Positions 1 through 64,000 of a stretch of 64,000 nt of DNA are shown one piece after another. The position numbers and the translations under genes are program-made. How positions within the stretch are numbered: position 1 is the first letter of the stretch; each line of letters starts with the position of its first letter. Location: contig NW_027362773.1 of assembly GCF_046119375.1 (NCBI RefSeq), positions 213,838,001 through 213,902,000 of the forward strand, in the 5' to 3' direction. The notes below the pieces were generated by a model, which worked only from the letters and a program-made list of their open reading frames with translations, was not told the origin of the DNA and ran no database searches. The stretch comes from Phyllobates terribilis (taxonomy: Eukaryota).

Positions 1-207
1 CACTCCCGTGTGCATGATTTGCAACTGTTTGACAGTTTTATTACATGTGAGGAATGTCTATTTCTTACACATTCCTCACACGTAATAAAGCTGTCAAACA
101 GTTGCAAATCATGCACACGGGAGCGATTCAACCATATCACCGAGCAGCTATAAATACTCAGAGCTCGGCCCGAGCATACTCGGACAGAACATACTCGCTC
201 AAGCCTA
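1..207. mobile_element. Right part of a palindromic hAT MITE related to 56927-57237
   Basis: Hairpin at 3-123 with a related centre (catgtgaggaat...attcctcaca); ends ctcgctcaagccta. Confidence 0.75.
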
Positions 208-2184
208 GTAGTTTGTCCTTTTCTGAACTCCTCTGCGATGATTTATGACTACATCATAATTCAGCTCAACTTTGATTTCTGATCACAAATCAATGCAGAA
301 TATAAAAAAAAAACACAGATCAAAGCGTTATGGTGTGGCCGAAGTGCACTGAGTCGTGGCCCCAACTGAAGCTAAAATCGTGAGGCCACTGGCCATTACG
401 GTGGGTGCAGTTTTGGATGCAGGCAGCCAGCGACCACATGGGGTCTCCCCCTTAGGGTACGTTCCCACAATCAAATGTTTGTTAAGGGACGTCGATCGAT
501 ATCTGTGAGAGATACAATTAGCGCAGTGCGTGTATAGTTTACTGTACATGGATTAACCTAATAGCTAAATGAAAAAAAAAGTTACTCTCACCCCCCCCCC
601 CCCCCCTATTTTTGATAACCAGCCAAGGTAAAGCATCCAGCTGGGGGCTTATATCATCAGGAGCCTGTGAATAGCGGTCACTTTACTGCTATTCACAGAT
701 GCCAGAGACAGATTCAGGGAACGTGGACTACATCGGAGCTGCGTGGCAACATTTTGGGTAATAAATTGGTGAACGAGGGACGGTCTTTATTTCTGTCTTT
801 TTATGTTTTTCAGCTATCCATTACTGGACTACATCGGATTCGATGATTACTTCAGACCTGCATGGGATTTTTTTTTTTTTTTTTTCAATAAATTGGTGAA
901 CGAGGGATAGTGTGGGGAGTCTTTATTCAAAGTGTATTTTTCTGTGTGTGTATTTTTAATTTTTTACTACTGGGTTAGTAATGAGGATGTCTGATAGACA
1001 CCTCTCCATTACCAACTCCAGGGCTTGATACCAGCTGGAATTTTTGACAAATCCCAGCTGTCATCAACCCCAATTACCATTACCCCGAATGCAACCGCAC
1101 CAGGGCAATCGGGAAGAGCCAGGCCAAGTGCCAAAATTGGCGCATCTAATGTGATGTGCCACTTCCGGGGCAGCTGCGGGCTTGTATTTTTAGGCTGGGA
1201 AGGGCCCAATAACCAGGTATCTTTCCAACCTGATGATCTAAGCCCCCAGCTGTCGGCTTTATCTACTCTGGTTATCAAAAATAAGGGGGATCCCACGTAA
1301 TTTTTTTAAATTATTTATTAAAACCGAGCTAAAAACATCGGTGTAAAGGCACTTACAACGCGTGTATTTTCCTTTAACTGCAGATTTTCCGCATCTTATT
1401 CAAGTCTATGGGCAAATTCCGCACAGAAGACAGAGCGTTCCCGCAAGATAAACCGACATGCTGCGGCTCGGAAACATGCACCGCAGACGATTTTACGCAG
1501 CGTAAAAAAAGAAGTACAGTGGGCACAATTTTTCTATTAATCACATCCATTGTGCTTTTACTGTACAACGCAACGAAAATACGCTGAGTCCAGAACGCTA
1601 GCACAAAGCCTTAAACTTAAAGGTCACAAGGAGTTAAAGGAGTTCTCAGTTAAAGGGGTTTTCCACGACTATTTTAGCCGATTTCATATGTCCCAACTAT
1701 TCTTAACAATAGCTTTTTCTAATATACATCCCTATACTTGAGCTTCATCTATGACCACATCTCGGTGAGGGTCACGTAACCCTTTGCTTCTTTCTGCGCG
1801 CTGAGTGATAGGTCTCTCCCTATGCATGCAGAGAGAAACCTGTCAGTCACTGACAGTGGGCGGGGAGAAGTCACCAGGGTCCCGCCTTTTCAACTATCCC
1901 CTGCAGCAGCTCTGCCGCCATCAGGAGCAGAGTGACGCGCGCTTCTCAATCCATCCAAAACGTGTACCCAGATGAGAGGCGGATGGGACATAACAGGCAG
2001 GAAGCAGTGGCTGCACAACACAGATGTGCTCATAAACGAAACGCAGAGAATGAAAGTATATGTGTAAAAGAGATGAGAAAATTAATTTGCACCTATTAAA
2101 TCCCATATAAGCAATTTTCCACACCGGATGGACAGAATAATGCCAAATTATGTCACAAAAAGCACGCACAAATGCAATAAGTTG

Positions 2185-2517
2185 AGGACCTCATTCAGAC
2201 GTCCATTGTTTACAGATATAGTCTATGGGGATGTTCACATATCCGTGGGGGTTTTTTTCTGTGTAAACATGCAACATCACAGAGACATGTCCATTTTTTA
2301 TTTACCAGCATCACGGATAAAGAGTACCAATACAAGCAAAGGGTCCGTGAACATCACAAACAGCACAACGATGGGATCAGTGAACAGTCCATGACCAATA
2401 TTGCAAAGCAGGTAAGAAGCTTTGTAATCGACACATTCATTCCTACATGAGAAACGTATGGTAAATACTGACGACATTTTTTTGTGTATGTTAAACACGG
2501 ACGTCTGAATGAGGCCT
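2185..2517. mobile_element. MITE (T2/Kolobok-like)
   Basis: Inverted termini AGG(A/C)CTCATTCAGACGTCC. Confidence 0.7.
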
Positions 2518-2615
2518 TATAGTCATGTCCACTTCCTCGCAACAAGCCCTTAATGACCTTTTGGTAGCCATCACTCAAAGAATCAGCTAAAAGAATTCAA
2601 ACTCATCCAACTTTA

Positions 2616-3457
2616 AGGCTGTGTGCCCACGATGCGTTTTTCAAGCGTTTATGCTGCAGAATTTTTACGCAGCATAAACGCTTAAAAAACGCTTGGTAAT
2701 CCGCCCCCCGTGGTCCCCAACGACAAGCTGCACTTTCAATGCCCATGCTGCGATTTTTTCCGCAGCGTTTATGCTGCGCTCAAAAATCCGCAGCATGTCC
2801 ATTCATTTTGCGGAAGCGTGGAGTAATCGCCGCCATTGACTTGCATTGAGACGCATAATATCCATGTCAGTACATTTGTACTCACGGATTATATGCGGTT
2901 CAATGTGCGGATGGTACCCAGTTCTGGAGGAGAGGAGACTCTCATCCAGACCTGGGTACCATTGTACCTGTAAAAAAAAGAATTTAAAATAATAAAGTTT
3001 ATACTCACCTTCCGATGTCTTCCCAGTGTTTTGTCTGCTCCGGGACGGTGTCTTGCAATGTTCGGATTGTTGTGAAGGACCTGCCATGACGTCACTGAGT
3101 CATGTGACCCATCACATGGCTCAATGACGTCACCGCAGGTCCTTCACACCACCGCGAACATTGCAAGACACTGGACGGAGCAGACAAAACACCGGGAAGA
3201 CATCGGAAGGTGAGTATAAACTTTATTTTTTTTATTTTTCACCATTCTTATTCTTTTTTTTAACTAACTTGGTTACACTACTATAAATCCATGCCGGCTG
3301 CATGGATTTATATAGTGTGAACAAGTTGTCAAGCACTTTTCCAAGTGATGCTAAAATGCATGCAAAGACGCTTTACAAACGCTTCTACCTGGCGTTTTTC
3401 CTGCCAGGGAGAAGCGTAAAAAATATGCAGCATTTCTGCATTGTGGGCACATAGCCT
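2616..3457. mobile_element. Palindromic MITE (T2/Kolobok-like)
   Basis: TTA|AGGCTGTGTGCCCAC...GTGGGCACATAGCCT|AA; internal palindrome at about 2975-3236. Confidence 0.75.
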
Positions 3458-3599
3458 AAGACGATCGGCTAAAACAACCATAGTCTGGCCAAATTCAGAC
3501 ATGTAAGGTTCGGCCGGGGGTCTCCGGACCCAAACTCAACCTCAACAGCCTCACAGTCAATCATGGACAGCAGCTTTATAAGGGGCTGTCCGGGCTTAA

Positions 3600-4757
3600 T
3601 CCCTTCACGACCTTGGGATTTTCCATTTCTGAGTTTTTGTTTTTTGCTCCCCTTCTTCCCAGAGCCATAACTTTTCTATTTTTCCCAACAATATGGCCGT
3701 GTGAGGGCTTGTTTTTTTTTAGTGGGACGAGTTGTACTTTTGAATGACACCATTGGTTTTAACATATAGTATAGTGTACTGGAAACCAGGAAAAAAAATT
3801 CCAAGTGTGGTGAAATTGCAAAAAAATGCAATTCCATAGTTGTCTTTAGATTTTTTTTTACCATGTTCACTAAATGCTAAAACTGACCTGCCATTATTAT
3901 TGCCCAGGTCATTACAAGTTTGCACATACCAAACATGTATAGGTTCTTTTTTATGTGGTGGAAAAAAATGCGCCATTTTCTGAGACCCGTAGCATCTCCA
4001 TTTTTCGGGATCTGGGGCCGGGTGAGGGCCTATTTTTTGCGCGCCGAGCTTATGTTTTTATTGATACCATTTTGGGGTAGATACGATATTTTGATCGCCC
4101 GTTATTGCATTTTATTGCAATGTTGTGGCGACCAAAAAACCTAACTCTTGCGTTTTGATTTTTTTTCTCGTTCCGCCATTTACCAATCGGTTTAATTCTT
4201 TTTATATATCGGGCGATTCTGAACGCAGTGATACCAAATATGTGAATTTTTATTTCGAGTGGGGGTGATTTGAACCTTTATATATATTTTTTTTAAACAC
4301 ATTTACTTGCTTCAATAGTCTCCATAGGAGACTTGAAGCTGCGATCATCTGATTGCTTGTGCTAGATATAGCAGGGGAAGCCTTGCTATGTGTAGCAGAA
4401 ATCATCATCTCCAACGAACGCCGGTGTTCATAGCAGATTAGCAATGACAAGCATGGGGGATTTTCTGCAGACCCCCGGCTGTCATGCCAACCCATCGGTG
4501 CCCCCAAATCATGTGACAGGCGTGCCAATGATGCACTTCCTGTGCGATCATGTTAAATGCTGCTGTCAGATTGACAGCGGTATTTAACATGTTAACAGCC
4601 AGGGGTGGATCACAGTTCCACCCGCAGCTGTTAGGGGCACGGCAGCTGATCAGATCAGCTGTCATACAGCGGAAAAGATGCGGGCTTAGCGCGGAGCCTG
4701 CGTCAAAGGGAGGGAGGCGACCTATGACGTACCTATAGGTCATAGGTTGTGAAAGGG
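3600..4757 (+). mobile_element. Non-autonomous TTAA-target (piggyBac-like) element
   Basis: TTAA|TCCCTTCACGACC...GTGAAAGGG; same family as 10384-11314, 19246-20240 and 21925-22709 in the opposite orientation. Confidence 0.7.
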
Positions 4758-5599
4758 TTGCAACTGCAGATATGAATCCGCACAGCGCAGTGGATTCTCC
4801 AGCGTTGAGAGCTGGCGATCACATTTACACTACACCTGTTCGGCCTCGCTCAATACTCTTGTATTGAGGTTGTAGATGTCTAGTCGGCATGTAACCGCAT
4901 GTACGCAAATGCCATACTTGTGGAAATGTGACCGTCTGCACCGGAGAATCTTCACAGCACAGTGCACCCCCTGTAGTCAGAGTCTGGACAAATCCCTTTA
5001 AGTTGCCCCATCCTGGTAGTGTCTCCATTCAGGCGCCATCACCCCACCCCCTCGCACTGGGCGCCGACAGGTTGTCATAGAAGCTTCTGGAGGCCCAATC
5101 GCCGCCATCTTGGTCCTCCTGTGAAGCCCAATCACATGTGACTGTGACTTCCCCTAAATACAGTGTAAAGTTAAAAAAAAAATGAAGTTTTCAACATTAT
5201 TAATAACTTTTCCAGTTAAAAAAAAGGTGGAATTCTTAATCTTTTCACGTCAAAAAAAATTCCAAACAAAGTAGAAGATTAGTTAAATGTAAAGGCGGAA
5301 AATAAAGTCAAAATGACAGAAGTGCAGTTGTTTTGGGTGGAAGCTGCACTTCTTATAATAATTGAATAAAAACCTGATCTGGGCCCCAAAATGGTATCAA
5401 TAGAAACAACGGGTCCTCACGAGGCCGAAAAATAGAAAATATGGACATAAAACCTATAATTATGTCATTCAAAACTACAACTCGTCCCGCGAACAACAAG
5501 CCCTGGGCAGAAAAGTAAAAGAGTTCTGGCTCCTGGAGGAAGAAAATAAAACAAGAATGCAAAAAAACAAGAGGAAAAGGAAAGGGTTAAGGAGCAGTG

Positions 5600-6120
5600 A
5601 CCGCCCGGGCACGATATACGGCAGTGTCGTGCATACAACGGCTGATTTGGGGGAGAGACTGGCTGGCGTTGTCCTTAGCAACCAGGGAGCTGCCGCCATT
5701 ACCACCGCCGTCTCCTGTACGTTGTAGACAGCGCACTAAGCCGCTCTAGACGGCGAGACCGAGTCCAAAGCAGCGACAGACAAGAGACAGCACGTACAGG
5801 ACGAGAGAGCGCCACCTCACACCACACACACCGTCCTCTCCCCAGTGACACACACACACACACCGCTGCCGCTTCACGGACCGAAACCAGAGCCGGTCAA
5901 TCACTTCCACTTACATTACCTCAGACCGTGGGCGCCGCCATCATCCCAGAATTCCTTTAGGTTCTTTCAACATACTTTATTGACTCGTAGTGAGGCAGAG
6001 CTACTCACTTCCGGTTTGAGCGGAAGTAGCGGCCATCTTGGTCCACTCACGTGGTGTGCTCTACTAAAGCGGCCATATTGGTACTCTCTGCATTGTCTGT
6101 GGCAGAAAGAGGAAGTAAAT
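5600..6120 (-). promoter_or_regulatory. CpG-island-like promoter of an unidentified minus-strand gene
   Basis: CpG-rich; opposed ETS cores (CACTTCCGG and CGGAAGT at about 6005-6027); YY1-like GCCATCTT, GCCATATT and GCCGCCAT motifs. Confidence 0.7.
5920..6010 (-). other. Probable non-coding first exon of an unidentified gene, containing uORF MMAAPTV*
   Basis: GATGATGGCGGCGCCCACGGTCTGAG|gtaatgtaagt, with tandem donor sites at 5919 and 5914. The 5' boundary is approximate. Confidence 0.5.
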
Positions 6121-6239
6121 GGGAAGAGATTTGGATCCCCCTCCCATGTGATCATCTTAAAGCTTGAATAAAGTTGTTTAATTCTAGGATATAGCTACAC
6201 ATATACAAAAATCAAAAAATATGATCATATATATTTAAA

Positions 6240-6414
6240 GAGGTACTCTTTAAATCATGTTTATATGTACATATTTATATATATCGGTATATATAGCATA
6301 TGTATAATAAAAATTATACAAAAATGTGATCATGTATATATATTTTATATAGGAGATCACATTTTTGTGTATATGTATAATTATTTATATATATATATAT
6401 ACACAAAAATGTGA

Positions 6415-6460
<46 letters not shown>

Positions 6461-6608
6461 ACGATTACATTTTTGTATATATTTTTTAAACATTTTGTAT
6501 TGTAATATATATAATGTAAAATATAAAAAAAATATACAAAAATGTGATATATACACATGATCACATTTTTGTATATATGTATATACTGTATATACACATA
6601 TATATATA
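6240..6608. repeat. AT-rich region with (TA)n and alternating ACAAAAATGTGAT / ATCACATTTTTGT inverted motifs
   Basis: Directly visible inverted motifs and TA tracts. Confidence 0.7.
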
Positions 6609-8232
6609 CAGTGGGTACAGAAATTATTTAGACCCCTTTAAATGTTTCACTCTTTGTTTCATTGCAGCCATTTGGTAAATTCTAAAAAGTTAATTTTTTT
6701 CTCATTATAGTACACTCTGCACCCCATCTTGGAAAAAAACAGAAATGTAGAAATTTTTGCAAATTTATTAAAAAAGAAAAACTGAAATATCCCATGGTCA
6801 TAAGTATTCAGACCCTTTGCTCAGTATTGAGTAGAAGCACCCTTTTGTGCTAGTACAGCCATGAGTCTTCTTGGGAATGATGCAACAAGTTTTTCACCCC
6901 TGGATTTGGGGATCCTCTGCCATTCTTCCTTGCAGATCCTCTCCAGTTCCATCAGGTAGGATGGTGAACGTTGGTGGACTGCCATTTTCAGGTCTCTCCA
7001 GAGATGCTCAATTGGGTTTAGGTCAGGGCTCTAGCTGGGCCAGTCAAGAATGGTCACAGAGTTGTTCTGAAGCCACTCCTTTGTTATTTTAGCTGTGTAC
7101 TTAGGGTCATTGTCTTGTTGGAAGGTGAACCTTCGGCCAAGTCTGAGGTCAGGAGCACTCTGGAAGAGGTTTTCATCGAGGATATCTCTGTACTTGGCCG
7201 CATTCATGTTTCCTTCAATTGCAACCAGTCATCCTGTCCCTGCAGCTGAAAAACACCCCCATAGCATGATGCTGCCACCACCATGTTTCACTGTTGGGAT
7301 TGTATTGGGCAGGTGATGAGCAGTGCCTGGTTTTCTCCACACATACCGCTTAGAATTATCACCAAAAAGTTCTATCTTCGTCTCATCAGACCAGAGAATC
7401 TTATTTCTCATAGTCTGGGAGTCCTTCATGTGTTTTGGAGCAAACTCTATGCGGGCTTTCATATGTCTTGCACTGAGTAGAGGCTTTTGTCTGACCATTC
7501 TGCCATAAAGGCCCGACTGGTGGAGGGCTGCAGTGATAGTTGACTTTGTGGAACTTTCTCCCATCTCCCTACTGCATCTCTGGAGCTCAGCCACAGTGAT
7601 CTTGGGGTTCTTCTTTACCTCTCTCACCAAGGCTCTTCTCCCACGATTGCTCAGTTTGGCTGGGCGGTCAGGTCTAGGAAGACTTCTGGTGGTCCCAAAC
7701 TACTTCCATTTAAGGATTATGGAGGCCACTGTGTCTTAGGAACCTTGAGTAATGCAGAAATCCTTTTGTAACCTTGGCCAGATCTGTGCCTTGCCACAAT
7801 TCGGTCTCTGAGCTCCTTGGGCAGTTCCTTTGAGCTCATGATTCTCATTTGGTCTGACATGCGCTGTGAGCTGTGAGGTCTTATATAGACAGGTGTGTGC
7901 CTTTCCAAATCAAGTCCTATCAGTTTAATTAAACACAGCTGGACTCCAATGAAGGAGTAGAACCATCTCAAGGAGGATCACAAGGAAATGGACAGCATGT
8001 GACTTAAATAAGTGTCTGGGCAAAGGGTCTGAATACTTATGACCATGTGATATTTCAGTTTTTCTTTTTTAATAAATTTGAAAAAAAATCTACATTTGTT
8101 TTTTTTCAGTCAAGATGGGGTGCAGAGTGTACTTTAATGAGAAAAAATAATAATTTTTTAGAATTTACCAAATGGCTGCAGTGAAACAGAGTGAAAAATT
8201 TAAAGGGGTCTAAATACTTTCCGTACCCACTA
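6609..8232 (-). mobile_element. Tc1/mariner transposon with long (about 200-bp) TIRs; frameshifted transposase
   Basis: TA|CAGTGGGTAC...GTACCCACTA|TA; ORF fragments MSSKELPKELRDRIVARHRSG and DETKIELFG...[15 protein letters not shown]. Confidence 0.93.
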
Positions 8233-8252
8233 TAAATAAATATATATATATA

Positions 8253-9811
8253 CACTGCTCAAAAAAATAAAGGGAACACTGAAATAAAACATCCTAGTTC
8301 TGAATGAATGAAATATTCTCATTGAATACTTTGTTCTGTACAAAGTTGAATGTGCTGACAACAAAATCACACAAAAATCATTAATGGAAATCAAATATAT
8401 TAACCAATGGAGGCCTGGATTTGGAGTCACCCCCAAAATTCAAGTGGAAAAACACACTACAGGCTGATCCAACTTTGATGTAATGTCCTTAAAACAAGTC
8501 AAAATGAGGCTCAGTACTGTGTGTGGCCTCCACATGCCTGTATGACCTCCCTACAACGCCTGTGCATGCTCCTGATGAGGTTGCGGATGGTCTCCTGTGG
8601 GATCTCCTCCCAGACCTGGACTAAAGCATCCGCCAACTCCTGGACAGTCTGTGGTGCAACGTGACGTTGGTGGATGGAGCGAGACATGATGTCCCAGATG
8701 TGCTCAATCGGATTCAGGTCTGGGGAACGGGCAGGCCAGTCCATAGCTTCAATGCCTTCATCTTGCAGGAACTGCTGACACACTCCAGCCACCTGAGGTC
8801 TGGCATTGTCCTGCATTAGGAGGAACCCAGGGCCAACCGCACCAGCATATGGTCTCACAAGGGGTCTGAGGATCTCATCTCGCTACCTAATGGCAGTCAG
8901 GCTACCTCTGGCGAGCACATGGAGGGCTGTGCGGCCCTCCTAAGAAATGCCACCCCACACCATTACTGACCCACTGCCAAACCGGTCATGCTGAAGGATG
9001 TTGCAGGCAGCAGATCGCTCTCCACGACGTCTCCAGACTCTGTCAGGTCTGTCACAAGTGCTCAGTGTGAACCTGCTTTCATCTGTGAAGAGCACAGGCT
9101 GCCAGTGGCGACTTTGCCAATCCTGGTGTTCTGTGGCAAATGCCAAGCGTCCTGCATGGTGTTGGGCTGTGAGCACAACCCCCATCTGTGGCCGTCGGGT
9201 CCTCATACCACCCTCTTGGAGTCAGTTTCTAACCATTTGTGCAGACACATGCACATTTGTGGCCTGCTGGAGGTCATTTTGCAGGGCTCTGGCAATGCTT
9301 CTCCTTGCACAAAGGAGGAGGTAGTGGTCCTGCTGCTGGGTTGTTGCCCTCCTATGGCTCCCTCCACATCTCCTGGTATCTGCTTCATGCTCTGGACACT
9401 GTGCTGACAGACACAGCCACCCTTCTTGCCACAGCTCGTACTGATGTGCCATCCTGGATGAACTGCACTACCTGAGCAACTTCTGTGGGTTGTACTGTAG
9501 ACACCGCCTCATGCTACTGTACCTCTAAGGGTGAGAGCAATGGCACAATGAAAAAGTGACTAAAACAACAGCCAAAAAGGATGAGAACAGAGAAATGGTT
9601 TGTGGTCACCACCTCCAGAACCACTTCTTTATAGGGGGTATCTTGCTAATTGCCGATCATTTCTACCAGTTGTCTGTTCCATTTGCACAACACCAGGAGA
9701 AATTGATTCACAATCAGTGTTGCTTCATAACTGGACAGGTTGATATCACAGAAGTGTTATTGATTTGGAGTTACATTGTGTTAAGTGTTCCCTTTATTTT
9801 TTTGAGCAGTG
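8253..9811 (-). mobile_element. Tc1-like transposon with short (about 27-bp) TIRs; degenerate DD34E transposase
   Basis: TA|CACTGCTCAAAAAAATAAAGGGAACAC...GTGTTCCCTTTATTTTTTTGAGCAGTG|TA; fragments LFTDESRF, MQDNARP, WPARSPDLNPIEHIWD. Confidence 0.93.
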
Positions 9812-9869
9812 TAATTTATATATATATATATATATATACATACATACACACACAGACACATGCTTCTTA

Positions 9870-10200
9870 CTGAATTAGAATATCATCAAAAAGTTAATTT
9901 ATTTCAGTTCTTCAATACAAAAAGTGAAACTCATATTATATAGTCATTACAAACAGAGTGATATATTTCAAGTGTTTATTTCTGTTAATGTTGATGATTA
10001 TGGCTTACAGCCAATGAAAACACAAGTCATTATCTCAGTAAATTAGAGTAATTAACTAAAAACCCCTGCAAAGGCTTCCTACGCGTTTAAAAAGGTCCCT
10101 TAGTATGTTTCAGTAGGCTCCACAATCATGGGGAAGACTGCTGACTTGACAGATGTCCAGAAGGTAGTTACTGACACTCCACAAGGTCCCAGAGTTTCTG
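9870..10200 (+). mobile_element. Truncated left end of a Tc1 derivative (same family as 31099-32276)
   Basis: Near-identical to 31115-31440 (ttagaatatcatcaaaaagttaatttatttcag...). Confidence 0.8.
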
Positions 10201-10383
10201 TCTCTCACTTCTCCGCTCATTTATGACCACATCAAAGATGAATATGTAGGGAAACAAAGAACCTGTAAAAACCAAAACGGTGCATATTTTTTTTAATGAA
10301 ACTCAATCACAAAAGATGATTTTAGCCCAAATACATGCATTTAAAACAAAAAAAAAGTTAAAGTGATTGTCCGGAACTTTGAA

Positions 10384-11314
10384 CCCCTTTATGTCCTATG
10401 ACGTATAGGCACGTCCAAGTTTGTCATAGCCGATCTGCTATGAGTGCCGCCCAGCGGTTGACGTCCATAGCAGATGAGCACTTTTGTTACACATAACAGG
10501 GCTTCAGCCCTGCTGTGTGTAGCACAGCCGATTAGATGATCGCAGCTTCTAGTCTCCCATGGAGACTATTGCAGAAAGTAAAAAAATATGTTTTAAAAAA
10601 TAAAAAAAAAATATAAAAAAGTTCAAATCACCCCGCTTTTGCCCCATTCAAAATAAATTAAAAAAAAAATCAAAGATATTTGGTATCGGCGAGTTCAGAA
10701 TCGCCCGATTAAAATATAAAAAGAATTAATACGATCGGTAAACTGTGTAATGAGAAAAAAAATCAAAAAGCCAGAATTATGATTTTTGTCGTTGCAATTG
10801 CAATCAAATGCATTAACAGGCAAGCAAAAGATCAAATCTACCACAAAATGGTGTAAGAAAAAACGAAAGCTCGGCGCGCAAAAAAATAAGCCCTTACCCA
10901 GCCCCAGATCCTGAAAAATGGAGACAGTCTCAGAAAATGGTATTTTTTTTTTTTTTTTCACCACTTAAAATAAAAAAAAATAACCTATACATGTCTGGTG
11001 TCTATGAACGCGTAATGATCTGGAGAATCATAATGGCACGTCAGTTTTAGCATTTAGTGAAAATAGTTAAAAATAAAAATAGCTATTGTGGAACTGCCAT
11101 TTTTTTGTAATTTCACCGCACTTAGAATTTTTTTTCCCCGTTTTTCAGTACAAACTATGATAAAACCAATGGTGTCGTTCAAAAGTACAACTCGTCCCGC
11201 AAAAAAACAAGCCCTCACAGGGTCATATTGACAGAAAAATAAAAAAAGTTATGGCTCTGGGAAGACTAGGAGAAAAAAAAAACAAAAGCGCAAAAACCCA
11301 AGGTGGTAAAGGGG
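10384..11314 (-). mobile_element. Non-autonomous piggyBac-like element
   Basis: CCCCTTTATGTCC...AAAGGGG|TTAA; shares the aaaagtacaactcgtcccgcaaaa block with the other copies. Confidence 0.7.
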
Positions 11315-11441
11315 TTAACATTGACTTAGGCTAGTTCATCAAAGTCTGTTCTTTGGGGGTGTGATACCCGACAACCCCGCTAGTTTTTTTTCCAGGAGTC
11401 AAGAAATTAAAATAGTTACACAAATGATCTGTCAAAGTGAT

Positions 11442-11447
11442 TTTATT
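11442..11447 (-). terminator. Candidate DHODH polyadenylation signal (AATAAA)
   Basis: tttatt on the + strand about 260 nt past the stop codon. A second AATAAA overlaps the stop codon (11703-11708). Confidence 0.5.
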
Positions 11448-11703
11448 GAAGTGATCAAATCCAGACTTTATAATGGAGTCCATGAAGTCGTCATCGTGAG
11501 ACACCTTGTATCCTACTATCCCGGGGTGAAGAATCCGCCATTGTTGCTTGCAGAGACGGCTCAGCCCTTGTGATGTGGATTCATAAATACTTCCAGTTTA
11601 GATAGTGTCAATGTAAAATGCCCTTTTATAAGCTACGTGCATCTCATCACCGCTGCACAGCAGTCTCCTGCACCTTTAGAAGTTTTAGCACCACTGTGTA
11701 TTT

Positions 11704-11788
11704 TTATTTAGATTTTGCAGCAGTGTTCTGACTTTTGCTCCTATGATCCGCACCTACTGCTTCAGAGACGCTGGAAAATCCTTGCTCT
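11704..11788 (-). CDS. DHODH: DHODH exon 9, coding part (85 nt)
   Basis: tacag|[27 protein letters not shown]. Confidence 0.95.
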
Positions 11789-14700
11789 CTGTAAAGAAGA
11801 CAATACAGATTATTCCTCTGCCCTGATCTCCAGAATCCAAATGTTTTGCAATTCAATTGGTGAAAAATTGTTCCAAACAGGAGCCGACCGGCCACCATTT
11901 TGCTGGATTCAAGAGCGCCAGGAAGGGGATAAGAAACTAAATTCTTAATGAATCGCTCAGCTTCTCACTAGGTCGTTCTGGACTTTGGCATTTCCGGCTC
12001 TGTATGTGTTGTAAAGGGTATGAAGACCTTTGCAACCAATGTTCTCATGTTGCTCCAAACTTTTGTGTGTCTACAGCTCCTCTGCAAACCTTTTGACTCA
12101 AATTTTGATGCAAATTCTACATGCAATAGATAATGTTTCCAAAGATGGGGGACGATATATACCAGGAAGGGGCCCAGTATGGGGGGAAATGTTATAACAT
12201 GGGGCAGGGGATGGGGACATTATTAGTGGAAGGGGCTCAAGATGGGGAAAAAACAATATAACATGGGACCCAGGATGGGGACATTATTAGCGGAAGGGGC
12301 CCAGGATGGGGACATTATTACTGGAAGGGGCCCAGGATGGGGGAAAAAAAAAGATATACCATGGGGCCCAGGATGGGGACATTATTACTGGAAAGGACTC
12401 AGGATGGGGGGGGGGGAATTATTACAATAACCAGGATGGATGACATTACTACAGGGGGAGCAAACACGCATGTCTTTATAGGATCTAGATTGCTACAAGG
12501 GCCAATACATCAGATGGGGGTCCAGGTCCAAATTTTGCACTGGGGTCCATCGGACTCGTTACGTCACTGCTGTCTAGCCCTTTAAATGAGAAACAAGTTG
12601 ATCCTTTTATAATCCCAAAATGAAACTCCAGCAGCGAGGTTTTTCAACAACCAGTCAACCAACAAGTGGAGAGTGGGGCTAGGCGGGCAATACTGCGCGA
12701 GGATGAGAAGCTGTAAGTGCACCGTCACACCCTATTGCACCACCAGACACACATCAAAGTGCTTTTTCTCACTGCTGGAGCACCGCTTTGGGGGTCATAA
12801 AAAGATCAGATGGTTTATCTTTTAAAGGGCTCCATAGTCATACAAATGGTAGAAGTTTCTGAGAGATTCTCTTTAAGTCTATGAAAATAAAACACAAATG
12901 AAAGGATAAAAACGGCAAGGGATTGAAACAAAGTATATGACAACGCTGCATAACTTTTAAAAGGAGATATCTGGGACTTTGTAAAATAAAAAAAATCCAT
13001 TGCTATGGATTTTGCAGTAAAAACAAAGAACGTACAAGGAGTCTCTGCTACTTACATAAGTAACTTCTCCAGTTCCCGAGTCACTTTTCCTATAACAGGG
13101 GGTCCTTGATAAGTAAGAGCAGTGTACAGCTGAACGAGCGAGGCCCCGGCACGGATCTTCTGCAGAGCGTCTGACCCACAGCTGATTCCCCCTACGCCAA
13201 CGATAGGAACTTGGCCTGAGCGAGAAAGACAACGTCAGCTTCTTGTAGGAGCCAGAAATGTCCGGCGTATAACCAGATTCATCCCTCGGTCTCACCTGAG
13301 GTCAATGCATACATTTCTCTAATAGTCTGTGTAGACAGATCTCGTAGAGGAGCTCCGCTTAATCCACCCGCCTCTATGCTACAAGGGTCCTTCAGTGTTG
13401 CGGGGCGGCTAACTGTTGTGTTGGTGACTATCAGACCCTCTATGCTGAGCTGCAGACAGAAGAGTGGTTAATATATATATATATCCCATGACAACATACA
13501 TTAGAGTAAGGGCATGATCACCGCACCTCAGTCACTACAGCGGCAATGTCTTCTTTATCACTTAGGCACAGATCGGGCGCTATCTTCACAAGTATTGCAG
13601 GCCGGTGTTCATAGGGCAGCGAATTCCGAGCGTTTATTACCTGTAATGAAGACATCGGATACTTAGATTTCTGTACCGCTACTTTTAAGTGTCAAGACTA
13701 AAAAAGCTGCATTGAAAGCCACACCTAGATAATAAAGCATCCCTAATTATAAATATATCTTGCTAATCCAAAAAGTTACAATTATCTATCCGTATATGGA
13801 GAACACTGGTGGTATAAGGTATAAACATGCCAAACACGCTGACTGCGGATCAGAATTGTTAGAAGAGAACGTCATCCACTTTATGTCGCCCGAACCATGG
13901 GGTAAGAGAAGCCCAGAGGGCGGACCCGGGGGAAAAATAAAAAAGGAGGAGAAGCCCAGAGGACGGACCCGGGGGAAAAATAAAAAAGGAGGAGAAGCCC
14001 AGAGGACGGACCCGGGGGAAAAATAAAAAAGGAGGAGAAGCCCAGAGGGCGGACCCGGGGGAAAAATAAAAAAGGAGGAGAAGCCCAGAGGGCGGAAGGT
14101 GGGCCAGTGTGGGTGGGCCTTGGGAAGGAAAGGGGGCGTGGGGGGAGAAGGCCAGAGGTTGGGAGGCCAAAGGGTAGGCCGAAAGAAAAAAGGCCAGGGC
14201 GGGGGCTCAGGAGTAGGCAAAGCATAGGGTGGGGACACTGTCTCCTGGCTTCTCTCTTGCTGACTTGGCTTTGTTCACAAATCTCTCTGTAAATACAAAT
14301 GGAGGTCCTGTCAATCGAATTCAGCTCGGCAGGAGAAACTGGAAGGAGCCTTTCAGCAGACATCACGCTGTTCCCAGCTTGTTATTCAAGCCATGTTTTA
14401 TCCAAAATTCTTAAGCGTCTCAGAGTAAAACAAAGCTTTATATAACAAGGGACCAGTCTGGAGCTGGAGAGCATGGAGCGGCTGTCAGGTTCCCTTTACA
14501 ATCTACTTCATACCTTGGCCAGCAGATGGTGCAGCTGCTCTCTGCCCTGAAGAGCTCTCAGTCCGGGGGTATTCGGGCTCGACACGTTGATAACCAGGTA
14601 GTCAGCCAGGGGTCCGAGTTCACGCACTCCCCTTGTGTAATCAGCAACTGCGTTTTCTGATATTTTATTCTTTCCCAGATTTACACCCAGTGGCATTCCC

Positions 14701-17700
14701 TCTGGAAAAAAGCACAGCATATTCTTTGCTTAATTACTTCCTTTCCAGAATTAAATCAGAATGTTAACTTGTAAAATTTGGCACTGAAAAAAAAAAAAAA
14801 AAAAAATCAAGCTGCAATCTTGAGTAACTTGCACTGCTCTCTGCAGAAAACAAATTCAGAACTTTACTTTATACATGATTGAAGAAGAAAAATAACCATG
14901 AGGAAAACAGGACAAAAATATGTGGAATTAATTGTAAATTGTTGTTAGTCGTCAGATAGAAAAAAAAAAAAAAAGGCTAACCAGCAGTCAGGGTCTTCTG
15001 CTTCTCTGCCCTCCGCAGCAGCCGGCGGCGGACCACCGCTATACCGTGACTGTTAAATCCATATCTGGAAAATAACAAAGATTATCTAATTTTTCACGTT
15101 ATTTTCTGAAGATGAAAATGTCACACCGGACCTATCCCTGGGATTTTTTTTCATTTCCACAATGCCATGGATGCATGCTGCTCGTACTACTGTAAGCAGA
15201 CTGTGTGACCTGAATGTGCTCCCATGGCTGCAGAGTCTCCGAACTTGACTCCCATCAAGCACATCTGGAACGTCATTAAACAGGAGCTGCCAGCAGCGGA
15301 TCTTGATGATTTTTCTACCCAAGTGCATTCAGCAGCAGAACATTCATCAGACAACTCACTGATAGCAGCCGAGTTTCTGTGTGCGGCGCTCATACCCCAT
15401 AGTTAAGGACTCATACAAACGGTGGAGACTGGCGCGGACTAATGGGAGTTTGGACGCTAATGAATAAAGTGAAATCGCTCGTCACCTGTTAATAATGGCC
15501 TTGTCTTCAGGAAGGCGAAACACTCTGGGCTTCTGGTTTCCTTCCTGGGGGTTGGGGGTGACACTTCCGATTTCTACAAAACCAAAGCCCATTTTGAAGA
15601 GTCCATCTACAGCCTCTGCGTGCTTATCAAACCCGGCAGCCAGGCCCACTGGGTTTCGGAACTTGTGACCTAGTACTGTTGTCTCCTAGGAGGAAGAAAA
15701 TAAAAAAAAGTTTGGGTTAGAAGATGGAAGTTGACTACTATGATGACTCCTTCAAATAAAGTTTACTGCAGCAACCAATCACATTCTTGAATTAAATCTG
15801 TGGCTCTCTCCGTTGCAAAACTAACACTCCTGGCACACTAAGAGTTGTCATTTTGCAAAAGATAAAGCAACATGCTGCCTTAGTATGTTGGGTCATTAAA
15901 CGGGTTAGCATGGTGGAAAACAAACCTAAACACCCCAGAATGGTGTGGAGTATGGGTTGAACTCAGCACTGTGGTTCACACCATACTCTTGGCATCAACA
16001 TTTGGCTACATGAACACTGCAGCCAATCAGCACCTGCTGATCGGTTGCAGCATTCACATTTAATCTGAGCGAAAGAAACATTCGAGACTGGCGGGAAATA
16101 CAGTGCAAAGTACAGAGGAGCAGCGCCATTCAATACGGGATGTTAAGAAATGGATTTTCCTTTTAACAAGACCTTGTCAATAAAAAATACCCCAACGGAC
16201 TGAGGAATCATGCATCTTATTTTTTGCATAACTACAACTCCGAGCATTCGTGTACATACCAGATGTTGGGAGTTATGCTGCGCACATCGTGGGACGAGTC
16301 CAAGAGCCGCACACTTTATGGACAATGTGTGCGCCCATTCAGGTGATATCACTTTCTGCAATGCCGGCATCAACCATTCTGCATAGAAATGTTCATCCCC
16401 TTGAACAGTAAGAAGGGAGGAAAAGAGGAAACCTCCACCGCCCAGGATAACCAGAGCATCCTTCAACCGGCGCTGAAACAGAGGGAAAAAGAAGAGGATT
16501 AGTTTAGAGAACCTTTAAAGCTGGAAGTTGGGGTTCAGCGTCTCTAAACCCTGGCAATTATCTGTTGCTTCAACATCCGTGTAAAACCGCCTGAGCACAG
16601 AGTGGCTGTAAGTCTCCGGACCATTTACTCCAAGATGTCTACATATCTTAAAGGGCTTGTCCAGGGTCGCTCTCTTCCCCATCGCCAATAATGTTGCATC
16701 TACAGAGACCTGCAAGTGTACGCTCCAATGCTAAAGTAAGACAAACCCTTCAATATTGCATATGAATCATAACATCTCTTAAAGGGATTGTCCAATTTGG
16801 GGGACAATATTCATTTAATAGGCGCTAAATATAATTTTTGCAATTGGGTTTCATAAAAGTTTTATTTTTTTTGCACCGTTGCCTTCCACAGCCTCTGCGT
16901 TGTAATGTCCATTACTGACCGCAGAGTGAGTGAACTGAAAAACAGTCAAGGAGCTCATTCAGATTGAACGAAAGGGAGTTAGTAACTCTTTAAATCGGTC
17001 TTTTTCTGAACTATTCTCAATCGATTGGTGACCACAGACCACATCACAGCCTGGAAATGCAAAACTGGTGAAAAATTTATAATGAAACCCTAATGCAAAA
17101 ATTATTTTTAGCCCCAAATACATGCATTTAAAGTTAAAAATATATATTAGGCCTCTTTCACACGTCCGTGTTTCGAGTACGTGTGGTGACAGTTTCCACA
17201 AGTACTGGAGACACTTACACACATAGACCCATTCAAATGAATGGGCCTGTGCACATCTCAGTGTGTTGTCACGGACCGTGTGTCTGTGGGCAAAATCTGC
17301 TGACATGTCCGTTTTTTTGCACGCCGCACAAAGTCCAACACACATGCACACTGATGACACCCGTGTGTCATCAGTGTGACACGTACCGGCGTCTGGGAAT
17401 CAGAGGTACAGTTTGTGCTGTTCCCAAGCACCGGGTGCTGGAGGCAAGTCTCATCATTGTCCCCTGCCGGCACTGAGATCAGCGTCAGCAAGGGACAATG
17501 TTAAGAGCAGTATTCTGCTCCTGCTGTGGCTAGCAAGTGTAAAATAAGAATAAAATAAAATAAATAATACTCACCTTTACACCTAATTCCCTGAAGCCAT
17601 TGTTCCTTGTAACAAAGAAATAAGATAAAACCATAAATACTCACCTGTCCGACATACTGTCCCAAGCTGTAATCCATCTGACCGACATTTCTTCATCAGC

Positions 17701-18874
17701 GTCTGCGGTGGCTTGAGGCGACCGCACACACTGAGGACTAAGGGAGAATTTACTCGCTGAAGCGAGCAGGCCCCTGACCTGTGCTGAGCTCAGTGAAAGG
17801 ACATCACTCCGTGTAGGTCAGGGGCTCGCTCGCTGAAGCGAGTCATTCTCCTCTGCTCCTCAGCGTGTGCGGTCACCTCAAGCCACCGCAGACGCTGATG
17901 AAGAAATGTCGGTCAGATGGATTACAGTGTGGGACACAGTTCGTCTTTGGACAGGTGAGTATAAGGATTGATTTATTTTATTCTTATTTTTACACTAGGA
18001 GACAGAGGAGTGGGAGCAGACACTACTACTCTCAACATTGTCCCCTGCTGGTGTTGATCTCAGCGCCAGCAGGGAACAATGATGAGGGCAGGATTCAGCA
18101 CCCAACGCTTGGGAACAGCGCGAACTGTACCGCTGATTCCCAGGCGCCGATACGCATGATACTGATGTGGCACACACATCATACACACGGACCTCTCCGG
18201 TACCGTTTTTTTTCCAGTACCAGAAATATCCGGACGTGTTAAAGAGCCCTTACATGGTGAGATCCAAATAACAGGGGAGGCCTAAGAGATATATAGGTTA
18301 AAAAAAAAATTAAATTATATATGTATATTAGATTAAAAACAAATATATAAAAGAAAAAATATAAAAGATTAAAATATTTTTTTTTTATTATTATTATTTT
18401 TATCTTTAATATATTTAAGTTTTTATCTTTTTTTTTTTATATATATTTTTTAAAAGGAGTCATCCATCTTTGCAAACAATAGTTGTCCCCGAAAGTGAAC
18501 GATGCCTTCAAAAAAAAGGTAAAAAAAATAAATAGATTTTTTTTTTTTTTTTTTTTTTTAAAGGGGTCATTCACTTCTGGAGACAAATATTGTTGTCCAA
18601 GGTGGATTACTCCATTAAAAAAAATAAATAAAATATATATATCTTAGGCATTCTGCACCTGGGGGAAAAAAACTGCAGAACTTTTCAGTTGTATTTGCAT
18701 CCAGCCAGGATGCTCCCCTCTAAATGGTAACTGTAAAGACTACATGTCCCAGCATGCCCTGTCAGCCAGCACTCGCTGGCACCTGTGGTTCTTCCATGAC
18801 AGTAACGCCTCTATCCCCTGTGTCTGCAGAGCGCGGACAGAACGCGCTGTTACCTTCACGTGGGCTCCCAGCAT
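11704..18874 (-). CDS. DHODH: Dihydroorotate dehydrogenase (quinone), mitochondrial; 9 coding exons, 1218 nt, 405 aa
   Basis: Join(18874-18854,16472-16260,15685-15486,15064-14982,14701-14514,13640-13527,13449-13296,13215-13056,11788-11704). All introns are GT-AG and the frame is continuous. Class-2 DHODH motifs: [72 protein letters not shown]. Confidence 0.98.
12140..12450. repeat. Degenerate repeat of about 30 bp (GGGGCCCAGGATGGGGACATTAT) in DHODH intron 8
   Basis: Directly visible repeats. Confidence 0.7.
13056..13215 (-). CDS. DHODH: DHODH exon 8 (160 nt)
   Basis: ctcag|[34 protein letters not shown]...LL|gtaagt. Confidence 0.97.
13296..13449 (-). CDS. DHODH: DHODH exon 7 (154 nt)
   Basis: tgcag|[16 protein letters not shown]...[24 protein letters not shown]|gtgag. 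Confidence 0.97.
13527..13640 (-). CDS. DHODH: DHODH exon 6 (114 nt)
   Basis: tacag|[38 protein letters not shown]|gtgcg. Confidence 0.97.
13906..14096. repeat. 43-bp tandem repeat x4.4 in DHODH intron 5
   Basis: GAGAAGCCC starts at 13906, 13949, 13992, 14035 and 14078. Confidence 0.95.
14514..14701 (-). CDS. DHODH: DHODH exon 5 (188 nt; catalytic Ser loop)
   Basis: tccag|[13 protein letters not shown]...[15 protein letters not shown]...LAK|gtatga. Confidence 0.98.
14982..15064 (-). CDS. DHODH: DHODH exon 4 (83 nt)
   Basis: tccag|[27 protein letters not shown]|gttag. Confidence 0.96.
15090..15300 (+). mobile_element. Small Tc1 fragment in DHODH intron 3
   Basis: [14 protein letters not shown] resembles the Tc1 WPxxSPDLNPIEHxW motif. 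Confidence 0.55.
15486..15685 (-). CDS. DHODH: DHODH exon 3 (200 nt)
   Basis: cctag|[28 protein letters not shown]...[14 protein letters not shown]|gtgac. Confidence 0.98.
16260..16472 (-). CDS. DHODH: DHODH exon 2 (213 nt; transmembrane anchor and ubiquinone-binding helices)
   Basis: ttcag|[14 protein letters not shown]...GDEHFYAE...HL|gtatgt. Confidence 0.97.
17149..18250. mobile_element. Large palindromic MITE in DHODH intron 1
   Basis: AGGCCTCTTTCACACGTCCG...CGGACGTGTTAAAGAGCCCT; fold-back centred at about 17800. Confidence 0.8.
18452..18617. repeat. Short fold-back element with a polyA/polyT centre
   Basis: GGAGTCATCCATC...GGTGGATTACTCC imperfect inverted arms. Confidence 0.6.
18854..18874 (-). 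CDS. DHODH: DHODH exon 1 (MLGAHVK)
   Basis: ATGCTGGGAGCCCACGTGAAG|gtaaca; 21 nt, matching the 7-codon first exon recalled for human DHODH. Confidence 0.92.
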
Positions 18875-18939
18875 CTTCACTTCCGGCAGAAAGCTAGGAT
18901 TGCGCCGCGTGACCGGATGTTATGTCTCCCCGCGCCGCC

Positions 18940-18946
18940 ATGTTAG
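18940..18946 (+). CDS. Candidate upstream coding micro-exon (ATG TTA G) of the PKD1L gene
   Basis: gccgccATGTTAG|gtaagg; splices in frame to the acceptor at 26554 (ctgtag|TGTGG), giving MLVWIRMTILQ... Confidence 0.4.
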
Positions 18947-19245
18947 GTAAGGGCAAGGAGTCCTGGTAGGGCAGTTGTGCTTACTGGCTAGCTTCTATTT
19001 TTTTTTTCTCATTTTGCCTTTAGAAGAAATATTTTGTATAAAAAGAAGCACAAACTGAAAATGTGAGAAATTTATTTCTTCCTCTTTGGCAAAATAATTA
19101 CAGTGTGTTAGTTTGCATCGAGGCGTCCGTTTTCTTTGCATAGGAGAAAAAAATTGACCATTTTTTGCCCGATTTTCATCCATTTTTGGAGGCGGACCTG
19201 CATCTAATAATTGTATGTGGTGTGAAGCGCCGTCTGTGATTGGTA

Positions 19246-20240
19246 ACCTCTTAAATGCCGCTCTCAAACGCTGACAGCCTCTTTAACAGCGCGCCGATGT
19301 GGGGGAGCACCATTCCATGCACCCATTGACGCGGTCGTGACGTGATTGTGGGTCGCCTTGACAGCCGGCGGTCTGTTGAAGACCTCAGTGCTTGGCATTA
19401 TGGAGGTCCCTTTAACCCTAGCCTTTATAGGAGACCATGATTTTTACTGTATACAGCAGTGCTGTATATAACACAAGCGATCAGGCGATCACATCGTCAA
19501 GTCCCCTATGTACTAATAAATACAGTGAGAAGTAAAAAAAATGTTTTAAAAAAAAAATGAAAAAAAATCATGCCCCATTCAACATAAAAATAATTTTAAA
19601 AAAAATACACATACGTGGCATCAAAGCATTCAGAAGAGTCCGATCTATCAAAATATAAAAATGATTAACCCGATCGGTAAACACCATAAACGGAAAGACT
19701 TCAAGAACGCCAAAATTACATTTGTTTGGTCGCTGCAATACCACAAAAAATGCTGTAACAAGTGATCAAAGCGTCACATCCATCTCAAAATGGTATCAAT
19801 AAAAACGTCGTCTCGCCCCACAAAAAAATAAGCTGCCACACAGCTCTATCGACCAAAAAATGAAAACGTTACGGGTCTTAGAAAATGGCAACACAACCCA
19901 AAAAAAGTTTTTCACTAAAATAATAAAAATACCGGACATGTTGGGTATCACCGTAATCGTACTGATGAGGAGAATCATACTGCAAGGTCATTCTTTCACC
20001 GTAAAAACAATTCCCTAAAAAAATCCCTAAAAAAAAAATAGCGTTTTTTTTTTTCACAATTTCTCCCCACTTGGAATTTTTTTTCCCGTTTTCCAGTTCA
20101 CTATGTGGTAAAATGAACGGTGTCATTCAAAAGTACAACTCGTCCCGGAAAAAAACAATCCCTCATATGTCTATATTGAAAGAAAAATAAAAAAGTTATG
20201 GCTCTGAGAAAATACGGAAAATGGTCGCATCGTGAAGGGG
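19246..20240 (-). mobile_element. Non-autonomous piggyBac-like element (left boundary approximate)
   Basis: Ends GAAGGGG|TTAA; shares family blocks. Confidence 0.65.
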
Positions 20241-20655
20241 TTAACCAAGAATGATGGAAAAATGCTCCAAAAGACGTTTTTTAAACTTTCCCTCGACTTG
20301 TATTGTAAAAGTACAGAGCGTCTTCCAAGCGGAAATGGCAGAAGAATCGACAGGTCACTTCTTTTATCCACTTGGCGTTTTTAGAAACGTAATTTAAAGA
20401 TGTTCAGTAGCACAGCGAGTCATTTTAAGATATATTTTTTTGCTGTCTATTATTTTGAGTTTTTTCTGTTGCATTTTTTAGGTGGTTTTTACCTGAAGAA
20501 GATGTTGTGTGACCCTTTTGAAGCATTTTGGAAGACTTTTTTGCAGCCTTTTGTTTGGACAGTGCCTTAGTTTGGAGCGTTTTATATTAGGAGCCGCTTC
20601 AAAGAAGTAACATCCACTTTCTTCTTTACCACCAGGGATTTTTCAATATCTTAAG

Positions 20656-21847
20656 TGACGCGCCCCCTGGGCCATATTCAGGGGATACCCGGAGCCGGAT
20701 CTGGATAGGGGTAGTAGTCCTTGTGGCGGTGACCCGGTCCGTGCCCAGGGTGTCAAACTAAGTGACAGTCTATGGCAGTAGATGTTAATTTGATCGACTA
20801 CGCCACCCGTTGAGTGCGGCTTTGAAGCCGCCGCTGCAGAGCAGTCCGCTGAGGCCGGTGGTATATGTGCAGCAGTGATGGTATAACCCCCAACGGGAGG
20901 GGTATGGCCTCAGGGCAGCAGGTGTGGATGATGGGTGTAGTTATGTTGTAGAAAGGAGAGTCAGAGACTTGAGGTGCAGTTTCAGGGTTTTTACTCACGG
21001 TTGTTCTCTCAGTCACTCTGGCCTTGAGTGACCACCCGAGCCGTGCTGCGTCCACCAGGTCCTGGACTCGGCTAACCCCCAGGCAGTTCTGGAGCGTGGT
21101 CCTGAGCTCCCTTTCTCTCTCTCTGTCTCTGGCCATTCCCACCAGGGATCCACCTTTGGCCGGCTCCCTCGGGTCTCTTGGTGGTCAAACCTCCTCTGGA
21201 TTCCCTGACCCTATGCTTGGTGTGCCTTTCTGGTGGATTTGGTGAGGGTCGTGGCAAATCTTGCCCACGACCTCCGGTTCCTGGCTGAGGATAAGTGGCC
21301 TCCACCAGTTCGGGTTCCGGTACCCGTGTCCGCCAACCCTTCACCCTTTTTGGTCTGATTCTGGGTTCTTAGGGTTCCCTCTGATCTTCCACTCTGGGCC
21401 TTTCTTTCTCCTCTCTCCTCTGCAGGCTTGGCTCTGGAGCTGGGCCCAACTGGAGCCACAGCTCCCAGTCAGCCCTCCTGGCTGAGCTCCCCTGCTAAAA
21501 AGACCCTGTCCTAAGATGGTGCCCACCATATATACTCCCTCTATGTGTGAGCCCAGGTGACTAGCACCCAATGAGCTCCTAGCTTTACCCAGAGTACTCC
21601 CCCTATCTGCCCCTACACTACTGGGATGTTCCACCCCCCTCCCACTCCAGCCAGGGACAGACGCTGTCGTACCTGCACATTTACTTGGTGGGAGTACCGT
21701 TGTTCTGTCCCCCGGAAATGGGATGTATGTAGTGCATGCAGCCTACTAAGCTCAGTTCCACACTCCATCCTTACCCGGGAGTGGAATACCACACCTCTGG
21801 CTTGAGGTGTAATACCCCTGTAGCAGCCGAATCCTCAGGGTGCTACA
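20656..21847 (-). mobile_element. Solo LTR (1192 bp), Ty3/Gypsy-like
   Basis: TG...CA termini with imperfect inverted ends (TGACGCGCCCC / GGGTGCTACA); 4-bp TSD TAAG on both sides; no internal coding region. Confidence 0.8.
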
Positions 21848-21924
21848 TAAGCATAAAAAAATGCTGAAAACAATGAACATATGGGCAGTAAAGTGGTTTT
21901 CAATGTGTTTCTATTTTCAACATG

Positions 21925-22709
21925 CCCTTTTACGACCTATGACGTATAGGTACGTCCAAGGTCTCCTCCCCCTGTTTGATGCAGGCTCCGGCAATGAGCC
22001 CGCATATTTTCAAGTTTTTAAAAATATAAAAAAAATGAATAAAATATAAAAGTTCAAATTCCCTCCCCCTTTCGCCCCATTCAAAATAAAATAAAAAAAT
22101 ACACATATTTGGTATCGCCGCGTTCAGAATCGCCCAATCTATCAAAAAGAATTAATCCGATCGGTAAATGGCATAACATAGCAATAAAATGCAATAACGG
22201 GTAATCAAAACATTGCGTCTATCCCAGAATGGTATCAATAAAAACGTCACCTCGGCGCGCAAATAATAAGCTCTCACCCAGCCATAGATCCCAAAAAATG
22301 GAGACGTTACGGGTCTCAGAAAATGGCGCTTTTTTTTTTTATAAATTTTGGATTTTTTTTCTCAAAATAAAGAAAAAAGAACTTATACATGTTTAGTGTC
22401 TACGAACTCTTAATGACCTGGAGAATCATAATGGAAGGTCAGTTTTAGCATTTAGTGAACATGGTAAAAAAAAATAACAACTGTGGAATTGTACTTTTTT
22501 TTGCAATTTCATTGCACTTGGAATTTTTAGCGTTTTCCAGTACACGATATGGTAAAATCAATGGTGTTGTTCAAAAGTACAACTCGTCCCGCAAAAAGCA
22601 AGCCCTCACATGGCCATATTGACAGAAAAATAAAACAGTTATGGCTCTGGGAAGAAGGGGAGGAAAAAGCGAAAACGCAAAAATGGAAAGACGCAAGGTG
22701 GTGAAGGGG
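21925..22709 (-). mobile_element. Non-autonomous piggyBac-like element
   Basis: CCCTTTTACGACC...GAAGGGG|TTAA. Confidence 0.7.
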
Positions 22710-23234
22710 TTAAGGCGTGTTCACACATTGCATTGAATTGAAATTTTTGCAAACCTCAGCTTGTGCATATGTCCTTAGCCCAAATCTTCTACTACTTGGT
22801 TGGATCTTTACTAGAAATGATATGTCCCCGAATAATCAAATGTTTTCAGTGCAATCAACGATAGCATCTACAAGACAAATAAATATCACAGGGCAACCCC
22901 ATCAGTCATGTGCGGTGCACTGTCCAGATAATCCTCTTGCAAATCAGAGGCCGGGTATTCAAATATCAGCAAACAGACACCGCAAATATAAGATGCCGTA
23001 ATGAGAGCGGCATGTGTGCCGAGAGCTGAGCAAACACACAGCACAAACATACCGCGCGCTAATGAGAACACGCAGCAAGCACGCGAGGCAAATGTACCGA
23101 CACTACAGATCAGCAATGTGAAATGTCCAATCTGTCTTCATTACCTGTCATTATCTAACTACACTGAATGGAGAAAAGTATCGGGCCCCACGTCTTAATC
23201 ATTGAATTCAAGTTTTTTATTCAGCCACATTGCC

Positions 23235-24380
23235 CCTGGTGAATAACATCCGGCCCCGCCCTCGGTGTATAACATTCAGCCCCTCGCCTCCCAATGTATA
23301 ACCACCGACCCCTTGCCCTCAGTGTATAACCTCCGGCCTCTCACCCCCTGTGTATAACCTCCAGCCCCTCGCCCCCAGTATATAACCTCCGGCCCCTCGC
23401 CCCCAAGTGTATAACCTCTGGCCTCTCACCCCCAGTGTATAACCACCTACCCCTTGCCCCCAGTGTATAACCACCGGCCCCTTGCCCCCAGTGTATAACC
23501 TCCGGCCTCTCACCCCCTGTGTATAACCACCTACCCCTTGCCCCCAGTGCATAACCACCGGCCCCTTGCCCCCAGTGTATAACCTCCGGCCTCTCACCCC
23601 CTGTGTATAACCTCCAGCCTCTCGCCCCCAGTGTATAACCTCCGGCCCCTCGCCCCCAGTATATAACCTCCGGCCCCTCGCCCCCAAGTGTATAACTTCT
23701 GGCCTCTCACCCCCAGTGTATAACCTCCGGCCCCTCGCCCTCGGTGTATAACATTCGGCTCCTTGCCTCCCAGTGTATAACCTCCAGCTCCTCGCCCCTG
23801 GTGTATAACATCCGGCCCCTCGTCCCCGGTGTATAACATCCAGCCCCTTGCCACCGGTGTATAACATCCAGCCCCTCGCCACCAGTGTATAACATCCGGC
23901 CCCTCCCTACCAGTATACAACTTCCGGCCCCTCGCCCCCGGTGTATAACATCCAGCCCCTCACCACCGGTGTATAACATCCAGCCCCTCGCCACCGGTGT
24001 ATAACATCCGGCCCCTCGCCCCCAGTGTATAACCTCCGGCCCCTCCCTCCCAGTGTATACAACTTCCGGCCCCTCGCCCCCGTTGTTTAACATTCAGCCC
24101 CTTGCCACCGGTGTATAACATCCAGCCCCTCGCCACCGGTGTATAACATCCGGCTCATCGCCACCGGTGTATAACATCCGGTCCCTCGCCCCCAGTGTAT
24201 AACCTCCGGCCCCTCCCTCCCAGTATACTACTTCCGGCCCCTCGCCCTCGGTGTATAACATTTGGCCCCTCGCCTCCCAGTTTATAACCTCCAGCTCCTC
24301 GCCCCCAATGTATAACATGCGGCCACTCGCCCCCAGTGTATAACTTCCGGCCCCTCACCCCCAGTATATAACTTCCGGCC
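23235..24380. repeat. About 30-31-bp minisatellite (CCAGTGTATAACCTCCGGCCCCTCGC..)n
   Basis: About 37 copies; source of the spurious ORFs at 23319-24394. Confidence 0.95.
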
Positions 24381-24689
24381 TCCTGCCATGCCATCTGCCT
24401 TTACTACCATGTGACAGAACGGCCGATGGTGCAGAGCTCACTGATACCAGCGCGGTCATGTAATAGGAGCCACCGGGGTAACAAGTCCATTCATGACATT
24501 TCTTCCTCCTGAATCTTCCCCCATCACACGTGAGTGAGGAAGGAGCCACAGAAACTCAGTCACGAAGTGCAGACCCTGTAACGTTACAGAGCGGGGGGCC
24601 GACTGCTGAGGAGCGGAGGGTAGAAAAGTTACCAACGCTCTGCTGACCCCATAACTGCGGAGTTCAGACGTCCTCTGATATTAACATCA

Positions 24690-25260
24690 GCACAAACACT
24701 GTGCCCCGGCCAGGAGCATCATGGCCAAGCAGCTGCATGCAGCTGTGCATCACCAAGCACAATGCCGCGCGTCGGATGGAGGAGTCTGGATTTGGTGATT
24801 CCAGGAGAACGTTACCCCCTGACTGCATTGCGCCGCTATACACTATGGTGGAGGAGGGTAAAATTATGGGCTGTTATCAGGAGGCGGCCTCGGCCTCTTA
24901 GTTCCAGTGAAGGGAAATCTTAATTCTTCATAACAAGACATTGTGGACAATTGTAGCTTCCAGCTTTGTGGGAAGAGTTTGGGGAAGGTCCTTTTCTGTT
25001 CCCCATGACTTTGCCCAGTGCACAAGGTCCATACAGAAATGGTTGGGGGATATTAGTGGAAGAACGTAACCTGCCACACAGAGCCCAGACCTCAACCTCA
25101 TCCAACACCTTTGGGATGAACTAGAACAGAGAACAGAAATTGTGAGCCCGGGCTCTACCCAACATCAGGGTCTGATGGATGATGCTCTTCTGGATGATGG
25201 GACAAAAATGTCAATGTTAACTTCTACCTCTTATGTTGTCGTGGTGAAGTATTACAATAT
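24690..25260 (+). mobile_element. Degraded Tc1 fragment
   Basis: Remnants resembling ERYLPDCI, GPFLFxHDxAPVHK and QSPDLNLIQHLWDELE. Confidence 0.7.
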
Positions 25261-25383
25261 ACATATTCTCTGTTTCTTCTGTAAAAAAAACTTTAGTCTT
25301 TATTTATCTTCACACTGCATGAAAAACATCACAAACATGTAAAATTTCTGATACGTTATGGGCCTGCACATCCTTACTCATGG

Positions 25384-25422
25384 GCTATGAGTAAGGACAT
25401 GCATTGTCCGAAACGCGTTAGT
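25384..25422 (+). ncRNA. Minimal hammerhead-ribozyme-like motif with A3:U8 core variant (Penelope-type)
   Basis: ct-ATGAGTA-a-GGACA tgcat TGTCC-GAAA-CGCG-T-T-ag; palindromic ACGCGT stem III; stem I only 2-3 bp. Confidence 0.55.
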
Positions 25423-25691
25423 GATTTTACATGTATTTGTGATGTTTCCCTTATTGCGTGAAGATAAATAAAGAATAGAAGGTTTTTTGTTTGTTTTTTT
25501 CTTATTGAAGATACAGACACATTTTTTCTTACATTGGATTTCAACCTTCTCTCCAGGAGCCGAGCCAATTCCAAAAGGGTGTATCCAGCAAAAGATCCGG
25601 GGGAAAAAAATATTTTAAAAACAACAATATATTATAAAAATATTAAAAAGGTTTCATGTTGAAAAGGTGCAATTTCCAAGGATATGCATGA

Positions 25692-25729
25692 CCTGACGCG
25701 TTTCAAACTTATGCGTTCCTAGTCATAGT
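25692..25729 (-). ncRNA. Minimal hammerhead-ribozyme-like motif with A3:U8 core variant (Penelope-type)
   Basis: ct-ATGACTA-g-GAAC gcataa GTTT-GAAA-CGCG-T-C-ag on the minus strand. Confidence 0.55.
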
Positions 25730-26565
25730 GTGGCATGCCACATAGTGAATGGAAGTCATTTGTACGGGTGCTGGTCACGTAAGACGTAAATTAGTAAGAT
25801 CGGGGAATGGTACCTTGGTTGGGGAGGAGCGGAATGAGCATGCATCAGAAAGACCGGTGTATGCTCAGTGGAACTGAAATGTGCTAGGCTTGATGGGTGT
25901 TCCTAATAGATATCAGAAGGAGAGGCGATATCTCGGCATTGGTACATAATTTTTAATACATGTAAGTTACAAAATTGCTTAACTTCACAGTACGGGTATG
26001 TGCTGCAGTTTTTAGTATCAGACTGTGTGAGGAACTAACACTCAGTAACTGTACGAGTAGGCTGCCGAAGTGTGCAAGATTGCCAGACCAAGTTGCTGTC
26101 ATTGCTGCCATTCTGGGGTACAAGATGAGAACGAGGTAATAAAAGGACTCAAACACTCATCCATCATATGTTTAATGGAAGGGAAGGAGGTCTCATGAAA
26201 TGTTTTGTCTTGGGACCCCCAAACATCTATGGTGTAACTTGAAGCTTGTGGTCTCCAATGCAAAATTTCCTACAGTGACCCAACTATCACAAATCTTTAT
26301 TAGTATTGGTCCTCTCATATAGGCAAAAAAGGACCATTTTTTGGGGACTCACAAGGTTTCAAAGCCCGGATGCAACTCTCCTGAACCCATTCTAGTTACG
26401 CCCCTGCCATCAGGATTTGGATGAGGTGTGAGGACGAGTAAGACTATAGCCTTCCCTCTACTTTGTCTGCCCTGATTGCCTAATTTTCCTAGATACATGA
26501 CATTTTTTTGCTCCCTGACTTCCTGTTCATCTTTTCTCGGTGGGAATCCTGTAGTGTGGATTAGG

Positions 26566-26836
26566 ATGACTATACTCCAAGATCTTTCCTTCTTTTGTCT
26601 ACTCTCAGTATTTTGTCAGCTGGGTAACTCTGGCGCTTTATTATGCCCAGGAAGGGGATTTTCATTTTCAGACTCCTGTTTTCGGTTTGTGGAGCAAAGG
26701 ACTGATTTTTGGGGTGCAAGAAGGTCCTGTGGAGCATGCGGAGGGCACCTGGCCAATGTATACAATGACAACTTGGCACCTCTGGCACAACAGATAAATG
26801 AGACATCACGCTGGTGGGTCAACCAGAATGATCTAG
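26566..26836 (+). CDS. PKD1L3: PKD1L exon: signal peptide and N-half of the C-type lectin
   Basis: MTILQDLSFFCLLSVFCQLGNSG...CPGRGFSFSDSCFRF...FWGARRSCGACGGHLA...WWVNQNDL|gtgaga (phase 1). Confidence 0.88.
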
Positions 26837-29800
26837 GTGAGAGTTACTTATTTTTATGCTCTGTATGAAGGGTTCCAGCTGATTCCTGGTATTGGGATGA
26901 TATGCACCTGTGGTCGCTTTCTAGAAGGGACACAGCAGAAATCTATGTGCTTGCCATCAATGTAGCCAATTTTTAGTTTAACAAATTTCAGGAACAAATT
27001 TGCAGCATGTGAATTCACCATTTTTGCAGAAATTTCCATAACTGAAAATCGGTTCCGTTCAAGTAAATGGAGTTATTTCAGATGAATGCATGAAAATCTG
27101 CAATGTGTGAACTTAATTTAAAGGTTGCATCCACACTGGTAAAATGAGGGCAAACCCTAATATTGGACCCGTGCTACAGAATAACCTATTCTATGAGTAA
27201 GGGAAAGTCCACAGGACCAATGTCTCCACGTACGTGGAAAATGGACCGAATACTCTGATCAGACTTTAATCAGAGTTTGATCAGTTTTTCCCGGACGTGA
27301 AGAGGTAAAAAAAAGTTTCTCCATTCTGACAAACCGTGAAAGTCATCCGAGTGTGGTCCGATGTTTTTCAAGGAACCGTAGACTTTCATTGCCGATTTTG
27401 ATCCGACCCCTCGTATCAAAATCGGACATGTCTCTGATTTTTTCTGCGGACCACTCGGACTAAGGAAAAAATCGGACAGGTGCACAGCCACATAGAATAT
27501 CATAGCTACGAGCGCTATCCCTGGATAGCACTCATCCAATAAAATCGTGTGCACTGAAATTCCCATTGATCGTATTTAATTTAATAGACATTTCTGCCAA
27601 TAATCCCAATATGCAATAAATGACTGTAAGACCTCATGCACGTGGCTGTATTACAGATTTGTCTGATGTGAATCTGTCTTACATGTGAATTTGCACGCCA
27701 AGCCCCCATTTGGGTAAACCCCATTGCATGCCATATTAGAGAGACATTCGGAGAATAAGAGTTGTACACAGATGCATAGTCTATATGAAGTGCCGTTAAA
27801 GAAGAATTATAGTTTCAGGCTATGTTCACACGTTGCATTTTTGCTGTGTATTTTTCTGCAGGCAAAACCTGCTCTCTTGGCAGTAAAGAAGCTGCTTCCA
27901 AAAAGCAGGTTTTGCTGCGTTTTTTTGCTGCGTTTTTCAGGATACCTAAGTTCAGCTATGCTTCCACCACAGAAGCATGAACACAGGTCATCAATGCAAG
28001 ACATATGTGAAGCCATAACATAAAACCATTTTTAGAAAAAAGGGCAATTTGATCAAATTATTTAGTGGAAAAAGATTTATGTCTGAAAGTAACTATTCTG
28101 AACAAAAAAGTTCATATGAGTTCATAAAAAAATACAAAACTATTTAGATTTGAGAGTCCTCAGTGGTTGATACCTTTTAATGGCTAACTGAAAAGATGGT
28201 AACAAATTGCAAGCTTTCAAGACTACTCAGGTCTCTTCATCAGGCATAGTATACCACAAAATCTGAAGAGTCACATATTTATACACAATAAGACACACAA
28301 AAAATGCAATAGTGTGTCTTATTGTGTATAAATATGTGACTCTTCAGATTTTGTGGTATACTATGCCTGATGAAGAGACCTGAGTAGTCTCAAAAGCTTG
28401 CAATTTGTTACCATCTTTTCAGTTAGCCATTAAAAGGTATCAACCACTGAGGACTCTCACATCTAAATATTTTTCGATCTACTGGCTAACACGGTACAAG
28501 AATATATATTTTCGCTATAAAAAAATACACAATTACAAATGTAACAGCGGAGGGAGGTGAATTGGTCAGGAATAGTTTACCTAAGACATTGGCAGAGCAT
28601 TGAGTTTGTAGGATACTGTTTACTTTCACATATTGGTCGGCCCTTAAGTTGGTCAAGTATTGTTCAGTTTCACACCTTGGTCAGCAAATGTTTACTTTAA
28701 CACATATCACTAATTTAATTAAACTGTACTAATCCTAATTTCCCTTCTCAGGTGACGATACCAAGACATTATGGTTGAAACTTGGGAAAAAAACAAAAAT
28801 ATATCGGTTTCACATACTGCTGTACCTGCTTTTTTCTACTAAAAATGCAGCAAAACCTGATACCAGCAATTTTTGCTACTTTTTTTGCACTTACCCATTG
28901 CTTTCTATGGGTGAAAAAGCGCTGCAAAAACACTGAAAGAATTGACCTGCTACAGTTTTAAAAAACGCAGCAGTTTTCCAATTCAGTCAGGAAAAAAAAA
29001 ACAATGTGTCTGCATGAAATTTCTGAAATCTCATGGAACAGAGATCCAGCATGCATACCCTGCTCCATTCAACCCCAATCTGGGGTTCCCAGTGGTCACA
29101 CCCCAGCGATCAGCAAGTTATCCCTATCCAAAGTATAGGGAATAACTTTTTCCTGTTCTTTTTTGTTGGGAGGTGGGAATAACCCATTAACTATTAGGGT
29201 GAATTCACTCCTTTTCACTTATATGGGAGAGAGTTTGCAGTACTAATAACAGCAGTGTATGGGAGAGAGTTTGCAGTGCTAATAACAGCAATGTATGGAG
29301 CGGTGCTGCTTCTGGTCTTTGACGGACTTAGATGAATCATCAATATTAAAGTCCTGGAAAACTCTTTTAATGAGAGTGCGAGAGAGAATTTTACAACACC
29401 AAAGTTCGGGTCCTCAGTGACTTCAATGGGGTTCGGGTTCTGGTTCAAGTTCGGGTACACTTCTGGTACCCGAACCAATTTTGGATTAAAGTTCGGACGA
29501 ACCCGAACATCCACTGCTCTGCTCATCCCTAGTTGTTACGCTTCTAAAAATGTTAACAGGTTGTAACCTGGTTGTGTTTCCCTCCACAGTTTACAATCCC
29601 AGGGATAGAGACATCTTGCTTCAGATGTTGTGTCCGGTTTTAACACATAATGCGGAGATACAGTCTGCACCGTGTCTGCAACCAAACGGCTTCATCTGCC
29701 AGACAGGTAAGAAAACAGGGATGACGTGAAGACATTTCTGATATCTGCCTTGGAGAGTCTTGACGATAAAACCAAAGAGGGACAGTTCAGATAAAGTTGA

Positions 29801-32800
29801 CATTACCCATCTTTCTTTTTGCAGAAGGGTCTCGCTGCCAAATGGAGAGACATCAGAATGTTACCCGGTTTACAGTACGAAGAGATATAAAAGTGAGTAA
29901 CACAACTAAATATCCATATTAGAAGATCGGTGGATGCTCCTATTTTTAATCCATGGTATTTGGCAATATATGCATTGAGAGTGGCAGGGTAAGCTTTATT
30001 TGGGGCAATGACAGGCGTAATTTCAGGTGACTTTTCAGAATAAGCTATTGTGTGTATATATGAGGAATAACTATTTTTGCACATTATATGACTTGTATCC
30101 TGCAATTTTGCCTGTTTTCCCATCTGCAGGCGCTATCTCTAATTTTTAGTTGTCTCTGAGCTACTGGGTGCAGATTAGCTACTTTGGTGTCTCCCATACA
30201 CAGCACACACAGAAATGAGGGATTCCTGCTCCCCTGTCTCTATGTAGCACATGTTGAGAAGCAGTAGATGCATAAAGAAAATTATCCAGCTGTACTGTGT
30301 AGTGTAGCTGTGCTGTGGTGAGGCAAACACTTTGTAGAAAATAGCAGCATCATGGAGGACATCACAAAATTCTACTGAGCAGTGTAGCTATGATTCCTGT
30401 CCTCTGGTGAAATAACACATGTGAAAAGAACAGCAACATGGACATAAGGAGGATATTATGTTGTAGTACTCAGCAGTGTAGTTGTGCATCCAGCTCTGGG
30501 GTGAGATAAACACTTGCTAGAAAGCAGCAATAGCATGGACATATGGAAGACATTATATTACAATACGGAGCAGTGTAGCCGTGAATGTAGTCCTGTGGTG
30601 AAATAAAACACATACTAGAAAGTAGCAGCATGGATATAAGGAAGACATTCTATTGCAACACTAAGCAGTGTAGTTGTAAATCCAGCTCTTACTTAGTAAA
30701 TAGCAGCAATCCTCTGCTTCTTGATCTCTTCCTCACCAATTCAGAGGCTTTAATATGCAGTTTAAATCTGATTCCCCAGTGATCAGATTGATTTTTAGCA
30801 GTATTGCAGAGTGAATGGTGAGTTGAGAAGGCAGGAGTAAGGGGAAGCATAGCCTGATAAGTAGGGAAAGAAGCAGATTTCTTTGATAAGGTATATTATA
30901 AAGATTCTAATAATCGCTTGTACTATTGATTTATTCAAAGTTTGTTGAAACTACAGCAACCATTGAATTATGAAATAGACAAGGGCTGCACGTGTATAAT
31001 ACAGATTGCCATTGTGCAATGATTTCCCAGTTTATGAGCTGGATCACTAGTAGCCAGAAGAAGAGACAAAGAGGAACATAGGATAAAGTGAGGACATACA
31101 GGTGCATCTCACTAAGTTAGAATATCATCAAAAAGTTAATTTATTTCAGTTCTTCAATACAAAAAGAAAAACTCATATATTATATAGAGTCATTACAGAG
31201 TGATCTATTTCAAGTGTTTATCTCTGTTAATGTTGATGATTATGGCTTACAGCCAATGAAAACACAAAAGTCATTATCTCAGTAAATTAAAATAATTAAT
31301 AAAAACACATGGAAAGGCTTCCTAAGCATTTAAAAAGGTCCCTTAGTCTGTTTCAGTAGGCTCCACAATCATGGGGAAGACTGCTGACTTGACAGATGTC
31401 CAGAAGGCAGCCATTGATGCACTCCACAAGGTCCCAGAGTTCCAATTTTCATTTGGAAATCAAGGTCCCAGGGTCTGGAGGAAGAGTGGAGAGGCCACAA
31501 TCCAAGCTGCTGGAGGTCTAGTGTGAAGTTTCCACAATCAGTGATGGTTTGGGGAGCCATGTCATCTGCTGGTGTAGGTCCACTGTGTTTTATCAACACC
31601 AAAGTCAGCGCAGCCGTCTACCAGGAAATTTTAGAGCACTTCATGCTTCCCTCTGCCAACAAGCTTTTTGGAGATGGAAATGTCATTCTCCAGCAGGAGT
31701 TGGCACCTGTCCACACTGCCAAAAGTACCAATACCTGGTTTACACACAACAGTAACACTGTGCTTGATTGGCAGCAAACTCGTCTGACCTTAACCCCATA
31801 GAGAATCTATTATAGAGAATCTATGGGATATTGTCAAGAGGAATATGAGAGACACCAGACTCAACAATGCAGACGAGCTGAAGGCTGCTATCAAAGCAAC
31901 CTGGGCTTCCATAGCACCTCAGCAGGGCCACAGGCTGATCGCCTCCATGCCACGCCGCATTGATGCAGTAAATGATGCAAAAGGAGCCCCAACCAAGTAT
32001 TGAGGGCATTTACTGAACATATATTTCAGTAGGACAACATTTCATATTTTAAAAACATTTTTCAAGCTGTTGTTATAAAGTATTCTAATTTACTGAGATA
32101 ATGACTTTTGTGTTTTCATTGGCTGTAAGCCATAATCATCAACATTAACAGAAATAAACACTTGAAATAGATCACTCTGTAATGACTCTATATAATATAT
32201 GAATTTCACTTTTTGTATTGAAGAACTGAAATAAATTAACTTTTTGATAATATACTAGTTTAGTGAGATGCACCTATATGTGAGTCCATTGGATTAAGAT
32301 GACATAGGTTACTTTTCCAGAAGTAATACAGAGATGGTGGGAATCTGGAACGCAAGACACCTTTTTATCTCGGTGGGGTATGATTACTCCTTGTGAAGAC
32401 CGCCAGGCTAATGTGGGGAGACTTGTAGTCCAGGGCTCTCTGAGAAAAAGAGTATTCAAATTAGCTCCCCTCCAAGAAGAAGAAAGCTGGCTCTATGGTG
32501 CCACCTATAGACGTCAATGTCTGGACCTTTAACGAATCTTGCAACATGACTTGGGATATTTAGCCAAAGCAAAAGAAAAGACAAAGACCTTGATCTGAAG
32601 GTTCCATGTATAAAATGTGTTTCTTTCCTTCCGTCTCATCAGAGTCACATCTTTACTGGGAGAAGAAAGAGATCCGTGGAGTCTAGTCAAGATGTTCCTG
32701 GTAAGACATTTTTCTGTCCTTTACTTGATGCATTACCTTCAGATCTGTTTCCCCCTAGTGATAAATTCTGATTTGTTTGTGCCTCATTCTTTTAGATCTA

Positions 32801-35800
32801 CTGGATATGGCTCGTCAACTTTCCAACACCACGACGATGGCAGCAAACAATATATCTGTAGGTATCACACATTACTTATGATTCTTCTCTAGTTTTGGAG
32901 TGAGTGTCCATGTCCTGTAGTGAGACCTGTGCTCAAAGTCCAGCACCGTGCAGCTGGATTGGCATTCACCAGAGAACACCAGAATTGGCAGCTCCACCAT
33001 TGGCACCCATTCTTTGCACAGATGTGAGCAGGTTCACGCTGAGCAAATGTGGCCTACGTGAAAGAGTCTGGAAACACTGTGGTGAACGTTATGCTGCCTG
33101 CAACACCATCCAGCATGACTGGTTTGGAAACGGGTCATTGATGGTCTGCACGAGCCTTCATGTGATAGCCAACTTTGCCTTGACTACTGTTAGGTGCCAA
33201 GATTAAATTCTCAGAGCCATCGTCTGTCCAAGTGCAGTGGGTCCTGGGTTCCTCTTGGTACAGGAAAATGTACGGCCTCAGGCAATTCCTGGATGATTGG
33301 TACCATTGACTGACCGTCATGTTCCCCAGACCAGAATCTAATTGAGAATCTTTGGGGTATTGTGTATCAGGGAATCTGACAACGCCAAGTTGTACCACAG
33401 ACTGTCAAGGAGCCAGTGATTCCCCGATGAAGCTCTGGGAGGGGATCCCCCAGGACACCATCCTTCATCTCATTAGACACATGCCCAGACGTAGCATATG
33501 GGGGTCATACTCACCATTAAGTACCATTATGTGTTGTCGAGAATGCATACAGATCACATTATGAGTTGCCGTGATGAAATTCACACAAATTGGATCCGCC
33601 TATTATTGAATTTTTTTTTTTTTCATTTTTGGGGTGATTTGGAATTCTGTCGTCAATTGGTTGATGATCTTCTTTCCATTGACCGCTGGTAGCTAGGAAT
33701 GGCCTATGCCATCAGAAGCACCAACCAGCCAGTCTGCGTGGTCAGGAAAATTAGGGTACATCTACATGGGAATGATAGATTATCTGCTGCATGTCTGCTG
33801 AGATTTGTAGTTTAGATTGAACACCAAGATACTGGGCCAGAGCAGCAAATTGAATCCTCGAGTGCAGCAAAACTTACCCCCGACTCTGCCCACCATCATC
33901 ATAAAGCATAACGCTATCTGGATCTGACACGTGAAAAGAGTCAGAACATTTACTTTGCCCGAAAAGCAACTGAGGTTATGTAAAAACGAAAACCAGTTCT
34001 TGCATGTCAATCTTGGGCATAGATGGATTTGTTAATGTTTGTTGCCTGTTACCAATAAGACTTAAATTCTCACAATACAGGACATTCTCATCCATCTCAA
34101 TTTTATGATGCAAGATGAAGAGGAGCCAAACAAAACTGATCTGGTGAGATGACCTTACCTACAATTACCCTATGTTATATTTTTTACAGATATCTGCCTC
34201 TGTTCATAGCTAAGTATCAGCACTGTACCTCCTAAAATAATGGTATAAAAAGTGTTCAAAAAGTTGTAAAATGGAACAAAAAAAATCGTTTTATCTCAAT
34301 AGGTAAAATAAATAAGTTTTCACCCAGCTCTACTAACAGAACAACAAAACAAAGTTATGGCTCTCAGATTTCTTTGGCAGAGATCACAACATGATGCAAG
34401 TGATTGGAATCGACCCACAACTTCGAAAACCAAGCAAGTCACAAAAAATCAACTGGTTATAACCTTGCGGGTCGTAATGTCAACCCATTCACTTGCATTG
34501 TTCTGACCCCAATCCTCATATTTGGAGGATGCATTGTGTATGAATTTTACCATACTATATATGGATTACTTGGGCCTAGAACAGGGATGTCAAACTCAAA
34601 TACACAGACGGCCGAAATTAAAAACTGAGACAAAGTCGCGGGCCGACCATGATATTTATTAAAAAAAATATCTACAATTGAGGAAGTTTTTCCTTATCAC
34701 CTAATATAACGATGAAACTTTTGGTATGGAAACTAAGTTAATGTTGTCCCATGAACAAAGTACATTTAGTTAATAGATCTTAGAATAAAATATTGGAATA
34801 ATATAATATGCTATCTAAGAGCAGTAAAAAGCTTACGGCCCAATGGCCTATTTTAAATATGTACGGTAATAACAAAGGATAAAAACCTTGAATTAATTAA
34901 TAATAAAGGTAATAAAGTAGGATGCCAACAAAAGTGACGCCAAACAAAGTATGATATCCCCACAGAGAATTCCTCTACTGTACCCTCCACATGCATATAT
35001 GATGACCCTACTGGATCCCCCTCAAACCTCCCAACAAAGTATGATGTCCCAACAGTGATCCTCACATAGTCCTCCATACAGTATAATGACCCCACATAGT
35101 CCTCCATACAGAATAATGGGCTCCACATAGTCCTCCATACAGTATAATGGCCCCACATAGTCCTCCATACAGTATAATGGCCCCACATAGTCCTCCATAC
35201 AGAAAAATGGGCCCACATAGTCATCCATACAGTATAATGGCCCCGCATAGTCCTCCATACAGTATAATGGACCCTACATAGTCCTCCATACAGAATAATG
35301 GGCTCCACATAGTCCTCCATACAGTATAATGCCCCCATATAGTCCTCCATACAGAATAATGGGCCCACATAGTCATCCATACAGTATAATGGCCCCACAT
35401 AGTCCTCCATACAGTATAATGGGCCCCACATAGTCTTCCATACAGAATAATGGGCTCCACATAGTCCTCCATACAGTATAATGGCCCCACATAGTCCTCC
35501 ATACGGTATAATGACCCCACATAGTCCTCCATACAGTATAATGACCCCACATAGTCCTCCATATAGTATAATGACCCCACATAGTCCAACATACAGTATA
35601 ATGGCCCCACATAGTCCTCCATACGGTATAATGACCCCACATAGTCCTCCATACAGAATAATGGTTCCACATAGTCCTCCATACAGTATAATGACCCCAC
35701 ATAGTCCTCCATACAGTATAATGACCCCACATAGTCCTCCATACAGAATAATGGTTCCACATAGTCCTCCATACAGGATAATGAGCCCCACATAGTCCAG

Positions 35801-38800
35801 ATTTGGCCCACGGGCCAGAGTTTGACATGTGGGGTCTAGAATGATTGATCACTTTGATAATTAGGGTTACCTAGCACCTCCTTGATAATTACTACTTGCT
35901 GACGGGCTCCTTCTTTATCTGTTCACAGGTAGACACACTGTTCCTGTTGAACGAATTAAGTGTCTGGACACAATCTCAGGACATGAGTTCTTCTACTATC
36001 TTCTCAAATCTCAGCACTGTCATCTACTACGGCATCAATAGCGTCTTACAGTCTGTGCTGTCGTCCTGCTCTGAAATCTCTTGGACCCAATCCGAGGTAG
36101 ATCATCTTTATGTCCATTATATATTTTATCCCTTTTTTTTTTTCATTTTCCAAGTTTTTTCTTTTTTTTTCTGTGTTTTCAGATACAGTCCATGACCAAC
36201 TCTGCTCTTGGCATCATGAATGAATATCAGCTGGCTATGCTCCTGAATCTTACTCAGCCGCTGGTATTGCAGACGCCATCATTTTCAGTGCTACTGAGCA
36301 GGTAACGAGACATTATCTCTGCTTCCCTCTCCTATTTCTTAGTGTTAGGGATATTGGCAGGGAAGGGGTTGTACACAGTGTAGAGAGGAGAGAGCATCTA
36401 CAGTCTCAGGGAAGGCAGTAAAAACATGCTATTGACAAGGTGGAAAGGACATGAAGAGGAAATAAGTGTAGGATAGAAGCTGTGCTGATATATGAGCTAA
36501 TGAAGACAGCGATACACAAATCCAGCCGATATTACTGAGAGGGACACTTGTACAAGAAAAAAATAGAAATTTGGATCAGGTTGCAAAATGCATATGAGGA
36601 GGTCTGCAATTAATAAATGAAGGAAGATTGCATGCTGCAATTTTATTAACTATAGGTAACCATTTGGATTTTCGGAATTCCTGGACTATCAAATGTCAGA
36701 ATAAAGAGTTTTACTTGTTCTGAACTTTATCCTGTTTTTTCCTCCAGTGTGAATACATCAAATATTAATAAGTACACCTTGTCCTATCCCGATCCAGTAG
36801 CGGAGGTAGTATTCCCATCCCGGACTGCTTTGCAATCAGTGCTTCAGTCTCTCTCATCTGTTCAGGTTCAGGTAAGAATTTTTTTTTTCTAGTACTCAGT
36901 TTCTCAAGTAGTCTTCATCATTCACAAATTGCATTTAAAAAGTAGTTCTCCTGCAGGTAAAATACAGAGGCAAAATCTGCTGCAATCAGCATAAAATAAG
37001 ACCTCCATAAGATGCATTGACTTACTGTGGATTTTTAATCTGCAGCGCCGTGTATATTTTTTAGAGATTTCCTAAAATCTCATGCACATTGCTGCTTTTG
37101 TTAAATGCAGAAAATTTTTAATTAGGAAAATTCGCTTTGTTTTTACTATGAGGAAACATACCCTTAGCAAATGGGTTTGGTTATTAGAAACGAGCCTTTT
37201 CCATGTAGGCTTACTATGCTTAGAAAGTTCAAACACTAAGGTATGGTCCAGACATGCATCGCGTCCCAAATTATTATGCAAATGCTATTTTTCTCTAATT
37301 TTCTAAATGGTCGAAGCAAATAAGTTAGTGTAATGTAGAAAGCCTCAACGTTAGAGCAGGCCTGCACAACATATGGCCCGCGGGCCGCATGCGGAGAGGC
37401 AGTGTGAGGGAGATATTATGGAAAGGTGTAGATGGGGGGACATTATGGAGAGAGCAGTGTGTGAAGGGCGACATTATGGAGAGGGGCAGTGTGAGGGACC
37501 GTTATGGAGAAGGGCTGTGTGTGGGGGATATTATGGAGAGGGGCTGTCATCTCCCAGCATCTACTTACTATTGTTATGGACATACTGGGAATTGTAGGTT
37601 CAAGCAATGCAATTATATATGGGGCTGACCTGACATTAGAATTGATCGCTGTAATAAGTTTGGTTCTGTATGCATGTACTGACTGTGGTTCTGGCGCTGC
37701 ATTCATGTACTGATGGTGGTTTTGGCGCTGCATTCATTTTCTGACAGTAGTTCTGATTTTGTACAATCCAAAACTTGCTTCGTGGATTTGTTAAAACTTA
37801 AAAATCCTCAAAACTTAGAGTTTTGAGATTATGAAGATAATTTGGCGAGATTTTGCTTAGTTTTTGCTCCACAAACTCAGCGTAAGTTAGTGCATATTCA
37901 CATCTATTTTTTGGAGCAGAAACTGTGCAGAATCTCTCCACATCCTCAAAACTTGGTTCTGGTGAAGTATTAATGTACTGATGGTGGTTTTGGTTATGTA
38001 TTCATGTAAATACCCCTTTAAATTTGTTGCTGCCCTTGGGATTGGTTCAATATGACATTGCGGCCCTTGGACCGAAAAATGTTGTGCACTCCTGCATTAG
38101 AGGTTAAATCAAATTGCATACTTTTTCAATCAAAAACATCCTAACAGGCCAAGTTACATATAACTTTGATATCACCTTCACAATTCTTGCATCCATTGAA
38201 CTTGTGAGTTTTTGAATAGTTTTTGCTTGAATTTCTTTGCGCTATGCCAGAATAGGCTCTCAGAGCTGCTGTTCTGATGTGAGCTGCCTCCCACCCTTGA
38301 GGATACTCCAAAGGTTCTCAATAAGGCTGAGGTCAGAGCAGGATGGTGACCACACCATGGGTTTCTCTCCGGTTATGCCCATAGCAACCAATGACTCTGA
38401 GGTTTTCTTTGCAGTATGAGATGGAGCATGAAGATTATTTTTCTTCTGATGGGACAGTTCTTTTTTTTTTTTTACCATGGAAGAAAGTGCTCAGTAGAAT
38501 CTCTAGGTCATTTTCACACCTTGAGGGACCCTAATGGGGCCTACCAGCTCCCTTGCCGTGATTCCGGCCCAAAACATGATTCCTCCACCTCCCTTCGATT
38601 GTTGCAGTCTTGTTGGGACATGGTGGCCATCCACCAACCATCCACTACTCCATCCATCTGGACCATACACGGTTGCATGGCACGCATCCCTAAACAAGAC
38701 TGTTTTAAAAGTAGTGTTTATGTATGTCTGGGCCCACTGCAACCGTTTCTGCTTATGAGCGCTGTTTAGAGTAAGTTTATGCACCACTACAAACCTCTAG

Positions 38801-41800
38801 AGGATCCTACATCTTGAGGTTTGTAAGACTCCAGAGCCACCAGCAGCTTCAAATACCTGTTTGCTGTTTTTTAATGGTATTTTAGCAGCTGCTCTCTTAA
38901 TCCGATGAATTTGTCTGGCAAAAACCTTCCTCATTATGCCTTTATCTGCACAAACCCATCTGTGCTCTGTATCAGCCACAAATCTCTACACAGTACAGTG
39001 ATCATGCTTAAGTTTTCATGACATATCTTATGTTTTCATACCCTGTCCAAGGTATTGCACTATTTGACGTTTTTCGGCAGCAGAAAGATCCTTTTTCTCT
39101 AATATATTGCTTGAAACCTGTGGCTGCTTAATAATGTGGAATGTCCTTCTTAAGTAGTTTTCCTTTAGCTGGTCTCTGCTGGCAAACTAATTATCACTGG
39201 TGTTTGAGATTGATTTCAGTGATCCAAAGAGCCTGAGACACAAACCATCTATGAGTTTATGTGAAAAACAAAAAATTACATCTTTAAATTCAATGAGCAT
39301 AATAATTTACAGCACTGTGTAGAAGCACCTGTTTTTGCATATCTTAGTACCTTAGAAACATTGCAGGTTTAATCAAGCCCTGAATATTTACTGGATTGGG
39401 TTCTTCAACAAGATTAGATTCACACATCTGTCTTTCGTGATCTCTGTTTTCAATCTGCGATGAACGGACCGGCCACCCGAACTAGAAAATCGCATATTTG
39501 CCTAAGAGGCTGTCAAGTTCGGTTCAGAAGACCCACCGTACTCCGACCTCAGAACACAGATGTATGAATTTGGCCTTAGACTGCATTCAAACGTCCATTG
39601 TCCATGTCCGTTTTTATGGACGCATAGATTTTCATTGATCCATACACACTTCTGTTTTAAAAATGGATCTGTATCTCAGAGTAGGTCCTCTTCGGAGCAG
39701 GTCCTCTTCAGAGCAAGGCCTCTTCAGAGCAGGTCCTCTTCAGAGCAGGTCCTCTTCAGAGCAGTCCTCTTCAGAGCAAGTCCTCTTCAGAGCAAGTCAT
39801 CTTCAGAGCAAGTCCTCTTCAGAGCAAGGCCTCTTCAGAACAGGTCCTCTTCAGAGCAAGTCCTCTTCAGAGCAGGTCCTCTTCAGAGCAAGTCCTCTTC
39901 AGAGCAGGTCCTCTTCAGAGCAGGTCCTCTTCAGAGCAAGTCCTCTTCAGAGTAGGTCCTCTTCAGAGCAGGTCCTCTTCAGAGCAAGTCCTCTTCAGAG
40001 GAGTCCTCTTCAGAGCAGTCCTCTTCAGAGCAAGTCCTCTTCAGGGCAGGTCCTCTTCAGAGCAAGTCCTCTTCAGAGCAGGTCCTCTTCAGAGCAAGTC
40101 TTCTTCAGAGCAAGTCCTCTTCAGAGTAGGTCCTCTTCAGAGCAGGTCCTCTTCAGAGCAAGTCCTCTTCAGAGAAGTCCTCTTCAGAGCAGTCCTCTTC
40201 AGAGCAAGTCCTCTTCAGGGCAGGTCCTCTTCTCATCCTTTTTCCAGATCAGACTTGGCCATTAAAGTCTATGGGAATCTGATAAAAATGGGAGATGCAT
40301 TTTTTCTTCACTTTTCCATCAGTGTTCCTTCTTTTTTAAGTGATCCATTTTTAAGAGTCAATGGATAAAAAAACTTCAGACACTTTACATACGGATGAGA
40401 AGAAAAAACGTATCCCACGTGGATGCAAAACAGAGGATGACCCATGAGAAATGTAAAAACGGAAACGGATGTGTGAATGTAGCCTTAGGCAATTTCACCT
40501 GGAATCAACCCATGTACGGTTTGTAATATAGATTGCTGTATGCCTGACTCATTTGCAATGCAGCCTTCACACGTTCAGTATTTGGTCAGTATTTTACATC
40601 AGTATTTGTAAGCCAAAACCAGGAGTGGGTGATAAATACAGAAGTGGTGACGTGTTTCTATTATACTTTTTGCTCGGATTGTTGCACTCCAGATCTTGGC
40701 TTACAAATACTGATGTAAAATACTGAACATTACTGAACATGTGAACACGGCCTTAGAGGGTATAACCAGGCAGATTCAGGATTTTGGAGAAATAACCATT
40801 AGTAGGTGCAATAACGGATCTCATGTACTGTTTAGCCTCACAGGATTTGCTGCATTTCTGTGGCTCTTGTAAATGTATCAAGAACTGCACCAAATCCAGA
40901 AGATTTTACATTTGTGCCTCTTTAAGAAAAGTAGACGATTAATCTCAGGTTCTTATCACTATTAATAAATAATAGAACGATCCGAATGGCTTCTCTCTTC
41001 AGAAGTGTTGGCTTAAATCATTTCTTTCTTTCTACAGATGATGAGTTTTTCCCAAAACCCATATATAATGAACTCGTCATTCAATATCAGCGGAACTGTG
41101 GCCAGTCTGTCAGTCCTGAATGACAAACAAGAGCTTTCCATGCACAACTTGTCGGACAATTTCCAGGTCGGTTAAAAAAAAGGAATTTCTGGGTATGGAG
41201 AGTATCCGAATCAGATTTTATGCTAAGATTATCTTTGTGAATCTAATCTGCAATTAGTGAAAATTTACCGGCGCTGCAGACGTGAAATTCTCAGCAAATG
41301 AATTTATGCTACAATTGTCATTGCGGCTTTCACCCTTTGCAATGCGGCATTTCTGCAAATTCTCAATAGTTTTGGTCAATGTGGATTTTGCTGTAAATTT
41401 TACACTGCAGTGGATACAAGCTGTCGGAATATAACCTTAGAGCATGTTCTTGGGCACGTTTCCGCTATAGATTTTCCATTGGATTTGCTACAAATTTGCA
41501 AAATCCGTGTGTTCACACATATTAGATTTGCTGCTGATTTTTCCGCAGCATTTTTGCATCTTATCTACAGCAAAATCTGTATTTTATTTGTATATTATTT
41601 ATTATTTTTTTGTATTTTACTCTGGATTTTGTTGCCAATTTGCTGTAGATTTCATCCTTGGAGAAAATTGAAATCCGCAACGCAAATAGTTTACTTACTG
41701 CAGGCTTTCCCTGCACAAAAAAATTCCGCCACATTTAGATGTGATTTGATGAGATTTGTTGAAATCTACTCTTCTACTGGGTTACTGCACTCAAATCCAG

Positions 41801-44800
41801 GAGGAAAATCCACAGTAAATACGCAACGTATGAGCGGTAAATTCCTACGCTACAGATTTTGTTGCAGAAAATTCTGCAACTAAAAATTGGTTCCGTCTAT
41901 CTGAACGAGGTTGTTTCAGATGCAATTGCAAAACTGTATGGAACAAATTTGTAAGGTGTGAATTCACCCTAATTCTATACCACAGCTCATTTTTTGCTGA
42001 GGATACTTAGGATAAGTTCACAGGTTGAGTATTTGCTTTGATTTTGTTACAGAAAGTTTTGCAACTATCCAATTGATCTCAAACAACCCCATTCAGATCC
42101 ATGAAACTGATTTTCAATCACAGAAACTTCTGCAACAATATCAGCAACGTGGGAATTTAGCCTCGGATGATGACTTTTGGTCATGCTTCTAGTACCAGAA
42201 TCTTAAATAATGAAATTTCATTCTCAATATCCTTTTTATTACTTTCTTTTGATAACAGATATTTCTCCCACGTACGGCAAGCTCGGGAAGCCAACCAACC
42301 CCGGTCCAGACATCTGCAGATAAAGCTCTACAGCTATCATTGAAGATCAACCCTCCGGGAAGCACCTTGGTTGTTATCGTCTCGGTTAATCATGGCGTGT
42401 GGCTGGATTTGTATCATGGATTAAAACTTGTATCAAAAGCACAAGTAACCCTACAAAGCGCCCTAGGTATGAATCTAAAAGTGCGTTATCACGCTAGAAA
42501 AAAATTGAATAAGTTTGATAATTTGCAGTACAAGTGTGAATATCAAATCCGCAGCATCGGCCATAACCGTGCAATTTTTTTTTTCTGAGCCATTTTGTAA
42601 AATTTTATCCACGATGGATGGAAAATTAGAAGTTCATCCAAAGTACTAAACAAGTATGAATTGCAAACTGTTCATGCTGTTAAGATATTAACATTATATT
42701 ACTTTGCTTCTAGATTCCTACACATGGATTTTGACTCCGGACATGATTTCTAACCCAACGGCCAGTCAGTTATTTTTGGTTTCCCCATCAAACACCTACG
42801 GGATACAGAATCTGCAACTCAGAGTCTCTACGTTCACAGTACAATGTGCTTTCTGGAATGCGAATCTTCAGAACTGGAGCTCTGATGGCTGCCTGGTACA
42901 GTATCTACTAGTATATATAATAGAAATGTAGCCACAAAGGTTGTAAATTGCAGAAAAGAAGCTAGAAAAATAAAGCAAAATACCAAATAAAATATTTAGT
43001 AGACTGGTATGTCATGAAGGAGAGTGTCACCCTGTGTGGTTCCTATGGATGGCATAGATACATCAGGCTTATCTTCTAGACCAGGGGTCTCAAACACGCG
43101 GCCCGCGGGCCGCATGCGGCCCCTGAGGCTGCTTTATGCGGCCCGCAGGCACAGACCCCTTGACGATCCCGACCTGGTCCAGGAGGAGCCGCCGACAGCA
43201 GCGCTGAATTGCCGCACAGAGACTGTTTCCCAGCACTGTATTTCCAATGCCAGCCGCTGACCAATCAGAGGCCAGCAGCTGATATCTGCGTGTCGGCGCA
43301 GCGAGTATGACGTCATTGCCATATGCAGATGTCAGCTGCTGGCCTCTGATTGGCCGGCGGCTGACATTGAAAATGCAGTGCTGGGAGACAGTCTCTGTGC
43401 GGCAATGCAGCGCTGCTGTCGGCGGCTCCTCCTGGACCAGGTCGGGATCGTCAAGGGGTCGGACTCTGTGGTGCCTGCGGGCCACATCTGCAGGAAGGCC
43501 GCCGAGGGAACGGAGGACAGGTGAGAATCATCTTTTTTTTTTCTTCTATTTTATGTGTGTGAAGAACAGCACAGGGGGCACAGAGCCACAACATGGGGAC
43601 CGGGATGGGGCACAGAGCCACAAGAGGGGACCTGGATGGGGCACATAGCCACAAGAGGGGACCTGGATGGGGCACATAGCCACAAGAGGGGACCTGGATG
43701 GGGCACATAGCCACAAGAGGGGACCTGGATGGGGCACATAGCCACAAGAGGGGACCTGGATGGGGCACATAGCCACAAGAGGGGACCTGGATGGGGCACA
43801 GAGCCACAACATGGGGACCGGGATGGGGCACAGAGCCACAAGAGGGGACCTGGATGGGGCACATAGCCACAAGAGGGGGACCTGGATGGGGCACATAGCC
43901 ACAAGAGGGGGACCTGGATGGGGCACAGAGCCACAAGAGGGGACCTGGATGGGGCACATAGCCACAAGATGGGGACCTGGATGGGGCACATAGCCACAAG
44001 AGGGGACCTGGATGGGGCACATAGCCACAGGATGGGGACCTGGATGGGGCACATAGCCCCAAGAGGGGACCTGGATGGGGCACAGAGCCACAAGAGGGGA
44101 CCTGGATGGGGCACATAGCCACAAGAGGGGACCTGGATGGGGTACATAGCCACAAGAGGGGACCTGGATGGGGCACATAGCCACAAGATGGGGACCTGGA
44201 TGGGGCACATAGCCACAAGAGGGGACCTGGATGGGGCACATAGCCACAAGAGGGGACCTGGATGGGGTACATAGCCACAAGAGGGGACCTGGATGGGGCA
44301 CAAAGCCACAAGATGGGGACCTGGATGGGGCACATAGCCACAAGATGGGGACCTGGATGGGGCACATAGCCACAAGAGGGGACCTGGATGGGGCACATAG
44401 CCACAAGAGGGGACCTGGATGGGGTACATAGCCACAAGAGGGGACCTGGATGGGGCACATAGCCACAAGAGGGGACCTGGATGGGGCACAAAGCCACAGG
44501 ATGGGGACCTGGATGGGGCACAGAGCCTCAAGATGTGGACCTGGATGGGGCACATAGCCTCAAGATGTGGACCTGGATGGGGCACATAATGGGGACCTGG
44601 ATGGGGCACAGAGCCACAAGATGGGGACCAGAGCCACAAGATGGGGACCAGAGCCACAAGATGGGGACCTGGATGGGGCACATAGCCACAGGATGTGGAC
44701 CTGGATGGGGCACAGAGCCTCAAGATGTGGACCTGGATGGGGCACATAGCCTCAAGATGTGGACCTGGATGGGGCACATAATGGGGACCTGGATGGGGCA

Positions 44801-47800
44801 CAGAGCCACAAGATGGGGACCAGAGCCACAAGATGGGGACCTGGATGGGGAACATTGCCACAGGATGGGGACCTGGATGGGGCACATAGCCCCAAGATGG
44901 GGACCTGGATGAGGCACATTAGTACAAGATGGGCGCCAGGATGGGGAACGTTGCCACAGGATGGGGACCTGGATGGGGCACATAGCCACAGGATGGGGAC
45001 CTGGATGGGGCACATTAGTACAAGATGGGGACTTGGATGGGGAACATTACTACAAGATGTTTTCCATTATTACTATATGATGCTAATTGTAAGACAATAT
45101 TACTGTATGTGGCCAATTGGGGGAAATAAAATTGTAAAAAAAATAAAAAATAAAATAAAGCATGAAAAAATATTGGGCACTAAAAATGCTGTTTTATATG
45201 TAAACTAAAGTAAACACAAAAAAGTGCACGTTTATTATCGCCACATCCATAACGACCCAAGCCATAAAAAAATAAACACTGCAAAAATGTTCAAAAGGTG
45301 TACACAAAAAAAAATGGTATCACTAAAAATGTCACATTGAACAAAGAATGCGGCCCCCCAAATTAAAATTTTTTCCATGTGCGGCCCATATACCCAGCCG
45401 AGTTTGAGACCCCTGTTCTAGACCAAGGGTCTCAAACTGAGCCGGATAAAGGGGTTGCACATAGAAAAAAAATCTGAATATGAAGGGCTACGTTCTTTGC
45501 AGGAGAAGATTACGTTTTCAGTGATACCATTATTTTTCTTTGTTAATTTTTGATCATCATCTTTTTTGGGGGGGTGTCTTTTATTCTTTTCAATGGTTTT
45601 CAATTTTTACATAAAACTGCATTTTTGATGGCCAAATATTATTCCATTACTTTTTCAGTCTTTATTTTACATTTTCTTTTAAATGTTTTCCTTTATTTGA
45701 CCCCCAATCGGCCCCATACAGTAATATTGTTTTTCAATTAGCCCCATATAGTAATTCTTGCCCGCATCGTGCAATAATATATCCAATCCTATATTAATGT
45801 CCCCAATCCTGTAATAATATTCCCAAGCCTGTGATAATGTCCCTTACCCTGTAATAATGTCTCCGTCATGTTACAGTGTTCCCTGTCTTGTAGTAACATC
45901 ACCAAGCTTGTAATAATGTCCCCTGTTTTGTAATACTGGTCCCTGTCCTGTAATAATGTCTCTCAGCCTGTAATAATGTCCCCGTCATGTTATAGTGTCC
46001 CCTGTCTTGCAGTAATATCCCCAAGCTTGTAATAATGTCCCCTGTCCTGTAATAATGGTCCCTCGTCCTGTAATAATGGTCCCCTATCCTGTAATAATGT
46101 CCCCAATCCTCTAATAATGTCCTCAATCCTGTAATTGGGGACATTATCCTGTCTTGTAGTAATATGCCAAAGCTTGTAATAATGTCCCCTGTCCTGTAAT
46201 AAAGGTCCCTCGTTCTGTAATAATGGTCCCCTGTCCTGTAATAAAGGTCCCTCGTTCTGTAATAATGGTCCCCGTCCTGTAATAATGTCCCTTAGCCTGT
46301 AATAATGTTCCCAGTCCTGTAATCCCCCATTCTGCTGCTCTTTACATACACATAAAAAATAATTCTTCTCACCTGACTTTGCTGCCTTGGCGAGGACGCA
46401 CATTTAGCTGAATGAAGTGCTGAAGTCAGCAGTCCCTGGCTTACTGAATGCGATTGTCTCAGGGGCCTAAGGGCCACGCAACGGAGCCTCAGGGGCCGCA
46501 TGTGGCCCTTGGGACGCGTTTTTGAGACCCTTTTCTAGACTGAATTACAAGCAGTTTTTATGTTTTAGGTCGGATTTCATCTCCGCATCTCTTCTGTGCA
46601 GGTTGGACCTCAGACGACCGTCACGAAGGTGCAGTGCCTGTGTAATCACCTGTCAGTGTTTGGTTCGTCATTCTTGGTTCTACCTGTTCAGATCGACGTC
46701 ACCCGTACGGCCGAGTATTTCTCTAGGATCTCGGAGAATCCAGTCATTGTTGTCTTAGTGGCATGCTTTTACTTCTGCTACATCCTGATCGTCTTTTGGG
46801 CAAGACGCATGGACCTAAGGGACCAAATGCAGGTAGTCAATTGTTAGCACTGGTATAGCAGTCCCCTGCAATTTTTGCAAAAGCATGGCGAAACGCTGCA
46901 GATTTCTCACTGTTTGACCGGCTAAGTTCACATGGAGCTTATTTAGTGCAGGTTTTCATGGCAGAGTTTAACAAATTTTATCTATATATTGTGGATATTT
47001 TCTGAGCAAAAATTCTCCTGCTGTGCAGATTTTTTTGTCCACCAGATGTCAATTCTTTGTGCAGATTAGTGCAATGGAAAGGGTGAAATTGGCACCAAAT
47101 CCACAGCAAAATCCTCATGTAATATTGATGGATAAGCCATATTCATTTGGGCTCATTTGACTCATCACGCTTCTCCTATCAAACAATCTGTAATAAAAGG
47201 ACTCTGATTTTTTTACGGACACATAGACTTGCATTGGCGACTTTCCTCCGACACATATCGGACAAGTCTCATCAATTTTGTGTGGACAAAGCGGTCCGAT
47301 GAAAAAAAATCAGAGAAGTGAACTGCTCCATAGACTATTACTAGTTTAGTGTGTATTGTGTTAGATCCAAAATGTTTCTGTTTTTTTATAACCCCAGAAT
47401 CGACTGATTATTCCTCGTGATAGTGACCCGTGTGCATTATACCGATATCTCATTACTGTGTGCACCGGACACCGGAGGGGGGCAGGGACCAGCGCCAAGG
47501 TAAGAGAACTTTATTTTCTCATTATTAACACTTTATATAACATATAAATTTTATTGTGACCCATTCTTTATGCCGACAGGTGTGTCTGTCTCTTTGTGGC
47601 GCAGAAAGCCAGTTTGGCCCCATCTTGCTCTCAGATACCAGACATCAGGTGTTTCGAAGCGGCAATGTAGATGTCTTCATTCTCTTTGTGCCATTTCCTT
47701 TGGGTGAATTGAAAAGCATCACACTCAATCATGATGGCAGCGGTGCCCACAAAAGTTGGTAAGATGACAATTTAATGTTCATCTAGTGTGTCTTACTTCC

Positions 47801-50800
47801 ACTTTTGGGGATCAGAGGCGCTACTGACGTGGTGCCCGCCAGATGGGTCCTGTCCTACTTAATAGGTGCAGTAAACTTTGCATGCTGCCGATGGGCATCA
47901 CGTCAATGGCACCTCTCGTCTCCCAATGTGGATATGAAAGTCCCTCGGTAATCCTGAATAATGACTTTATTCTTCATCTCATAGGTATGTGACTCAGGTT
48001 ACTGTTCAAGATGTGCAGCTCAAGATGTCTTGGCATTTTCTATGTAACACATGGCTGTCCGCGCCACCAAGAGGAGACTCTCTGAGCAAGACCTTCAAAG
48101 CTGCCAATGACCAAGAGCTACGGAGTTTTAGGTAACCAGCACCGACACCTTAAACCACACAAATACAACTATTAAAATGGAATTTTGCTTTGCTCTTCCC
48201 TAGATATTTTACTAGGGGATGAGGGGGAATGGGGTTTACAGTTAATTTCCTTTTATATTTCTCAGCATATGTTGCTCATCTTGTCCCTTTTTCTGCCACT
48301 ACATCTTCCACCTCCATGATGATTTTTGTTAGCCAAATCTAAGTATATAATCCACCGCAAGTTTCAGAATATTCTATAGATTTATTGGACCACCCAATCA
48401 CCAGTTATCCTTCTGTATTGTTTTGCAAGGAATATATTTTTGCAGAAGACCCTTAGGGGCCTTCGTGATGAACACATCTGGATTTCCATCCTCAATCACC
48501 CAGCCCGTAGTGTCTTTACACGTGTCCAGCGAGTGTCCTGCTGTATGTGTCTTCTCCTCTGTACCATTGTCATCAACCTCATGTTCTGGGAGCTCCCTCA
48601 AACCGCTTATCCGGTGCTCATTAGTGTTGGTGAGTAGTTTCTCTTGATCGTCCACTGTGTTCTTGTAATACTTCTTTTCCATCACGCTCCTGATTATTTA
48701 TTTCGCAGGCAACTTCATTCTGACATGGAAGGACATCATGATAGCTTTTGAAAGTGCAATTCTCATGTTTCCTGTCAATTTACTCATTATCTATATTTTC
48801 CGAAACACTCGACCCAAAGAAACTAAAGGCTCAAAGGGCAAAATTAAGAAGGGAAAACAAGTTCCCGATGCGAAAAAGAGTTCACCCGTCCAGCTAAGTT
48901 TCAACACGGTTCTGAAGGTGAGAACAAAGCTGTGAGTGGACTTTTTGGTGGCGGGAAGTTATTGCAGTGCTTTTTACACTTTCATAAAAACTTTTTCTAT
49001 TTCATTAGGACCTGTCAGAAACAGTTCGGACTCTGAGCCAAACTTCTCGGAATACATTAGAAGTGGATCTGGATCAAGAATCGAATGAAAACTTTACAGT
49101 CCTCCTGCAGATCATCTCACACCTTTTGCAAAAGCAGCTAACACCTGGACGTGAGTACAAAATTTCTCTTTACAACCTCTTTAGAAATGTATACCTGCTA
49201 AGAAAGTGGCAGAAAAAGAGGCACAATGTGTACAGATATGACTGTAAGTTTCACCACCTATCGATAGCAGAACAGGACATGTTGCAAAAATTTCAATCCG
49301 CTAAAAGTCCCTATATCTGTGCAATGTTTTGCCATCTGGCCACCATCACAGTTCCTACAAGGAATGATACTTAACATTCTTAAGGCCCCCTACACATTAG
49401 AGAAAAGTCATACAAACCTACGGGACCTGGTAACCATCTATGGTGTATAAATTCTTCCCAAATCTCCTCCGGCTGATCATGATGGAGGATAGAAGCATCA
49501 GTGCAAGTCTAGTTTCAACTACCACTCCTATAGAGGCCCCCTGATTCCCATCCGACAGATGATGTTGGAGAAGAGAAGGATCAGGGAAGTGGAGATGTAA
49601 CACCAGATTTTTTTGCTCTCCTGGGAGGTGTCTGTCAGTGGCTTTTTTCCCGCCTCCCCATTGAGAATATATTCACTGACCAATCCCAGCCTGTAGGTAA
49701 TTTTGCAATACCCTGCACTGTTAAAGTATTGCAGTGTATTGTAAAAAAAAAGTATATGTGTATATCACCCCCTTTTAATTAATAAAATAAAAAAATTAAC
49801 ACATTTGGCGTCGCTATGTGTGTAAATGCCTGAAGTCATAAAATAGTTTTAATATTTATCCAATATGGTGAATACCGAAATAGAGAAAAAGTCGAAATGG
49901 CAGAATTAGTGTATTTTGGGTCACTTCACCTAAAAAAGAAAATGGAACAAAAAGATATCAGACAGTCGCATGGACCTCAAAATGGTATTAATAAAATTGC
50001 AGCTCGTACCACAAAAAAAAGCCCTAGTAAAACTTTATAAGTTATAGCTCTTAGAATGCGAGGAGGAAAATTCTGCAACTAATCTGCCTCGTGGAAAGTT
50101 GCCCTAAAGGTTCATTGTGCGTTTTTCCACTATTTGCCCATTTTAATTATCTCTATGATTGCTTTCTAGCGTTGTCCTCTTCGGCACCTCTGGCACAGCT
50201 TTCCATCGTTGAGTTACATGCCTTGTTCTGTGCACATTACGTGTTCCGAAAACTTAAGAAAGTGTCCCAAGATCTTCAGCAGCTGGGAAGCCAGCAGGTA
50301 CCAGACAAGCAACAGCATGAAGAGTTCCTCACACAGTTACAAGCTCTCCTGCATGTATTAGACAAATCTGTCCCACCTTTACCCTCACAGAGGTAAGACA
50401 CAAGGCCACTAAGAGACAATTTAAGGGCCATGGTCCTAACACTACATACTACACTAACATACTATTATCATACCCATGCAGGCCCCAACAAAAGCAGCAA
50501 GTTAAAAAGAAGCGACTGCCTTGGTGGTTCTTGTTCATTGGGTGGTCCATACTGATCTCCATCAGTGTGGTTTCCACCTACTTCACCATGATGTATGGGT
50601 TCCTGTACGGAAAGGATAGTTCTATCCGATGGATTGTTTCAATGACTTTATCTCTTTTCCAAAGCATCTTTATCCTGCAGCCTCTTAAGGTCAGTAAATA
50701 ACAAAATGTATGCCTCAAGAAGAAAACCCCGGTCTATCCATGTAGGTCTCCTTCTTGCTGTCCCATATTAGCCAGAGAGAAGAGTTGTAGTGTTGAGCAA

Positions 50801-53800
50801 GCACTAAAATGCTCGGGTGCTTGAAGCTCGGGCCAAGCTCACCGTGATACTCGGGTGCTCGACCCGAGCAACGAGCCCAATGTTAGTCTATGGGAGACCC
50901 GAGCATTTTTGCGGCGGCACCCCCGGCAGTCTGTAGAAAGCCTAAAAAGTGCCCAAAACGATAGTGACAGTGCTCAAATGACATGGGGACAACATGGGCA
51001 TCGCCCCAGGAAGCATTTCTGACCCCCAGGTCACTGCTGTCAACAACGTGGTCAGAGGTATTAAGCCACTTTTACGGGCTCACAATAAAACGTTCAAAAA
51101 CGAAACTGAAACGGTTTTCCTGTGAAATATGTTAAGGAACTTCCTTTCCAGGGTAAAGACTTGTGTATAAGGTAAAATAAATAACCAAAAACAAAAATAC
51201 TCCTCCACACCTTGGGCCATGTTCACAAGTAGTATTTTTTATGCGTTTTTGCACTTTTGTATTGCTTTCAACCGTGACAAATGCATTCACCGGGAAATGT
51301 CATTTTAACATTTTACAACCTTATCTGGCCATGTGCTGTGTGACACATGCATACAGTGCTGAAAATACATGGGAACAGCATGGGGAAGACCCCTGGAAGC
51401 ATCTCTGACAACCAGGTCACTGCCTAAAAGTGTGCCCATCAGAAGTGATCCTTGCCACATCAGAAGATGCAGACTTGCAACTATCCCTGTGCAAGTCCTT
51501 GTCCCAGGGCAGTGTTCAATTGTACCTCCCCCATTCCTTGCAATGCAAGCGCAAGTATGCAGCCTGCCACCCACCCACCCCCAGGCTGCAATACCATACT
51601 GCTAGCTTGCTTGCACTTGAAATTGGGCCTTTTGGGCATGTGGAGGCGGAATCTGGCCACCACGTCATGGCTGCTGTGGATGCTGTTTCTTGAGAAACTG
51701 CCATAACAAGTGAAGACTGAGAGGAGGGGGCATCTTTGCATGCAGTATGGACAGGGGATTGCCTTGCACGCACAACAGGGGGTTCTATTACACGCACAAC
51801 AGCGGAAGAAGCAGTGTTGACACCCGCTGACACTGGTCGTGGACCCTGGGGTTCACCCCACAAAGTCAGGTGCTTTGCTGACATGTGCCTGATCATGCTG
51901 GTGGTGGTCAGGCTGGTAGTTTTGTCACCCCTGCTGATGCTGGCATGGCAGGTGGTACAAATGGCCAGACTCTGGAAGACCTACCGGTTGTACTGGCAAC
52001 TTCCCTCGTGTTGGTGTTACGGGGAACTGTTGCCCGCCTTTTGTGTGCGGCCACCACACTGCTTCTTCCTGCCTGTTGGGGTACTCTGCCTCCCTCCTCT
52101 TGTGTGCTGCTGGCCTCGCTCTGCGTGTCCTCCTGCCACGTTGGGTCAGTTACTAGATCATCCACCACCTCCGCCTCTTCCACTTGCGCACCACGATCCT
52201 CCTCCTCACTTCGTGGCAATTGTGTCTCGTCGTCGTCCACCTCTTGTGACAAATTGCCAGCGTCGACTTTCTCTGGCCGTGGCTGTTCAAATATTTGGGC
52301 ATCGCTACATGGGATCTCCTCTTCCACCACTTCAAGCGGAGCAGGCGAGAGGCACAAATATGGAAATGGACCAGTGAACAGCTCTTCAGAGTGTCCAAGT
52401 GCGGGATCAGTTGCTGTCTGACGACACTCGGCTTCGTGGGAGGAAGGAGCATCAGGGTGAGGAGGAGTATTCGGTCGAGACTCACTGCTACTAAAACTTG
52501 ACCGTGTGGAAGACAGACCGGAGGTGGTGGTGCCCAGGTAACAGGAAGTATTATCTGCTATTCAATTAATAACCTGTTCACACTGATCAGTTCGCAATAC
52601 TAGTGTTGTAGTGTGCTTCCCTAATAATTCGGTCAAGAAGTGGAGCGAGAAGATGTGGCTGTTGGTTGTGGCACATTTTCACCTTGGCAACGGCCCCGTC
52701 CTCTACACGCACCATCACCAGAACGTTCAGTTCCACGTCCCTTGCCACGCGCCTTGCCCATTGTAAATGAAGTAAAATAGCTTACACTCGCACTATCAAT
52801 GGAAAAAGGGTAAGCAAAAGGAGATTAGAACCGTGGAAGAGGAAAACCACAGTTCTATTTCTCTGGCCTACAACAGAATCTTTTAAACAGATATATTTGT
52901 GTCTGAACACTGAGCGAGACACTCAATTTTTTTATTTTTTATGTAAAAAAGGCAAAAAGGTGGATAATACAGAGATTTGAACCGTGGAACTGCAAAACCA
53001 CAGTTATAGTTATGTGGCCTACACCAGACTCTTTTAAACAGATATATTTGTGTCTGAACAGTCAGGGAGACACTATTACTGTTTTTTTACGGAAAAAATG
53101 CCAAAAGCAGGATAATACAGAGATTTGAACCGTGGAACTGCAAAACCACAGTTCTAGTTTTCTGGCCTACACCAGACTCTTTTAAACAGATATATTTGTG
53201 TCTGACCTGTCAGGGAGACACTATTACTGTTTTTTTTTTACGTAAAAAATGCCAAAAGCAGGATAATACAGAGATTTGCAACCGTGGAACTGCGAAACCA
53301 CAGTCCTAGTTATCTGGCCTACATCAGACTCTTTTAAACAGATATATTTGTGTCTGAACAGTCAGGGAGACACTATTACTGTTTTTTTTTACGGAAAAAA
53401 TGCCAAAAGCAGGATAATACAGAGATTTGAACCGTGGAACTGCAAAACCACAATTCTAGTTATCTGGCCTACACCAGACTCTTTTAAACAGATATATTTG
53501 TGTCTGAACAGTCAGGGAGACACTATTACTGTTTTTTTTACGGAAAAAATGCCAAAAGCAGGATAATACAGAGATTTGAACCGTGGAACTGCAAAACCAC
53601 AGTTCTAGTTATCTGGCCTACAGCAGACTCTTTTAAACAGATATATTTGTGTCTGAACAGTCAGGGAGACACTATTACTGTTTTTTTTTACGGAAAAAAT
53701 GCCAAAGCAGGATAATACAGCGATTTGTACCGTGAAACTGCAAAACCAAAGTTCTTTTTATCTGGCCTACACCAGACTCTTTTAAACAGATATATTGGTG

Positions 53801-55146
53801 TCTGAACAGTCACAGACACACTCAATTTTTTTTTTTTGCGGGGGGGGATACCAAAAGGTTAATAAGACGCGTATTTGTACAGTCTGACTGAGGAAAAAAA
53901 AATACTGGATTTAGATAAAAAAAAAAAAAGGATTTTTCCTGGCCCCTGAGACCGGGGGATAAATCGAGCAATTTGACCAGCAGGAGCACACAGGACTGTA
54001 ATGCAGTGTTTGTTGGTATAACCACTGCATCTCCTATACAGCCTGCCTGCCTGATATCTGGGATGGATATTAGTCCTGAGAAGGACTGTTTGTTTGATTT
54101 GGCAGGCTTTAGAGACCCTACACTAACTATTTTGGAGTATAAATCTCTCCTTAGCTCAGCAGCACTGACCCTACACTGGCTGATCCGGAGCGACTGTGTC
54201 CAAGATGGCGGCGCCCGGTTTTAAATATTCGAGGTGACGCTGTGCGGCCAGCCAATCACTGTAATGCCCACAAACAACATGGCTGCGGCATTACATTGAC
54301 TGGCTGGCAATCCCTGTATGTTCATTGGCTCTGTAAAGAGCGCCAAACGTGCAGGATGGAGACCCGAGCTTCCGCCCGAGTAACCCGGAAATGCTCGGTG
54401 CTCGCCGAACATCCCGAGTAGTGAGATGCTCGGGCGAGTACCGAGCAGTGTCGAGCATCCTCGCTCAACACTAAAGAGTTGCTAAAAATAAGTGAATCCT
54501 TCTCTGACAGATTTGGCCACGTCTTACATAGTCACCCATTTATCATGGTATTAAAGACCAATATTTATTGAGTTGGTGTGAGTAGATTGTCAGGACCTGG
54601 TTCATCAGCCACGCCTATAGTTCCTGGCTGTTGAACGGTAGACCTGAGAATCATTTCCTATCTCCTCTATTTTTGATTAGCCGGCATGGCTCGACTTCGT
54701 CGTTGTTGTGTGAGACACATGTGAGATCGCACCAGGCTGGCTAATCAAAGGATCAGTCTCAGATCCCAAAAGATTACCAGCATAGCCAATGGACAGTGTC
54801 CTGTGAATCAATTTGCACCAAAATGTAACATCCTATTCTATGAACCAACAATGTACAAAGCAATGGCTGGATTATAAACTTTTATTACTTTTTAAAAAAC
54901 TTTTTAAAGTCTTTTGTGATTTCCAGGTTGTGGGATTTGCAGTTTTCTTTGCTTTGATCTTAAAGAAGGTAGATGAAGATGAAGAGGAACTTCTGGATAC
55001 AGAATTGGGGATAGCAGGTTCGTTCGTCTGTTCTACTTTTTAGATTGATCATTTCAGCTTTGATCATTGGGTATGTAAGCACGTGTTATACAATATTCCC
55101 TGAAATCATATAAAACCAAAACAGACCTCACCCAAAAAAAATAAAA

Positions 55147-55206
<60 letters not shown>

Positions 55207-56681
55207 TACAGACCAAAAGTTTGGACACACCTCATTTAAAGATTTTTCTGTGATTTCATGACTATGAAAATTGTACATTCACACTATGAATTAACACATG
55301 TGGAATTATATACTTAACAAAAAAGTGTGACACAACTGAAAATATGTTTTATATTCTAGGTTCTTCAAAGTAGCCACCTTTTCCTTTGATGACTGCTTTG
55401 CACACTCTTGGCATTCTCTTGATGAGCTTCAAGAGGTAGTCACCGGAAATGGTCTTCCAACAATCTTGAACGAGTTCCCAGAGATGCTTAGCACTTGTTG
55501 GCCCTTTTGCCTACACTCTGTGGTCCAGCTCACCCCAAACCATCTCGATTGGGTTCAGGTCTGGTGACTGTGGAGGCCTGGAGGTGTGTTTGGGGTCATT
55601 GTCCTGTTGAAAAATAAATGCTGGTCCAACTAAACGCAAACCGGATGGAATAGCATGCCGCTGCAAGATGCTGTGGTAGCCATGCTGGTTCAGTATGCCT
55701 TCAATTTTGAATAAATCCCCAACAGTGTAACCAGCAAAGCACCCCCACACCATCACACCTCCTCCTCCATGCTTCACGGTGGGAACCAGGCATGTAGAGT
55801 CCATCCGTTCACCTTTTCTGCGTCGCACAAAGACACGGTGGTTGGAACCAAAGATCTCAAATTTGTACTCATCAGACCAAAGAACAGATTTCTACTGGTC
55901 TAATGTCCATTCCTTGTGTTCTTTGGCCCAAACAAGTCTCTTCTGCTTGTTGCCTGCCCTTAGCAGTGGTTTCCTAGCAGCTATTTTACCATGAAGGCCT
56001 GCTGCACAAAGTCTCCTCTTAACAGTTGTTGTAGAGATGTGTCTGCTGCTAGAACTCTGTGTGGCATTGACCAAGTGTCTAATCTGAGCTGCTGTTAACC
56101 TGCGATTTCTGAGGCTGGTGAGTCGGATAAACTTATCCTCAGAAGCAGAGGTGACTCTTGGTCTTCCTTTCCTGGGGCGGTCCTCATGTGATCCAGTTTC
56201 TTTGTAGCGCTTGATGGTTTTTGCAACTGCACTTGGGGACACTTTCAAAGTTTTCCCAATTTTTCGGACTGACTGACCTTCATTTATTAAAGTAATGATG
56301 GTCACTCGTTTTTCTTTACTTAGTTGCTTTTTTCTTGCCATAATACAAATTCTAACAGTCTATTCAGTAGGACTATCAGCTGTGTATCCACCTGACTTCT
56401 GCACAACACAACTGATGGTCCCAACCCCATTTATAAGGCAAGATATCCCACTTATTAAACCCAACAGGGCACAACTGTGAAATGAAAACCATTTCCGGTG
56501 ACTACCTCTTGAAGCTCATCAAGAGAATGCCAAGAGTGTGCAAAGCAGTCATCAAAGCAAAAAGTGGCTACTTTGTGATGCCTTCAGTGTGAATGTACAA
56601 TTTTCATAGTCATGAAAATACAGAAAAATCTTTAAATGAGAAGGTGTGTCCAAACTTTTTGTCTGTACTGTATATATATAG

Positions 56682-56732
<51 letters not shown>

Positions 56733-57308
56733 GATATATATATGTAGATATATGTATATTATAGAATTGCTGCATTTGCATAACTTTAGGTGCCTATACA
56801 CCTTGGATTGCAAATGTAACAACCATTTCTCACCACATCCAATAAACACATGAATGCTCGGCTATGCATTTGTAGCATATCTACTATGTTCTGTTTTGAT
56901 GCGAATCCCAGAAGACATGTAGTAATTAGTGATGATCGAGCATATTCGTTGCTCGAGATTTACGAGCATGCTCGGGCGAGCGCCTATTATCTTCAGCATG
57001 CTCTAGCGTGAAGTTTTCATCGCTCCGTGAATATGATATGCAACTGATTGACAGCTTTAATACATGTGAGGAATGCTGGAAAACCAGGCATTCCTCACAT
57101 GTATTAAAGCTGTCAAACACTCGCAAATCATGCTCACGGAGCGACGAAAACTTAACGCCAGAGCATGCTGAGGATAATAGGTTCTCGCCCGAGCATGCTC
57201 TTAAATCTCGAGCAACGAGCATGCTCGATCATCACTAGTAGTAATGTAATGTAATTGTTGCTTTACATTGCAGATGAATATCAGACCTGTGATGAGACGG
57301 CACTGTGA
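26566..57308 (+). CDS. PKD1L3: Polycystin-1-like protein (PKD1L3 by synteny, PKD1L2-like TM region), about 1111 aa, lacking the TRPP channel module
   Basis: 23 exons with consistent splice phases, total 3336 nt (a multiple of 3), no internal stop. Domain order: signal peptide, CTL, GAIN/GPS (CLCNHLS), TM1, PLAT, TM2-5. Head-to-head with DHODH as in mammals. The family call is firm; the L3 versus L2 symbol and the last exon are less certain. Confidence 0.75.
28141..28469. mobile_element. Penelope-like inverted terminal-repeat pair (158-bp arms, 13-bp spacer), each arm with a hammerhead-like core
   Basis: Arms 28141-28298 and 28312-28469 with about 3 mismatches. CTGATGA-a-GAGAC-ctgagta-GTCTY-RAAAGCTT at 28367-28399 (+) and 28243-28211 (-). 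Confidence 0.75.
29590..29706 (+). CDS. PKD1L3: PKD1L exon: C-half of the C-type lectin
   Basis: cacag|VYNPRDRDILLQMLCPVL...SAPCLQPNGFICQT|gtaaga; 117 nt, phase 1-1. Confidence 0.85.
29825..29892 (+). CDS. PKD1L3: PKD1L exon (EGSRCQMERHQNVTRFTVRRDIK)
   Basis: ctttctttttgcag|...AAA|gtgagt; 68 nt, phase 1-0, required to restore frame. Confidence 0.75.
31099..32276 (+). mobile_element. Internally deleted Tc1 element
   Basis: TA|CAGGTGCATCTC...GAGATGCACCTA|TA; long TIRs; retains KFPQSVMVWGAMSSAGVGPL and the NPIEN region but lacks the DNA-binding domain. Confidence 0.9.
32643..32700 (+). CDS. PKD1L3: PKD1L exon with furin-type site (SHIFTGRRKRSVESSQDVP)
   Basis: catcag|...CCTG|gtaaga; 58 nt, phase 0-1. 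Confidence 0.75.
32796..32857 (+). CDS. PKD1L3: PKD1L exon (DLLDMARQLSNTTTMAANNIS)
   Basis: cttttag|...TCT|gtaggt; 62 nt, phase 1-0. Confidence 0.72.
32900..33660 (+). mobile_element. Degraded Tc1 fragment (family of 8253-9811, opposite strand)
   Basis: Remnants resembling FTDESRFTLS, ERYAACNTIQHD and WEGIPQDTI. Confidence 0.75.
34081..34143 (+). CDS. PKD1L3: PKD1L exon (DILIHLNFMMQDEEEPNKTDL)
   Basis: tacag|...CTG|gtgaga; 63 nt, phase 0-0 (symmetric, could be skipped). Confidence 0.6.
34582..35833. mobile_element. hAT-type MITE carrying a minisatellite
   Basis: CAGGGATGTCAAACTC...GAGTTTGACATG; near-TSD GCCTAGAA / GTCTAGAA. Confidence 0.75.
35060..35790. repeat. About 30-bp minisatellite (CACATAGTCCTCCATACAGTATAATGGCCC)n
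   Basis: About 24 copies, directly visible. Confidence 0.95.
35929..36096 (+). CDS. PKD1L3: PKD1L exon, GAIN-A region
   Basis: cacag|VDTLFLLNELSVW...SWTQSE|gtagat; 168 nt. Confidence 0.82.
36183..36301 (+). CDS. PKD1L3: PKD1L exon, GAIN region
   Basis: ttcag|IQSMTNSALGIMNEYQ...SFSVLLS|gtaacg; 119 nt, phase 0-2. Confidence 0.85.
36748..36871 (+). CDS. PKD1L3: PKD1L exon, GAIN region
   Basis: tccag|VNTSNINKYTLSYPDPVAEVVFPSRTALQSVL...VQVQ|gtaaga; 124 nt; resembles recalled PKD1L3 SYTLGHPAPVRLGFPS. Confidence 0.87.
37357..38094. mobile_element. hAT-type MITE
   Basis: CAGGCCTGCACAAC...GTTGTGCACTCCTG; near-TSD CGTTAGAG / CATTAGAG. Confidence 0.75.
38100..39318 (-). mobile_element. Degraded Tc1 element
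   Basis: Remnants GGGGIMFWAGI and WSPSCSDLSLIENLWSILK; terminal ...ataatttacagcactgtg|TA. Confidence 0.75.
39578..40485. mobile_element. MITE containing a 16-bp tandem array
   Basis: Termini resembling GGCTGCATTCA / TGAATGTAGCC; (AGAGCA[G/A]GTCCTCTTC)n at 39675-40230, about 34 copies. Confidence 0.75.
41038..41166 (+). CDS. PKD1L3: PKD1L exon, GAIN region
   Basis: tacag|MMSFSQNPY...ISGTVASLSV...HNLSDNFQ|gtcggt; 129 nt. Confidence 0.87.
42259..42466 (+). CDS. PKD1L3: PKD1L exon, GAIN region
   Basis: aacag|IFLPRTASS...LDLYHG...QSAL|gtatga; 208 nt, phase 0-1. Confidence 0.85.
42714..42895 (+). CDS. PKD1L3: PKD1L exon, start of the GPS motif
   Basis: tctag|DSYTWILTPD...QCAFWNANLQNWSSDGCL|gtacag; 182 nt. 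Confidence 0.93.
43082..45415. mobile_element. hAT (Charlie-like) non-autonomous element with internal palindrome and minisatellite
   Basis: TIR CAGGGGTCTCAAAC; TSD TTCTAGAC on both sides; palindrome of about 300 bp at 43156-43460. Confidence 0.9.
43575..45050. repeat. 30-31-bp G-rich minisatellite (GGGGACCTGGATGGGGCACATAGCCACAAGA)n
   Basis: Roughly 45-50 copies; source of the spurious long ORFs at 43451-44885. Confidence 0.95.
45424..46532. mobile_element. Second related hAT element, adjacent and inverted
   Basis: CAAGGGTCTCAAAC...TTTTGAGACCCTT; TSD TTCTAGAC on both sides; degenerate CCTGTAATAATGTCCC repeats at 45790-46320. Confidence 0.85.
46602..46832 (+). CDS. PKD1L3: PKD1L exon, GPS cleavage site and TM1
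   Basis: tgcag|VGPQTTVTKVQCLCNHLSVFGSSFLVLP...NPVIVVLV...WARRMD..MQ|gtagtc; 231 nt. Confidence 0.96.
47398..47499 (+). CDS. PKD1L3: PKD1L exon, start of the PLAT domain
   Basis: cccag|NRLIIPRDSDPCALYRYLITVCTGHRRGAGTSAK|gtaaga; 102 nt. Confidence 0.95.
47580..47758 (+). CDS. PKD1L3: PKD1L exon, PLAT domain
   Basis: gacag|VCLSLCGAE...VFRSGNVDVF...LGELKSITLNHDGSGAHKSW|gtaaga; 179 nt. Confidence 0.95.
47985..48131 (+). CDS. PKD1L3: PKD1L exon, end of the PLAT domain
   Basis: catag|YVTQVTVQD...WHFLCNTWLS...ELRSF|gtaacc; 147 nt. Confidence 0.95.
48430..48629 (+). CDS. PKD1L3: PKD1L exon, TM2
   Basis: gcaag|RNIFLQKT...DEHIWISI...FTRVQRVSCCMCLLLC..INLMFW|gtgagt; 200 nt. Confidence 0.95.
48709..48917 (+). 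CDS. PKD1L3: PKD1L exon, TM3 and basic loop
   Basis: cgcag|GNFILTWKDIMIAFESAILMFPVNLLIIYIFRNTRPK...VLK|gtgaga; 209 nt. Confidence 0.95.
49009..49150 (+). CDS. PKD1L3: PKD1L exon, cytoplasmic loop
   Basis: attag|DLSETVRTLSQTSRN...KQLTPG|gtgagt; 142 nt. Confidence 0.88.
50170..50392 (+). CDS. PKD1L3: PKD1L exon, cytoplasmic loop
   Basis: tctag|LSSSAP...FCAHYVFRKLKKVSQDL...LPSQ|gtaaga; 223 nt. Confidence 0.88.
50482..50689 (+). CDS. PKD1L3: PKD1L exon, TM4-TM5
   Basis: tgcag|...KKRLPWWFLFIGWSIL...FTMMYGFLYGKDSSIRWIVSM...FILQPLK|gtcagt; 208 nt. Confidence 0.95.
50788..54473. mobile_element. Non-autonomous hAT element (3686 bp) with transposase remnants
   Basis: TIR TAGTGTTGAGC; perfect 8-bp TSD AAGAGTTG (50780-50787 and 54474-54481); BED finger AICTTCH...MIRHMSAKH on the minus strand; subterminal GCTCG/CGAGC repeats. 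Confidence 0.93.
52830..53830. repeat. About 150-bp tandem repeat, roughly 6.5 copies, inside the hAT element
   Basis: The same text recurs at 53041 and 53341, and nearly at 53641; the ORF track shows a 50-aa period. Confidence 0.92.
54927..55017 (+). CDS. PKD1L3: PKD1L exon, end of TM5 and acidic linker
   Basis: tccag|VVGFAVFFALILKKVDEDEEELLDTELGIA|gttcgt; 91 nt, phase 0-1. Confidence 0.9.
55204..56670 (-). mobile_element. Tc1 transposon between (TA)n tracts; defective transposase
   Basis: CAGTACAGACCAAAAGTTTGGACACACCT TIRs; MARKKQLSKEKRVTII...; QQDNDPKHTSR joined directly to PPQSPDLNPIE (internal deletion). Confidence 0.93.
56927..57237. mobile_element. Palindromic hAT MITE (311 bp)
   Basis: TIR TAGTGATGATCGAGCAT; perfect TSD GTAGTAAT (56919-56926 and 57238-57245); fully fold-back. 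Confidence 0.92.
57274..57308 (+). CDS. PKD1L3: Probable terminal coding exon of the PKD1L gene (DEYQTCDETAL*)
   Basis: gctttacattgcag| acceptor; phase 1 gives 11 aa then TGA; AATAAA at 57584-57589. No homology support. Confidence 0.45.
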
Positions 57309-57799
57309 TGGATTTCCAGGCTCTCTGCACTCTCTCTCATTATATGCACCGGATCTACCTGGATCTTCTTTCATTTTATTGGGACAGATACATTCTGCAG
57401 CGCCGTATACAAATTTTACAAAGCTCCATTTCTTTTTTTCTCATGGTGTGTTTTATTTAGGTTTGTATTATGTATATAGGCAAACTATGGTATTGCCTTT
57501 ATGACCAGACACAGTTTTTTTTATTGCTTTTATATCAGTTAAAAAGTGAAGGATTTCAATTTTTTTTCTTCTTTTTCCATTAAAATAAATATATATTACT
57601 AGCAAATATTATTGACCTCCCTTTTGTAAAATTGCATTCCGCCAATTCTTGTTATAGGAAAATGCAGCTTATATGTAGCTTATAGAAGTGCAGAAGTTTT
57701 GTGCACCCCACAAGTGATGGAGAAAGCATTCACACTCGAGGTTTGCACTCCCAGACCAATAGAGGTGCTCTTCTGCCATTTCAAGATGGCAGAAGTTCA

Positions 57800-58182
57800 A
57801 AACTTTCTGCAAGACTTTTTCTGAGAGCAAAACTTTTTGCAAAACTGTTTGAGAGCAAAACTTTTTGCAAAACTTTCTGAGAGCAAAACGTTTTGCAAAA
57901 CTTTCTGAGAGCAAAACGTTTTTCAAAACTTTCTGAGAGCAAAACTTTTTGCAAAACTTTCTGAGAGCAAAACTTTTTGCAAAACTTTCTGAGAGCAAAA
58001 CTTTTTGCAAAACTTTCTGAGAGCAAAACTTTTTGCAAAACTTTCTGAGAGCAAAACTTTTTGCAAAACTTTCTGAGAGCAAAACTTTTTGCAAAACTTT
58101 CTGAGAGCAAAACTTTTTGCAAAACTTTCTGAGAGCAAAACTTTTTGCAAAACTTTCTGAGAGCAAAACTTTTTGCAAAACT
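57800..58182. repeat. 28-bp tandem repeat (GCAAAACTTTCTGAGAGCAAAACTTTTT)n
   Basis: About 13 copies; 28-aa period in the ORF track. Confidence 0.95.
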
Positions 58183-59607
58183 TCATGTCCACAGGGAAAT
58201 CGGCACCCAATTATGCAGATTTTGCTACAGTTTTCCTTTTTGCCTTTAAAAATAAAATCACCTTAGAAATTCCCTTTTTTCCAAAAATACTAAGTGTATA
58301 AAAGAAGTAACCTGTCCATTTTTCTGGCATTTTCTTCTAGGAAGCCAATCTAAAATGCTAGGAAGTCTATCAATATTATACAATAAAAGTTAATGACAAG
58401 GCTACAAAAATGCCGCAAAGACGCCGGGGCGACTTTTTGAGTATTTTGTAAGCGTTTTTTTTAAGCGTTTTCGCCTCATAAAACACTAGACTTTATTCAT
58501 GCTGAATGGGTTTAAAAAAATATCGGAAAATCGTCCAGAAAATAAAGCCATATAAAAACAGTTACAAAATGTTAACAAAATGCATCAGGAAAAAGTTGGC
58601 AAAAAACAACAACATTTCAGTACAAAAAAAGTCCACATTGAAAGAACAATTTTCCACTTGAAAAACTTGTTATATTTCACCATCTCAAAAATACTCTGTG
58701 TGAACCTACTCTTGGGCTATGTTCACTCAGAGTTTTGCAAATCTGATGATTTTTTTCAAGCAAAAACAGCTAGGAAACAATTCTTTTTTTGGTAAGTTTT
58801 TTGGAGGCGTTTTAATTTTCCTTAAGCAATGTTTACATGCAGCATTTTTGCTGTGTTTTTTTTTCTGCAGCCAAAACCTGCTCTCCTGGCAGGAAAAAAA
58901 ACACTGCAATCAAAATTTTTGCAGTGTTTTTGATGCATTTTTTGCATAGTATTTGGTTGGGGATTACATATGTGCTTTGTGCACAGTATATGTTTAATGT
59001 ATTTAATTTTATTCACCAAAAACGCTTCAAAAATGTGGTAAAAAATACTGTTGTGTTTTTTTGCAACGCTTTTTTACTTTCTCATTGCGTCACGTGTTTT
59101 TGAAATATATATATTTTTTAAGACGATTTTGAAGAGGATCCGCTCCAAATATCTCCATGTGAACATAGCCTTGGGTTTTTGTTTTTTTTTGTTAGCATCT
59201 GTCATCCCTTGAGAGGACCAGACAGAGGACCCTCTTCTGTGACATCTTCATAAGTCGTCACTGTCTTTAACGTTGGACAAAATGGTTTCCATACATCTTT
59301 CTCAGAAAAAGTATCGCACTAGGGAACAGTGGAACAGAATTTTTAACAATTTAGATTTTTTTATTTTATTTTAGGATTGAACAGACTTGTCTAGATGACG
59401 CATTACAGGCAATGTCATAATTATCTATATAACTTTTTATTATAATTTGTGTCTCTCTCCTGTAAAGTATGTTATACACTAATTTATGGAAACAATAACA
59501 TTTATTATGTGTCAATTTAATTAAAAATATAATAGAATGTAATACTATAAGAACGATGGTTTATGTGCATTGCTTCAGATCTGTATCACAGGCTGCTATG
59601 TATACAC

Positions 59608-60016
59608 TAGGCCTCATTTATCAAAACTATCCGGATGAAAAGCTGTCTTTGTTGTCCATAGCAACCAATCATGGCTCAGCTTTCATTTCATAAACTGCTC
59701 TGGGAAAATGAAAGCTGAGCCGTGATTGGTTGCTATAGGAAACAAAGACAAGTTTTCACTTAATCCTTATAAATGAGCCCGCCGTATATTCAGAGGAGTT
59801 AGACAATACTTGTACACCATGTTATGACTCTTTTCAGCCCTGCACTAGACATAACGCAGTAATGTAATCAAAACTGTCTTTGATGCCCATAACAACCAAT
59901 CACAGCGCAGCTTTCATTTTACCTGAGCACTTTAAGAAATGAAAGCTGTGCTCTGATTGGTTGCTATGGGCAACAGACACAGTACCTCTTTTTAACTGTA
60001 TTAATAAATGAGGCCT
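59608..60016. mobile_element. MITE with two internal fold-back units
   Basis: TA|GGCCTCATTTATCA...TAATAAATGAGGCC|TA; two CAACCAATCA..CAGCTTTCATTT..AAATGAAAGCTG..TGATTGGTTG units. Confidence 0.7.
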
Positions 60017-61309
60017 AGTGTCTCAGTTTTGCCTGAAAATGTTCTTATAGGAATGAGGCCATAATGCCATGTGCGCATAGCTTTTTTTTAGGAGTCTTTT
60101 ACAGCAGGTTTTCTTTAAAAAAAAAACGCTTAAAAATAGCTAAAAAAAAAATCTTGAAAGACTTCTATTAATTTCTATTGAAAAACAATTTGCTGTTCAT
60201 ATGTTCAGTCTTTGGAATATTTCTTATTAAATTCACATTTACACATTTACGTTACAATAGAAGTCAATGGGAAAGCTAAAAAAAAACAACACAAAAATGC
60301 CTGTTTTTATTTTGAAGGGTTTTGTAAAAAATTTTGAGGCGTCTAAAAAAACCTCTAGCGCTTAATTCATTAATGGATTTAAAAAAAAATGTCCCAGAAA
60401 TTGTCTAAAAAAGTTTTTTTATTTTTTAACGTTAACGTGTTTTCAGAAAACGCTTCTGGAAATGTTAACAAATCGCTAAAATATAAAAAATTCAGGACAA
60501 AAAATGGCTAGCAAAATCCAACATGGAAGGAGCAAGATCTGAAGCAATTTCAGGAAAAACTTGTAATTTTTGACTGCCTAAAAAAAATTAAAAATACTGT
60601 ATGAACATCCCCTAACTGTTCTTATACTGGTTGGTCATGGATGATTTTCTTAAGGTTATAAAGGGGATTACCGGTTTCAGAAAACCTCTGTCATCTTTGT
60701 CCGCTGCTCCCCGTGTCTGTTATTATCTGCAGCGCTGACGTCACATCAACAGCGCTGCAGTCAATCAGTGACGTTAGAGCGACTCGTGCCATCAACTCGG
60801 GCAGAGCTGCTGATTAGCTGCAGCGCTGCAGACAATAACACATACTAGAATCAGCGGTGGAGACAAAGAGCTGGACCAGGGGAGGATGATGTTTTTTCAA
60901 GCAAACTACAGCTGAGGGAGAAAGGCTTTACGAAACCAGAATATTCTTTAATGGATGAAAAAAATCTTCCTGGAGTTTGTATGTCCTCCCATAGTTTACA
61001 TAGAGATATTCAGGTTTCCTCCGTGCTCCAAAACCAGATCTGAAACTCAGTAATGTGATGTCATTTATGTCTGTATTTAAGCTGTATTTTTCTGTAATGA
61101 TCTCTACCTATTTATCCACAATAAAAGCCATTTGTAGTGACCACAATGGTGTACGTGTGCTCAGCTGTGTATAGCTAGAGACCATGCACCTGTCCGGCTG
61201 GGTGTGCCGCCTTGTTTATTTGATGGGGAGGGGAGATATTTTCGCTCCTCCATCATTTACAGCTTACTGTACAACAACAGGCTTGAAATCTCAGTTCTGT
61301 CCAAGAACC

Positions 61310-61622
61310 ATGTGGATTTTGTGCTACTTGACCTTACTTCTCTTGACCGAATGTCACGTCAACTTTGCCCAATGTCCCGGCACCCAGAAGAATGTAGGAG
61401 GCCATTGCATTCAGCTCGTCAATCAAGAGTTGACTTATGATGGAGCAAAAGCTTGGTGCCAGAAACAAGATGGACGGTTGGCCCAGATTGGAAACCAGAA
61501 CACACTAGATGAAATATTACTGCTAATTAAAGATGAGGGATCTTACTGGATTGAAGTCGTGTCACCTATAAAAGACCAGATGGCGCAAGGTAGCCAAATT
61601 CAAGGCAGCAAGAATAAAAGAG
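61310..61622 (+). CDS. First coding exon of a probable tandem PKD1L3-like paralog (signal peptide and N-half of C-type lectin)
   Basis: aaccATG; MWILCYLTLLLLTECHVNFAQCPG...HCIQLV...TYDGAKAWCQKQDGRLAQI...SYWI...NKR|gtaagc (phase 1). Same exon architecture as 26566-26836. The downstream domains lie outside the window. Confidence 0.75.
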
Positions 61623-63027
61623 GTAAGCTCGAGAAATAGCTCTGAGAGAAGGCAAATGAAGATGAAATAGTCTACGTATGGGGGAAATTTAGGGTTTGAC
61701 CCATCTGGTCTTGCCTTGGATTTTGTGACCAAGAGCAGGTCTTCTGTTTCCAAAGGAATTGGAACCAACACAAGGGTCACACTATTATATTGTATGCTAC
61801 AATATTAAAAACTACCATTCCTCAAGATGTGGTGGATATGCCATGTCCCTTAAGGAGGGGCCATATTTTCAATCAGTGTGCTGTCCATGTGCTAAGCGGA
61901 AACTCAATGGACACACTGATCCAATAGTAATTTTTCACACCGACTAATAAAAAAAATGCAGCTTGCACTAGTATGGTTCGTTGCATGCCCAAAGCATGCA
62001 GCACAGAGTTGCACATGGAGCCAGTCAAATCCAAAATTTGCGGCTTAAAAACTTTTTTAAAACGTTGCAAAATTTTTGCACAAATTTACTGTATTCCAAT
62101 ACCCCCTCCTTGAATTATTTTATGTATGTCCAGTATTTTTGGGCAAATTTTGTGTCATTCTAGTGGAACATGCATTTTTTTCTGCAATGCCTTGCAAAAA
62201 AAAATTTAAAGACAAAAATAATTAGCTTTTTTAATTCTGTGCAAAATTCATGAACTATGTGCACCATTTTGAAAAATTTGCTGCCAAAAATGTCAATAAA
62301 TATCGCAAGAAAAGAAAAGTGACTTAAAAAAAAACAAAAACAAAACCCCACACAAATGATCAATTGGTTCAATATTTCAAAGTTTTTTTCCTTTATTGTT
62401 TGCCTTGTTTTTCTTCCCCATCTATTGATAAAGTTGCACATTGTGCTCTGTGCATAAATTTATTGTATCTACATAAATTTAAGAACTTACGCACACAGCA
62501 TACTGCCTCTGCCATATATAGGCTCCATCTCTTCCCTAGAAGCAATGCATATAGAGTTCAATGGAATATGCCACCATTTTTTCTACACTAATCAGCCTGA
62601 TAAAGCCTTTGTAAAAAAAATGGAAATACAGTAGAGGTCTCATGCACCAATATTAAAATCTCTATAGAGCCATAATACAGCTGTTTGCATGACATCTTAA
62701 TCCATACAAAAGGAGCTATTAATACAACCCTAAAGGGTTTTTCTGCTTTTAATATTAATGACCTATCTTTAGGTTCTGTTGTGTAATGATCATATATACT
62801 ACAAATTAATGGTATAAGCTGGTAGTACAATTTATGGCCTTTACTCAATGTACAGACCTGTGCCATCCTTGGTATGGGCAATATCTTCAATCAGCTAATT
62901 AGTGGGGGTGCCAGGAGTTGTACTGGTGAAAAAATACTCTGGATTTTGGATGAAGCTACCTTTTGGAAATACTTTATACGTCCTGTGTAAAAATACTTTA
63001 TTTTGTACTTGATTAACCTATTGTTAG

Positions 63028-63960
63028 AACCAGAACAAGATCAAAACCAACAACAAGACCAACAACAGGACAGTCGAGAAGTTCAGCATAAAGATGTACA
63101 GGAAGACCAAAATGAAAGACAACAAGGCAACGGAGAAGATACGCAAAAAAATGAACCACAAAACCAACAAGAAGACCAACACAGAGGAAAAGACGAAGAC
63201 CAACAAGACCAATACAAAGGAAAAAATGAAGACAAAGAGGGCCAAAAAGACCAACAAGACCAACAAAAAGGAAAAGATGACCAACAAGAAGACCAACAAG
63301 ACCAACACAGAGGAAAAGATGAAGACCAAGAAGACCTATACAAAAGAGAAAATGAAGGCCAACAGGGCCAAAAAGACCAACAAGACGAACAAAAAGGAAA
63401 AGACCAACAAGACCAACACAGAGGAAAAGACGAAGACCAAGAAGACCTATACAAAAGAGAAAATAAAGACCAACAGGGCCAAAAAGACGAACAAAAAGGA
63501 AAAGACCAACAAGACCAACACAGAGGAAAAGGCGATGACCAAGAAGACCTATACAAAAGAGAAAATAAAGACCAACAGGGCCAAAAAGACCAACAAGACC
63601 AACAAAAAGGAAAAGACCAACAAGACCAACACAGAGGAAAAGACGAAGACCAAGAAGACCTATACAAAAGAGAAAATAATGACCAACAAGGCCAAAATGA
63701 CCAACAGGACCAACAAAAAGGAAAAGACCAACAAGACCAACACAGAGGAAAAGACAAAGACCAACAAGACCTATACAAAAGAGAAAATGAAGACCAACAG
63801 GGCAAAAATGACCAACAAGGGCAACAAAAAGGAATAGACAATCAAGAAGACCAAAATGAAGGAGAGAACACAGATAAAAGCAAATATGATAAAAAAGAAA
63901 GACACCAAGAACACGACGAAGAGAGAGACTATGATTTCAAGAACCACCACACAGAACATG
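63028..63960 (+). CDS. Paralog exon 2: 311-codon Gln/Asp/Glu/Lys-rich tandem-repeat exon
   Basis: attgttag|AA CCA GAA...CAT G|gtaggt; 933 nt, phase 1-1, open throughout; about 37-aa (111-bp) unit, with HRGK x6 and DLYKREN x5. Confidence 0.78.
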
Positions 63961-64000
63961 GTAGGTGTTAAGTCAAAATGTTGTAGTAGTCTGGGTGGGA

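What the first reader, a model, noticed from the sequence alone, without database searches (positions are those of the whole stretch)
25384..25729. Two convergent hammerhead-like motifs sharing a compensatory A3:U8 core
Seen: + strand ATGAGTA-a-GGACA/TGTCC-GAAA-CGCG-TT and minus strand ATGACTA-g-GAAC/GTTT-GAAA-CGCG-TC, about 270 bp apart. Their stem II sequences differ but both pair. Both replace CUGANGA with AUGANUA, both have one extra purine after A9, and both have a self-complementary ACGCGU stem III. Established: C3-G8 is a tertiary Watson-Crick pair that tolerates compensatory swaps, and Penelope-like elements carry minimal hammerheads that cleave as dimers via palindromic stem III. Inference: a Penelope lineage in this genome uses an A3:U8 ribozyme variant that CUGANGA-based searches would miss.
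Basis: partly seen in the sequence, partly recalled or inferred. Interest (0 to 1): 0.72.

Follow-up and report, generated by a model that had tools for sequence, protein, structure and literature searches.

The report
Relic Penelope-type hammerheads, A3:U8 core
Two short motifs upstream of a frog polycystin-like gene are real, non-random copies of the mini hammerhead self-cleaving RNA carried by Penelope-type jumping genes, with an unusual pairing-preserving swap in the catalytic core, but here they are dead, gene-less relics.

Summary
Motif A (25387-25419, +) and motif B (25726-25695, -) both fit a strict minimal-hammerhead descriptor with A3:U8 in place of C3:G8. That is 2 hits against 0.067 expected per window.

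They also carry hallmarks of Penelope-like-element (PLE) mini hammerheads that the core swap does not affect:
- one unpaired base after A9
- G10.1 opening stem II
- a palindromic ACGCGU helix III
- U16.1 followed by a non-G

- Motif A is one arm of a 206-nt head-to-head foldback. Its mirror arm holds a third, decayed A3:U8 copy.
- A canonical C3:G8 mini hammerhead pair sits in the same foldback architecture 2.5 kb away.
- No RT or GIY-YIG coding sequence and no tandem partner was found in the window.

Inverted 5'-truncated twins are a published PLE insertion signature. My reading is old, ORF-less PLE-type (or PLE-mobilised) tail fragments whose source lineage carried an inherited A3:U8 hammerhead. 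Nothing suggests these copies work now.

This scan has flagged the same variant about 16 times elsewhere in this genome. I found A3-U8 in no held paper; the natural U3-A8 swap is published. It is a new variant of a known kind, and this locus adds little to it.

The parts
25387..25419 (+). Motif A: minimal type-I hammerhead-like motif with an A3:U8 core (AUGAGUA-A-GGACA/UGUCC-GAAA-CGCG-U-U). Predicted cleavage 3' of 25419.
   Evidence: Sequence; strict descriptor hit; GAAACGCGT statistics.
25349..25381 (-). Motif A': decayed mirror copy of A. It keeps AUGAGUA-A-GG, but stem II is broken, GAAA has become AUAA and helix III ACGCGU has become ACGUAU.
   Evidence: Inverted repeats I1-I3; A versus A' alignment score 82 against 21.4 +/- 3.8.
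25283..25488 (.). 206-nt head-to-head foldback made of A' (left arm, - strand sense) and A (right arm, + strand sense), with a 5-nt centre at 25382-25386. Each arm is the hammerhead plus about 65-70 nt of downstream tail.
   Evidence: 205-209 nt at 75.6% identity; -93.1 kcal/mol, z = -14.
25695..25726 (-). Motif B: second A3:U8 minimal hammerhead-like motif (AUGACUA-G-GAAC/GUUU-GAAA-CGCG-U-C). U11.1 is the CpG-decay product expected from C11.1-G12. Predicted cleavage 3' of 25695.
   Evidence: Sequence; descriptor hit; homology to A.
25730..25741 (.). 12-nt perfect palindrome GTGGCATGCCAC just 5' of motif B. It may be the centre of a much more decayed head-to-head twin (B'), but this is not established.
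   Evidence: Sequence; mirror alignment B versus B' scored 26 against 19.3 +/- 3.5, reached by 33 of 500 shuffles, which is marginal.
28136..28474 (.). Comparison element: 339-nt head-to-head foldback whose arms each carry a canonical C3:G8 minimal hammerhead (- strand 28243-28211, + strand 28367-28399). The arms are 163 nt and 97.5% identical. They differ at the C11.1-G12 CpG, which reads TG in one arm and CA in the other.

Best explanation
These are old, ORF-less tail fragments of Penelope-like retroelements, or of short non-autonomous elements that PLE enzymes mobilise. Their RNA carried a minimal type-I hammerhead with A3:U8 in place of the C3:G8 core pair.

How the source element's motif would work (inferred): two sense copies in tandem or multimeric transcripts pair through the self-complementary ACGCGU. 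That builds a shared helix III. Each copy adds its own helix II and a very short helix I. The A3:U8 pair stands in for C3:G8, and the RNA is cut 3' of position 17.

How the locus arose (inferred): motif A and its mirror A' went in as a head-to-head pair of 5'-truncated copies, with tails outward and truncated heads at the centre. That product is expected if both target strands prime reverse transcription, or if the enzyme switches onto its own cDNA. Motif B is a separate, more diverged insertion pointing the other way.

What is shown: the motifs, their non-randomness, the foldback, the third copy, the neighbouring canonical twin, and the absence of coding sequence.

Current activity: at this locus the copies are relics. 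A is intact by descriptor but has no sense partner on its strand and is sequestered by A'. A' and B carry disabling or weakening changes.
For: - Descriptor: 2 A3:U8 hits against 0.067 expected. GAAACGCGT 2 against 0.09.
- Both motifs show the extra features that Cervera and de la Pena list as emerging in PLE min-HHRs without being in their descriptor: a base between 9 and 10.1, G10.1-C11.1, and palindromic 15.2-16.2/loop 3 (PMC4209133). The same paper reports dual min-HHRs 100-700 bp apart on opposite strands and a natural U3-A8 covariant.
- A3 and U8 each differ from the canonical C3 and G8 by a transversion, and A, A' and B share both. A and B differ only at tolerated places: N7, the extra base, loop II, H17 and one compensated stem II pair (G10.2-C11.2 versus A-U). 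Their flanks are unalignable.
- B's only stem II defect, U11.1, sits at a CpG. The canonical twin shows both decay products of that same CpG.
- Head-to-head inverted 5'-truncated copies are described as typical of PLE insertions (PMC8557442). A PLE protein cleaves and extends both target strands in vitro, and its RT starts near the hammerhead at the pLTR-ORF junction (PMC11167929).
- A canonical PLE-type min-HHR in the identical architecture lies 2.5 kb away. PLEs are said to insert into or next to earlier copies (PMC6765202).
- Leads only: earlier notes of this scan.
Against: - No RT or GIY-YIG match in any window ORF tested.
- No direct repeat or pLTR.
- No other family member in 64 kb.
- Rfam hammerhead models are silent even at E <= 10, although they also miss the canonical copy.
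- Helix I is only 2-3 bp next to the core.
- Only one compensatory change supports stem II, and the two motifs were ascertained by their core match.
- No target-site duplication was recognised.
- Copy number, expression and cleavage are untested.
- PLE min-HHRs in general cleave poorly in vitro: low activity in PMC4209133, and 1 of 9 Xenopus retrozyme dimer elements active in the 2026 preprint.
Confidence: 0.6

Rival explanations
1. Solo copies of a non-LTR retrozyme or satellite-2-like family (short, hammerhead-bearing, non-coding, PLE-dependent) rather than truncated tails of autonomous PLEs. The ribozyme mechanism would be the same, but the source would be a small tandem or circular RNA element.
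For: There is no coding sequence. The units are short, about 100-165 nt per arm. A 2026 preprint derives vertebrate retrozymes from PLE pLTRs and finds monomer copies spread evenly along Xenopus chromosomes. Earlier scan notes describe an abundant 148-base repeat that begins with this motif (unchecked).
Against: There is no tandem or direct repeat at the locus. The inverted-twin layout is documented for PLE insertions, not for retrozymes in the papers I read. The units here are shorter than the roughly 170-400 nt usual for retrozymes; that range is from my own knowledge.
Confidence: 0.2
2. Foldback DNA elements (MITE-like) or another unrelated repeat whose sequence only resembles a hammerhead, so the A3:U8 'covariation' would be coincidence.
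For: Motif A lies in a near-complete palindrome, which is the usual look of MITEs. Its core pairs with the mirror arm instead of folding as a ribozyme. There is no RT/EN, no Rfam hit and no cleavage data.
Against: The full descriptor is expected 0.07 times per window, yet it hits twice within 340 nt. B shares only the ribozyme-sized segment with A. Four features not needed for a palindrome match the PLE min-HHR consensus. A canonical CUGAUGA version sits in the same architecture nearby. No target duplication typical of a DNA transposon was seen at either foldback.
Confidence: 0.12
3. A host-selected element: a long hairpin RNA or small-RNA precursor, or a promoter-proximal regulatory element 0.85-1.2 kb upstream of the polycystin-like gene's first coding exon.
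For: The hairpin is very stable (-93 kcal/mol, z = -14). It lies upstream of the ATG at 26566. There are weak generic matches to plant miRNA hairpin models.
Against: Those Rfam matches are far below the gathering scores and fit any long hairpin. The arms have drifted to 75.6% identity. In the one related contig found, similarity to the window stops about 160 nt upstream of the ATG (L001). No RNA run holds the stretch.
Confidence: 0.05

Closest known systems
Minimal hammerhead ribozymes of Penelope-like elements (Cervera and de la Pena 2014, PMC4209133; Lunse, Weinberg and Breaker 2017, which I could not read here)
   Same: Type-I layout. An unpaired base between A9 and 10.1. G10.1(-C11.1). GAAA. 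A vestigial palindromic helix III that implies action as a dimer. Short helix I. Occurrence as scattered single motifs and as pairs 100-700 bp apart on opposite strands. Very abundant in an amphibian genome (about 9,000 in X. tropicalis).
   Different: The core reads AUGANUA, not CUGANGA (A3:U8 for C3:G8). Helix I is only 2-3 bp. No flanking PLE ORF or pLTR is present. Activity is untested.
U3-A8 natural core covariants (Cercyon PLEs of Schistosoma mansoni, about 1,300 hits, PMC4209133; several further hammerhead examples, PMC3088659)
   Same: A Watson-Crick-preserving swap of the C3:G8 tertiary pair, inherited within a lineage and missed by CUGANGA descriptors.
   Different: The orientation of the swap: the purine is at position 3 and the pyrimidine at position 8. 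I found no paper in the held library that names A3-U8 together with hammerhead.
PLE insertion architecture: 5'-truncated copies with an adjacent inverted 5'-truncated copy (Craig et al. 2021, PMC8557442); two-strand cleavage and extension by a PLE protein (PMC11167929)
   Same: A head-to-head inverted pair with tails outward, and the hammerhead close to the outer (3') part of each arm.
   Different: Here the twins are only about 100 nt each with nothing else of the element. Their perfect symmetry is more easily explained by template switching onto the nascent cDNA than by two independent priming events (inference).
Non-LTR retrozymes / newt satellite-2-type hammerhead repeats
   Same: Short non-coding hammerhead-bearing units in amphibian genomes, evolutionarily tied to PLE pLTRs, acting as dimers.
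   Different: Those are tandem arrays with canonical cores and tertiary loop contacts. This locus has no tandem unit.

Membership tests
Hammerhead ribozyme (catalytic core) | Invariant U4 G5 A6, A9, G12 A13 A14 | tested here: met
   A and B both have them. A' has lost G12 (AUAA).
Hammerhead ribozyme (catalytic core) | C3 and G8 identities | tested here: not met
   A3 and U8 in A, A' and B. The canonical neighbour at 28243 has C3/G8.
Hammerhead ribozyme (catalytic core) | Positions 3 and 8 able to form a Watson-Crick pair | tested here: met
   A:U in all three copies. Natural U3-A8 and active in vitro covariants are published (PMC3088659).
Hammerhead ribozyme (catalytic core) | A15.1-U16.1 pair and H17 (not G) at the cleavage site | tested here: met
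   A: A25413/T25418, then T25419. B: A25701/T25696, then C25695.
Hammerhead ribozyme (catalytic core) | Self-cleavage | not testable with these tools
   Needs in vitro transcription of monomer and tandem dimer.
Hammerhead ribozyme (catalytic core) | Match to Rfam hammerhead covariance models | tested here: inconclusive
   No hit at gathering score or at E <= 10. The canonical min-HHR at 28243 is also missed, so the models cannot see this class.
PLE-type minimal hammerhead | Unpaired nucleotide between A9 and 10.1 | tested here: met
   A in motif A, G in motif B, A in the canonical copy. The feature is listed in PMC4209133.
PLE-type minimal hammerhead | G10.1-C11.1 closing pair of helix II, with helix II of at least 4 bp | tested here: met
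   A has G-C and 5 bp. B has G.U and 4 bp, with the U at a former CpG.
PLE-type minimal hammerhead | Vestigial, palindromic helix III (15.2-16.2 and loop 3) | tested here: met
   ACGCGU in both. AACGCGUU, an 8-nt palindrome, in A.
PLE-type minimal hammerhead | Helix I of about 4-6 bp formed by the flanks | tested here: inconclusive
   A has 3 bp (U-A, C-G, G.U), because the unit is cut off about 2-3 nt before A3. B has 2 bp and then bulged pairs. MFE folds do not adopt the hammerhead.
Penelope-like element | RT plus GIY-YIG endonuclease ORF | tested here: not met
   No ORF of 130 aa or more within about 8 kb on either side other than the host exon and a minisatellite. Pfam found nothing in 30 ORFs, including all those flanking the motifs.
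Penelope-like element | pLTRs from partial tandem copies | tested here: not met
   0 direct-repeat families in 24500-26600.
Penelope-like element | Adjacent inverted 5'-truncated copy | tested here: met
   A'/A foldback. Same layout at 28136-28474. The feature is described in PMC8557442.
Penelope-like element | Multicopy family in the genome | not testable with these tools
The metagenome pattern scan returned only chance matches. Earlier scan notes claim abundance, which I did not check.
Non-LTR retrozyme | Tandem units each carrying a type-I hammerhead | tested here: not met
   No direct repeats. The motifs lie on opposite strands.
MITE / foldback DNA transposon | Terminal inverted repeats flanked by a fixed-length target-site duplication | tested here: inconclusive
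   Inverted arms are present. I recognised no duplication at 28136/28474 or at 25283.

The most novel reading that the evidence does not exclude
A3:U8 is not decay but the working core of a whole frog lineage of PLE-type hammerheads that cleave as dimers. That would be a natural purine-3/pyrimidine-8 version of the core pair that I found in no held paper and that every CUGANGA-based census misses.

A further twist would follow if PLE ORFs start at A6-U7-G8 of CUGAUGA. I infer this from the PAc description, where the ORF begins at stem II with the cut site 26 nt downstream. The swap destroys that AUG and creates a new one at A3-U4-G5 in the same frame, so one double change would preserve both the tertiary pair and a start codon.
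Probability: 0.3. Interest if true: 0.6.

Novelty: new variant of a known kind. Interest (0 to 1): 0.4.

Why it matters
If the A3:U8 family is real and selected, it has three consequences:
- It widens the natural sequence space of the hammerhead core, adding the reverse orientation to the known U3-A8 swap.
- It gives a ready-made natural test of the C3:G8 tertiary pair.
- Published counts of PLE and retrozyme hammerheads in amphibians, made with CUGANGA descriptors, would be underestimates.

This particular locus contributes little to that case. It holds three decayed or isolated copies without coding sequence, and the scan has already met the variant elsewhere in this genome. Its own small addition is the head-to-head twin architecture, seen for both the variant and a canonical copy within 3 kb. 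That bears on how PLE enzymes generate inverted insertions.

Tried and rejected
- Rfam at gathering score and at E <= 10: no hammerhead. Rejected as negative evidence, because the canonical copy is missed too. The plant-miRNA matches are generic long-hairpin matches.
Two later sandbox runs touched the window locally: one search used the whole window as the blastn subject for L001, and masked the places.
- Sequencing-run look-up: seven DNA runs of one organism in two studies hold at least half of the stretch. An eighth run from a third study, guessed to be RNA, holds 13% of its words. No holder is on record as RNA, so the look-up does not settle expression.
- Metagenome pattern scan with two blocks conserved between A and A': 7 loci, all chance matches.
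- Orthologous locus through the polycystin-like first exon: one 1-kb contig, 82.6% identical over the exon. Similarity ends at 26409, so it says nothing about the motifs.
- Pfam on 30 window ORFs: no RT or GIY-YIG. Only Tc1-type transposase remnants and lectin exons turned up.
- Relaxed family scan of the window and self-blastn: no further copies above background.
- Monomer and dimer MFE folds: neither favours the hammerhead fold. I do not count this as evidence either way for a vestigial-helix-III ribozyme.
- A mirror copy of B (B'): marginal at 33 of 500 shuffles, so not claimed.
- The ATG at A3-G5 as a PLE ORF start: the frame stops after 24 codons in A and 23 in A', at the same homologous TGA, and after 5 codons in B. 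Not supported here.
- Lunse et al. 2017, Przybilski and Hammann 2007, and Nelson and Uhlenbeck 2008 are not held.

Full report
**1. The observation**

Both motifs are in the sequence exactly as described.

Motif A, + strand:
- A3-A9 = ATGAGTA at 25387-25393, then an extra A at 25394.
- Helix II GGACA/TGTCC with loop TGCAT.
- GAAA at 25410-25413, CGCG, T16.1 at 25418, T17 at 25419.

Motif B, - strand:
- ATGACTA at 25726-25720, then an extra G.
- Helix II GAAC/GTTT with loop GCATAA.
- GAAA at 25704-25701, CGCG, T16.1 at 25696, C17 at 25695.

The statistics are against chance:
- The shared 9-mer GAAACGCGT occurs twice in the window against 0.09 expected.
- I wrote a strict minimal-hammerhead descriptor: any Watson-Crick 3:8 pair, 0-1 extra base, helix II of at least 4 bp, GAAA, palindromic helix III, U16.1, H17.
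- It hits three times in the window against about 0.27 expected for all four pair types together.
- Two of the hits are these A:U motifs, where 0.067 were expected and 0 of 60 shuffles had two.
- It finds nothing in 44 kb of unrelated control loci.

**2.

Motif A is not free-standing. It is the inner end of the right arm of a 206-nt imperfect palindrome, 25283-25488.
- The arms are 75.6% identical.
- As RNA it would fold into a -93 kcal/mol hairpin, z = -14.
- In that hairpin the "core" ATGAGTAAGG pairs with CCTTACTCAT at 25372-25381.

Read on the - strand, the left arm is a third copy of the unit, A'. It keeps AUGAGUA-A-GG, but helix II is broken, GAAA has become AUAA and ACGCGU has become ACGUAU. 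A' and A therefore lie head to head, 5 nt apart, each pointing outward with about 65-70 nt of tail after the motif.

A and B are significantly alike only over the roughly 40-nt motif (score 39 against 21.9 +/- 3.9, 0 of 500 shuffles). Their downstream sequences do not align. B is preceded by a perfect 12-nt palindrome (25730-25741). A mirror copy beyond it is only marginal, reached by 33 of 500 shuffles, and I do not claim it.

**3. A canonical neighbour with the same architecture**

The third descriptor hit is a textbook CUGAUGA-A-GAGAC/GUCUU-GAAA-GC-U-U at 28243-28211 on the - strand.
- It sits in a 339-nt foldback, 28136-28474, with 163-nt arms that are 97.5% identical.
- The other arm carries the mirror hammerhead at 28367-28399.
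- The arms differ at the C11.1-G12 CpG. One reads TG and the other CA, which are the two deamination products of the same ancestral CG.
- B's single helix II defect, U11.1, is at that same CpG.

So within 3 kb there are two, possibly three, head-to-head twins of hammerhead-bearing tails. One is young and canonical. One is old and A3:U8.

**4. Comparison with what is published**

Cervera and de la Pena (PMC4209133) report:
- Features that emerged without being in their descriptor: a base between 9 and 10.1, conserved G10.1-C11.1, and a palindromic 15.2-16.2/loop 3.
- Dual motifs 100-700 bp apart on opposite strands.
- A lineage with U3-A8 in place of C3-G8.
- About 9,000 min-HHRs in Xenopus tropicalis.

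A and B meet every one of these architectural points.

Other relevant papers:
- Perreault et al. (PMC3088659) report natural U3-A8 covariation and cite in vitro activity of covariants.
- Craig et al. (PMC8557442) state that PLE insertions are highly 5'-truncated and that an inverted 5'-truncated copy often lies immediately adjacent.
- The PAc study (PMC11167929) shows that a PLE protein cleaves and extends both target strands. It also shows that reverse transcription starts near the pLTR-ORF junction where the hammerhead sits.

Together these explain tails-outward twins whose arms end shortly after the motif. That last step is my inference. The near-perfect symmetry of the arms fits a switch of the enzyme onto its own cDNA at least as well as two independent primings.

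**5. What is missing for "Penelope"**

- No ORF in the window matches RT or GIY-YIG in Pfam.
- There are no direct repeats around the motifs.
- There are no further family members in 64 kb.
- Rfam sees nothing, but it also misses the canonical copy.

The link to PLEs is therefore architectural and by analogy. A non-autonomous, retrozyme-like source is a live alternative. A 2026 preprint derives vertebrate retrozymes from PLE pLTRs and finds scattered monomers in Xenopus.

**6. Is A3:U8 inherited or decay?**

C3-to-A and G8-to-U are both transversions, and A/A' and B share both. Elsewhere A and B differ only at positions the ribozyme tolerates:
- N7
- the extra base
- loop II
- H17
- one pair changed on both sides (G10.2-C11.2 versus A-U)
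- the CpG transition at 11.1

That pattern points to a common ancestor that already had A3:U8 and to constraint on the motif during the divergence of the source elements. The caveat is that the pair was ascertained by its core match, so this is not an independent test. A family-wide count is needed.

I could not make that count:
I then kept those letters out of all search tools.
- The metagenome scan gave only chance hits.
- The one related contig diverges upstream of 26409.

Earlier notes of this scan report the same variant in about 16 other windows of this genome. They place it at the tail of a dead PLE, in a 70-bp array, and in an abundant 148-base repeat. These agree with my reading, but they are leads that I did not verify.

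**7. Function at this locus**

None is likely.
- The two "convergent" motifs are on opposite strands and cannot pair in one transcript.
- A + strand RNA would bury A in the foldback.
- On the - strand, B and A' are in direct orientation 345 nt apart, but A' has lost G12 and the palindrome, and B has lost C11.1.
- No RNA run holds the stretch.
- PLE min-HHRs in general cleave weakly in vitro, and 1 of 9 Xenopus retrozyme dimer elements was active.

The site lies 0.85-1.2 kb upstream of the first coding exon (ATG at 26566) of a lectin-bearing polycystin-like gene. I see no evidence of host use.

**8. Novelty and verdict**

I found no paper in the held library that names A3-U8 together with hammerhead. 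Key subscription papers could not be read.

The variant is best called a new variant of a known kind: the PLE-type minimal hammerhead, in the mirror orientation of the known U3-A8 swap. This locus is a decayed example of it and has been anticipated elsewhere in the scan.

One speculative point is worth a test. In canonical CUGAUGA the PAc ORF appears to start at A6-U7-G8, which I infer. The swap removes that AUG and creates an in-frame AUG at A3-U4-G5. At this locus the frame closes after 24 codons in A, 23 in A' and 5 in B, so it gives no support.

Scores: interest 0.4; confidence in the main reading 0.6.

Noticed in passing
window 28136-28474: 339-nt near-perfect foldback (arms 163 nt, 97.5% identical). 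Each arm carries a canonical C3:G8 PLE-type minimal hammerhead (28243-28211 on the - strand, 28367-28399 on the + strand). The arms show the two alternative CpG-decay products (TG and CA) at C11.1-G12. It is young compared with the A'/A foldback.
   Followed up: partly
window 25387-25461 and 25381-25310: The A3:U8 swap turns core positions 3-5 into ATG, in frame with the A6-U7-G8 ATG of canonical CUGAUGA. The frame runs 24 codons in A and 23 in A' to the same homologous TGA, despite several indels between the arms.
   Followed up: partly
window 25726-25349, - strand: B and A' are in direct orientation 345 nt apart on the - strand, close to the roughly 330-nt hammerhead units that other readers report in this genome. 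The sequences after the two motifs do not align, so no tandem unit is supported.
   Followed up: partly
window 23232-24380: 28-bp minisatellite with about 41 copies, 81% matches, strongly C-rich on the + strand. It accounts for the overlapping - strand ORFs with repeated GGEGPEVIHWGRGAGGYT-like translations.
   Followed up: partly
window 13906-14096 and 12165-12409: A 43-bp tandem repeat (4.4 copies, 98% matches) and a 31/64/98-bp G-rich repeat block.
   Followed up: no
window 7232-7630 (-) and 55895-56341 (-): Two Tc1/mariner-type transposase N-terminal remnants (HTH_Tnp_Tc3_2, E = 2e-19 and 2e-13).
   Followed up: no
window 26566-26868 (+); L001: First coding exon of a polycystin-like gene (signal peptide plus the start of a C-type lectin-like domain). 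The only relative found by the word search is a 100-aa Logan fragment at 71% protein identity. Its contig aligns to the window only from 26409 onward (82.6% DNA identity), so the upstream region is not conserved.
   Followed up: partly
They overlap the outer end of the right foldback arm and the T-rich stretch after it. Nothing from them was sent to search tools.
   Followed up: no

What the first reader, a model, noticed from the sequence alone, without database searches (positions are those of the whole stretch)
26566..61100. Intact polycystin-1-family gene that stops before its ion-channel module
Seen: 22 exons splice into one stop-free frame through CTL, GAIN/GPS, TM1, PLAT and TM2-5, ending VVGFAVFFALILKKVDEDEEE at 55017. 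The roughly 6 kb before the next gene's first exon is almost all transposon or repeat. The three candidate phase-1 acceptors I tested (57274, 59196, 59375) each reach a stop within 12 codons. Established: PKD1L2 and PKD1L3 have 11 TMs, the last six plus the TOP domain forming the TRPP-like part that co-assembles with PKD2-family subunits. Inference: this is a 5-TM channel-less polycystin. The clean frame, intact HL|S GPS and conserved splice sites argue against a long-dead pseudogene. It could be a lectin-gated signalling receptor or a decoy partner.
Basis: partly seen in the sequence, partly recalled or inferred. Interest (0 to 1): 0.85.

Follow-up and report, generated by a model that had tools for sequence, protein, structure and literature searches.

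The report
Conserved channel-less polycystin-1-like gene
This frog gene really does encode only the front half of a polycystin-1-like membrane protein, with five membrane spans and no ion-channel part; it is an old, conserved and expressed gene that fish, amphibians and lizards share, not a broken copy.

Summary
The gene has 23 coding exons, not 22, spanning 26566-57308 on the + strand, all with GT..AG introns. It gives one 1111-aa frame. This exon is conserved in frogs, a newt and a caecilian. A cDNA contig from a related frog uses it and runs on into a collinear 3'UTR.

A profile of the channel half finds nothing in the window (best E 0.3). The same profile finds 10 exons (E 4e-41 to 1e-7) in a frog PKD1L3 locus.

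The next gene, at 61310, is the full-length PKD1L3. The order DHODH / short gene / PKD1L3 recurs in Rhinoderma, where IST1 follows. In Podarcis the short gene is also followed directly by PKD1L3. In seabass only the short gene lies between DHODH and IST1.

The short genes form one clade (100/100) that is sister to PKD1L3 (93/94). dN/dS is 0.18-0.20, and about 0.04 over TM4-5 plus tail.

England et al. 2017 described the fish member as a "partial pkd1l3" remnant. RefSeq calls these genes "polycystin-1-like protein 2". So this is a new member of a known but neglected kind. Its function is inferred, not shown. This scan had not found the same thing on other DNA.

The parts
26566..26836 (+). Exon 1: ATG, signal peptide and first half of the C-type-lectin-like head
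   Evidence: Rhinoderma genomic DNA has an equivalent open exon with the same ATG. The only Pfam hit is a weak UL45 C-type-lectin-like match, E 0.031.
29590..29892 (+). Exons 2 (29590-29706) and 3 (29825-29892): second half of the lectin-like head (...CLQPNGFICQ) and a linker
32643..34143 (+). Exons 4 (32643-32700), 5 (32796-32857) and 6 (34081-34143). Exon 4 carries the furin-like site RRKR|S (32661-32675).
   Evidence: The R-x-[KR]-R motif is conserved in most members of the short-gene clade, teleosts included.
35929..42466 (+). Exons 7-11 (35929-36096, 36183-36301, 36748-36871, 41038-41166, 42259-42466): extracellular stalk. In the orthologue model this is a helical part followed by a beta-sandwich, GAIN-like.
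   Evidence: Secondary structure of the model for Rhinoderma P0002, pLDDT 65-84 over residues 90-430.
42714..42895 (+). Exon 12: first half of the GPS motif (CAFWNANLQNWSSDGC)
   Evidence: Pfam GPS E 4.1e-5.
46602..46832 (+). Exon 13: second half of the GPS with CLCNHL|S (HLS at 46647-46655), the conserved stalk SVFGSSFLVLPVQIDVTRTA, and TM1 (46743-46799)
   Evidence: H-L-[ST] is invariant in all 23 short-clade sequences aligned.
47398..48131 (+). Exons 14-16 (47398-47499, 47580-47758, 47985-48131): cytoplasmic PLAT/LH2 domain
   Evidence: Pfam PLAT E 7e-4 and 0.18 on single exons and 2.6e-14 on orthologue P0002. The fold search matches lipoxygenase PLAT domains at about 1.9 A rmsd.
48430..48917 (+). 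Exons 17 (48430-48629, TM2 at 48533-48589) and 18 (48709-48917, TM3 at 48735-48791)
49009..50392 (+). Exons 19 (49009-49150) and 20 (50170-50392): long cytoplasmic loop
50482..50689 (+). Exon 21: TM4 (50522-50584), an outer loop and the start of TM5 (...ILQPLK)
   Evidence: The intron position after ...KV is shared with PKD1L3.
54927..55017 (+). Exon 22: rest of TM5 and the acidic cytoplasmic tail (VVGFAVFFALILKKVDEDEEELLDTELGIA); donor CAG|GTTCGT, phase 1
   Evidence: A 151-nt RNA contig in run X2 lies on 54925-55012 without mismatch, and its other 63 nt hang off upstream. The flanking intron bins have depth 0.
57274..57308 (+). Exon 23: terminal coding exon (D)EYQTCDETAL plus TGA (57306-57308); acceptor tttacattgcag|AT
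   Evidence: It matches the C-termini of frog, newt and caecilian orthologues. The cross-species cDNA L005 joins 55017 to 57274. dN/dS over exons 22-23 is 0.047.
57309..57610 (+). 3'UTR, with overlapping ATTAAA/AATAAA signals at 57579-57589. The 3' end is approximate.
   Evidence: The L005 3'UTR is collinear up to 57567. An X1 RNA contig lies on 57289-57439 with 0 mismatches and depth falls to 0 after 57516. RNA runs hold 13-47% of the sampled words. Signals.
55200..56765 (-). Tc1/mariner-type transposon inside the last intron, not part of the gene's product; flanked by (AT)n at 55147-55203 and (TA)n at 56671-56763
   Evidence: HTH_Tnp_Tc3_2 E 2.3e-13 and a weak DDE_3 hit. Very high contig depth. 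Tandem repeats.
61310..61609 (+). First coding exon of the next gene, the full-length PKD1L3 orthologue (context)
   Evidence: 80% identical to residues 1-100 of Rhinoderma PKD1L3 P0200, which is 1837 aa and carries Polycystin_dom and PKD_channel. Pfam Lectin_C E 6e-5.
11705..18957 (-). DHODH exons, head to head with the short gene (context, synteny anchor)
   Evidence: The DHODH part of cDNA L005 maps to 11705-16474 and, weakly, to 18854-18957. Pfam DHO_dh on the neighbouring gene in L001, L002 and L005.

Best explanation
This is the frog member of an old vertebrate gene that encodes only the N-terminal module of a PKD1L3-like polycystin.

The protein has a signal peptide, a short C-type-lectin-like head, a furin-like R-x-K-R site, and a GAIN-like stalk with an intact GPS (HL|S). 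TM1 is followed by a cytoplasmic PLAT domain, TM2-TM5 and a 30-residue acidic cytoplasmic tail.

The gene lies between DHODH and the full-length PKD1L3. It is the tandem sister of PKD1L3, was cut off after the TM5 exon, and acquired its own short terminal exon.

Shown here:
- The architecture.
- The absence of any channel exon in the window.
- The conserved stop exon.
- Transcription and splicing to that exon, seen as a full cDNA in a related frog and as thin exon-limited RNA in this species.
- Purifying selection.
- Orthology with the fish 'partial pkd1l3'.

Inferred:
- Topology is N-out, C-in.
- The protein is probably cleaved at the GPS and perhaps at the furin site.
- It cannot contribute pore helices or a TOP domain to a TRPP-type tetramer. 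It must therefore act as a non-channel membrane receptor or regulator.
- Its PLAT domain would then be used for membrane or trafficking contacts.
- In amphibians the conserved C-terminal E-[ST]-x-[LIF] end looks like a class I PDZ ligand and could be used for scaffolding.
For: - Gene model: 23 exons, one frame. All exon junctions agree with the cross-species cDNA L005, including 55017|57274 and the 3'UTR.
- Channel profile (551 positions, built from 23 full-length tails): best E 0.31 in the window, against 10 exons at E 4e-41 to 1e-7 in Rhinoderma PKD1L3. No remnants were found in the Rhinoderma, seabass or Podarcis short-gene loci.
- Orthologues of about 940-1170 aa with GPS and PLAT only.
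- Every short protein ends 20-30 aa after TM5, whereas PKD1L2, PKD1L3 and lamprey proteins run on into TM6.
- Twelve of 13 amphibian C-termini end E-[ST]-x-[LIF].
- Synteny: DHODH / short gene / PKD1L3 / IST1 in Rhinoderma; short gene then PKD1L3 in Podarcis; DHODH / short gene / IST1 in seabass; DHODH next to the short gene in Polypterus.
- Careful ML tree: short clade 100/100 with species-tree order inside, PKD1L3 clade 100/100, the two as sisters 93/94. The AU test rejects a tetrapod-only duplication (p 0.007).
- dN/dS is 0.185 against Rhinoderma (CI 0.157-0.227, dS 0.56) and 0.196 against L005. Over TM4-5 plus tail it is 0.04-0.05.
- Exon-limited RNA contigs in this species, with intron bins at zero depth.
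- phmmer to solved polycystin-1: E 6e-40.
Against: - RNA support in this species is thin: single 151-nt contigs at depth about 2. The runs are only guessed to be RNA, and the 55017|57274 junction itself was seen only in a related species.
- Function is wholly inferred.
- Neither the lectin-like head nor the PDZ-like end is conserved across the whole clade. Fish and lizard tails differ, and Xenopus ends EAVI.
- The structure model is poor in the membrane part (mean pLDDT 57.8), so the count of five spans rests on hydropathy and homology to polycystin-1.
- The short+PKD1L3 sister node (93/94) is not strongly supported, and the invertebrate outgroups are long-branched.
- Two non-RefSeq models (Pelobates cultripes P0001, Phrynocephalus P0012) fuse the short gene to PKD1L3.
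Confidence: 0.88

Rival explanations
1. It is a decaying remnant: a partial PKD1L3 copy on its way to being lost. This is how England et al. 2017 read the fish gene.
For: It lacks the domain that defines bona fide PKD proteins (PMC5318412). Squamate members evolve fast and partly lose Pfam GPS/PLAT hits. No short gene turned up in mammals, birds or turtles in my searches, whose sensitivity was limited.
Against: - The 1111-aa frame is open, with canonical splice sites.
- dN/dS is 0.18-0.20, and about 0.04 at the very end of the protein.
- The dedicated stop exon is conserved across Amphibia.
- One clade with species-tree order spans ray-finned fish to tetrapods. That implies retention since before those lineages split.
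- The gene coexists with an intact PKD1L3 in frogs and lizards, so it is not that gene in decay.
Confidence: 0.03
2. It is an assembly or annotation artefact. On this reading the channel exons belong to this gene but are missing, misplaced or further downstream. Alternatively the 'short gene' and PKD1L3 are one transcription unit read through as a fusion.
For: The two genes are on the same strand and only about 4 kb apart. Fused database models exist: P0001 of 2401 aa and P0012 of 2765 aa, each with two TM4-5 stretches.
Against: - The window has no gaps.
- The same layout and similar spacing occur in the independent Rhinoderma assembly: exon 22, then the stop exon about 2 kb on, then PKD1L3 about 2.8 kb further.
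- Podarcis and seabass show the same layout.
- RefSeq keeps the two genes apart in many species.
- The cDNA contig ends with the stop exon and a 3'UTR.
- A head-to-tail fusion would place the PKD1L3 ectodomain in the cytoplasm after an odd number of spans. This last point is inference.
Confidence: 0.04
3. It is an alternative front-end cassette. Besides the short mRNA, exon 22 would sometimes splice over the stop exon and the first part of PKD1L3, directly to the PKD1L3 exon that follows its own TM5 exon. That would give an 11-TM chimera with a different ectodomain.
For: The intron positions around TM5 are shared. Both the exon-22 donor and the PKD1L3 post-TM5 exon are phase 1 (G|GN), so such a splice would be in frame.
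Against: No read, contig or database model shows this junction. Teleosts keep the short gene with no PKD1L3 exons at all. The stop exon and tail are under strong constraint, so the short product is the selected one.
Confidence: 0.05

Closest known systems
Fish 'partial pkd1l3' (zebrafish ZDB-GENE-060810-132, 1083 aa; also spotted gar, stickleback, pufferfish, medaka): England et al. 2017, PMC5318412
   Same: The domain content is lectin C-type, GPS and PLAT, with no polycystin cation-channel domain, and it lies next to dhodh. Teleost and bichir proteins of this kind fall in one clade (100/100) with the frog gene. Seabass has the same DHODH-adjacent position.
   Different: The paper read it as a remnant of pkd1l3 being lost in ray-finned fish and did not analyse it further. 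Here it coexists with a full PKD1L3 and is under purifying selection. In amphibians it also has a conserved stop exon and tail motif that fish lack.
[quoted passage not shown]
   Same: It is the tandem neighbour and the sister clade (93/94). It shares the N-terminal layout (lectin-like head, GPS, TM1, PLAT, TM2-5) and the intron positions around TM5.
   Different: PKD1L3 continues into TM6-11 with the TOP domain and the pore (Pfam PF20519 and PF08016 in P0200). That fragment alone carries the channel activity with PKD2L1 (abstract of PMC8357825). The window gene has none of it.
PKD1L2 (the name RefSeq gives these short proteins)
   Same: Pairwise similarity is highest here: the TM4-5 query scores 270-286 against PKD1L2 and 93-162 against PKD1L3.
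   Different: The tree places the short clade with PKD1L3, outside PKD1L2. PKD1L2 proteins have 11 TMs and a channel domain, and some also carry REJ (Pfam lists). The locus is the PKD1L3/DHODH one, not the PKD1L2 one.
Polycystin-1 C-terminal fragment with its stalk tethered agonist (PMC9171645) and adhesion GPCRs
   Same: The GPS has an invariant HL|[ST], followed by a highly conserved stalk (S-x-FGSSF-x-V-x-P...) before TM1. Sequence homology to solved polycystin-1 is E 6e-40, and to the ADGRG6 GPS region E 3e-6.
   Different: In polycystin-1 the stalk is modelled to act through the TOP domain and pore loop on a C-tail that holds the G-protein activation motif. The short protein lacks all three. 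It has 5 spans, not 7 or 11.
Sea-urchin suREJ1/suREJ2 and the short human PKD1L2 form (the former from my own memory; the latter as stated in PMC5318412)
   Same: These are polycystin-1-family proteins without a channel half. suREJ1 also has lectin domains (recollection, not tested here).
   Different: They have different TM numbers, different lineages and no orthology. I did not compare them with tools.

Membership tests
Polycystin-1 (PKD1-like) family, N-terminal module | GPS motif with an HL|S/T cleavage site just before TM1 | tested here: met
   Pfam GPS E 4.1e-5 (exon 12) and 0.014 (exon 13), and 1.2e-10 in orthologue P0002. CLCNHL|S lies at 46635-46661 and is invariant in 23 short-clade sequences. 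Cleavage itself is not testable here.
Polycystin-1 (PKD1-like) family, N-terminal module | PLAT/LH2 domain in the first cytoplasmic loop after TM1 | tested here: met
   Pfam PLAT on exons 15 and 16 and E 2.6e-14 in P0002. The fold search matches lipoxygenase PLAT domains and polycystin-1 chains.
Polycystin-1 (PKD1-like) family, N-terminal module | Sequence homology to polycystin-1 across TM1-PLAT-TM2-5 | tested here: met
   phmmer of P0002 against PDB: 6a70_B and 8z6f_A polycystin-1, E about 1e-39, two stretches.
Channel-forming PKD1-like proteins ('bona fide PKD' in the sense of PMC5318412) | Polycystin cation-channel domain (PF08016) with TM6-11 | tested here: not met
   A profile of 23 post-TM5 tails gives a best E of 0.31 over all six frames of the window. 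The control locus gave 10 exons at E 4e-41 to 1e-7. Orthologues carry no PF08016. The protein ends 30 aa after TM5.
Channel-forming PKD1-like proteins ('bona fide PKD' in the sense of PMC5318412) | TOP/polycystin domain (PF20519) between S1 and S2 | tested here: not met
   Same searches.
Short DHODH-adjacent PKD1L orthologue group (fish 'partial pkd1l3') | Position between DHODH and PKD1L3/IST1, head to head with DHODH | tested here: met
   In the window, DHODH exons lie at 11705-16474 on the minus strand, the short gene at 26566-57308, and PKD1L3 exon 1 at 61310. The same order is seen in L001/L004, L002 and L003.
Short DHODH-adjacent PKD1L orthologue group (fish 'partial pkd1l3') | Falls inside the clade of short proteins, apart from PKD1L3 and PKD1L2 | tested here: met
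   Clade support is 100/100. The nearest relative is Anomaloglossus at 92% identity. AU p 0.007 against a tetrapod-only duplication (the group was named after the tree was seen).
Short DHODH-adjacent PKD1L orthologue group (fish 'partial pkd1l3') | Ends 20-30 residues after TM5; in amphibians on a separate mini-exon ending E-[ST]-x-[LIF] | tested here: met
C-type lectin domain (carbohydrate-binding) | Match to Pfam Lectin_C at the family threshold | tested here: not met
   Window exon 1 gives only UL45, E 0.031. The full-length short proteins P0153 and P0182 have no Lectin_C hit at E 0.001. The cysteine and WW pattern resembles the PKD1L3 head, which does hit Lectin_C (6e-5), so I call it lectin-like only.
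C-type lectin domain (carbohydrate-binding) | Ca2+/sugar-binding EPN or QPD motif plus WND | tested here: not met
   Read directly from the 1111-aa product. The stretch between WWV and the last cysteines is short and holds none of these motifs. Which motifs matter is from my own knowledge.
Adhesion GPCR | Seven-transmembrane domain after the GAIN/GPS | tested here: not met
   Five hydrophobic spans with a PLAT domain after the first. Homology is to polycystin-1, and only the GPS region matches ADGRG6.
Class I PDZ ligand | C-terminal x-[ST]-x-hydrophobic-COOH on a cytoplasmic tail | tested here: met
   The window ends ETAL. Twelve of 13 amphibian orthologues end E-[ST]-x-[LIF]. That the tail is cytoplasmic follows from 5 spans with the N-terminus outside (inference). 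Binding is not testable with these tools. The motif is not conserved in fish or lizards.

The most novel reading that the evidence does not exclude
The short gene is a third, non-channel functional class of vertebrate polycystin. On this reading it is a stand-alone GAIN/GPS-PLAT receptor, kept since before ray-finned and lobe-finned fishes split, that works without contributing to a TRPP pore. It might tune or traffic PKD2L1/PKD1L3-type complexes, or signal through its PLAT domain and PDZ-type tail. The 'partial pkd1l3' of fish would then be its orthologue, not a dying PKD1L3. A more exotic variant, which I rate at about 5%, is that exon 22 can also splice in frame to the PKD1L3 channel exons. 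That would make the two genes alternative front ends of one channel subunit.
Probability: 0.35. Interest if true: 0.7.

Novelty: new member of a known kind. Interest (0 to 1): 0.45.

Why it matters
Polycystin-1-like proteins are defined in the literature by their channel half, and the fish version of this gene was set aside as not bona fide. This locus shows three things. The channel-less form has its own conserved stop exon. It is constrained as strongly as ordinary genes. In amphibians and lizards it sits beside an intact PKD1L3.

That changes the reading from 'PKD1L3 being lost in fish' to 'an old tandem paralogue that fish kept while losing PKD1L3, and that I did not find in mammals'.

It offers a natural experiment on what the N-terminal module (GAIN/GPS, stalk, TM1-5, PLAT) does on its own. 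That question is relevant to how polycystin-1 signals in kidney disease. The gene is directly testable in Xenopus and zebrafish.

It also flags a naming problem: RefSeq's 'polycystin-1-like protein 2' label for these genes does not fit the synteny or the tree.

Tried and rejected
- **Channel exons in 55-64 kb.** tblastn with the fused model P0001 gave no hit past 50692. A 551-position profile run over all six frames found nothing.
- **Other candidate ends.** Short-query tblastn with orthologue tails found only 57261-57305.
- **RNA in this species.** It gave only two informative 151-nt contigs. The junction 55017|57274 itself was not seen in this species.
- **DNA of the closest relative.** Anomaloglossus P0169 could not be fetched because the file was too large. 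I used Rhinoderma and the cDNA contig instead.
- **Structure.** The AlphaFold model of P0002 with 24 sequences was weak (mean pLDDT 57.8; membrane part and tail below 50). The Foldseek PDB search returned mainly PLAT matches. I draw no conclusion on the 5-TM bundle or on a full GAIN fold from it.
- **Census in amniotes.** A search with the lizard protein returned only squamates and one frog. The method needs shared 5-mers, so the absence of birds, turtles and mammals is weak evidence.
- **First quick tree.** It left the three clades unresolved and a hemichordate nested in PKD1L2. I replaced it with a careful tree using lamprey and other outgroups.

Full report
**What is in the window.** The window has no gaps. 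DHODH exons lie on the minus strand at about 11.7-16.5 kb. The DHODH part of a related frog's cDNA maps there, and more weakly at 18854-18957.

Using frog orthologues found with one exon as guides, I scored every GT/AG pair around each tblastn block. This gave a model of 23 coding exons, all GT..AG, 3336 nt, with one open frame of 1111 aa and a TGA at 57306-57308.

Exon 22 (54927-55017) ends in phase 1 at CAG|GTTCGT.

The product has these features:
- A signal peptide.
- A short cysteine-rich lectin-like head.
- An RRKR|S site.
- A long stalk.
- A GPS with CLCNHL|S.
- TM1.
- A PLAT domain.
- TM2 and TM3.
- A 170-residue loop.
- TM4 and TM5.
- A 30-residue acidic tail.

Pfam recognises GPS and PLAT even on single exons. 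The Rhinoderma orthologue matches solved polycystin-1 at E 6e-40.

**The end of the gene.** Short-query tblastn with the C-termini of orthologues found one place downstream of exon 22: 57261-57305, reading ...DEYQTCDETAL. This compares with DEYQTSDETAL in Rhinoderma and DDYQNSDETMF in Pelobates fuscus. The acceptor tttacattgcag|AT at 57274 is in phase with the exon-22 donor.

That stop is the real one.

Frog, newt and caecilian proteins end in the same way. Twelve of 13 have E-[ST]-x-[LIF] as their last four residues.

A 5297-nt transcript contig from a related frog (L005, Logan, SRR32314942) holds an intron-free 1060-aa coding sequence. It maps exon by exon onto the window, joins 55017 to 57274, stops at the same place, and continues in a 3'UTR collinear with 57309-57567. 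ATTAAA and AATAAA overlap at 57579-57589.

In the window's own species the evidence is thin but consistent:
- One 151-nt contig lies on exon 22, with its other 63 nt hanging off at the acceptor side.
- One 151-nt contig lies on 57289-57439.
- Neither has a mismatch.
- All single-copy intron bins have zero depth.
- Several probable RNA runs hold 13-47% of the words of the last exon plus 3'UTR.

**No channel half.** I cut the part after TM5 out of 23 full-length PKD1L3 and PKD1L2 proteins and built a 551-position profile. I ran it with all filters off against every open stretch of 12 or more codons in all six frames.

The best hit in the window has E 0.31, and the weak hits are scattered over both strands. 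In the Rhinoderma PKD1L3 locus the same profile finds ten collinear exons at E 4e-41 to 1e-7. That protein was among the 23, so the control is somewhat favourable. Nothing is found in the Rhinoderma, seabass or Podarcis short-gene loci either.

The region 55-61 kb holds a Tc1-type element, a further high-copy repeat, the terminal exon with its 3'UTR, and a 28-bp tandem array.

The next gene starts at 61310. Its first exon is 80% identical to residues 1-100 of Rhinoderma PKD1L3. That protein carries the polycystin and channel domains.

**It is a conserved gene, not a local accident.** Database proteins of about 940-1170 aa with GPS and PLAT but no channel domain exist in many lineages:
- Many frogs.
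- A newt.
- A caecilian.
- Lacertid, agamid and phrynosomatid lizards.
- Bichirs.
- Teleosts.

All of them end 20-30 residues after TM5. PKD1L2, PKD1L3 and lamprey proteins continue into the loop and TM6.

Gene order is as follows:
- Rhinoderma: DHODH, short gene, PKD1L3, IST1.
- Podarcis: short gene, then PKD1L3.
- Seabass: DHODH, short gene, IST1, with no full-length gene.
- Polypterus: DHODH lies beside the short gene.

The intron after ...KV inside TM5 and the next, phase-1 intron are shared with PKD1L3. The truncation therefore lies at an exon boundary, with a new last exon added.

**Phylogeny.** I built a careful maximum-likelihood tree of the shared region from the GPS to TM5: 53 rows, 620 columns, LG+C20.
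- The short proteins are one clade (100/100) whose inner order follows the species tree: ray-finned fish, then lizards and amphibians.
- Tetrapod PKD1L3 is one clade (100/100).
- The two are sisters at 93/94.
- PKD1L2 and lamprey lie outside.

Forcing tetrapod short genes together with PKD1L3, to the exclusion of the fish short genes, costs 29.6 log-likelihood units (AU p 0.007). I named that group after seeing the tree.

The simplest history is a tandem duplication before ray-finned and lobe-finned fishes split, followed by a single truncation. PKD1L3 was later lost in ray-finned fish, and the short gene was lost in lineages such as mammals. The losses are inferred from limited searches. That human has no gene between DHODH and PKD1L3 is my recollection.

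The invertebrate outgroups have long branches, and the root of the three-clade group is not secure.

**Selection.**
- Nei-Gojobori dN/dS against the Rhinoderma genomic exons is 0.185 (bootstrap interval 0.157-0.227; dS 0.56; 1091 codons).
- It ranges from 0.33 in the lectin-like head to 0.04 in TM4-5 plus tail.
- Against the L005 cDNA it is 0.196 overall and 0.047 for exons 22-23.
- The GPS H-L-[ST] and the following stalk are nearly invariant from teleosts to frogs. An R-x-[KR]-R site after the head is widely kept.

**Literature.** England et al. 2017 (PMC5318412) found a 1083-aa zebrafish protein with lectin, GPS and PLAT domains beside dhodh, and counterparts in other teleosts and gar. They called it a putative partial pkd1l3, judged it not bona fide, suggested the gene is being lost in ray-finned fish, and did not analyse it further. 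I found no paper on the tetrapod gene. RefSeq labels these proteins 'polycystin-1-like protein 2'. That label fits raw similarity but not synteny or the tree.

**How it probably works.** The architecture is shown; the rest is inference. Five spans with the N-terminus outside put PLAT, the long loop and the tail in the cytoplasm.

Without TM6-11 and the TOP domain, the protein cannot take the polycystin-1-like seat in a 1:3 TRPP tetramer. In PKD1L3 that fragment alone is enough for channel activity (abstract of PMC8357825).

The stalk-to-TOP-to-pore-loop relay proposed for polycystin-1 signalling (PMC9171645) is also unavailable. What remains is an ectodomain that is probably cleaved at the GPS, a conserved stalk, PLAT, and in amphibians a PDZ-type end. 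That points to a non-channel receptor, trafficking factor or regulator.

The head is lectin-like only. It falls below the Pfam threshold and I see no EPN/QPD or WND motif, so 'lectin-gated' is not supported.

The AlphaFold model of the orthologue was too weak in the membrane part to add anything.

**Rivals.**
- Decay is contradicted by the constraint and the depth of conservation.
- An assembly artefact is contradicted by independent assemblies and the cDNA.
- Read-through fusions exist only as non-RefSeq models (P0001, P0012). They would be topologically odd.
- An in-frame splice from exon 22 to the PKD1L3 exon after TM5 is possible by phase. Nothing supports it, and teleosts, which have no PKD1L3 exons, show that it is not needed.

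**Verdict.** The gene belongs to a known but neglected orthologue group. It is of moderate interest, mainly for the revised evolutionary reading and as a handle on what the polycystin N-terminal module does on its own.

Noticed in passing
window 55200-56765 (minus strand ORFs 55514-55891 and 55895-56359): A Tc1/mariner-type transposon sits in the last intron. Its transposase frame is largely open (HTH_Tnp_Tc3_2 E 2e-13) and it is flanked by (AT)n and (TA)n. Summed contig depth in the RNA runs is 1e4-5e5, so the family is very abundant and probably transcribed.
   Followed up: partly
L005:1-1560 and window 18854-18957, 26672-26690: A transcript contig of a related frog joins DHODH cDNA and the short-gene cDNA head to head. 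The two 5' ends therefore overlap or share a bidirectional promoter. That transcript enters exon 1 internally, near window 26685, and its frame starts at an internal Met (MDFWGARRSC), as in the RefSeq Hyla and Leptodactylus models. Such an isoform would have no signal peptide. The window has Thr at that codon and a conserved upstream ATG with a signal peptide, as does Rhinoderma genomic DNA.
   Followed up: partly
window 32661-32675: An R-x-[KR]-R|S furin-like site lies between the lectin-like head and the stalk. It is conserved in most short-clade proteins from teleosts to frogs, which suggests the head is cut off or processed.
   Followed up: partly
window 57798-58183: A 28-bp tandem array of 13.7 copies (96% matches) lies just downstream of the short gene's 3'UTR.
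   Followed up: no
window 61310-63968: The PKD1L3 orthologue starts with a lectin exon. About 1.4 kb later comes a roughly 326-codon open stretch rich in Q, D, E and K (62991-63968). I only confirmed that exon 1 is PKD1L3.
   Followed up: partly
window 43500-45200 and 35100-35800: Long tandem repeats inside introns 12 and 6 give open frames of more than 100 codons on both strands (PGWGT... and PHSPPYSIM... units). They are not exons of this gene.
   Followed up: no
L003 and proteins P0161, P0314, P0315: The squamate short genes evolve much faster than the others: the stem branch is 0.93 changes per site and lacertid-agamid identity is about 54%. They partly lose Pfam GPS/PLAT hits, yet keep HL|S and end in S-x-Q. 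This could mean relaxed or changed function in lizards.
   Followed up: no

Follow-up and report, generated by a model that had tools for sequence, protein, structure and literature searches.

Can a folded extracellular domain be interrupted by a very large disordered segment, carried on one exon that splicing may take or leave? The question is raised by 61310-63960 of the window (the whole stretch of frog DNA analysed here, 64,000 nucleotides), where an exon encoding the N-terminal half of a C-type lectin domain is followed by 933 nt of charged, glutamine-rich repeats. I propose, at a confidence that stops a little short of even, that a second polycystin-1-like gene (gene 2), nearest to PKD1L2, has its 5' end in this region, and that a repeat has been exonised within its lectin-splitting intron. 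Gene 2 would sit 3' of a PKD1L3-like gene (gene 1), its first exon keeping the ground plan of the family, including the end in phase 1. The repeat itself is probably a real, lineage-specific exon of this PKD1L2-like paralog, a candidate that draws its support from intrinsic features.

The first exon of gene 2 and its relatives

Gene 1, which I take to be PKD1L3-like from its neighbour DHODH (by human synteny), provides the nearest comparison. The parts of it needed here are these:

26566..26836, + strand: first exon of gene 1, signal peptide and lectin N-half, 271 nt, phase 1
29590..29706, + strand: lectin C-half exon of gene 1, ending ..CPVLTHNAEIQSAPCLQPNGFICQT, 117 nt, phase 1-1
54927..55017, + strand: last visible exon of gene 1, VVGFAVFFALILKKVDEDEEELLDTELGIA, directly continuing the frame of the preceding TM exon (end at 50689)

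The initial annotation had the N-half exon of gene 1, in phase 1, followed directly by the C-half exon, and the two lie as it described, the latter closing with ..CLQPNGFICQT. Gene 1 also has exons for GPS (E 4e-5) and PLAT (E 7e-4); a PDB sequence search with one of its TM exons gave no match. Gene 2 lies on the same strand and has a first exon of the same design:

61261..61262, + strand: strong acceptor-like AG, TTTTCGCTCCTCCATCATTTACAG/CT, 48 nt 5' of the gene 2 ATG
61310..61622, + strand: first coding exon of gene 2, signal peptide and lectin N-half, 313 nt, phase 1
61623..63027, + strand: candidate intron 1, 1405 nt, donor GAG/GTAAGC, acceptor ..TTGATTAACCTATTGTTAG/AA
63028..63960, + strand: candidate repeat exon, 933 nt, phase 1-1, 311 codons, rich in Q, D, K and E

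The ATG at 61310 stands in the context ACCATGT and opens a signal peptide beginning MWILCYLTLLLL. An N-half of this domain comprises the Cys pair of the beta-hairpin, the alpha-1 Cys, two helices and the WIGL strand, and a C-half the long-loop region, beta-3 to beta-5, a further Cys pair and the closing Cys in ..F.C. The N-half of gene 2 has three cysteines and reads YWIEV where WIGL is expected; a Q/K-rich tail of 21 aa follows it. A strong GT donor (GAG/GTAAGC) closes the exon in phase 1, ranked in the top 0.3% among all GT in the window by an approximate matrix, the source of splice-site scores throughout. Against Pfam Lectin_C (PF00059) the exon aligns to profile positions 2-48 of 107 with E 7e-5 and 23.9 bits, above the gathering cut-off of 22.6, which places it among C-type lectin N-halves. 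Lectin_C is present in 93 of its 100 nearest Atlas clusters, and a HMMER search of 1.84 billion cluster representatives returned 98 matches to lectin proteins. Among those representatives there was no self match or frog orthologue, the matches being distant lectins and the N-termini of fish PKD1L2; in a PDB sequence search the exon matched just a designed HEAT-like repeat protein, by chance.

PKD1L2 comprises a C-type lectin, Gal-lectin, PKD, GPS, PLAT and 11 TM segments (PMC2742400). The annotated fish protein (KAF3695083.1, P0090) shares with gene 2 a first exon in which a signal peptide precedes the lectin N-half and strand beta-2 is followed by a long tail, and the two are co-linear along the full exon (40% identity over 58 aa, E 2e-13), with the common motif CP..QK..GG.C...V......A.AWC.K..G.LA.I.N..T. 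Length and phase agree as well: the fish exon measures 310 nt, that of gene 2 313 nt, and both end in phase 1. First exons of PKD1L2 and PKD1L3 end in phase 1 some 15-20 codons after the WIGL strand, and that of gene 2 does so too; that of gene 1 is 271 nt long. Vertebrate PKD1L2 proteins other than the fish ones fell below the E-value cut-off against exon 1. Judged by its sequence, then, this exon is truly homologous to the PKD1L2/3-type exon for signal peptide and lectin N-half. Between the N-half exons of genes 1 and 2 identity is a mere 28% across 61 aa, so that the paralogy is old and gene 2 is no recent tandem copy.

Another view is that the locus is a remnant or a chimera, in which an old PKD1L2-like exon 1 and the repeat exon are followed by unrelated lectin exons or none. 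The half lectin would not fold, and the product, if there is one, would be either a charged repeat protein that is secreted or something with no function. Exon 1 is indeed highly diverged, at most about 40% identical to any relative and with WIEV in place of WIGL, and no annotated protein containing it was found. Motif scans of 61623-64000 revealed no lectin C-half-like ORF (the window stops 40 nt past the repeat exon), an absence over 2.4 kb, whereas in fish the C-half lies 1.3 kb 3' of exon 1. Nevertheless, the 104-codon frame is intact, the signal peptide and all three N-half cysteines are kept, and a top-scoring donor stands at the position typical of the family, none of which is expected of an old relic. 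In the C-type lectin fold, moreover, an N-half alone leaves one lectin cysteine unpaired, as it would be here if no C-half followed. I consider such a remnant improbable; the exons of gene 2 may simply be unannotated.

Where gene 1 may end

The state of gene 1 is odd, for no TM6-TM11 or channel-like ORF belonging to it appears in 55-61.3 kb. If gene 1 is intact, it must run past the exons of gene 2, and the repeat exon might then be part of gene 1, or of a read-through from gene 1 to gene 2. The last visible exon would be spliced from 55017 to 63028, or first to 61263. The repeat would then lie in the loop that follows TM5 on the cytoplasmic side, a loop acidic already (VDEDEEELLDTE), with the channel exons past the window. 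The phases allow it: 55017 is in phase 1, and 61263 and 63028 alike are in-frame phase-1 acceptors. A polyampholyte devoid of Cys and sequons would suit a cytoplasmic loop.

Agreement of phase, however, is a mere one-in-three coincidence. The donor at 55018 is weak (CAG/GTTCGT, phase 1), and reading through it brings a stop after 8 codons (55041-55043), with AATAAA about 100 nt farther on, at 55140 and 55146; gene 1 thus has a plausible end upstream, as the independence of gene 2 would have it. The intron demanded, 8 kb long, would contain the intact signal-peptide exon of another gene. I regard membership of the repeat in gene 1 as the least probable of the readings weighed here, very unlikely indeed. 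The segment MWILCYLTLLLL was also considered as TM6 of gene 1 in place of a signal peptide, and this is ruled out because the next 60 residues are a lectin N-half.

The AG at 61261..61262 is in phase 1 with the gene 2 ORF, which is open from 61175. Such a site might belong to a non-coding 5' exon of gene 2, or offer a route for read-through splicing from gene 1.

Is the repeat coding?

The stretch from 63028 to 63960 is bordered by AG at 63026-27 and by GT at 63961-62 (ATG/GTAGGT), a donor in the 98.5th percentile and the sole good GT in the exon by the same approximate matrix; its 933 nt are 3 x 311. If 61622 is joined to 63028, the junction (G + AA) encodes Glu and the reading frame remains open. 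The coordinates and phases that the initial annotation gave for a lectin N-half exon followed by a symmetric 933-nt repeat are thus confirmed at the level of sequence. Within the stretch lie:

63028..63179, + strand: unique 5' flank, frame and composition as in the array, T by codon position 0/2/8
63180..63854, + strand: tandem array of six HRGK..DQQDQ units of 42, 37, 34, 37, 37 and 38 aa, core period 111 nt
63855..63960, + strand: unique 3' flank, ..NEGENTDKSKYDKKERHQEHDEERDYDFKNHHTEH, in which the proposed frame alone is open, T by codon position 3/1/7

Tandem Repeats Finder (TRF) reports the array at 63289-63847, with a period of 111 nt, 5.1 copies and 91% matches. The units had been called near-perfect 37-aa repeats, which is a fair description of the central four, but the six range from 34 to 42 aa. 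A triplet-based satellite would by itself yield much of the periodicity.

An open frame by itself is weak evidence of coding here, because T makes up 4.9% of the stretch and another + frame contains a single stop. In the frame set by the phase of exon 1 there are none, and in the others 1 and 20, the nearly open one closing at 63835. One may therefore suppose that the array is a non-coding satellite, intronic or intergenic, derived from a triplet repeat of the (CAA/GAC) type, that its open frame and its AG and GT are fortuitous, and that exon 1 splices past it. The window is rich in tandem repeats with long open frames, and a composition so poor in T makes stops rare in any case. Moreover, changes between units are mostly non-synonymous, with 2 columns synonymous-only against 18 in which a residue changes, so that there is no synonymous bias. 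Nor was a protein bearing the repeat found in the collections searched. A search of 5.8 billion proteins produced none (candidates limited to 170-542 aa, with a low-complexity query), and the Atlas held no relatives (best score 0.68). A further search, over 1070-3404 aa, used the exon rows aligned to a long lectin protein as anchor; beyond the anchor itself it brought up just a PLA2 receptor, a weak negative, MAFFT having shredded the short rows. Neither of the candidate upstream exons has a tail significantly similar to the repeat at the DNA level, and the literature on frog PKD1L genes and PKD1L3 repeats yielded nothing specific. No transcript, annotated protein or orthologous protein containing the exon was found; the protein searches were constrained by rules on query length and by low complexity, so the result amounts to absence of evidence.

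Several features nonetheless tell against the satellite. T falls at codon positions 1/2/3 in the numbers 9/9/28, that is, 28 of 46 at the third position, and within the unique flanks, outside the array, the proportion is 15 of 21; second positions are 82% A. The flanks share the frame and composition of the array, and through the 3' flank no frame but the proposed one is open. That frame fits the phase of exon 1. The switch in composition falls at the splice-like sites, the T-poor stretch beginning exactly at the AG and stopping at the sole good GT, and the differences in length between units are all multiples of 3. By comparison, the satellite in an intron at 35.1-35.8 kb of the window is interrupted by stops and frame breaks. 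The fit of frame and phase, a codon-position bias that extends beyond the array and consensus splice sites where the frame begins and ends all argue for a coding exon, and I consider a fortuitous satellite unlikely.

The lectin with and without the repeat

If the repeat is an exon of gene 2, its product is easily characterised. Its 310 aa include Q 82, D 59, K 40, E 35, G 25, N 18, R 15 and H 12, with no Cys, Met, Trp or Ala, a charged fraction of 0.48 and a net charge per residue of -0.13. The near absence of hydrophobic residues and the lack of Cys asserted in the initial annotation hold true, with 9 of 310 residues aliphatic or aromatic besides 8 Tyr. The disorder it supposed also finds support in structure prediction: AlphaFold2, run on the single sequence, gives a pLDDT of 55.7 and a pTM of 0.20, with just long low-confidence helices. 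By composition and model alike the product ranks as an intrinsically disordered polyampholyte, and the segment is predicted to have no compact or stable fold.

Exonisation would have turned a lineage-specific, triplet-periodic tandem repeat, rich in A, C and G and lying in a phase-1 intron, into a symmetric coding exon of 933 nt. In fish PKD1L2 the next exon is the lectin C-half, 1.3 kb 3' of exon 1 and entered by a phase-1 acceptor; in gene 2 the next in-phase candidate, 1.4 kb 3' of exon 1 and likewise with a phase-1 acceptor, is the repeat exon. Because the phase-1 acceptor of the fish C-half exon is the next one used after exon 1, a phase 1-1 exon at this position would amount to an in-frame insertion that could be skipped. 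Gene 1 differs in that its short C-half exon comes straight after its N-half exon, and no repeat exon intervenes. In gene 2, 61622 would be spliced to 63028. The C-half and the remainder of the gene would lie beyond the window; in a PKD1L2/PKD1L3 gene that remainder includes REJ/GAIN-GPS, a first TM segment with PLAT after it, and 11 TM in all with a channel-like module at the C-terminus. Inclusion would add about 311 residues of an acidic, Gln-rich, Cys-free polyampholyte after lectin strand beta-2, at the WIGL position, which in a whole lectin is the surface hairpin opening the long-loop region. There the segment could loop out and leave the fold unbroken, provided that a C-half exon does follow past the window. 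It might serve as a spacer or tether, or as a splicing-controlled variant.

Taken to its limit, this reading would have the mature frog PKD1L2-like lectin interrupted at the beta-2 hairpin by a 311-residue loop of Q, D, K and E, encoded by one skippable phase 1-1 exon. A change in splicing, or in the copy number of the repeat, would then convert a compact lectin into one that bears a giant acidic tether or fails to fold, and back. I think this full scheme unlikely. If expressed, the exon would clearly exemplify the exonisation of a young triplet-type repeat within an intron that divides a folded extracellular domain. It would provide a natural test of how large a disordered loop a C-type lectin can tolerate, and it would show whether exon skipping gates the sensor domain of a polycystin-like receptor. 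The locus bears, too, on the odd state of the PKD1L3-like gene 1, with no channel exons in the window. At present it stands as an unannotated candidate exon with intrinsic support and a pointer for follow-up of the locus.

Repeats within PKD1L ectodomains are not new. The annotated fish PKD1L2 carries a coding repeat of 44 aa, rich in T, P, N and G (132 nt x 4.3 copies, 97% identity), inside one exon, and the gene 2 array (111 nt x 5.1, 91%) resembles it in being young, lineage-specific and contained in one large exon of the N-terminal part. Rodent PKD1L3 has S/T/P-rich repeats. Those ectodomain repeats are mucin-like, of the S/T/P kind, and stand after the lectin and PKD domains, whereas that of gene 2 is a Q/D/K/E polyampholyte and stands in the intron that splits the lectin.

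A further likeness is to the low-complexity or purine-rich cassette exons that have been exonised to encode disordered linkers. An internal exon of 933 nt is unusually long, and this one would lie at the long end for that class. It shares with such exons a symmetric phase, a variable unit length and the predicted lack of a fold, and its content of GAA, GAC and AAG is purine-rich and resembles splicing enhancers.

A polycystin-1-like gene and a probable second one

The window is vertebrate DNA (G+C 42%, no N) that carries Tc1-type transposons and many satellites. Gene 1, the upstream polycystin-1-like gene, occupies the + strand between 26.5 kb and at least 55 kb. Its GPS motif is divided between two exons, matching with E 4e-5 and 0.014; one exon encodes PLAT (E 7e-4), and several encode TM segments, the last of these ending at 50689. 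A DHODH-like ORF, seen by eye, lies upstream and head-to-head. Since human PKD1L3 also neighbours DHODH, gene 1 is probably its orthologue. The lectin N-half exon of gene 1 is followed by a C-half exon, as had been noticed initially.

Exons of gene 1
26566-26836, + strand: first exon, signal peptide and lectin N-half, phase 1
29590-29706, + strand: short lectin C-half exon, ..CLQPNGFICQT
54927-55017, + strand: exon after 50689, VVGFAVFFALILKKVDEDEEELLDTELGIA, ending in phase 1; last visible exon

Gene 2 opens with an ATG at 61310 (context ACCATGT), and its first exon, 313 nt, ends in phase 1 at the donor GAG|GTAAGC (61622/61623). The initial annotation read this exon as a lectin N-half, and so it is: Pfam Lectin_C matches at profile positions 2-48 of 107, exceeding the gathering score, all 98 significant matches among 1.84 billion representative proteins are lectin proteins, and 93 of the 100 nearest clusters in the Atlas collection are Lectin_C. 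No close protein of any length was found among those representatives. The matches co-linear with the exon from the N-terminus on all come from fish and bear the name polycystin-1-like 2 (KAF3695083.1, or P0090, and the short models P0036, P0044, P0064, P0069 and P0074). Pairwise identity is 40% to P0090 (58 aa, E 2e-13) and just 28% to the first exon of gene 1 (E 1e-7), so the two genes are paralogs, as claimed, but old ones, gene 2 lying closer to PKD1L2. The sole PDB sequence match of exon 1 is 4xl5_C, where residues 56-80 (61475-61549, lectin helix region LAQIGNQNTLDEILLLIKDEG) resemble the consensus sequence of a designed protein with HEAT-like repeats, which I take to be chance.

The repeat exon, coding or satellite

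A gap of 1405 nt separates exon 1 from the candidate repeat exon (63028-63960, 933 nt), bounded by the acceptor TTGTTAG|AA and the donor ATG|GTAGGT. The G at the end of exon 1 joins AA to make Glu, and the frame then stays open for 311 codons, so the exon is symmetric, phase 1-1. The coordinates and phases first proposed for both exons are borne out at the level of sequence. TRF finds a period of 111 nt (5.1 copies, 91% matches), and the predicted protein has six units (42, 37, 34, 37, 37 and 38 aa) between a unique head of 50 aa and a unique tail of 35 aa. It would contain Q 82, D 59, K 40, E 35, G 25, N 18, R 15, H 12 and Y 8, and it is indeed almost devoid of hydrophobic residues, with nine besides Tyr; Cys, Met, Trp and Ala are absent. 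Charged residues make up a fraction of 0.48, and the net charge is negative. Structure prediction, suggested at the outset as a check (AlphaFold2, no alignment), gives long low-confidence helices only (pLDDT 55.7, pTM 0.20), pointing to a segment without a compact fold. Five units, the second to the sixth, contain DLYKRE (63306-63800), a dibasic KR beside Tyr in an acidic context, and the tail contains ERDYDF; the resemblance of these to the contexts in which secreted proteins are cut by prohormone convertases or sulfated on tyrosine is speculative.

The open frame alone is little evidence, because T is scarce (4.9%, against 56% A), the second + frame is nearly open with its single stop, and other satellites have long open frames. 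Tandem arrays at 39500-40400, 43450-45200, 23300-24400, 52750-53900 and 57798-58183 are open at length in two or more frames or on both strands; long ORFs inside repeats are frequent here.

It is nonetheless unlikely that the repeat is a non-coding satellite. The frame set by the phase of exon 1 has no stops, the other two having 1 and 20. T falls at the three codon positions 9/9/28 times, A occupies 82% of second positions, and length differences between units are all multiples of three. The T bias is found also in the unique flanks outside the array (0/2/8 and 3/1/7). The 3' flank is open in the proposed frame only, which closes 8 nt past the donor, and the T-poor composition extends from the acceptor AG to the one GT in the stretch that scores well by an approximate matrix. 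The satellite at 35060-35800, which lies in an intron of gene 1 (30-nt unit ..CCACATAGTCCTCCATACAGTATAATGG.., PHSPPYSIMA in blocks) and served as a non-coding control, has frame breaks and TAG stops. In favour of a satellite, one derived from a triplet would partly mimic the codon-position bias and the unit lengths, differences between units are mostly non-synonymous, and 933 nt is long for an internal exon. I give a real exon of a PKD1L2-like paralog somewhat less than an even chance.

The repeat matched no protein among those of 170-542 aa and has no relative in Atlas. If the collection includes the RefSeq proteins of this frog, both exons are probably missing from annotated proteins, which makes expression less likely without refuting it. 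PKD1L genes are narrowly expressed, and a diverged first exon or a low-complexity exon is easily missed by annotation pipelines.

Position within the lectin domain

In the fish PKD1L2 locus of P0090 (L001, Channa argus CM015721.1), exon 1 is 310 nt, phase 1, and ends about 17 codons past the WLGV strand. Exon 1 of gene 2 shares this design, ending 21 codons past YWIEV. The fish C-half exon (GPFSWLDGSYITYSNW...CNKRLPFICQF) lies 1.3 kb downstream of exon 1 with a phase-1 acceptor, so the lectin-splitting intron of this family is phase 1, with the C-half next. The deposited model KAF3695083.1 omits this exon (L001:4650-4810), which falls inside its first intron, and because of this its protein goes from lectin N-half to partial Gal-lectin: an annotation gap, not biology.

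A phase 1-1 exon in this intron would act as an in-frame insertion after strand beta-2. In the lectin fold this point is a surface hairpin from which the long-loop region starts, and a long loop is sterically possible there. The repeat may be looped out of the lectin at this point, and skipping of its exon may act as a switch, as the initial annotation proposed. No C-half-like ORF occurs in 61623-64000, the window ending 40 nt past the repeat exon. Gene 2 might instead be a remnant or a chimeric locus, which I consider improbable.

PKD1L ectodomains are known to carry coding tandem repeats that are specific to a lineage. Rodent PKD1L3 has S/T/P repeats, and annotated fish PKD1L2 has a coding array within one exon (132-nt unit, 4.3 copies, 97% identity). 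The fish array is T/P/N/G-rich, whereas the frog repeat is a Q/D/K/E polyampholyte; both that composition and a location within the intron dividing the lectin would be new if the frog exon is real.

The end of gene 1

Gene 1 is either truncated after TM5 or has 3' exons beyond the window. Its last visible exon, which I take to be similar to the post-TM5 loop of PKD1, ends in phase 1, and no TM6-11 or channel-type ORF was seen in 55-61.3 kb, so an in-frame splice from 55017 to the repeat exon is possible. The repeat would then belong to gene 1 or a read-through transcript, joined directly or by way of a 360-nt exon that begins at the strong acceptor 61262, and would lie in a cytoplasmic loop. 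This is very unlikely: the donor, CAG|GTTCGT, is weak by the approximate matrix, reading through meets a stop after eight codons (55041-55043), and beyond it are AATAAA hexamers at 55140 and 55146, though these are frequent in the window.

The acceptor-like site, made up of a pyrimidine tract and CAG (61260-61262), is 48 nt 5' of the gene 2 ATG and shares its frame with an ORF that is open from 61175 and has an upstream in-frame ATG at 61184; it suggests a spliced 5' leader of gene 2 or read-through from gene 1. Immediately 5' of the gene 2 start is a SINE-like segment (60900-61140, translated ..LPGVCMSSHSLHRDIQVSSVLQ..) with AATAAA at 61120, and a further acceptor-like site, near 60899, would offer gene 1 another ending, ..ANYS-stop.
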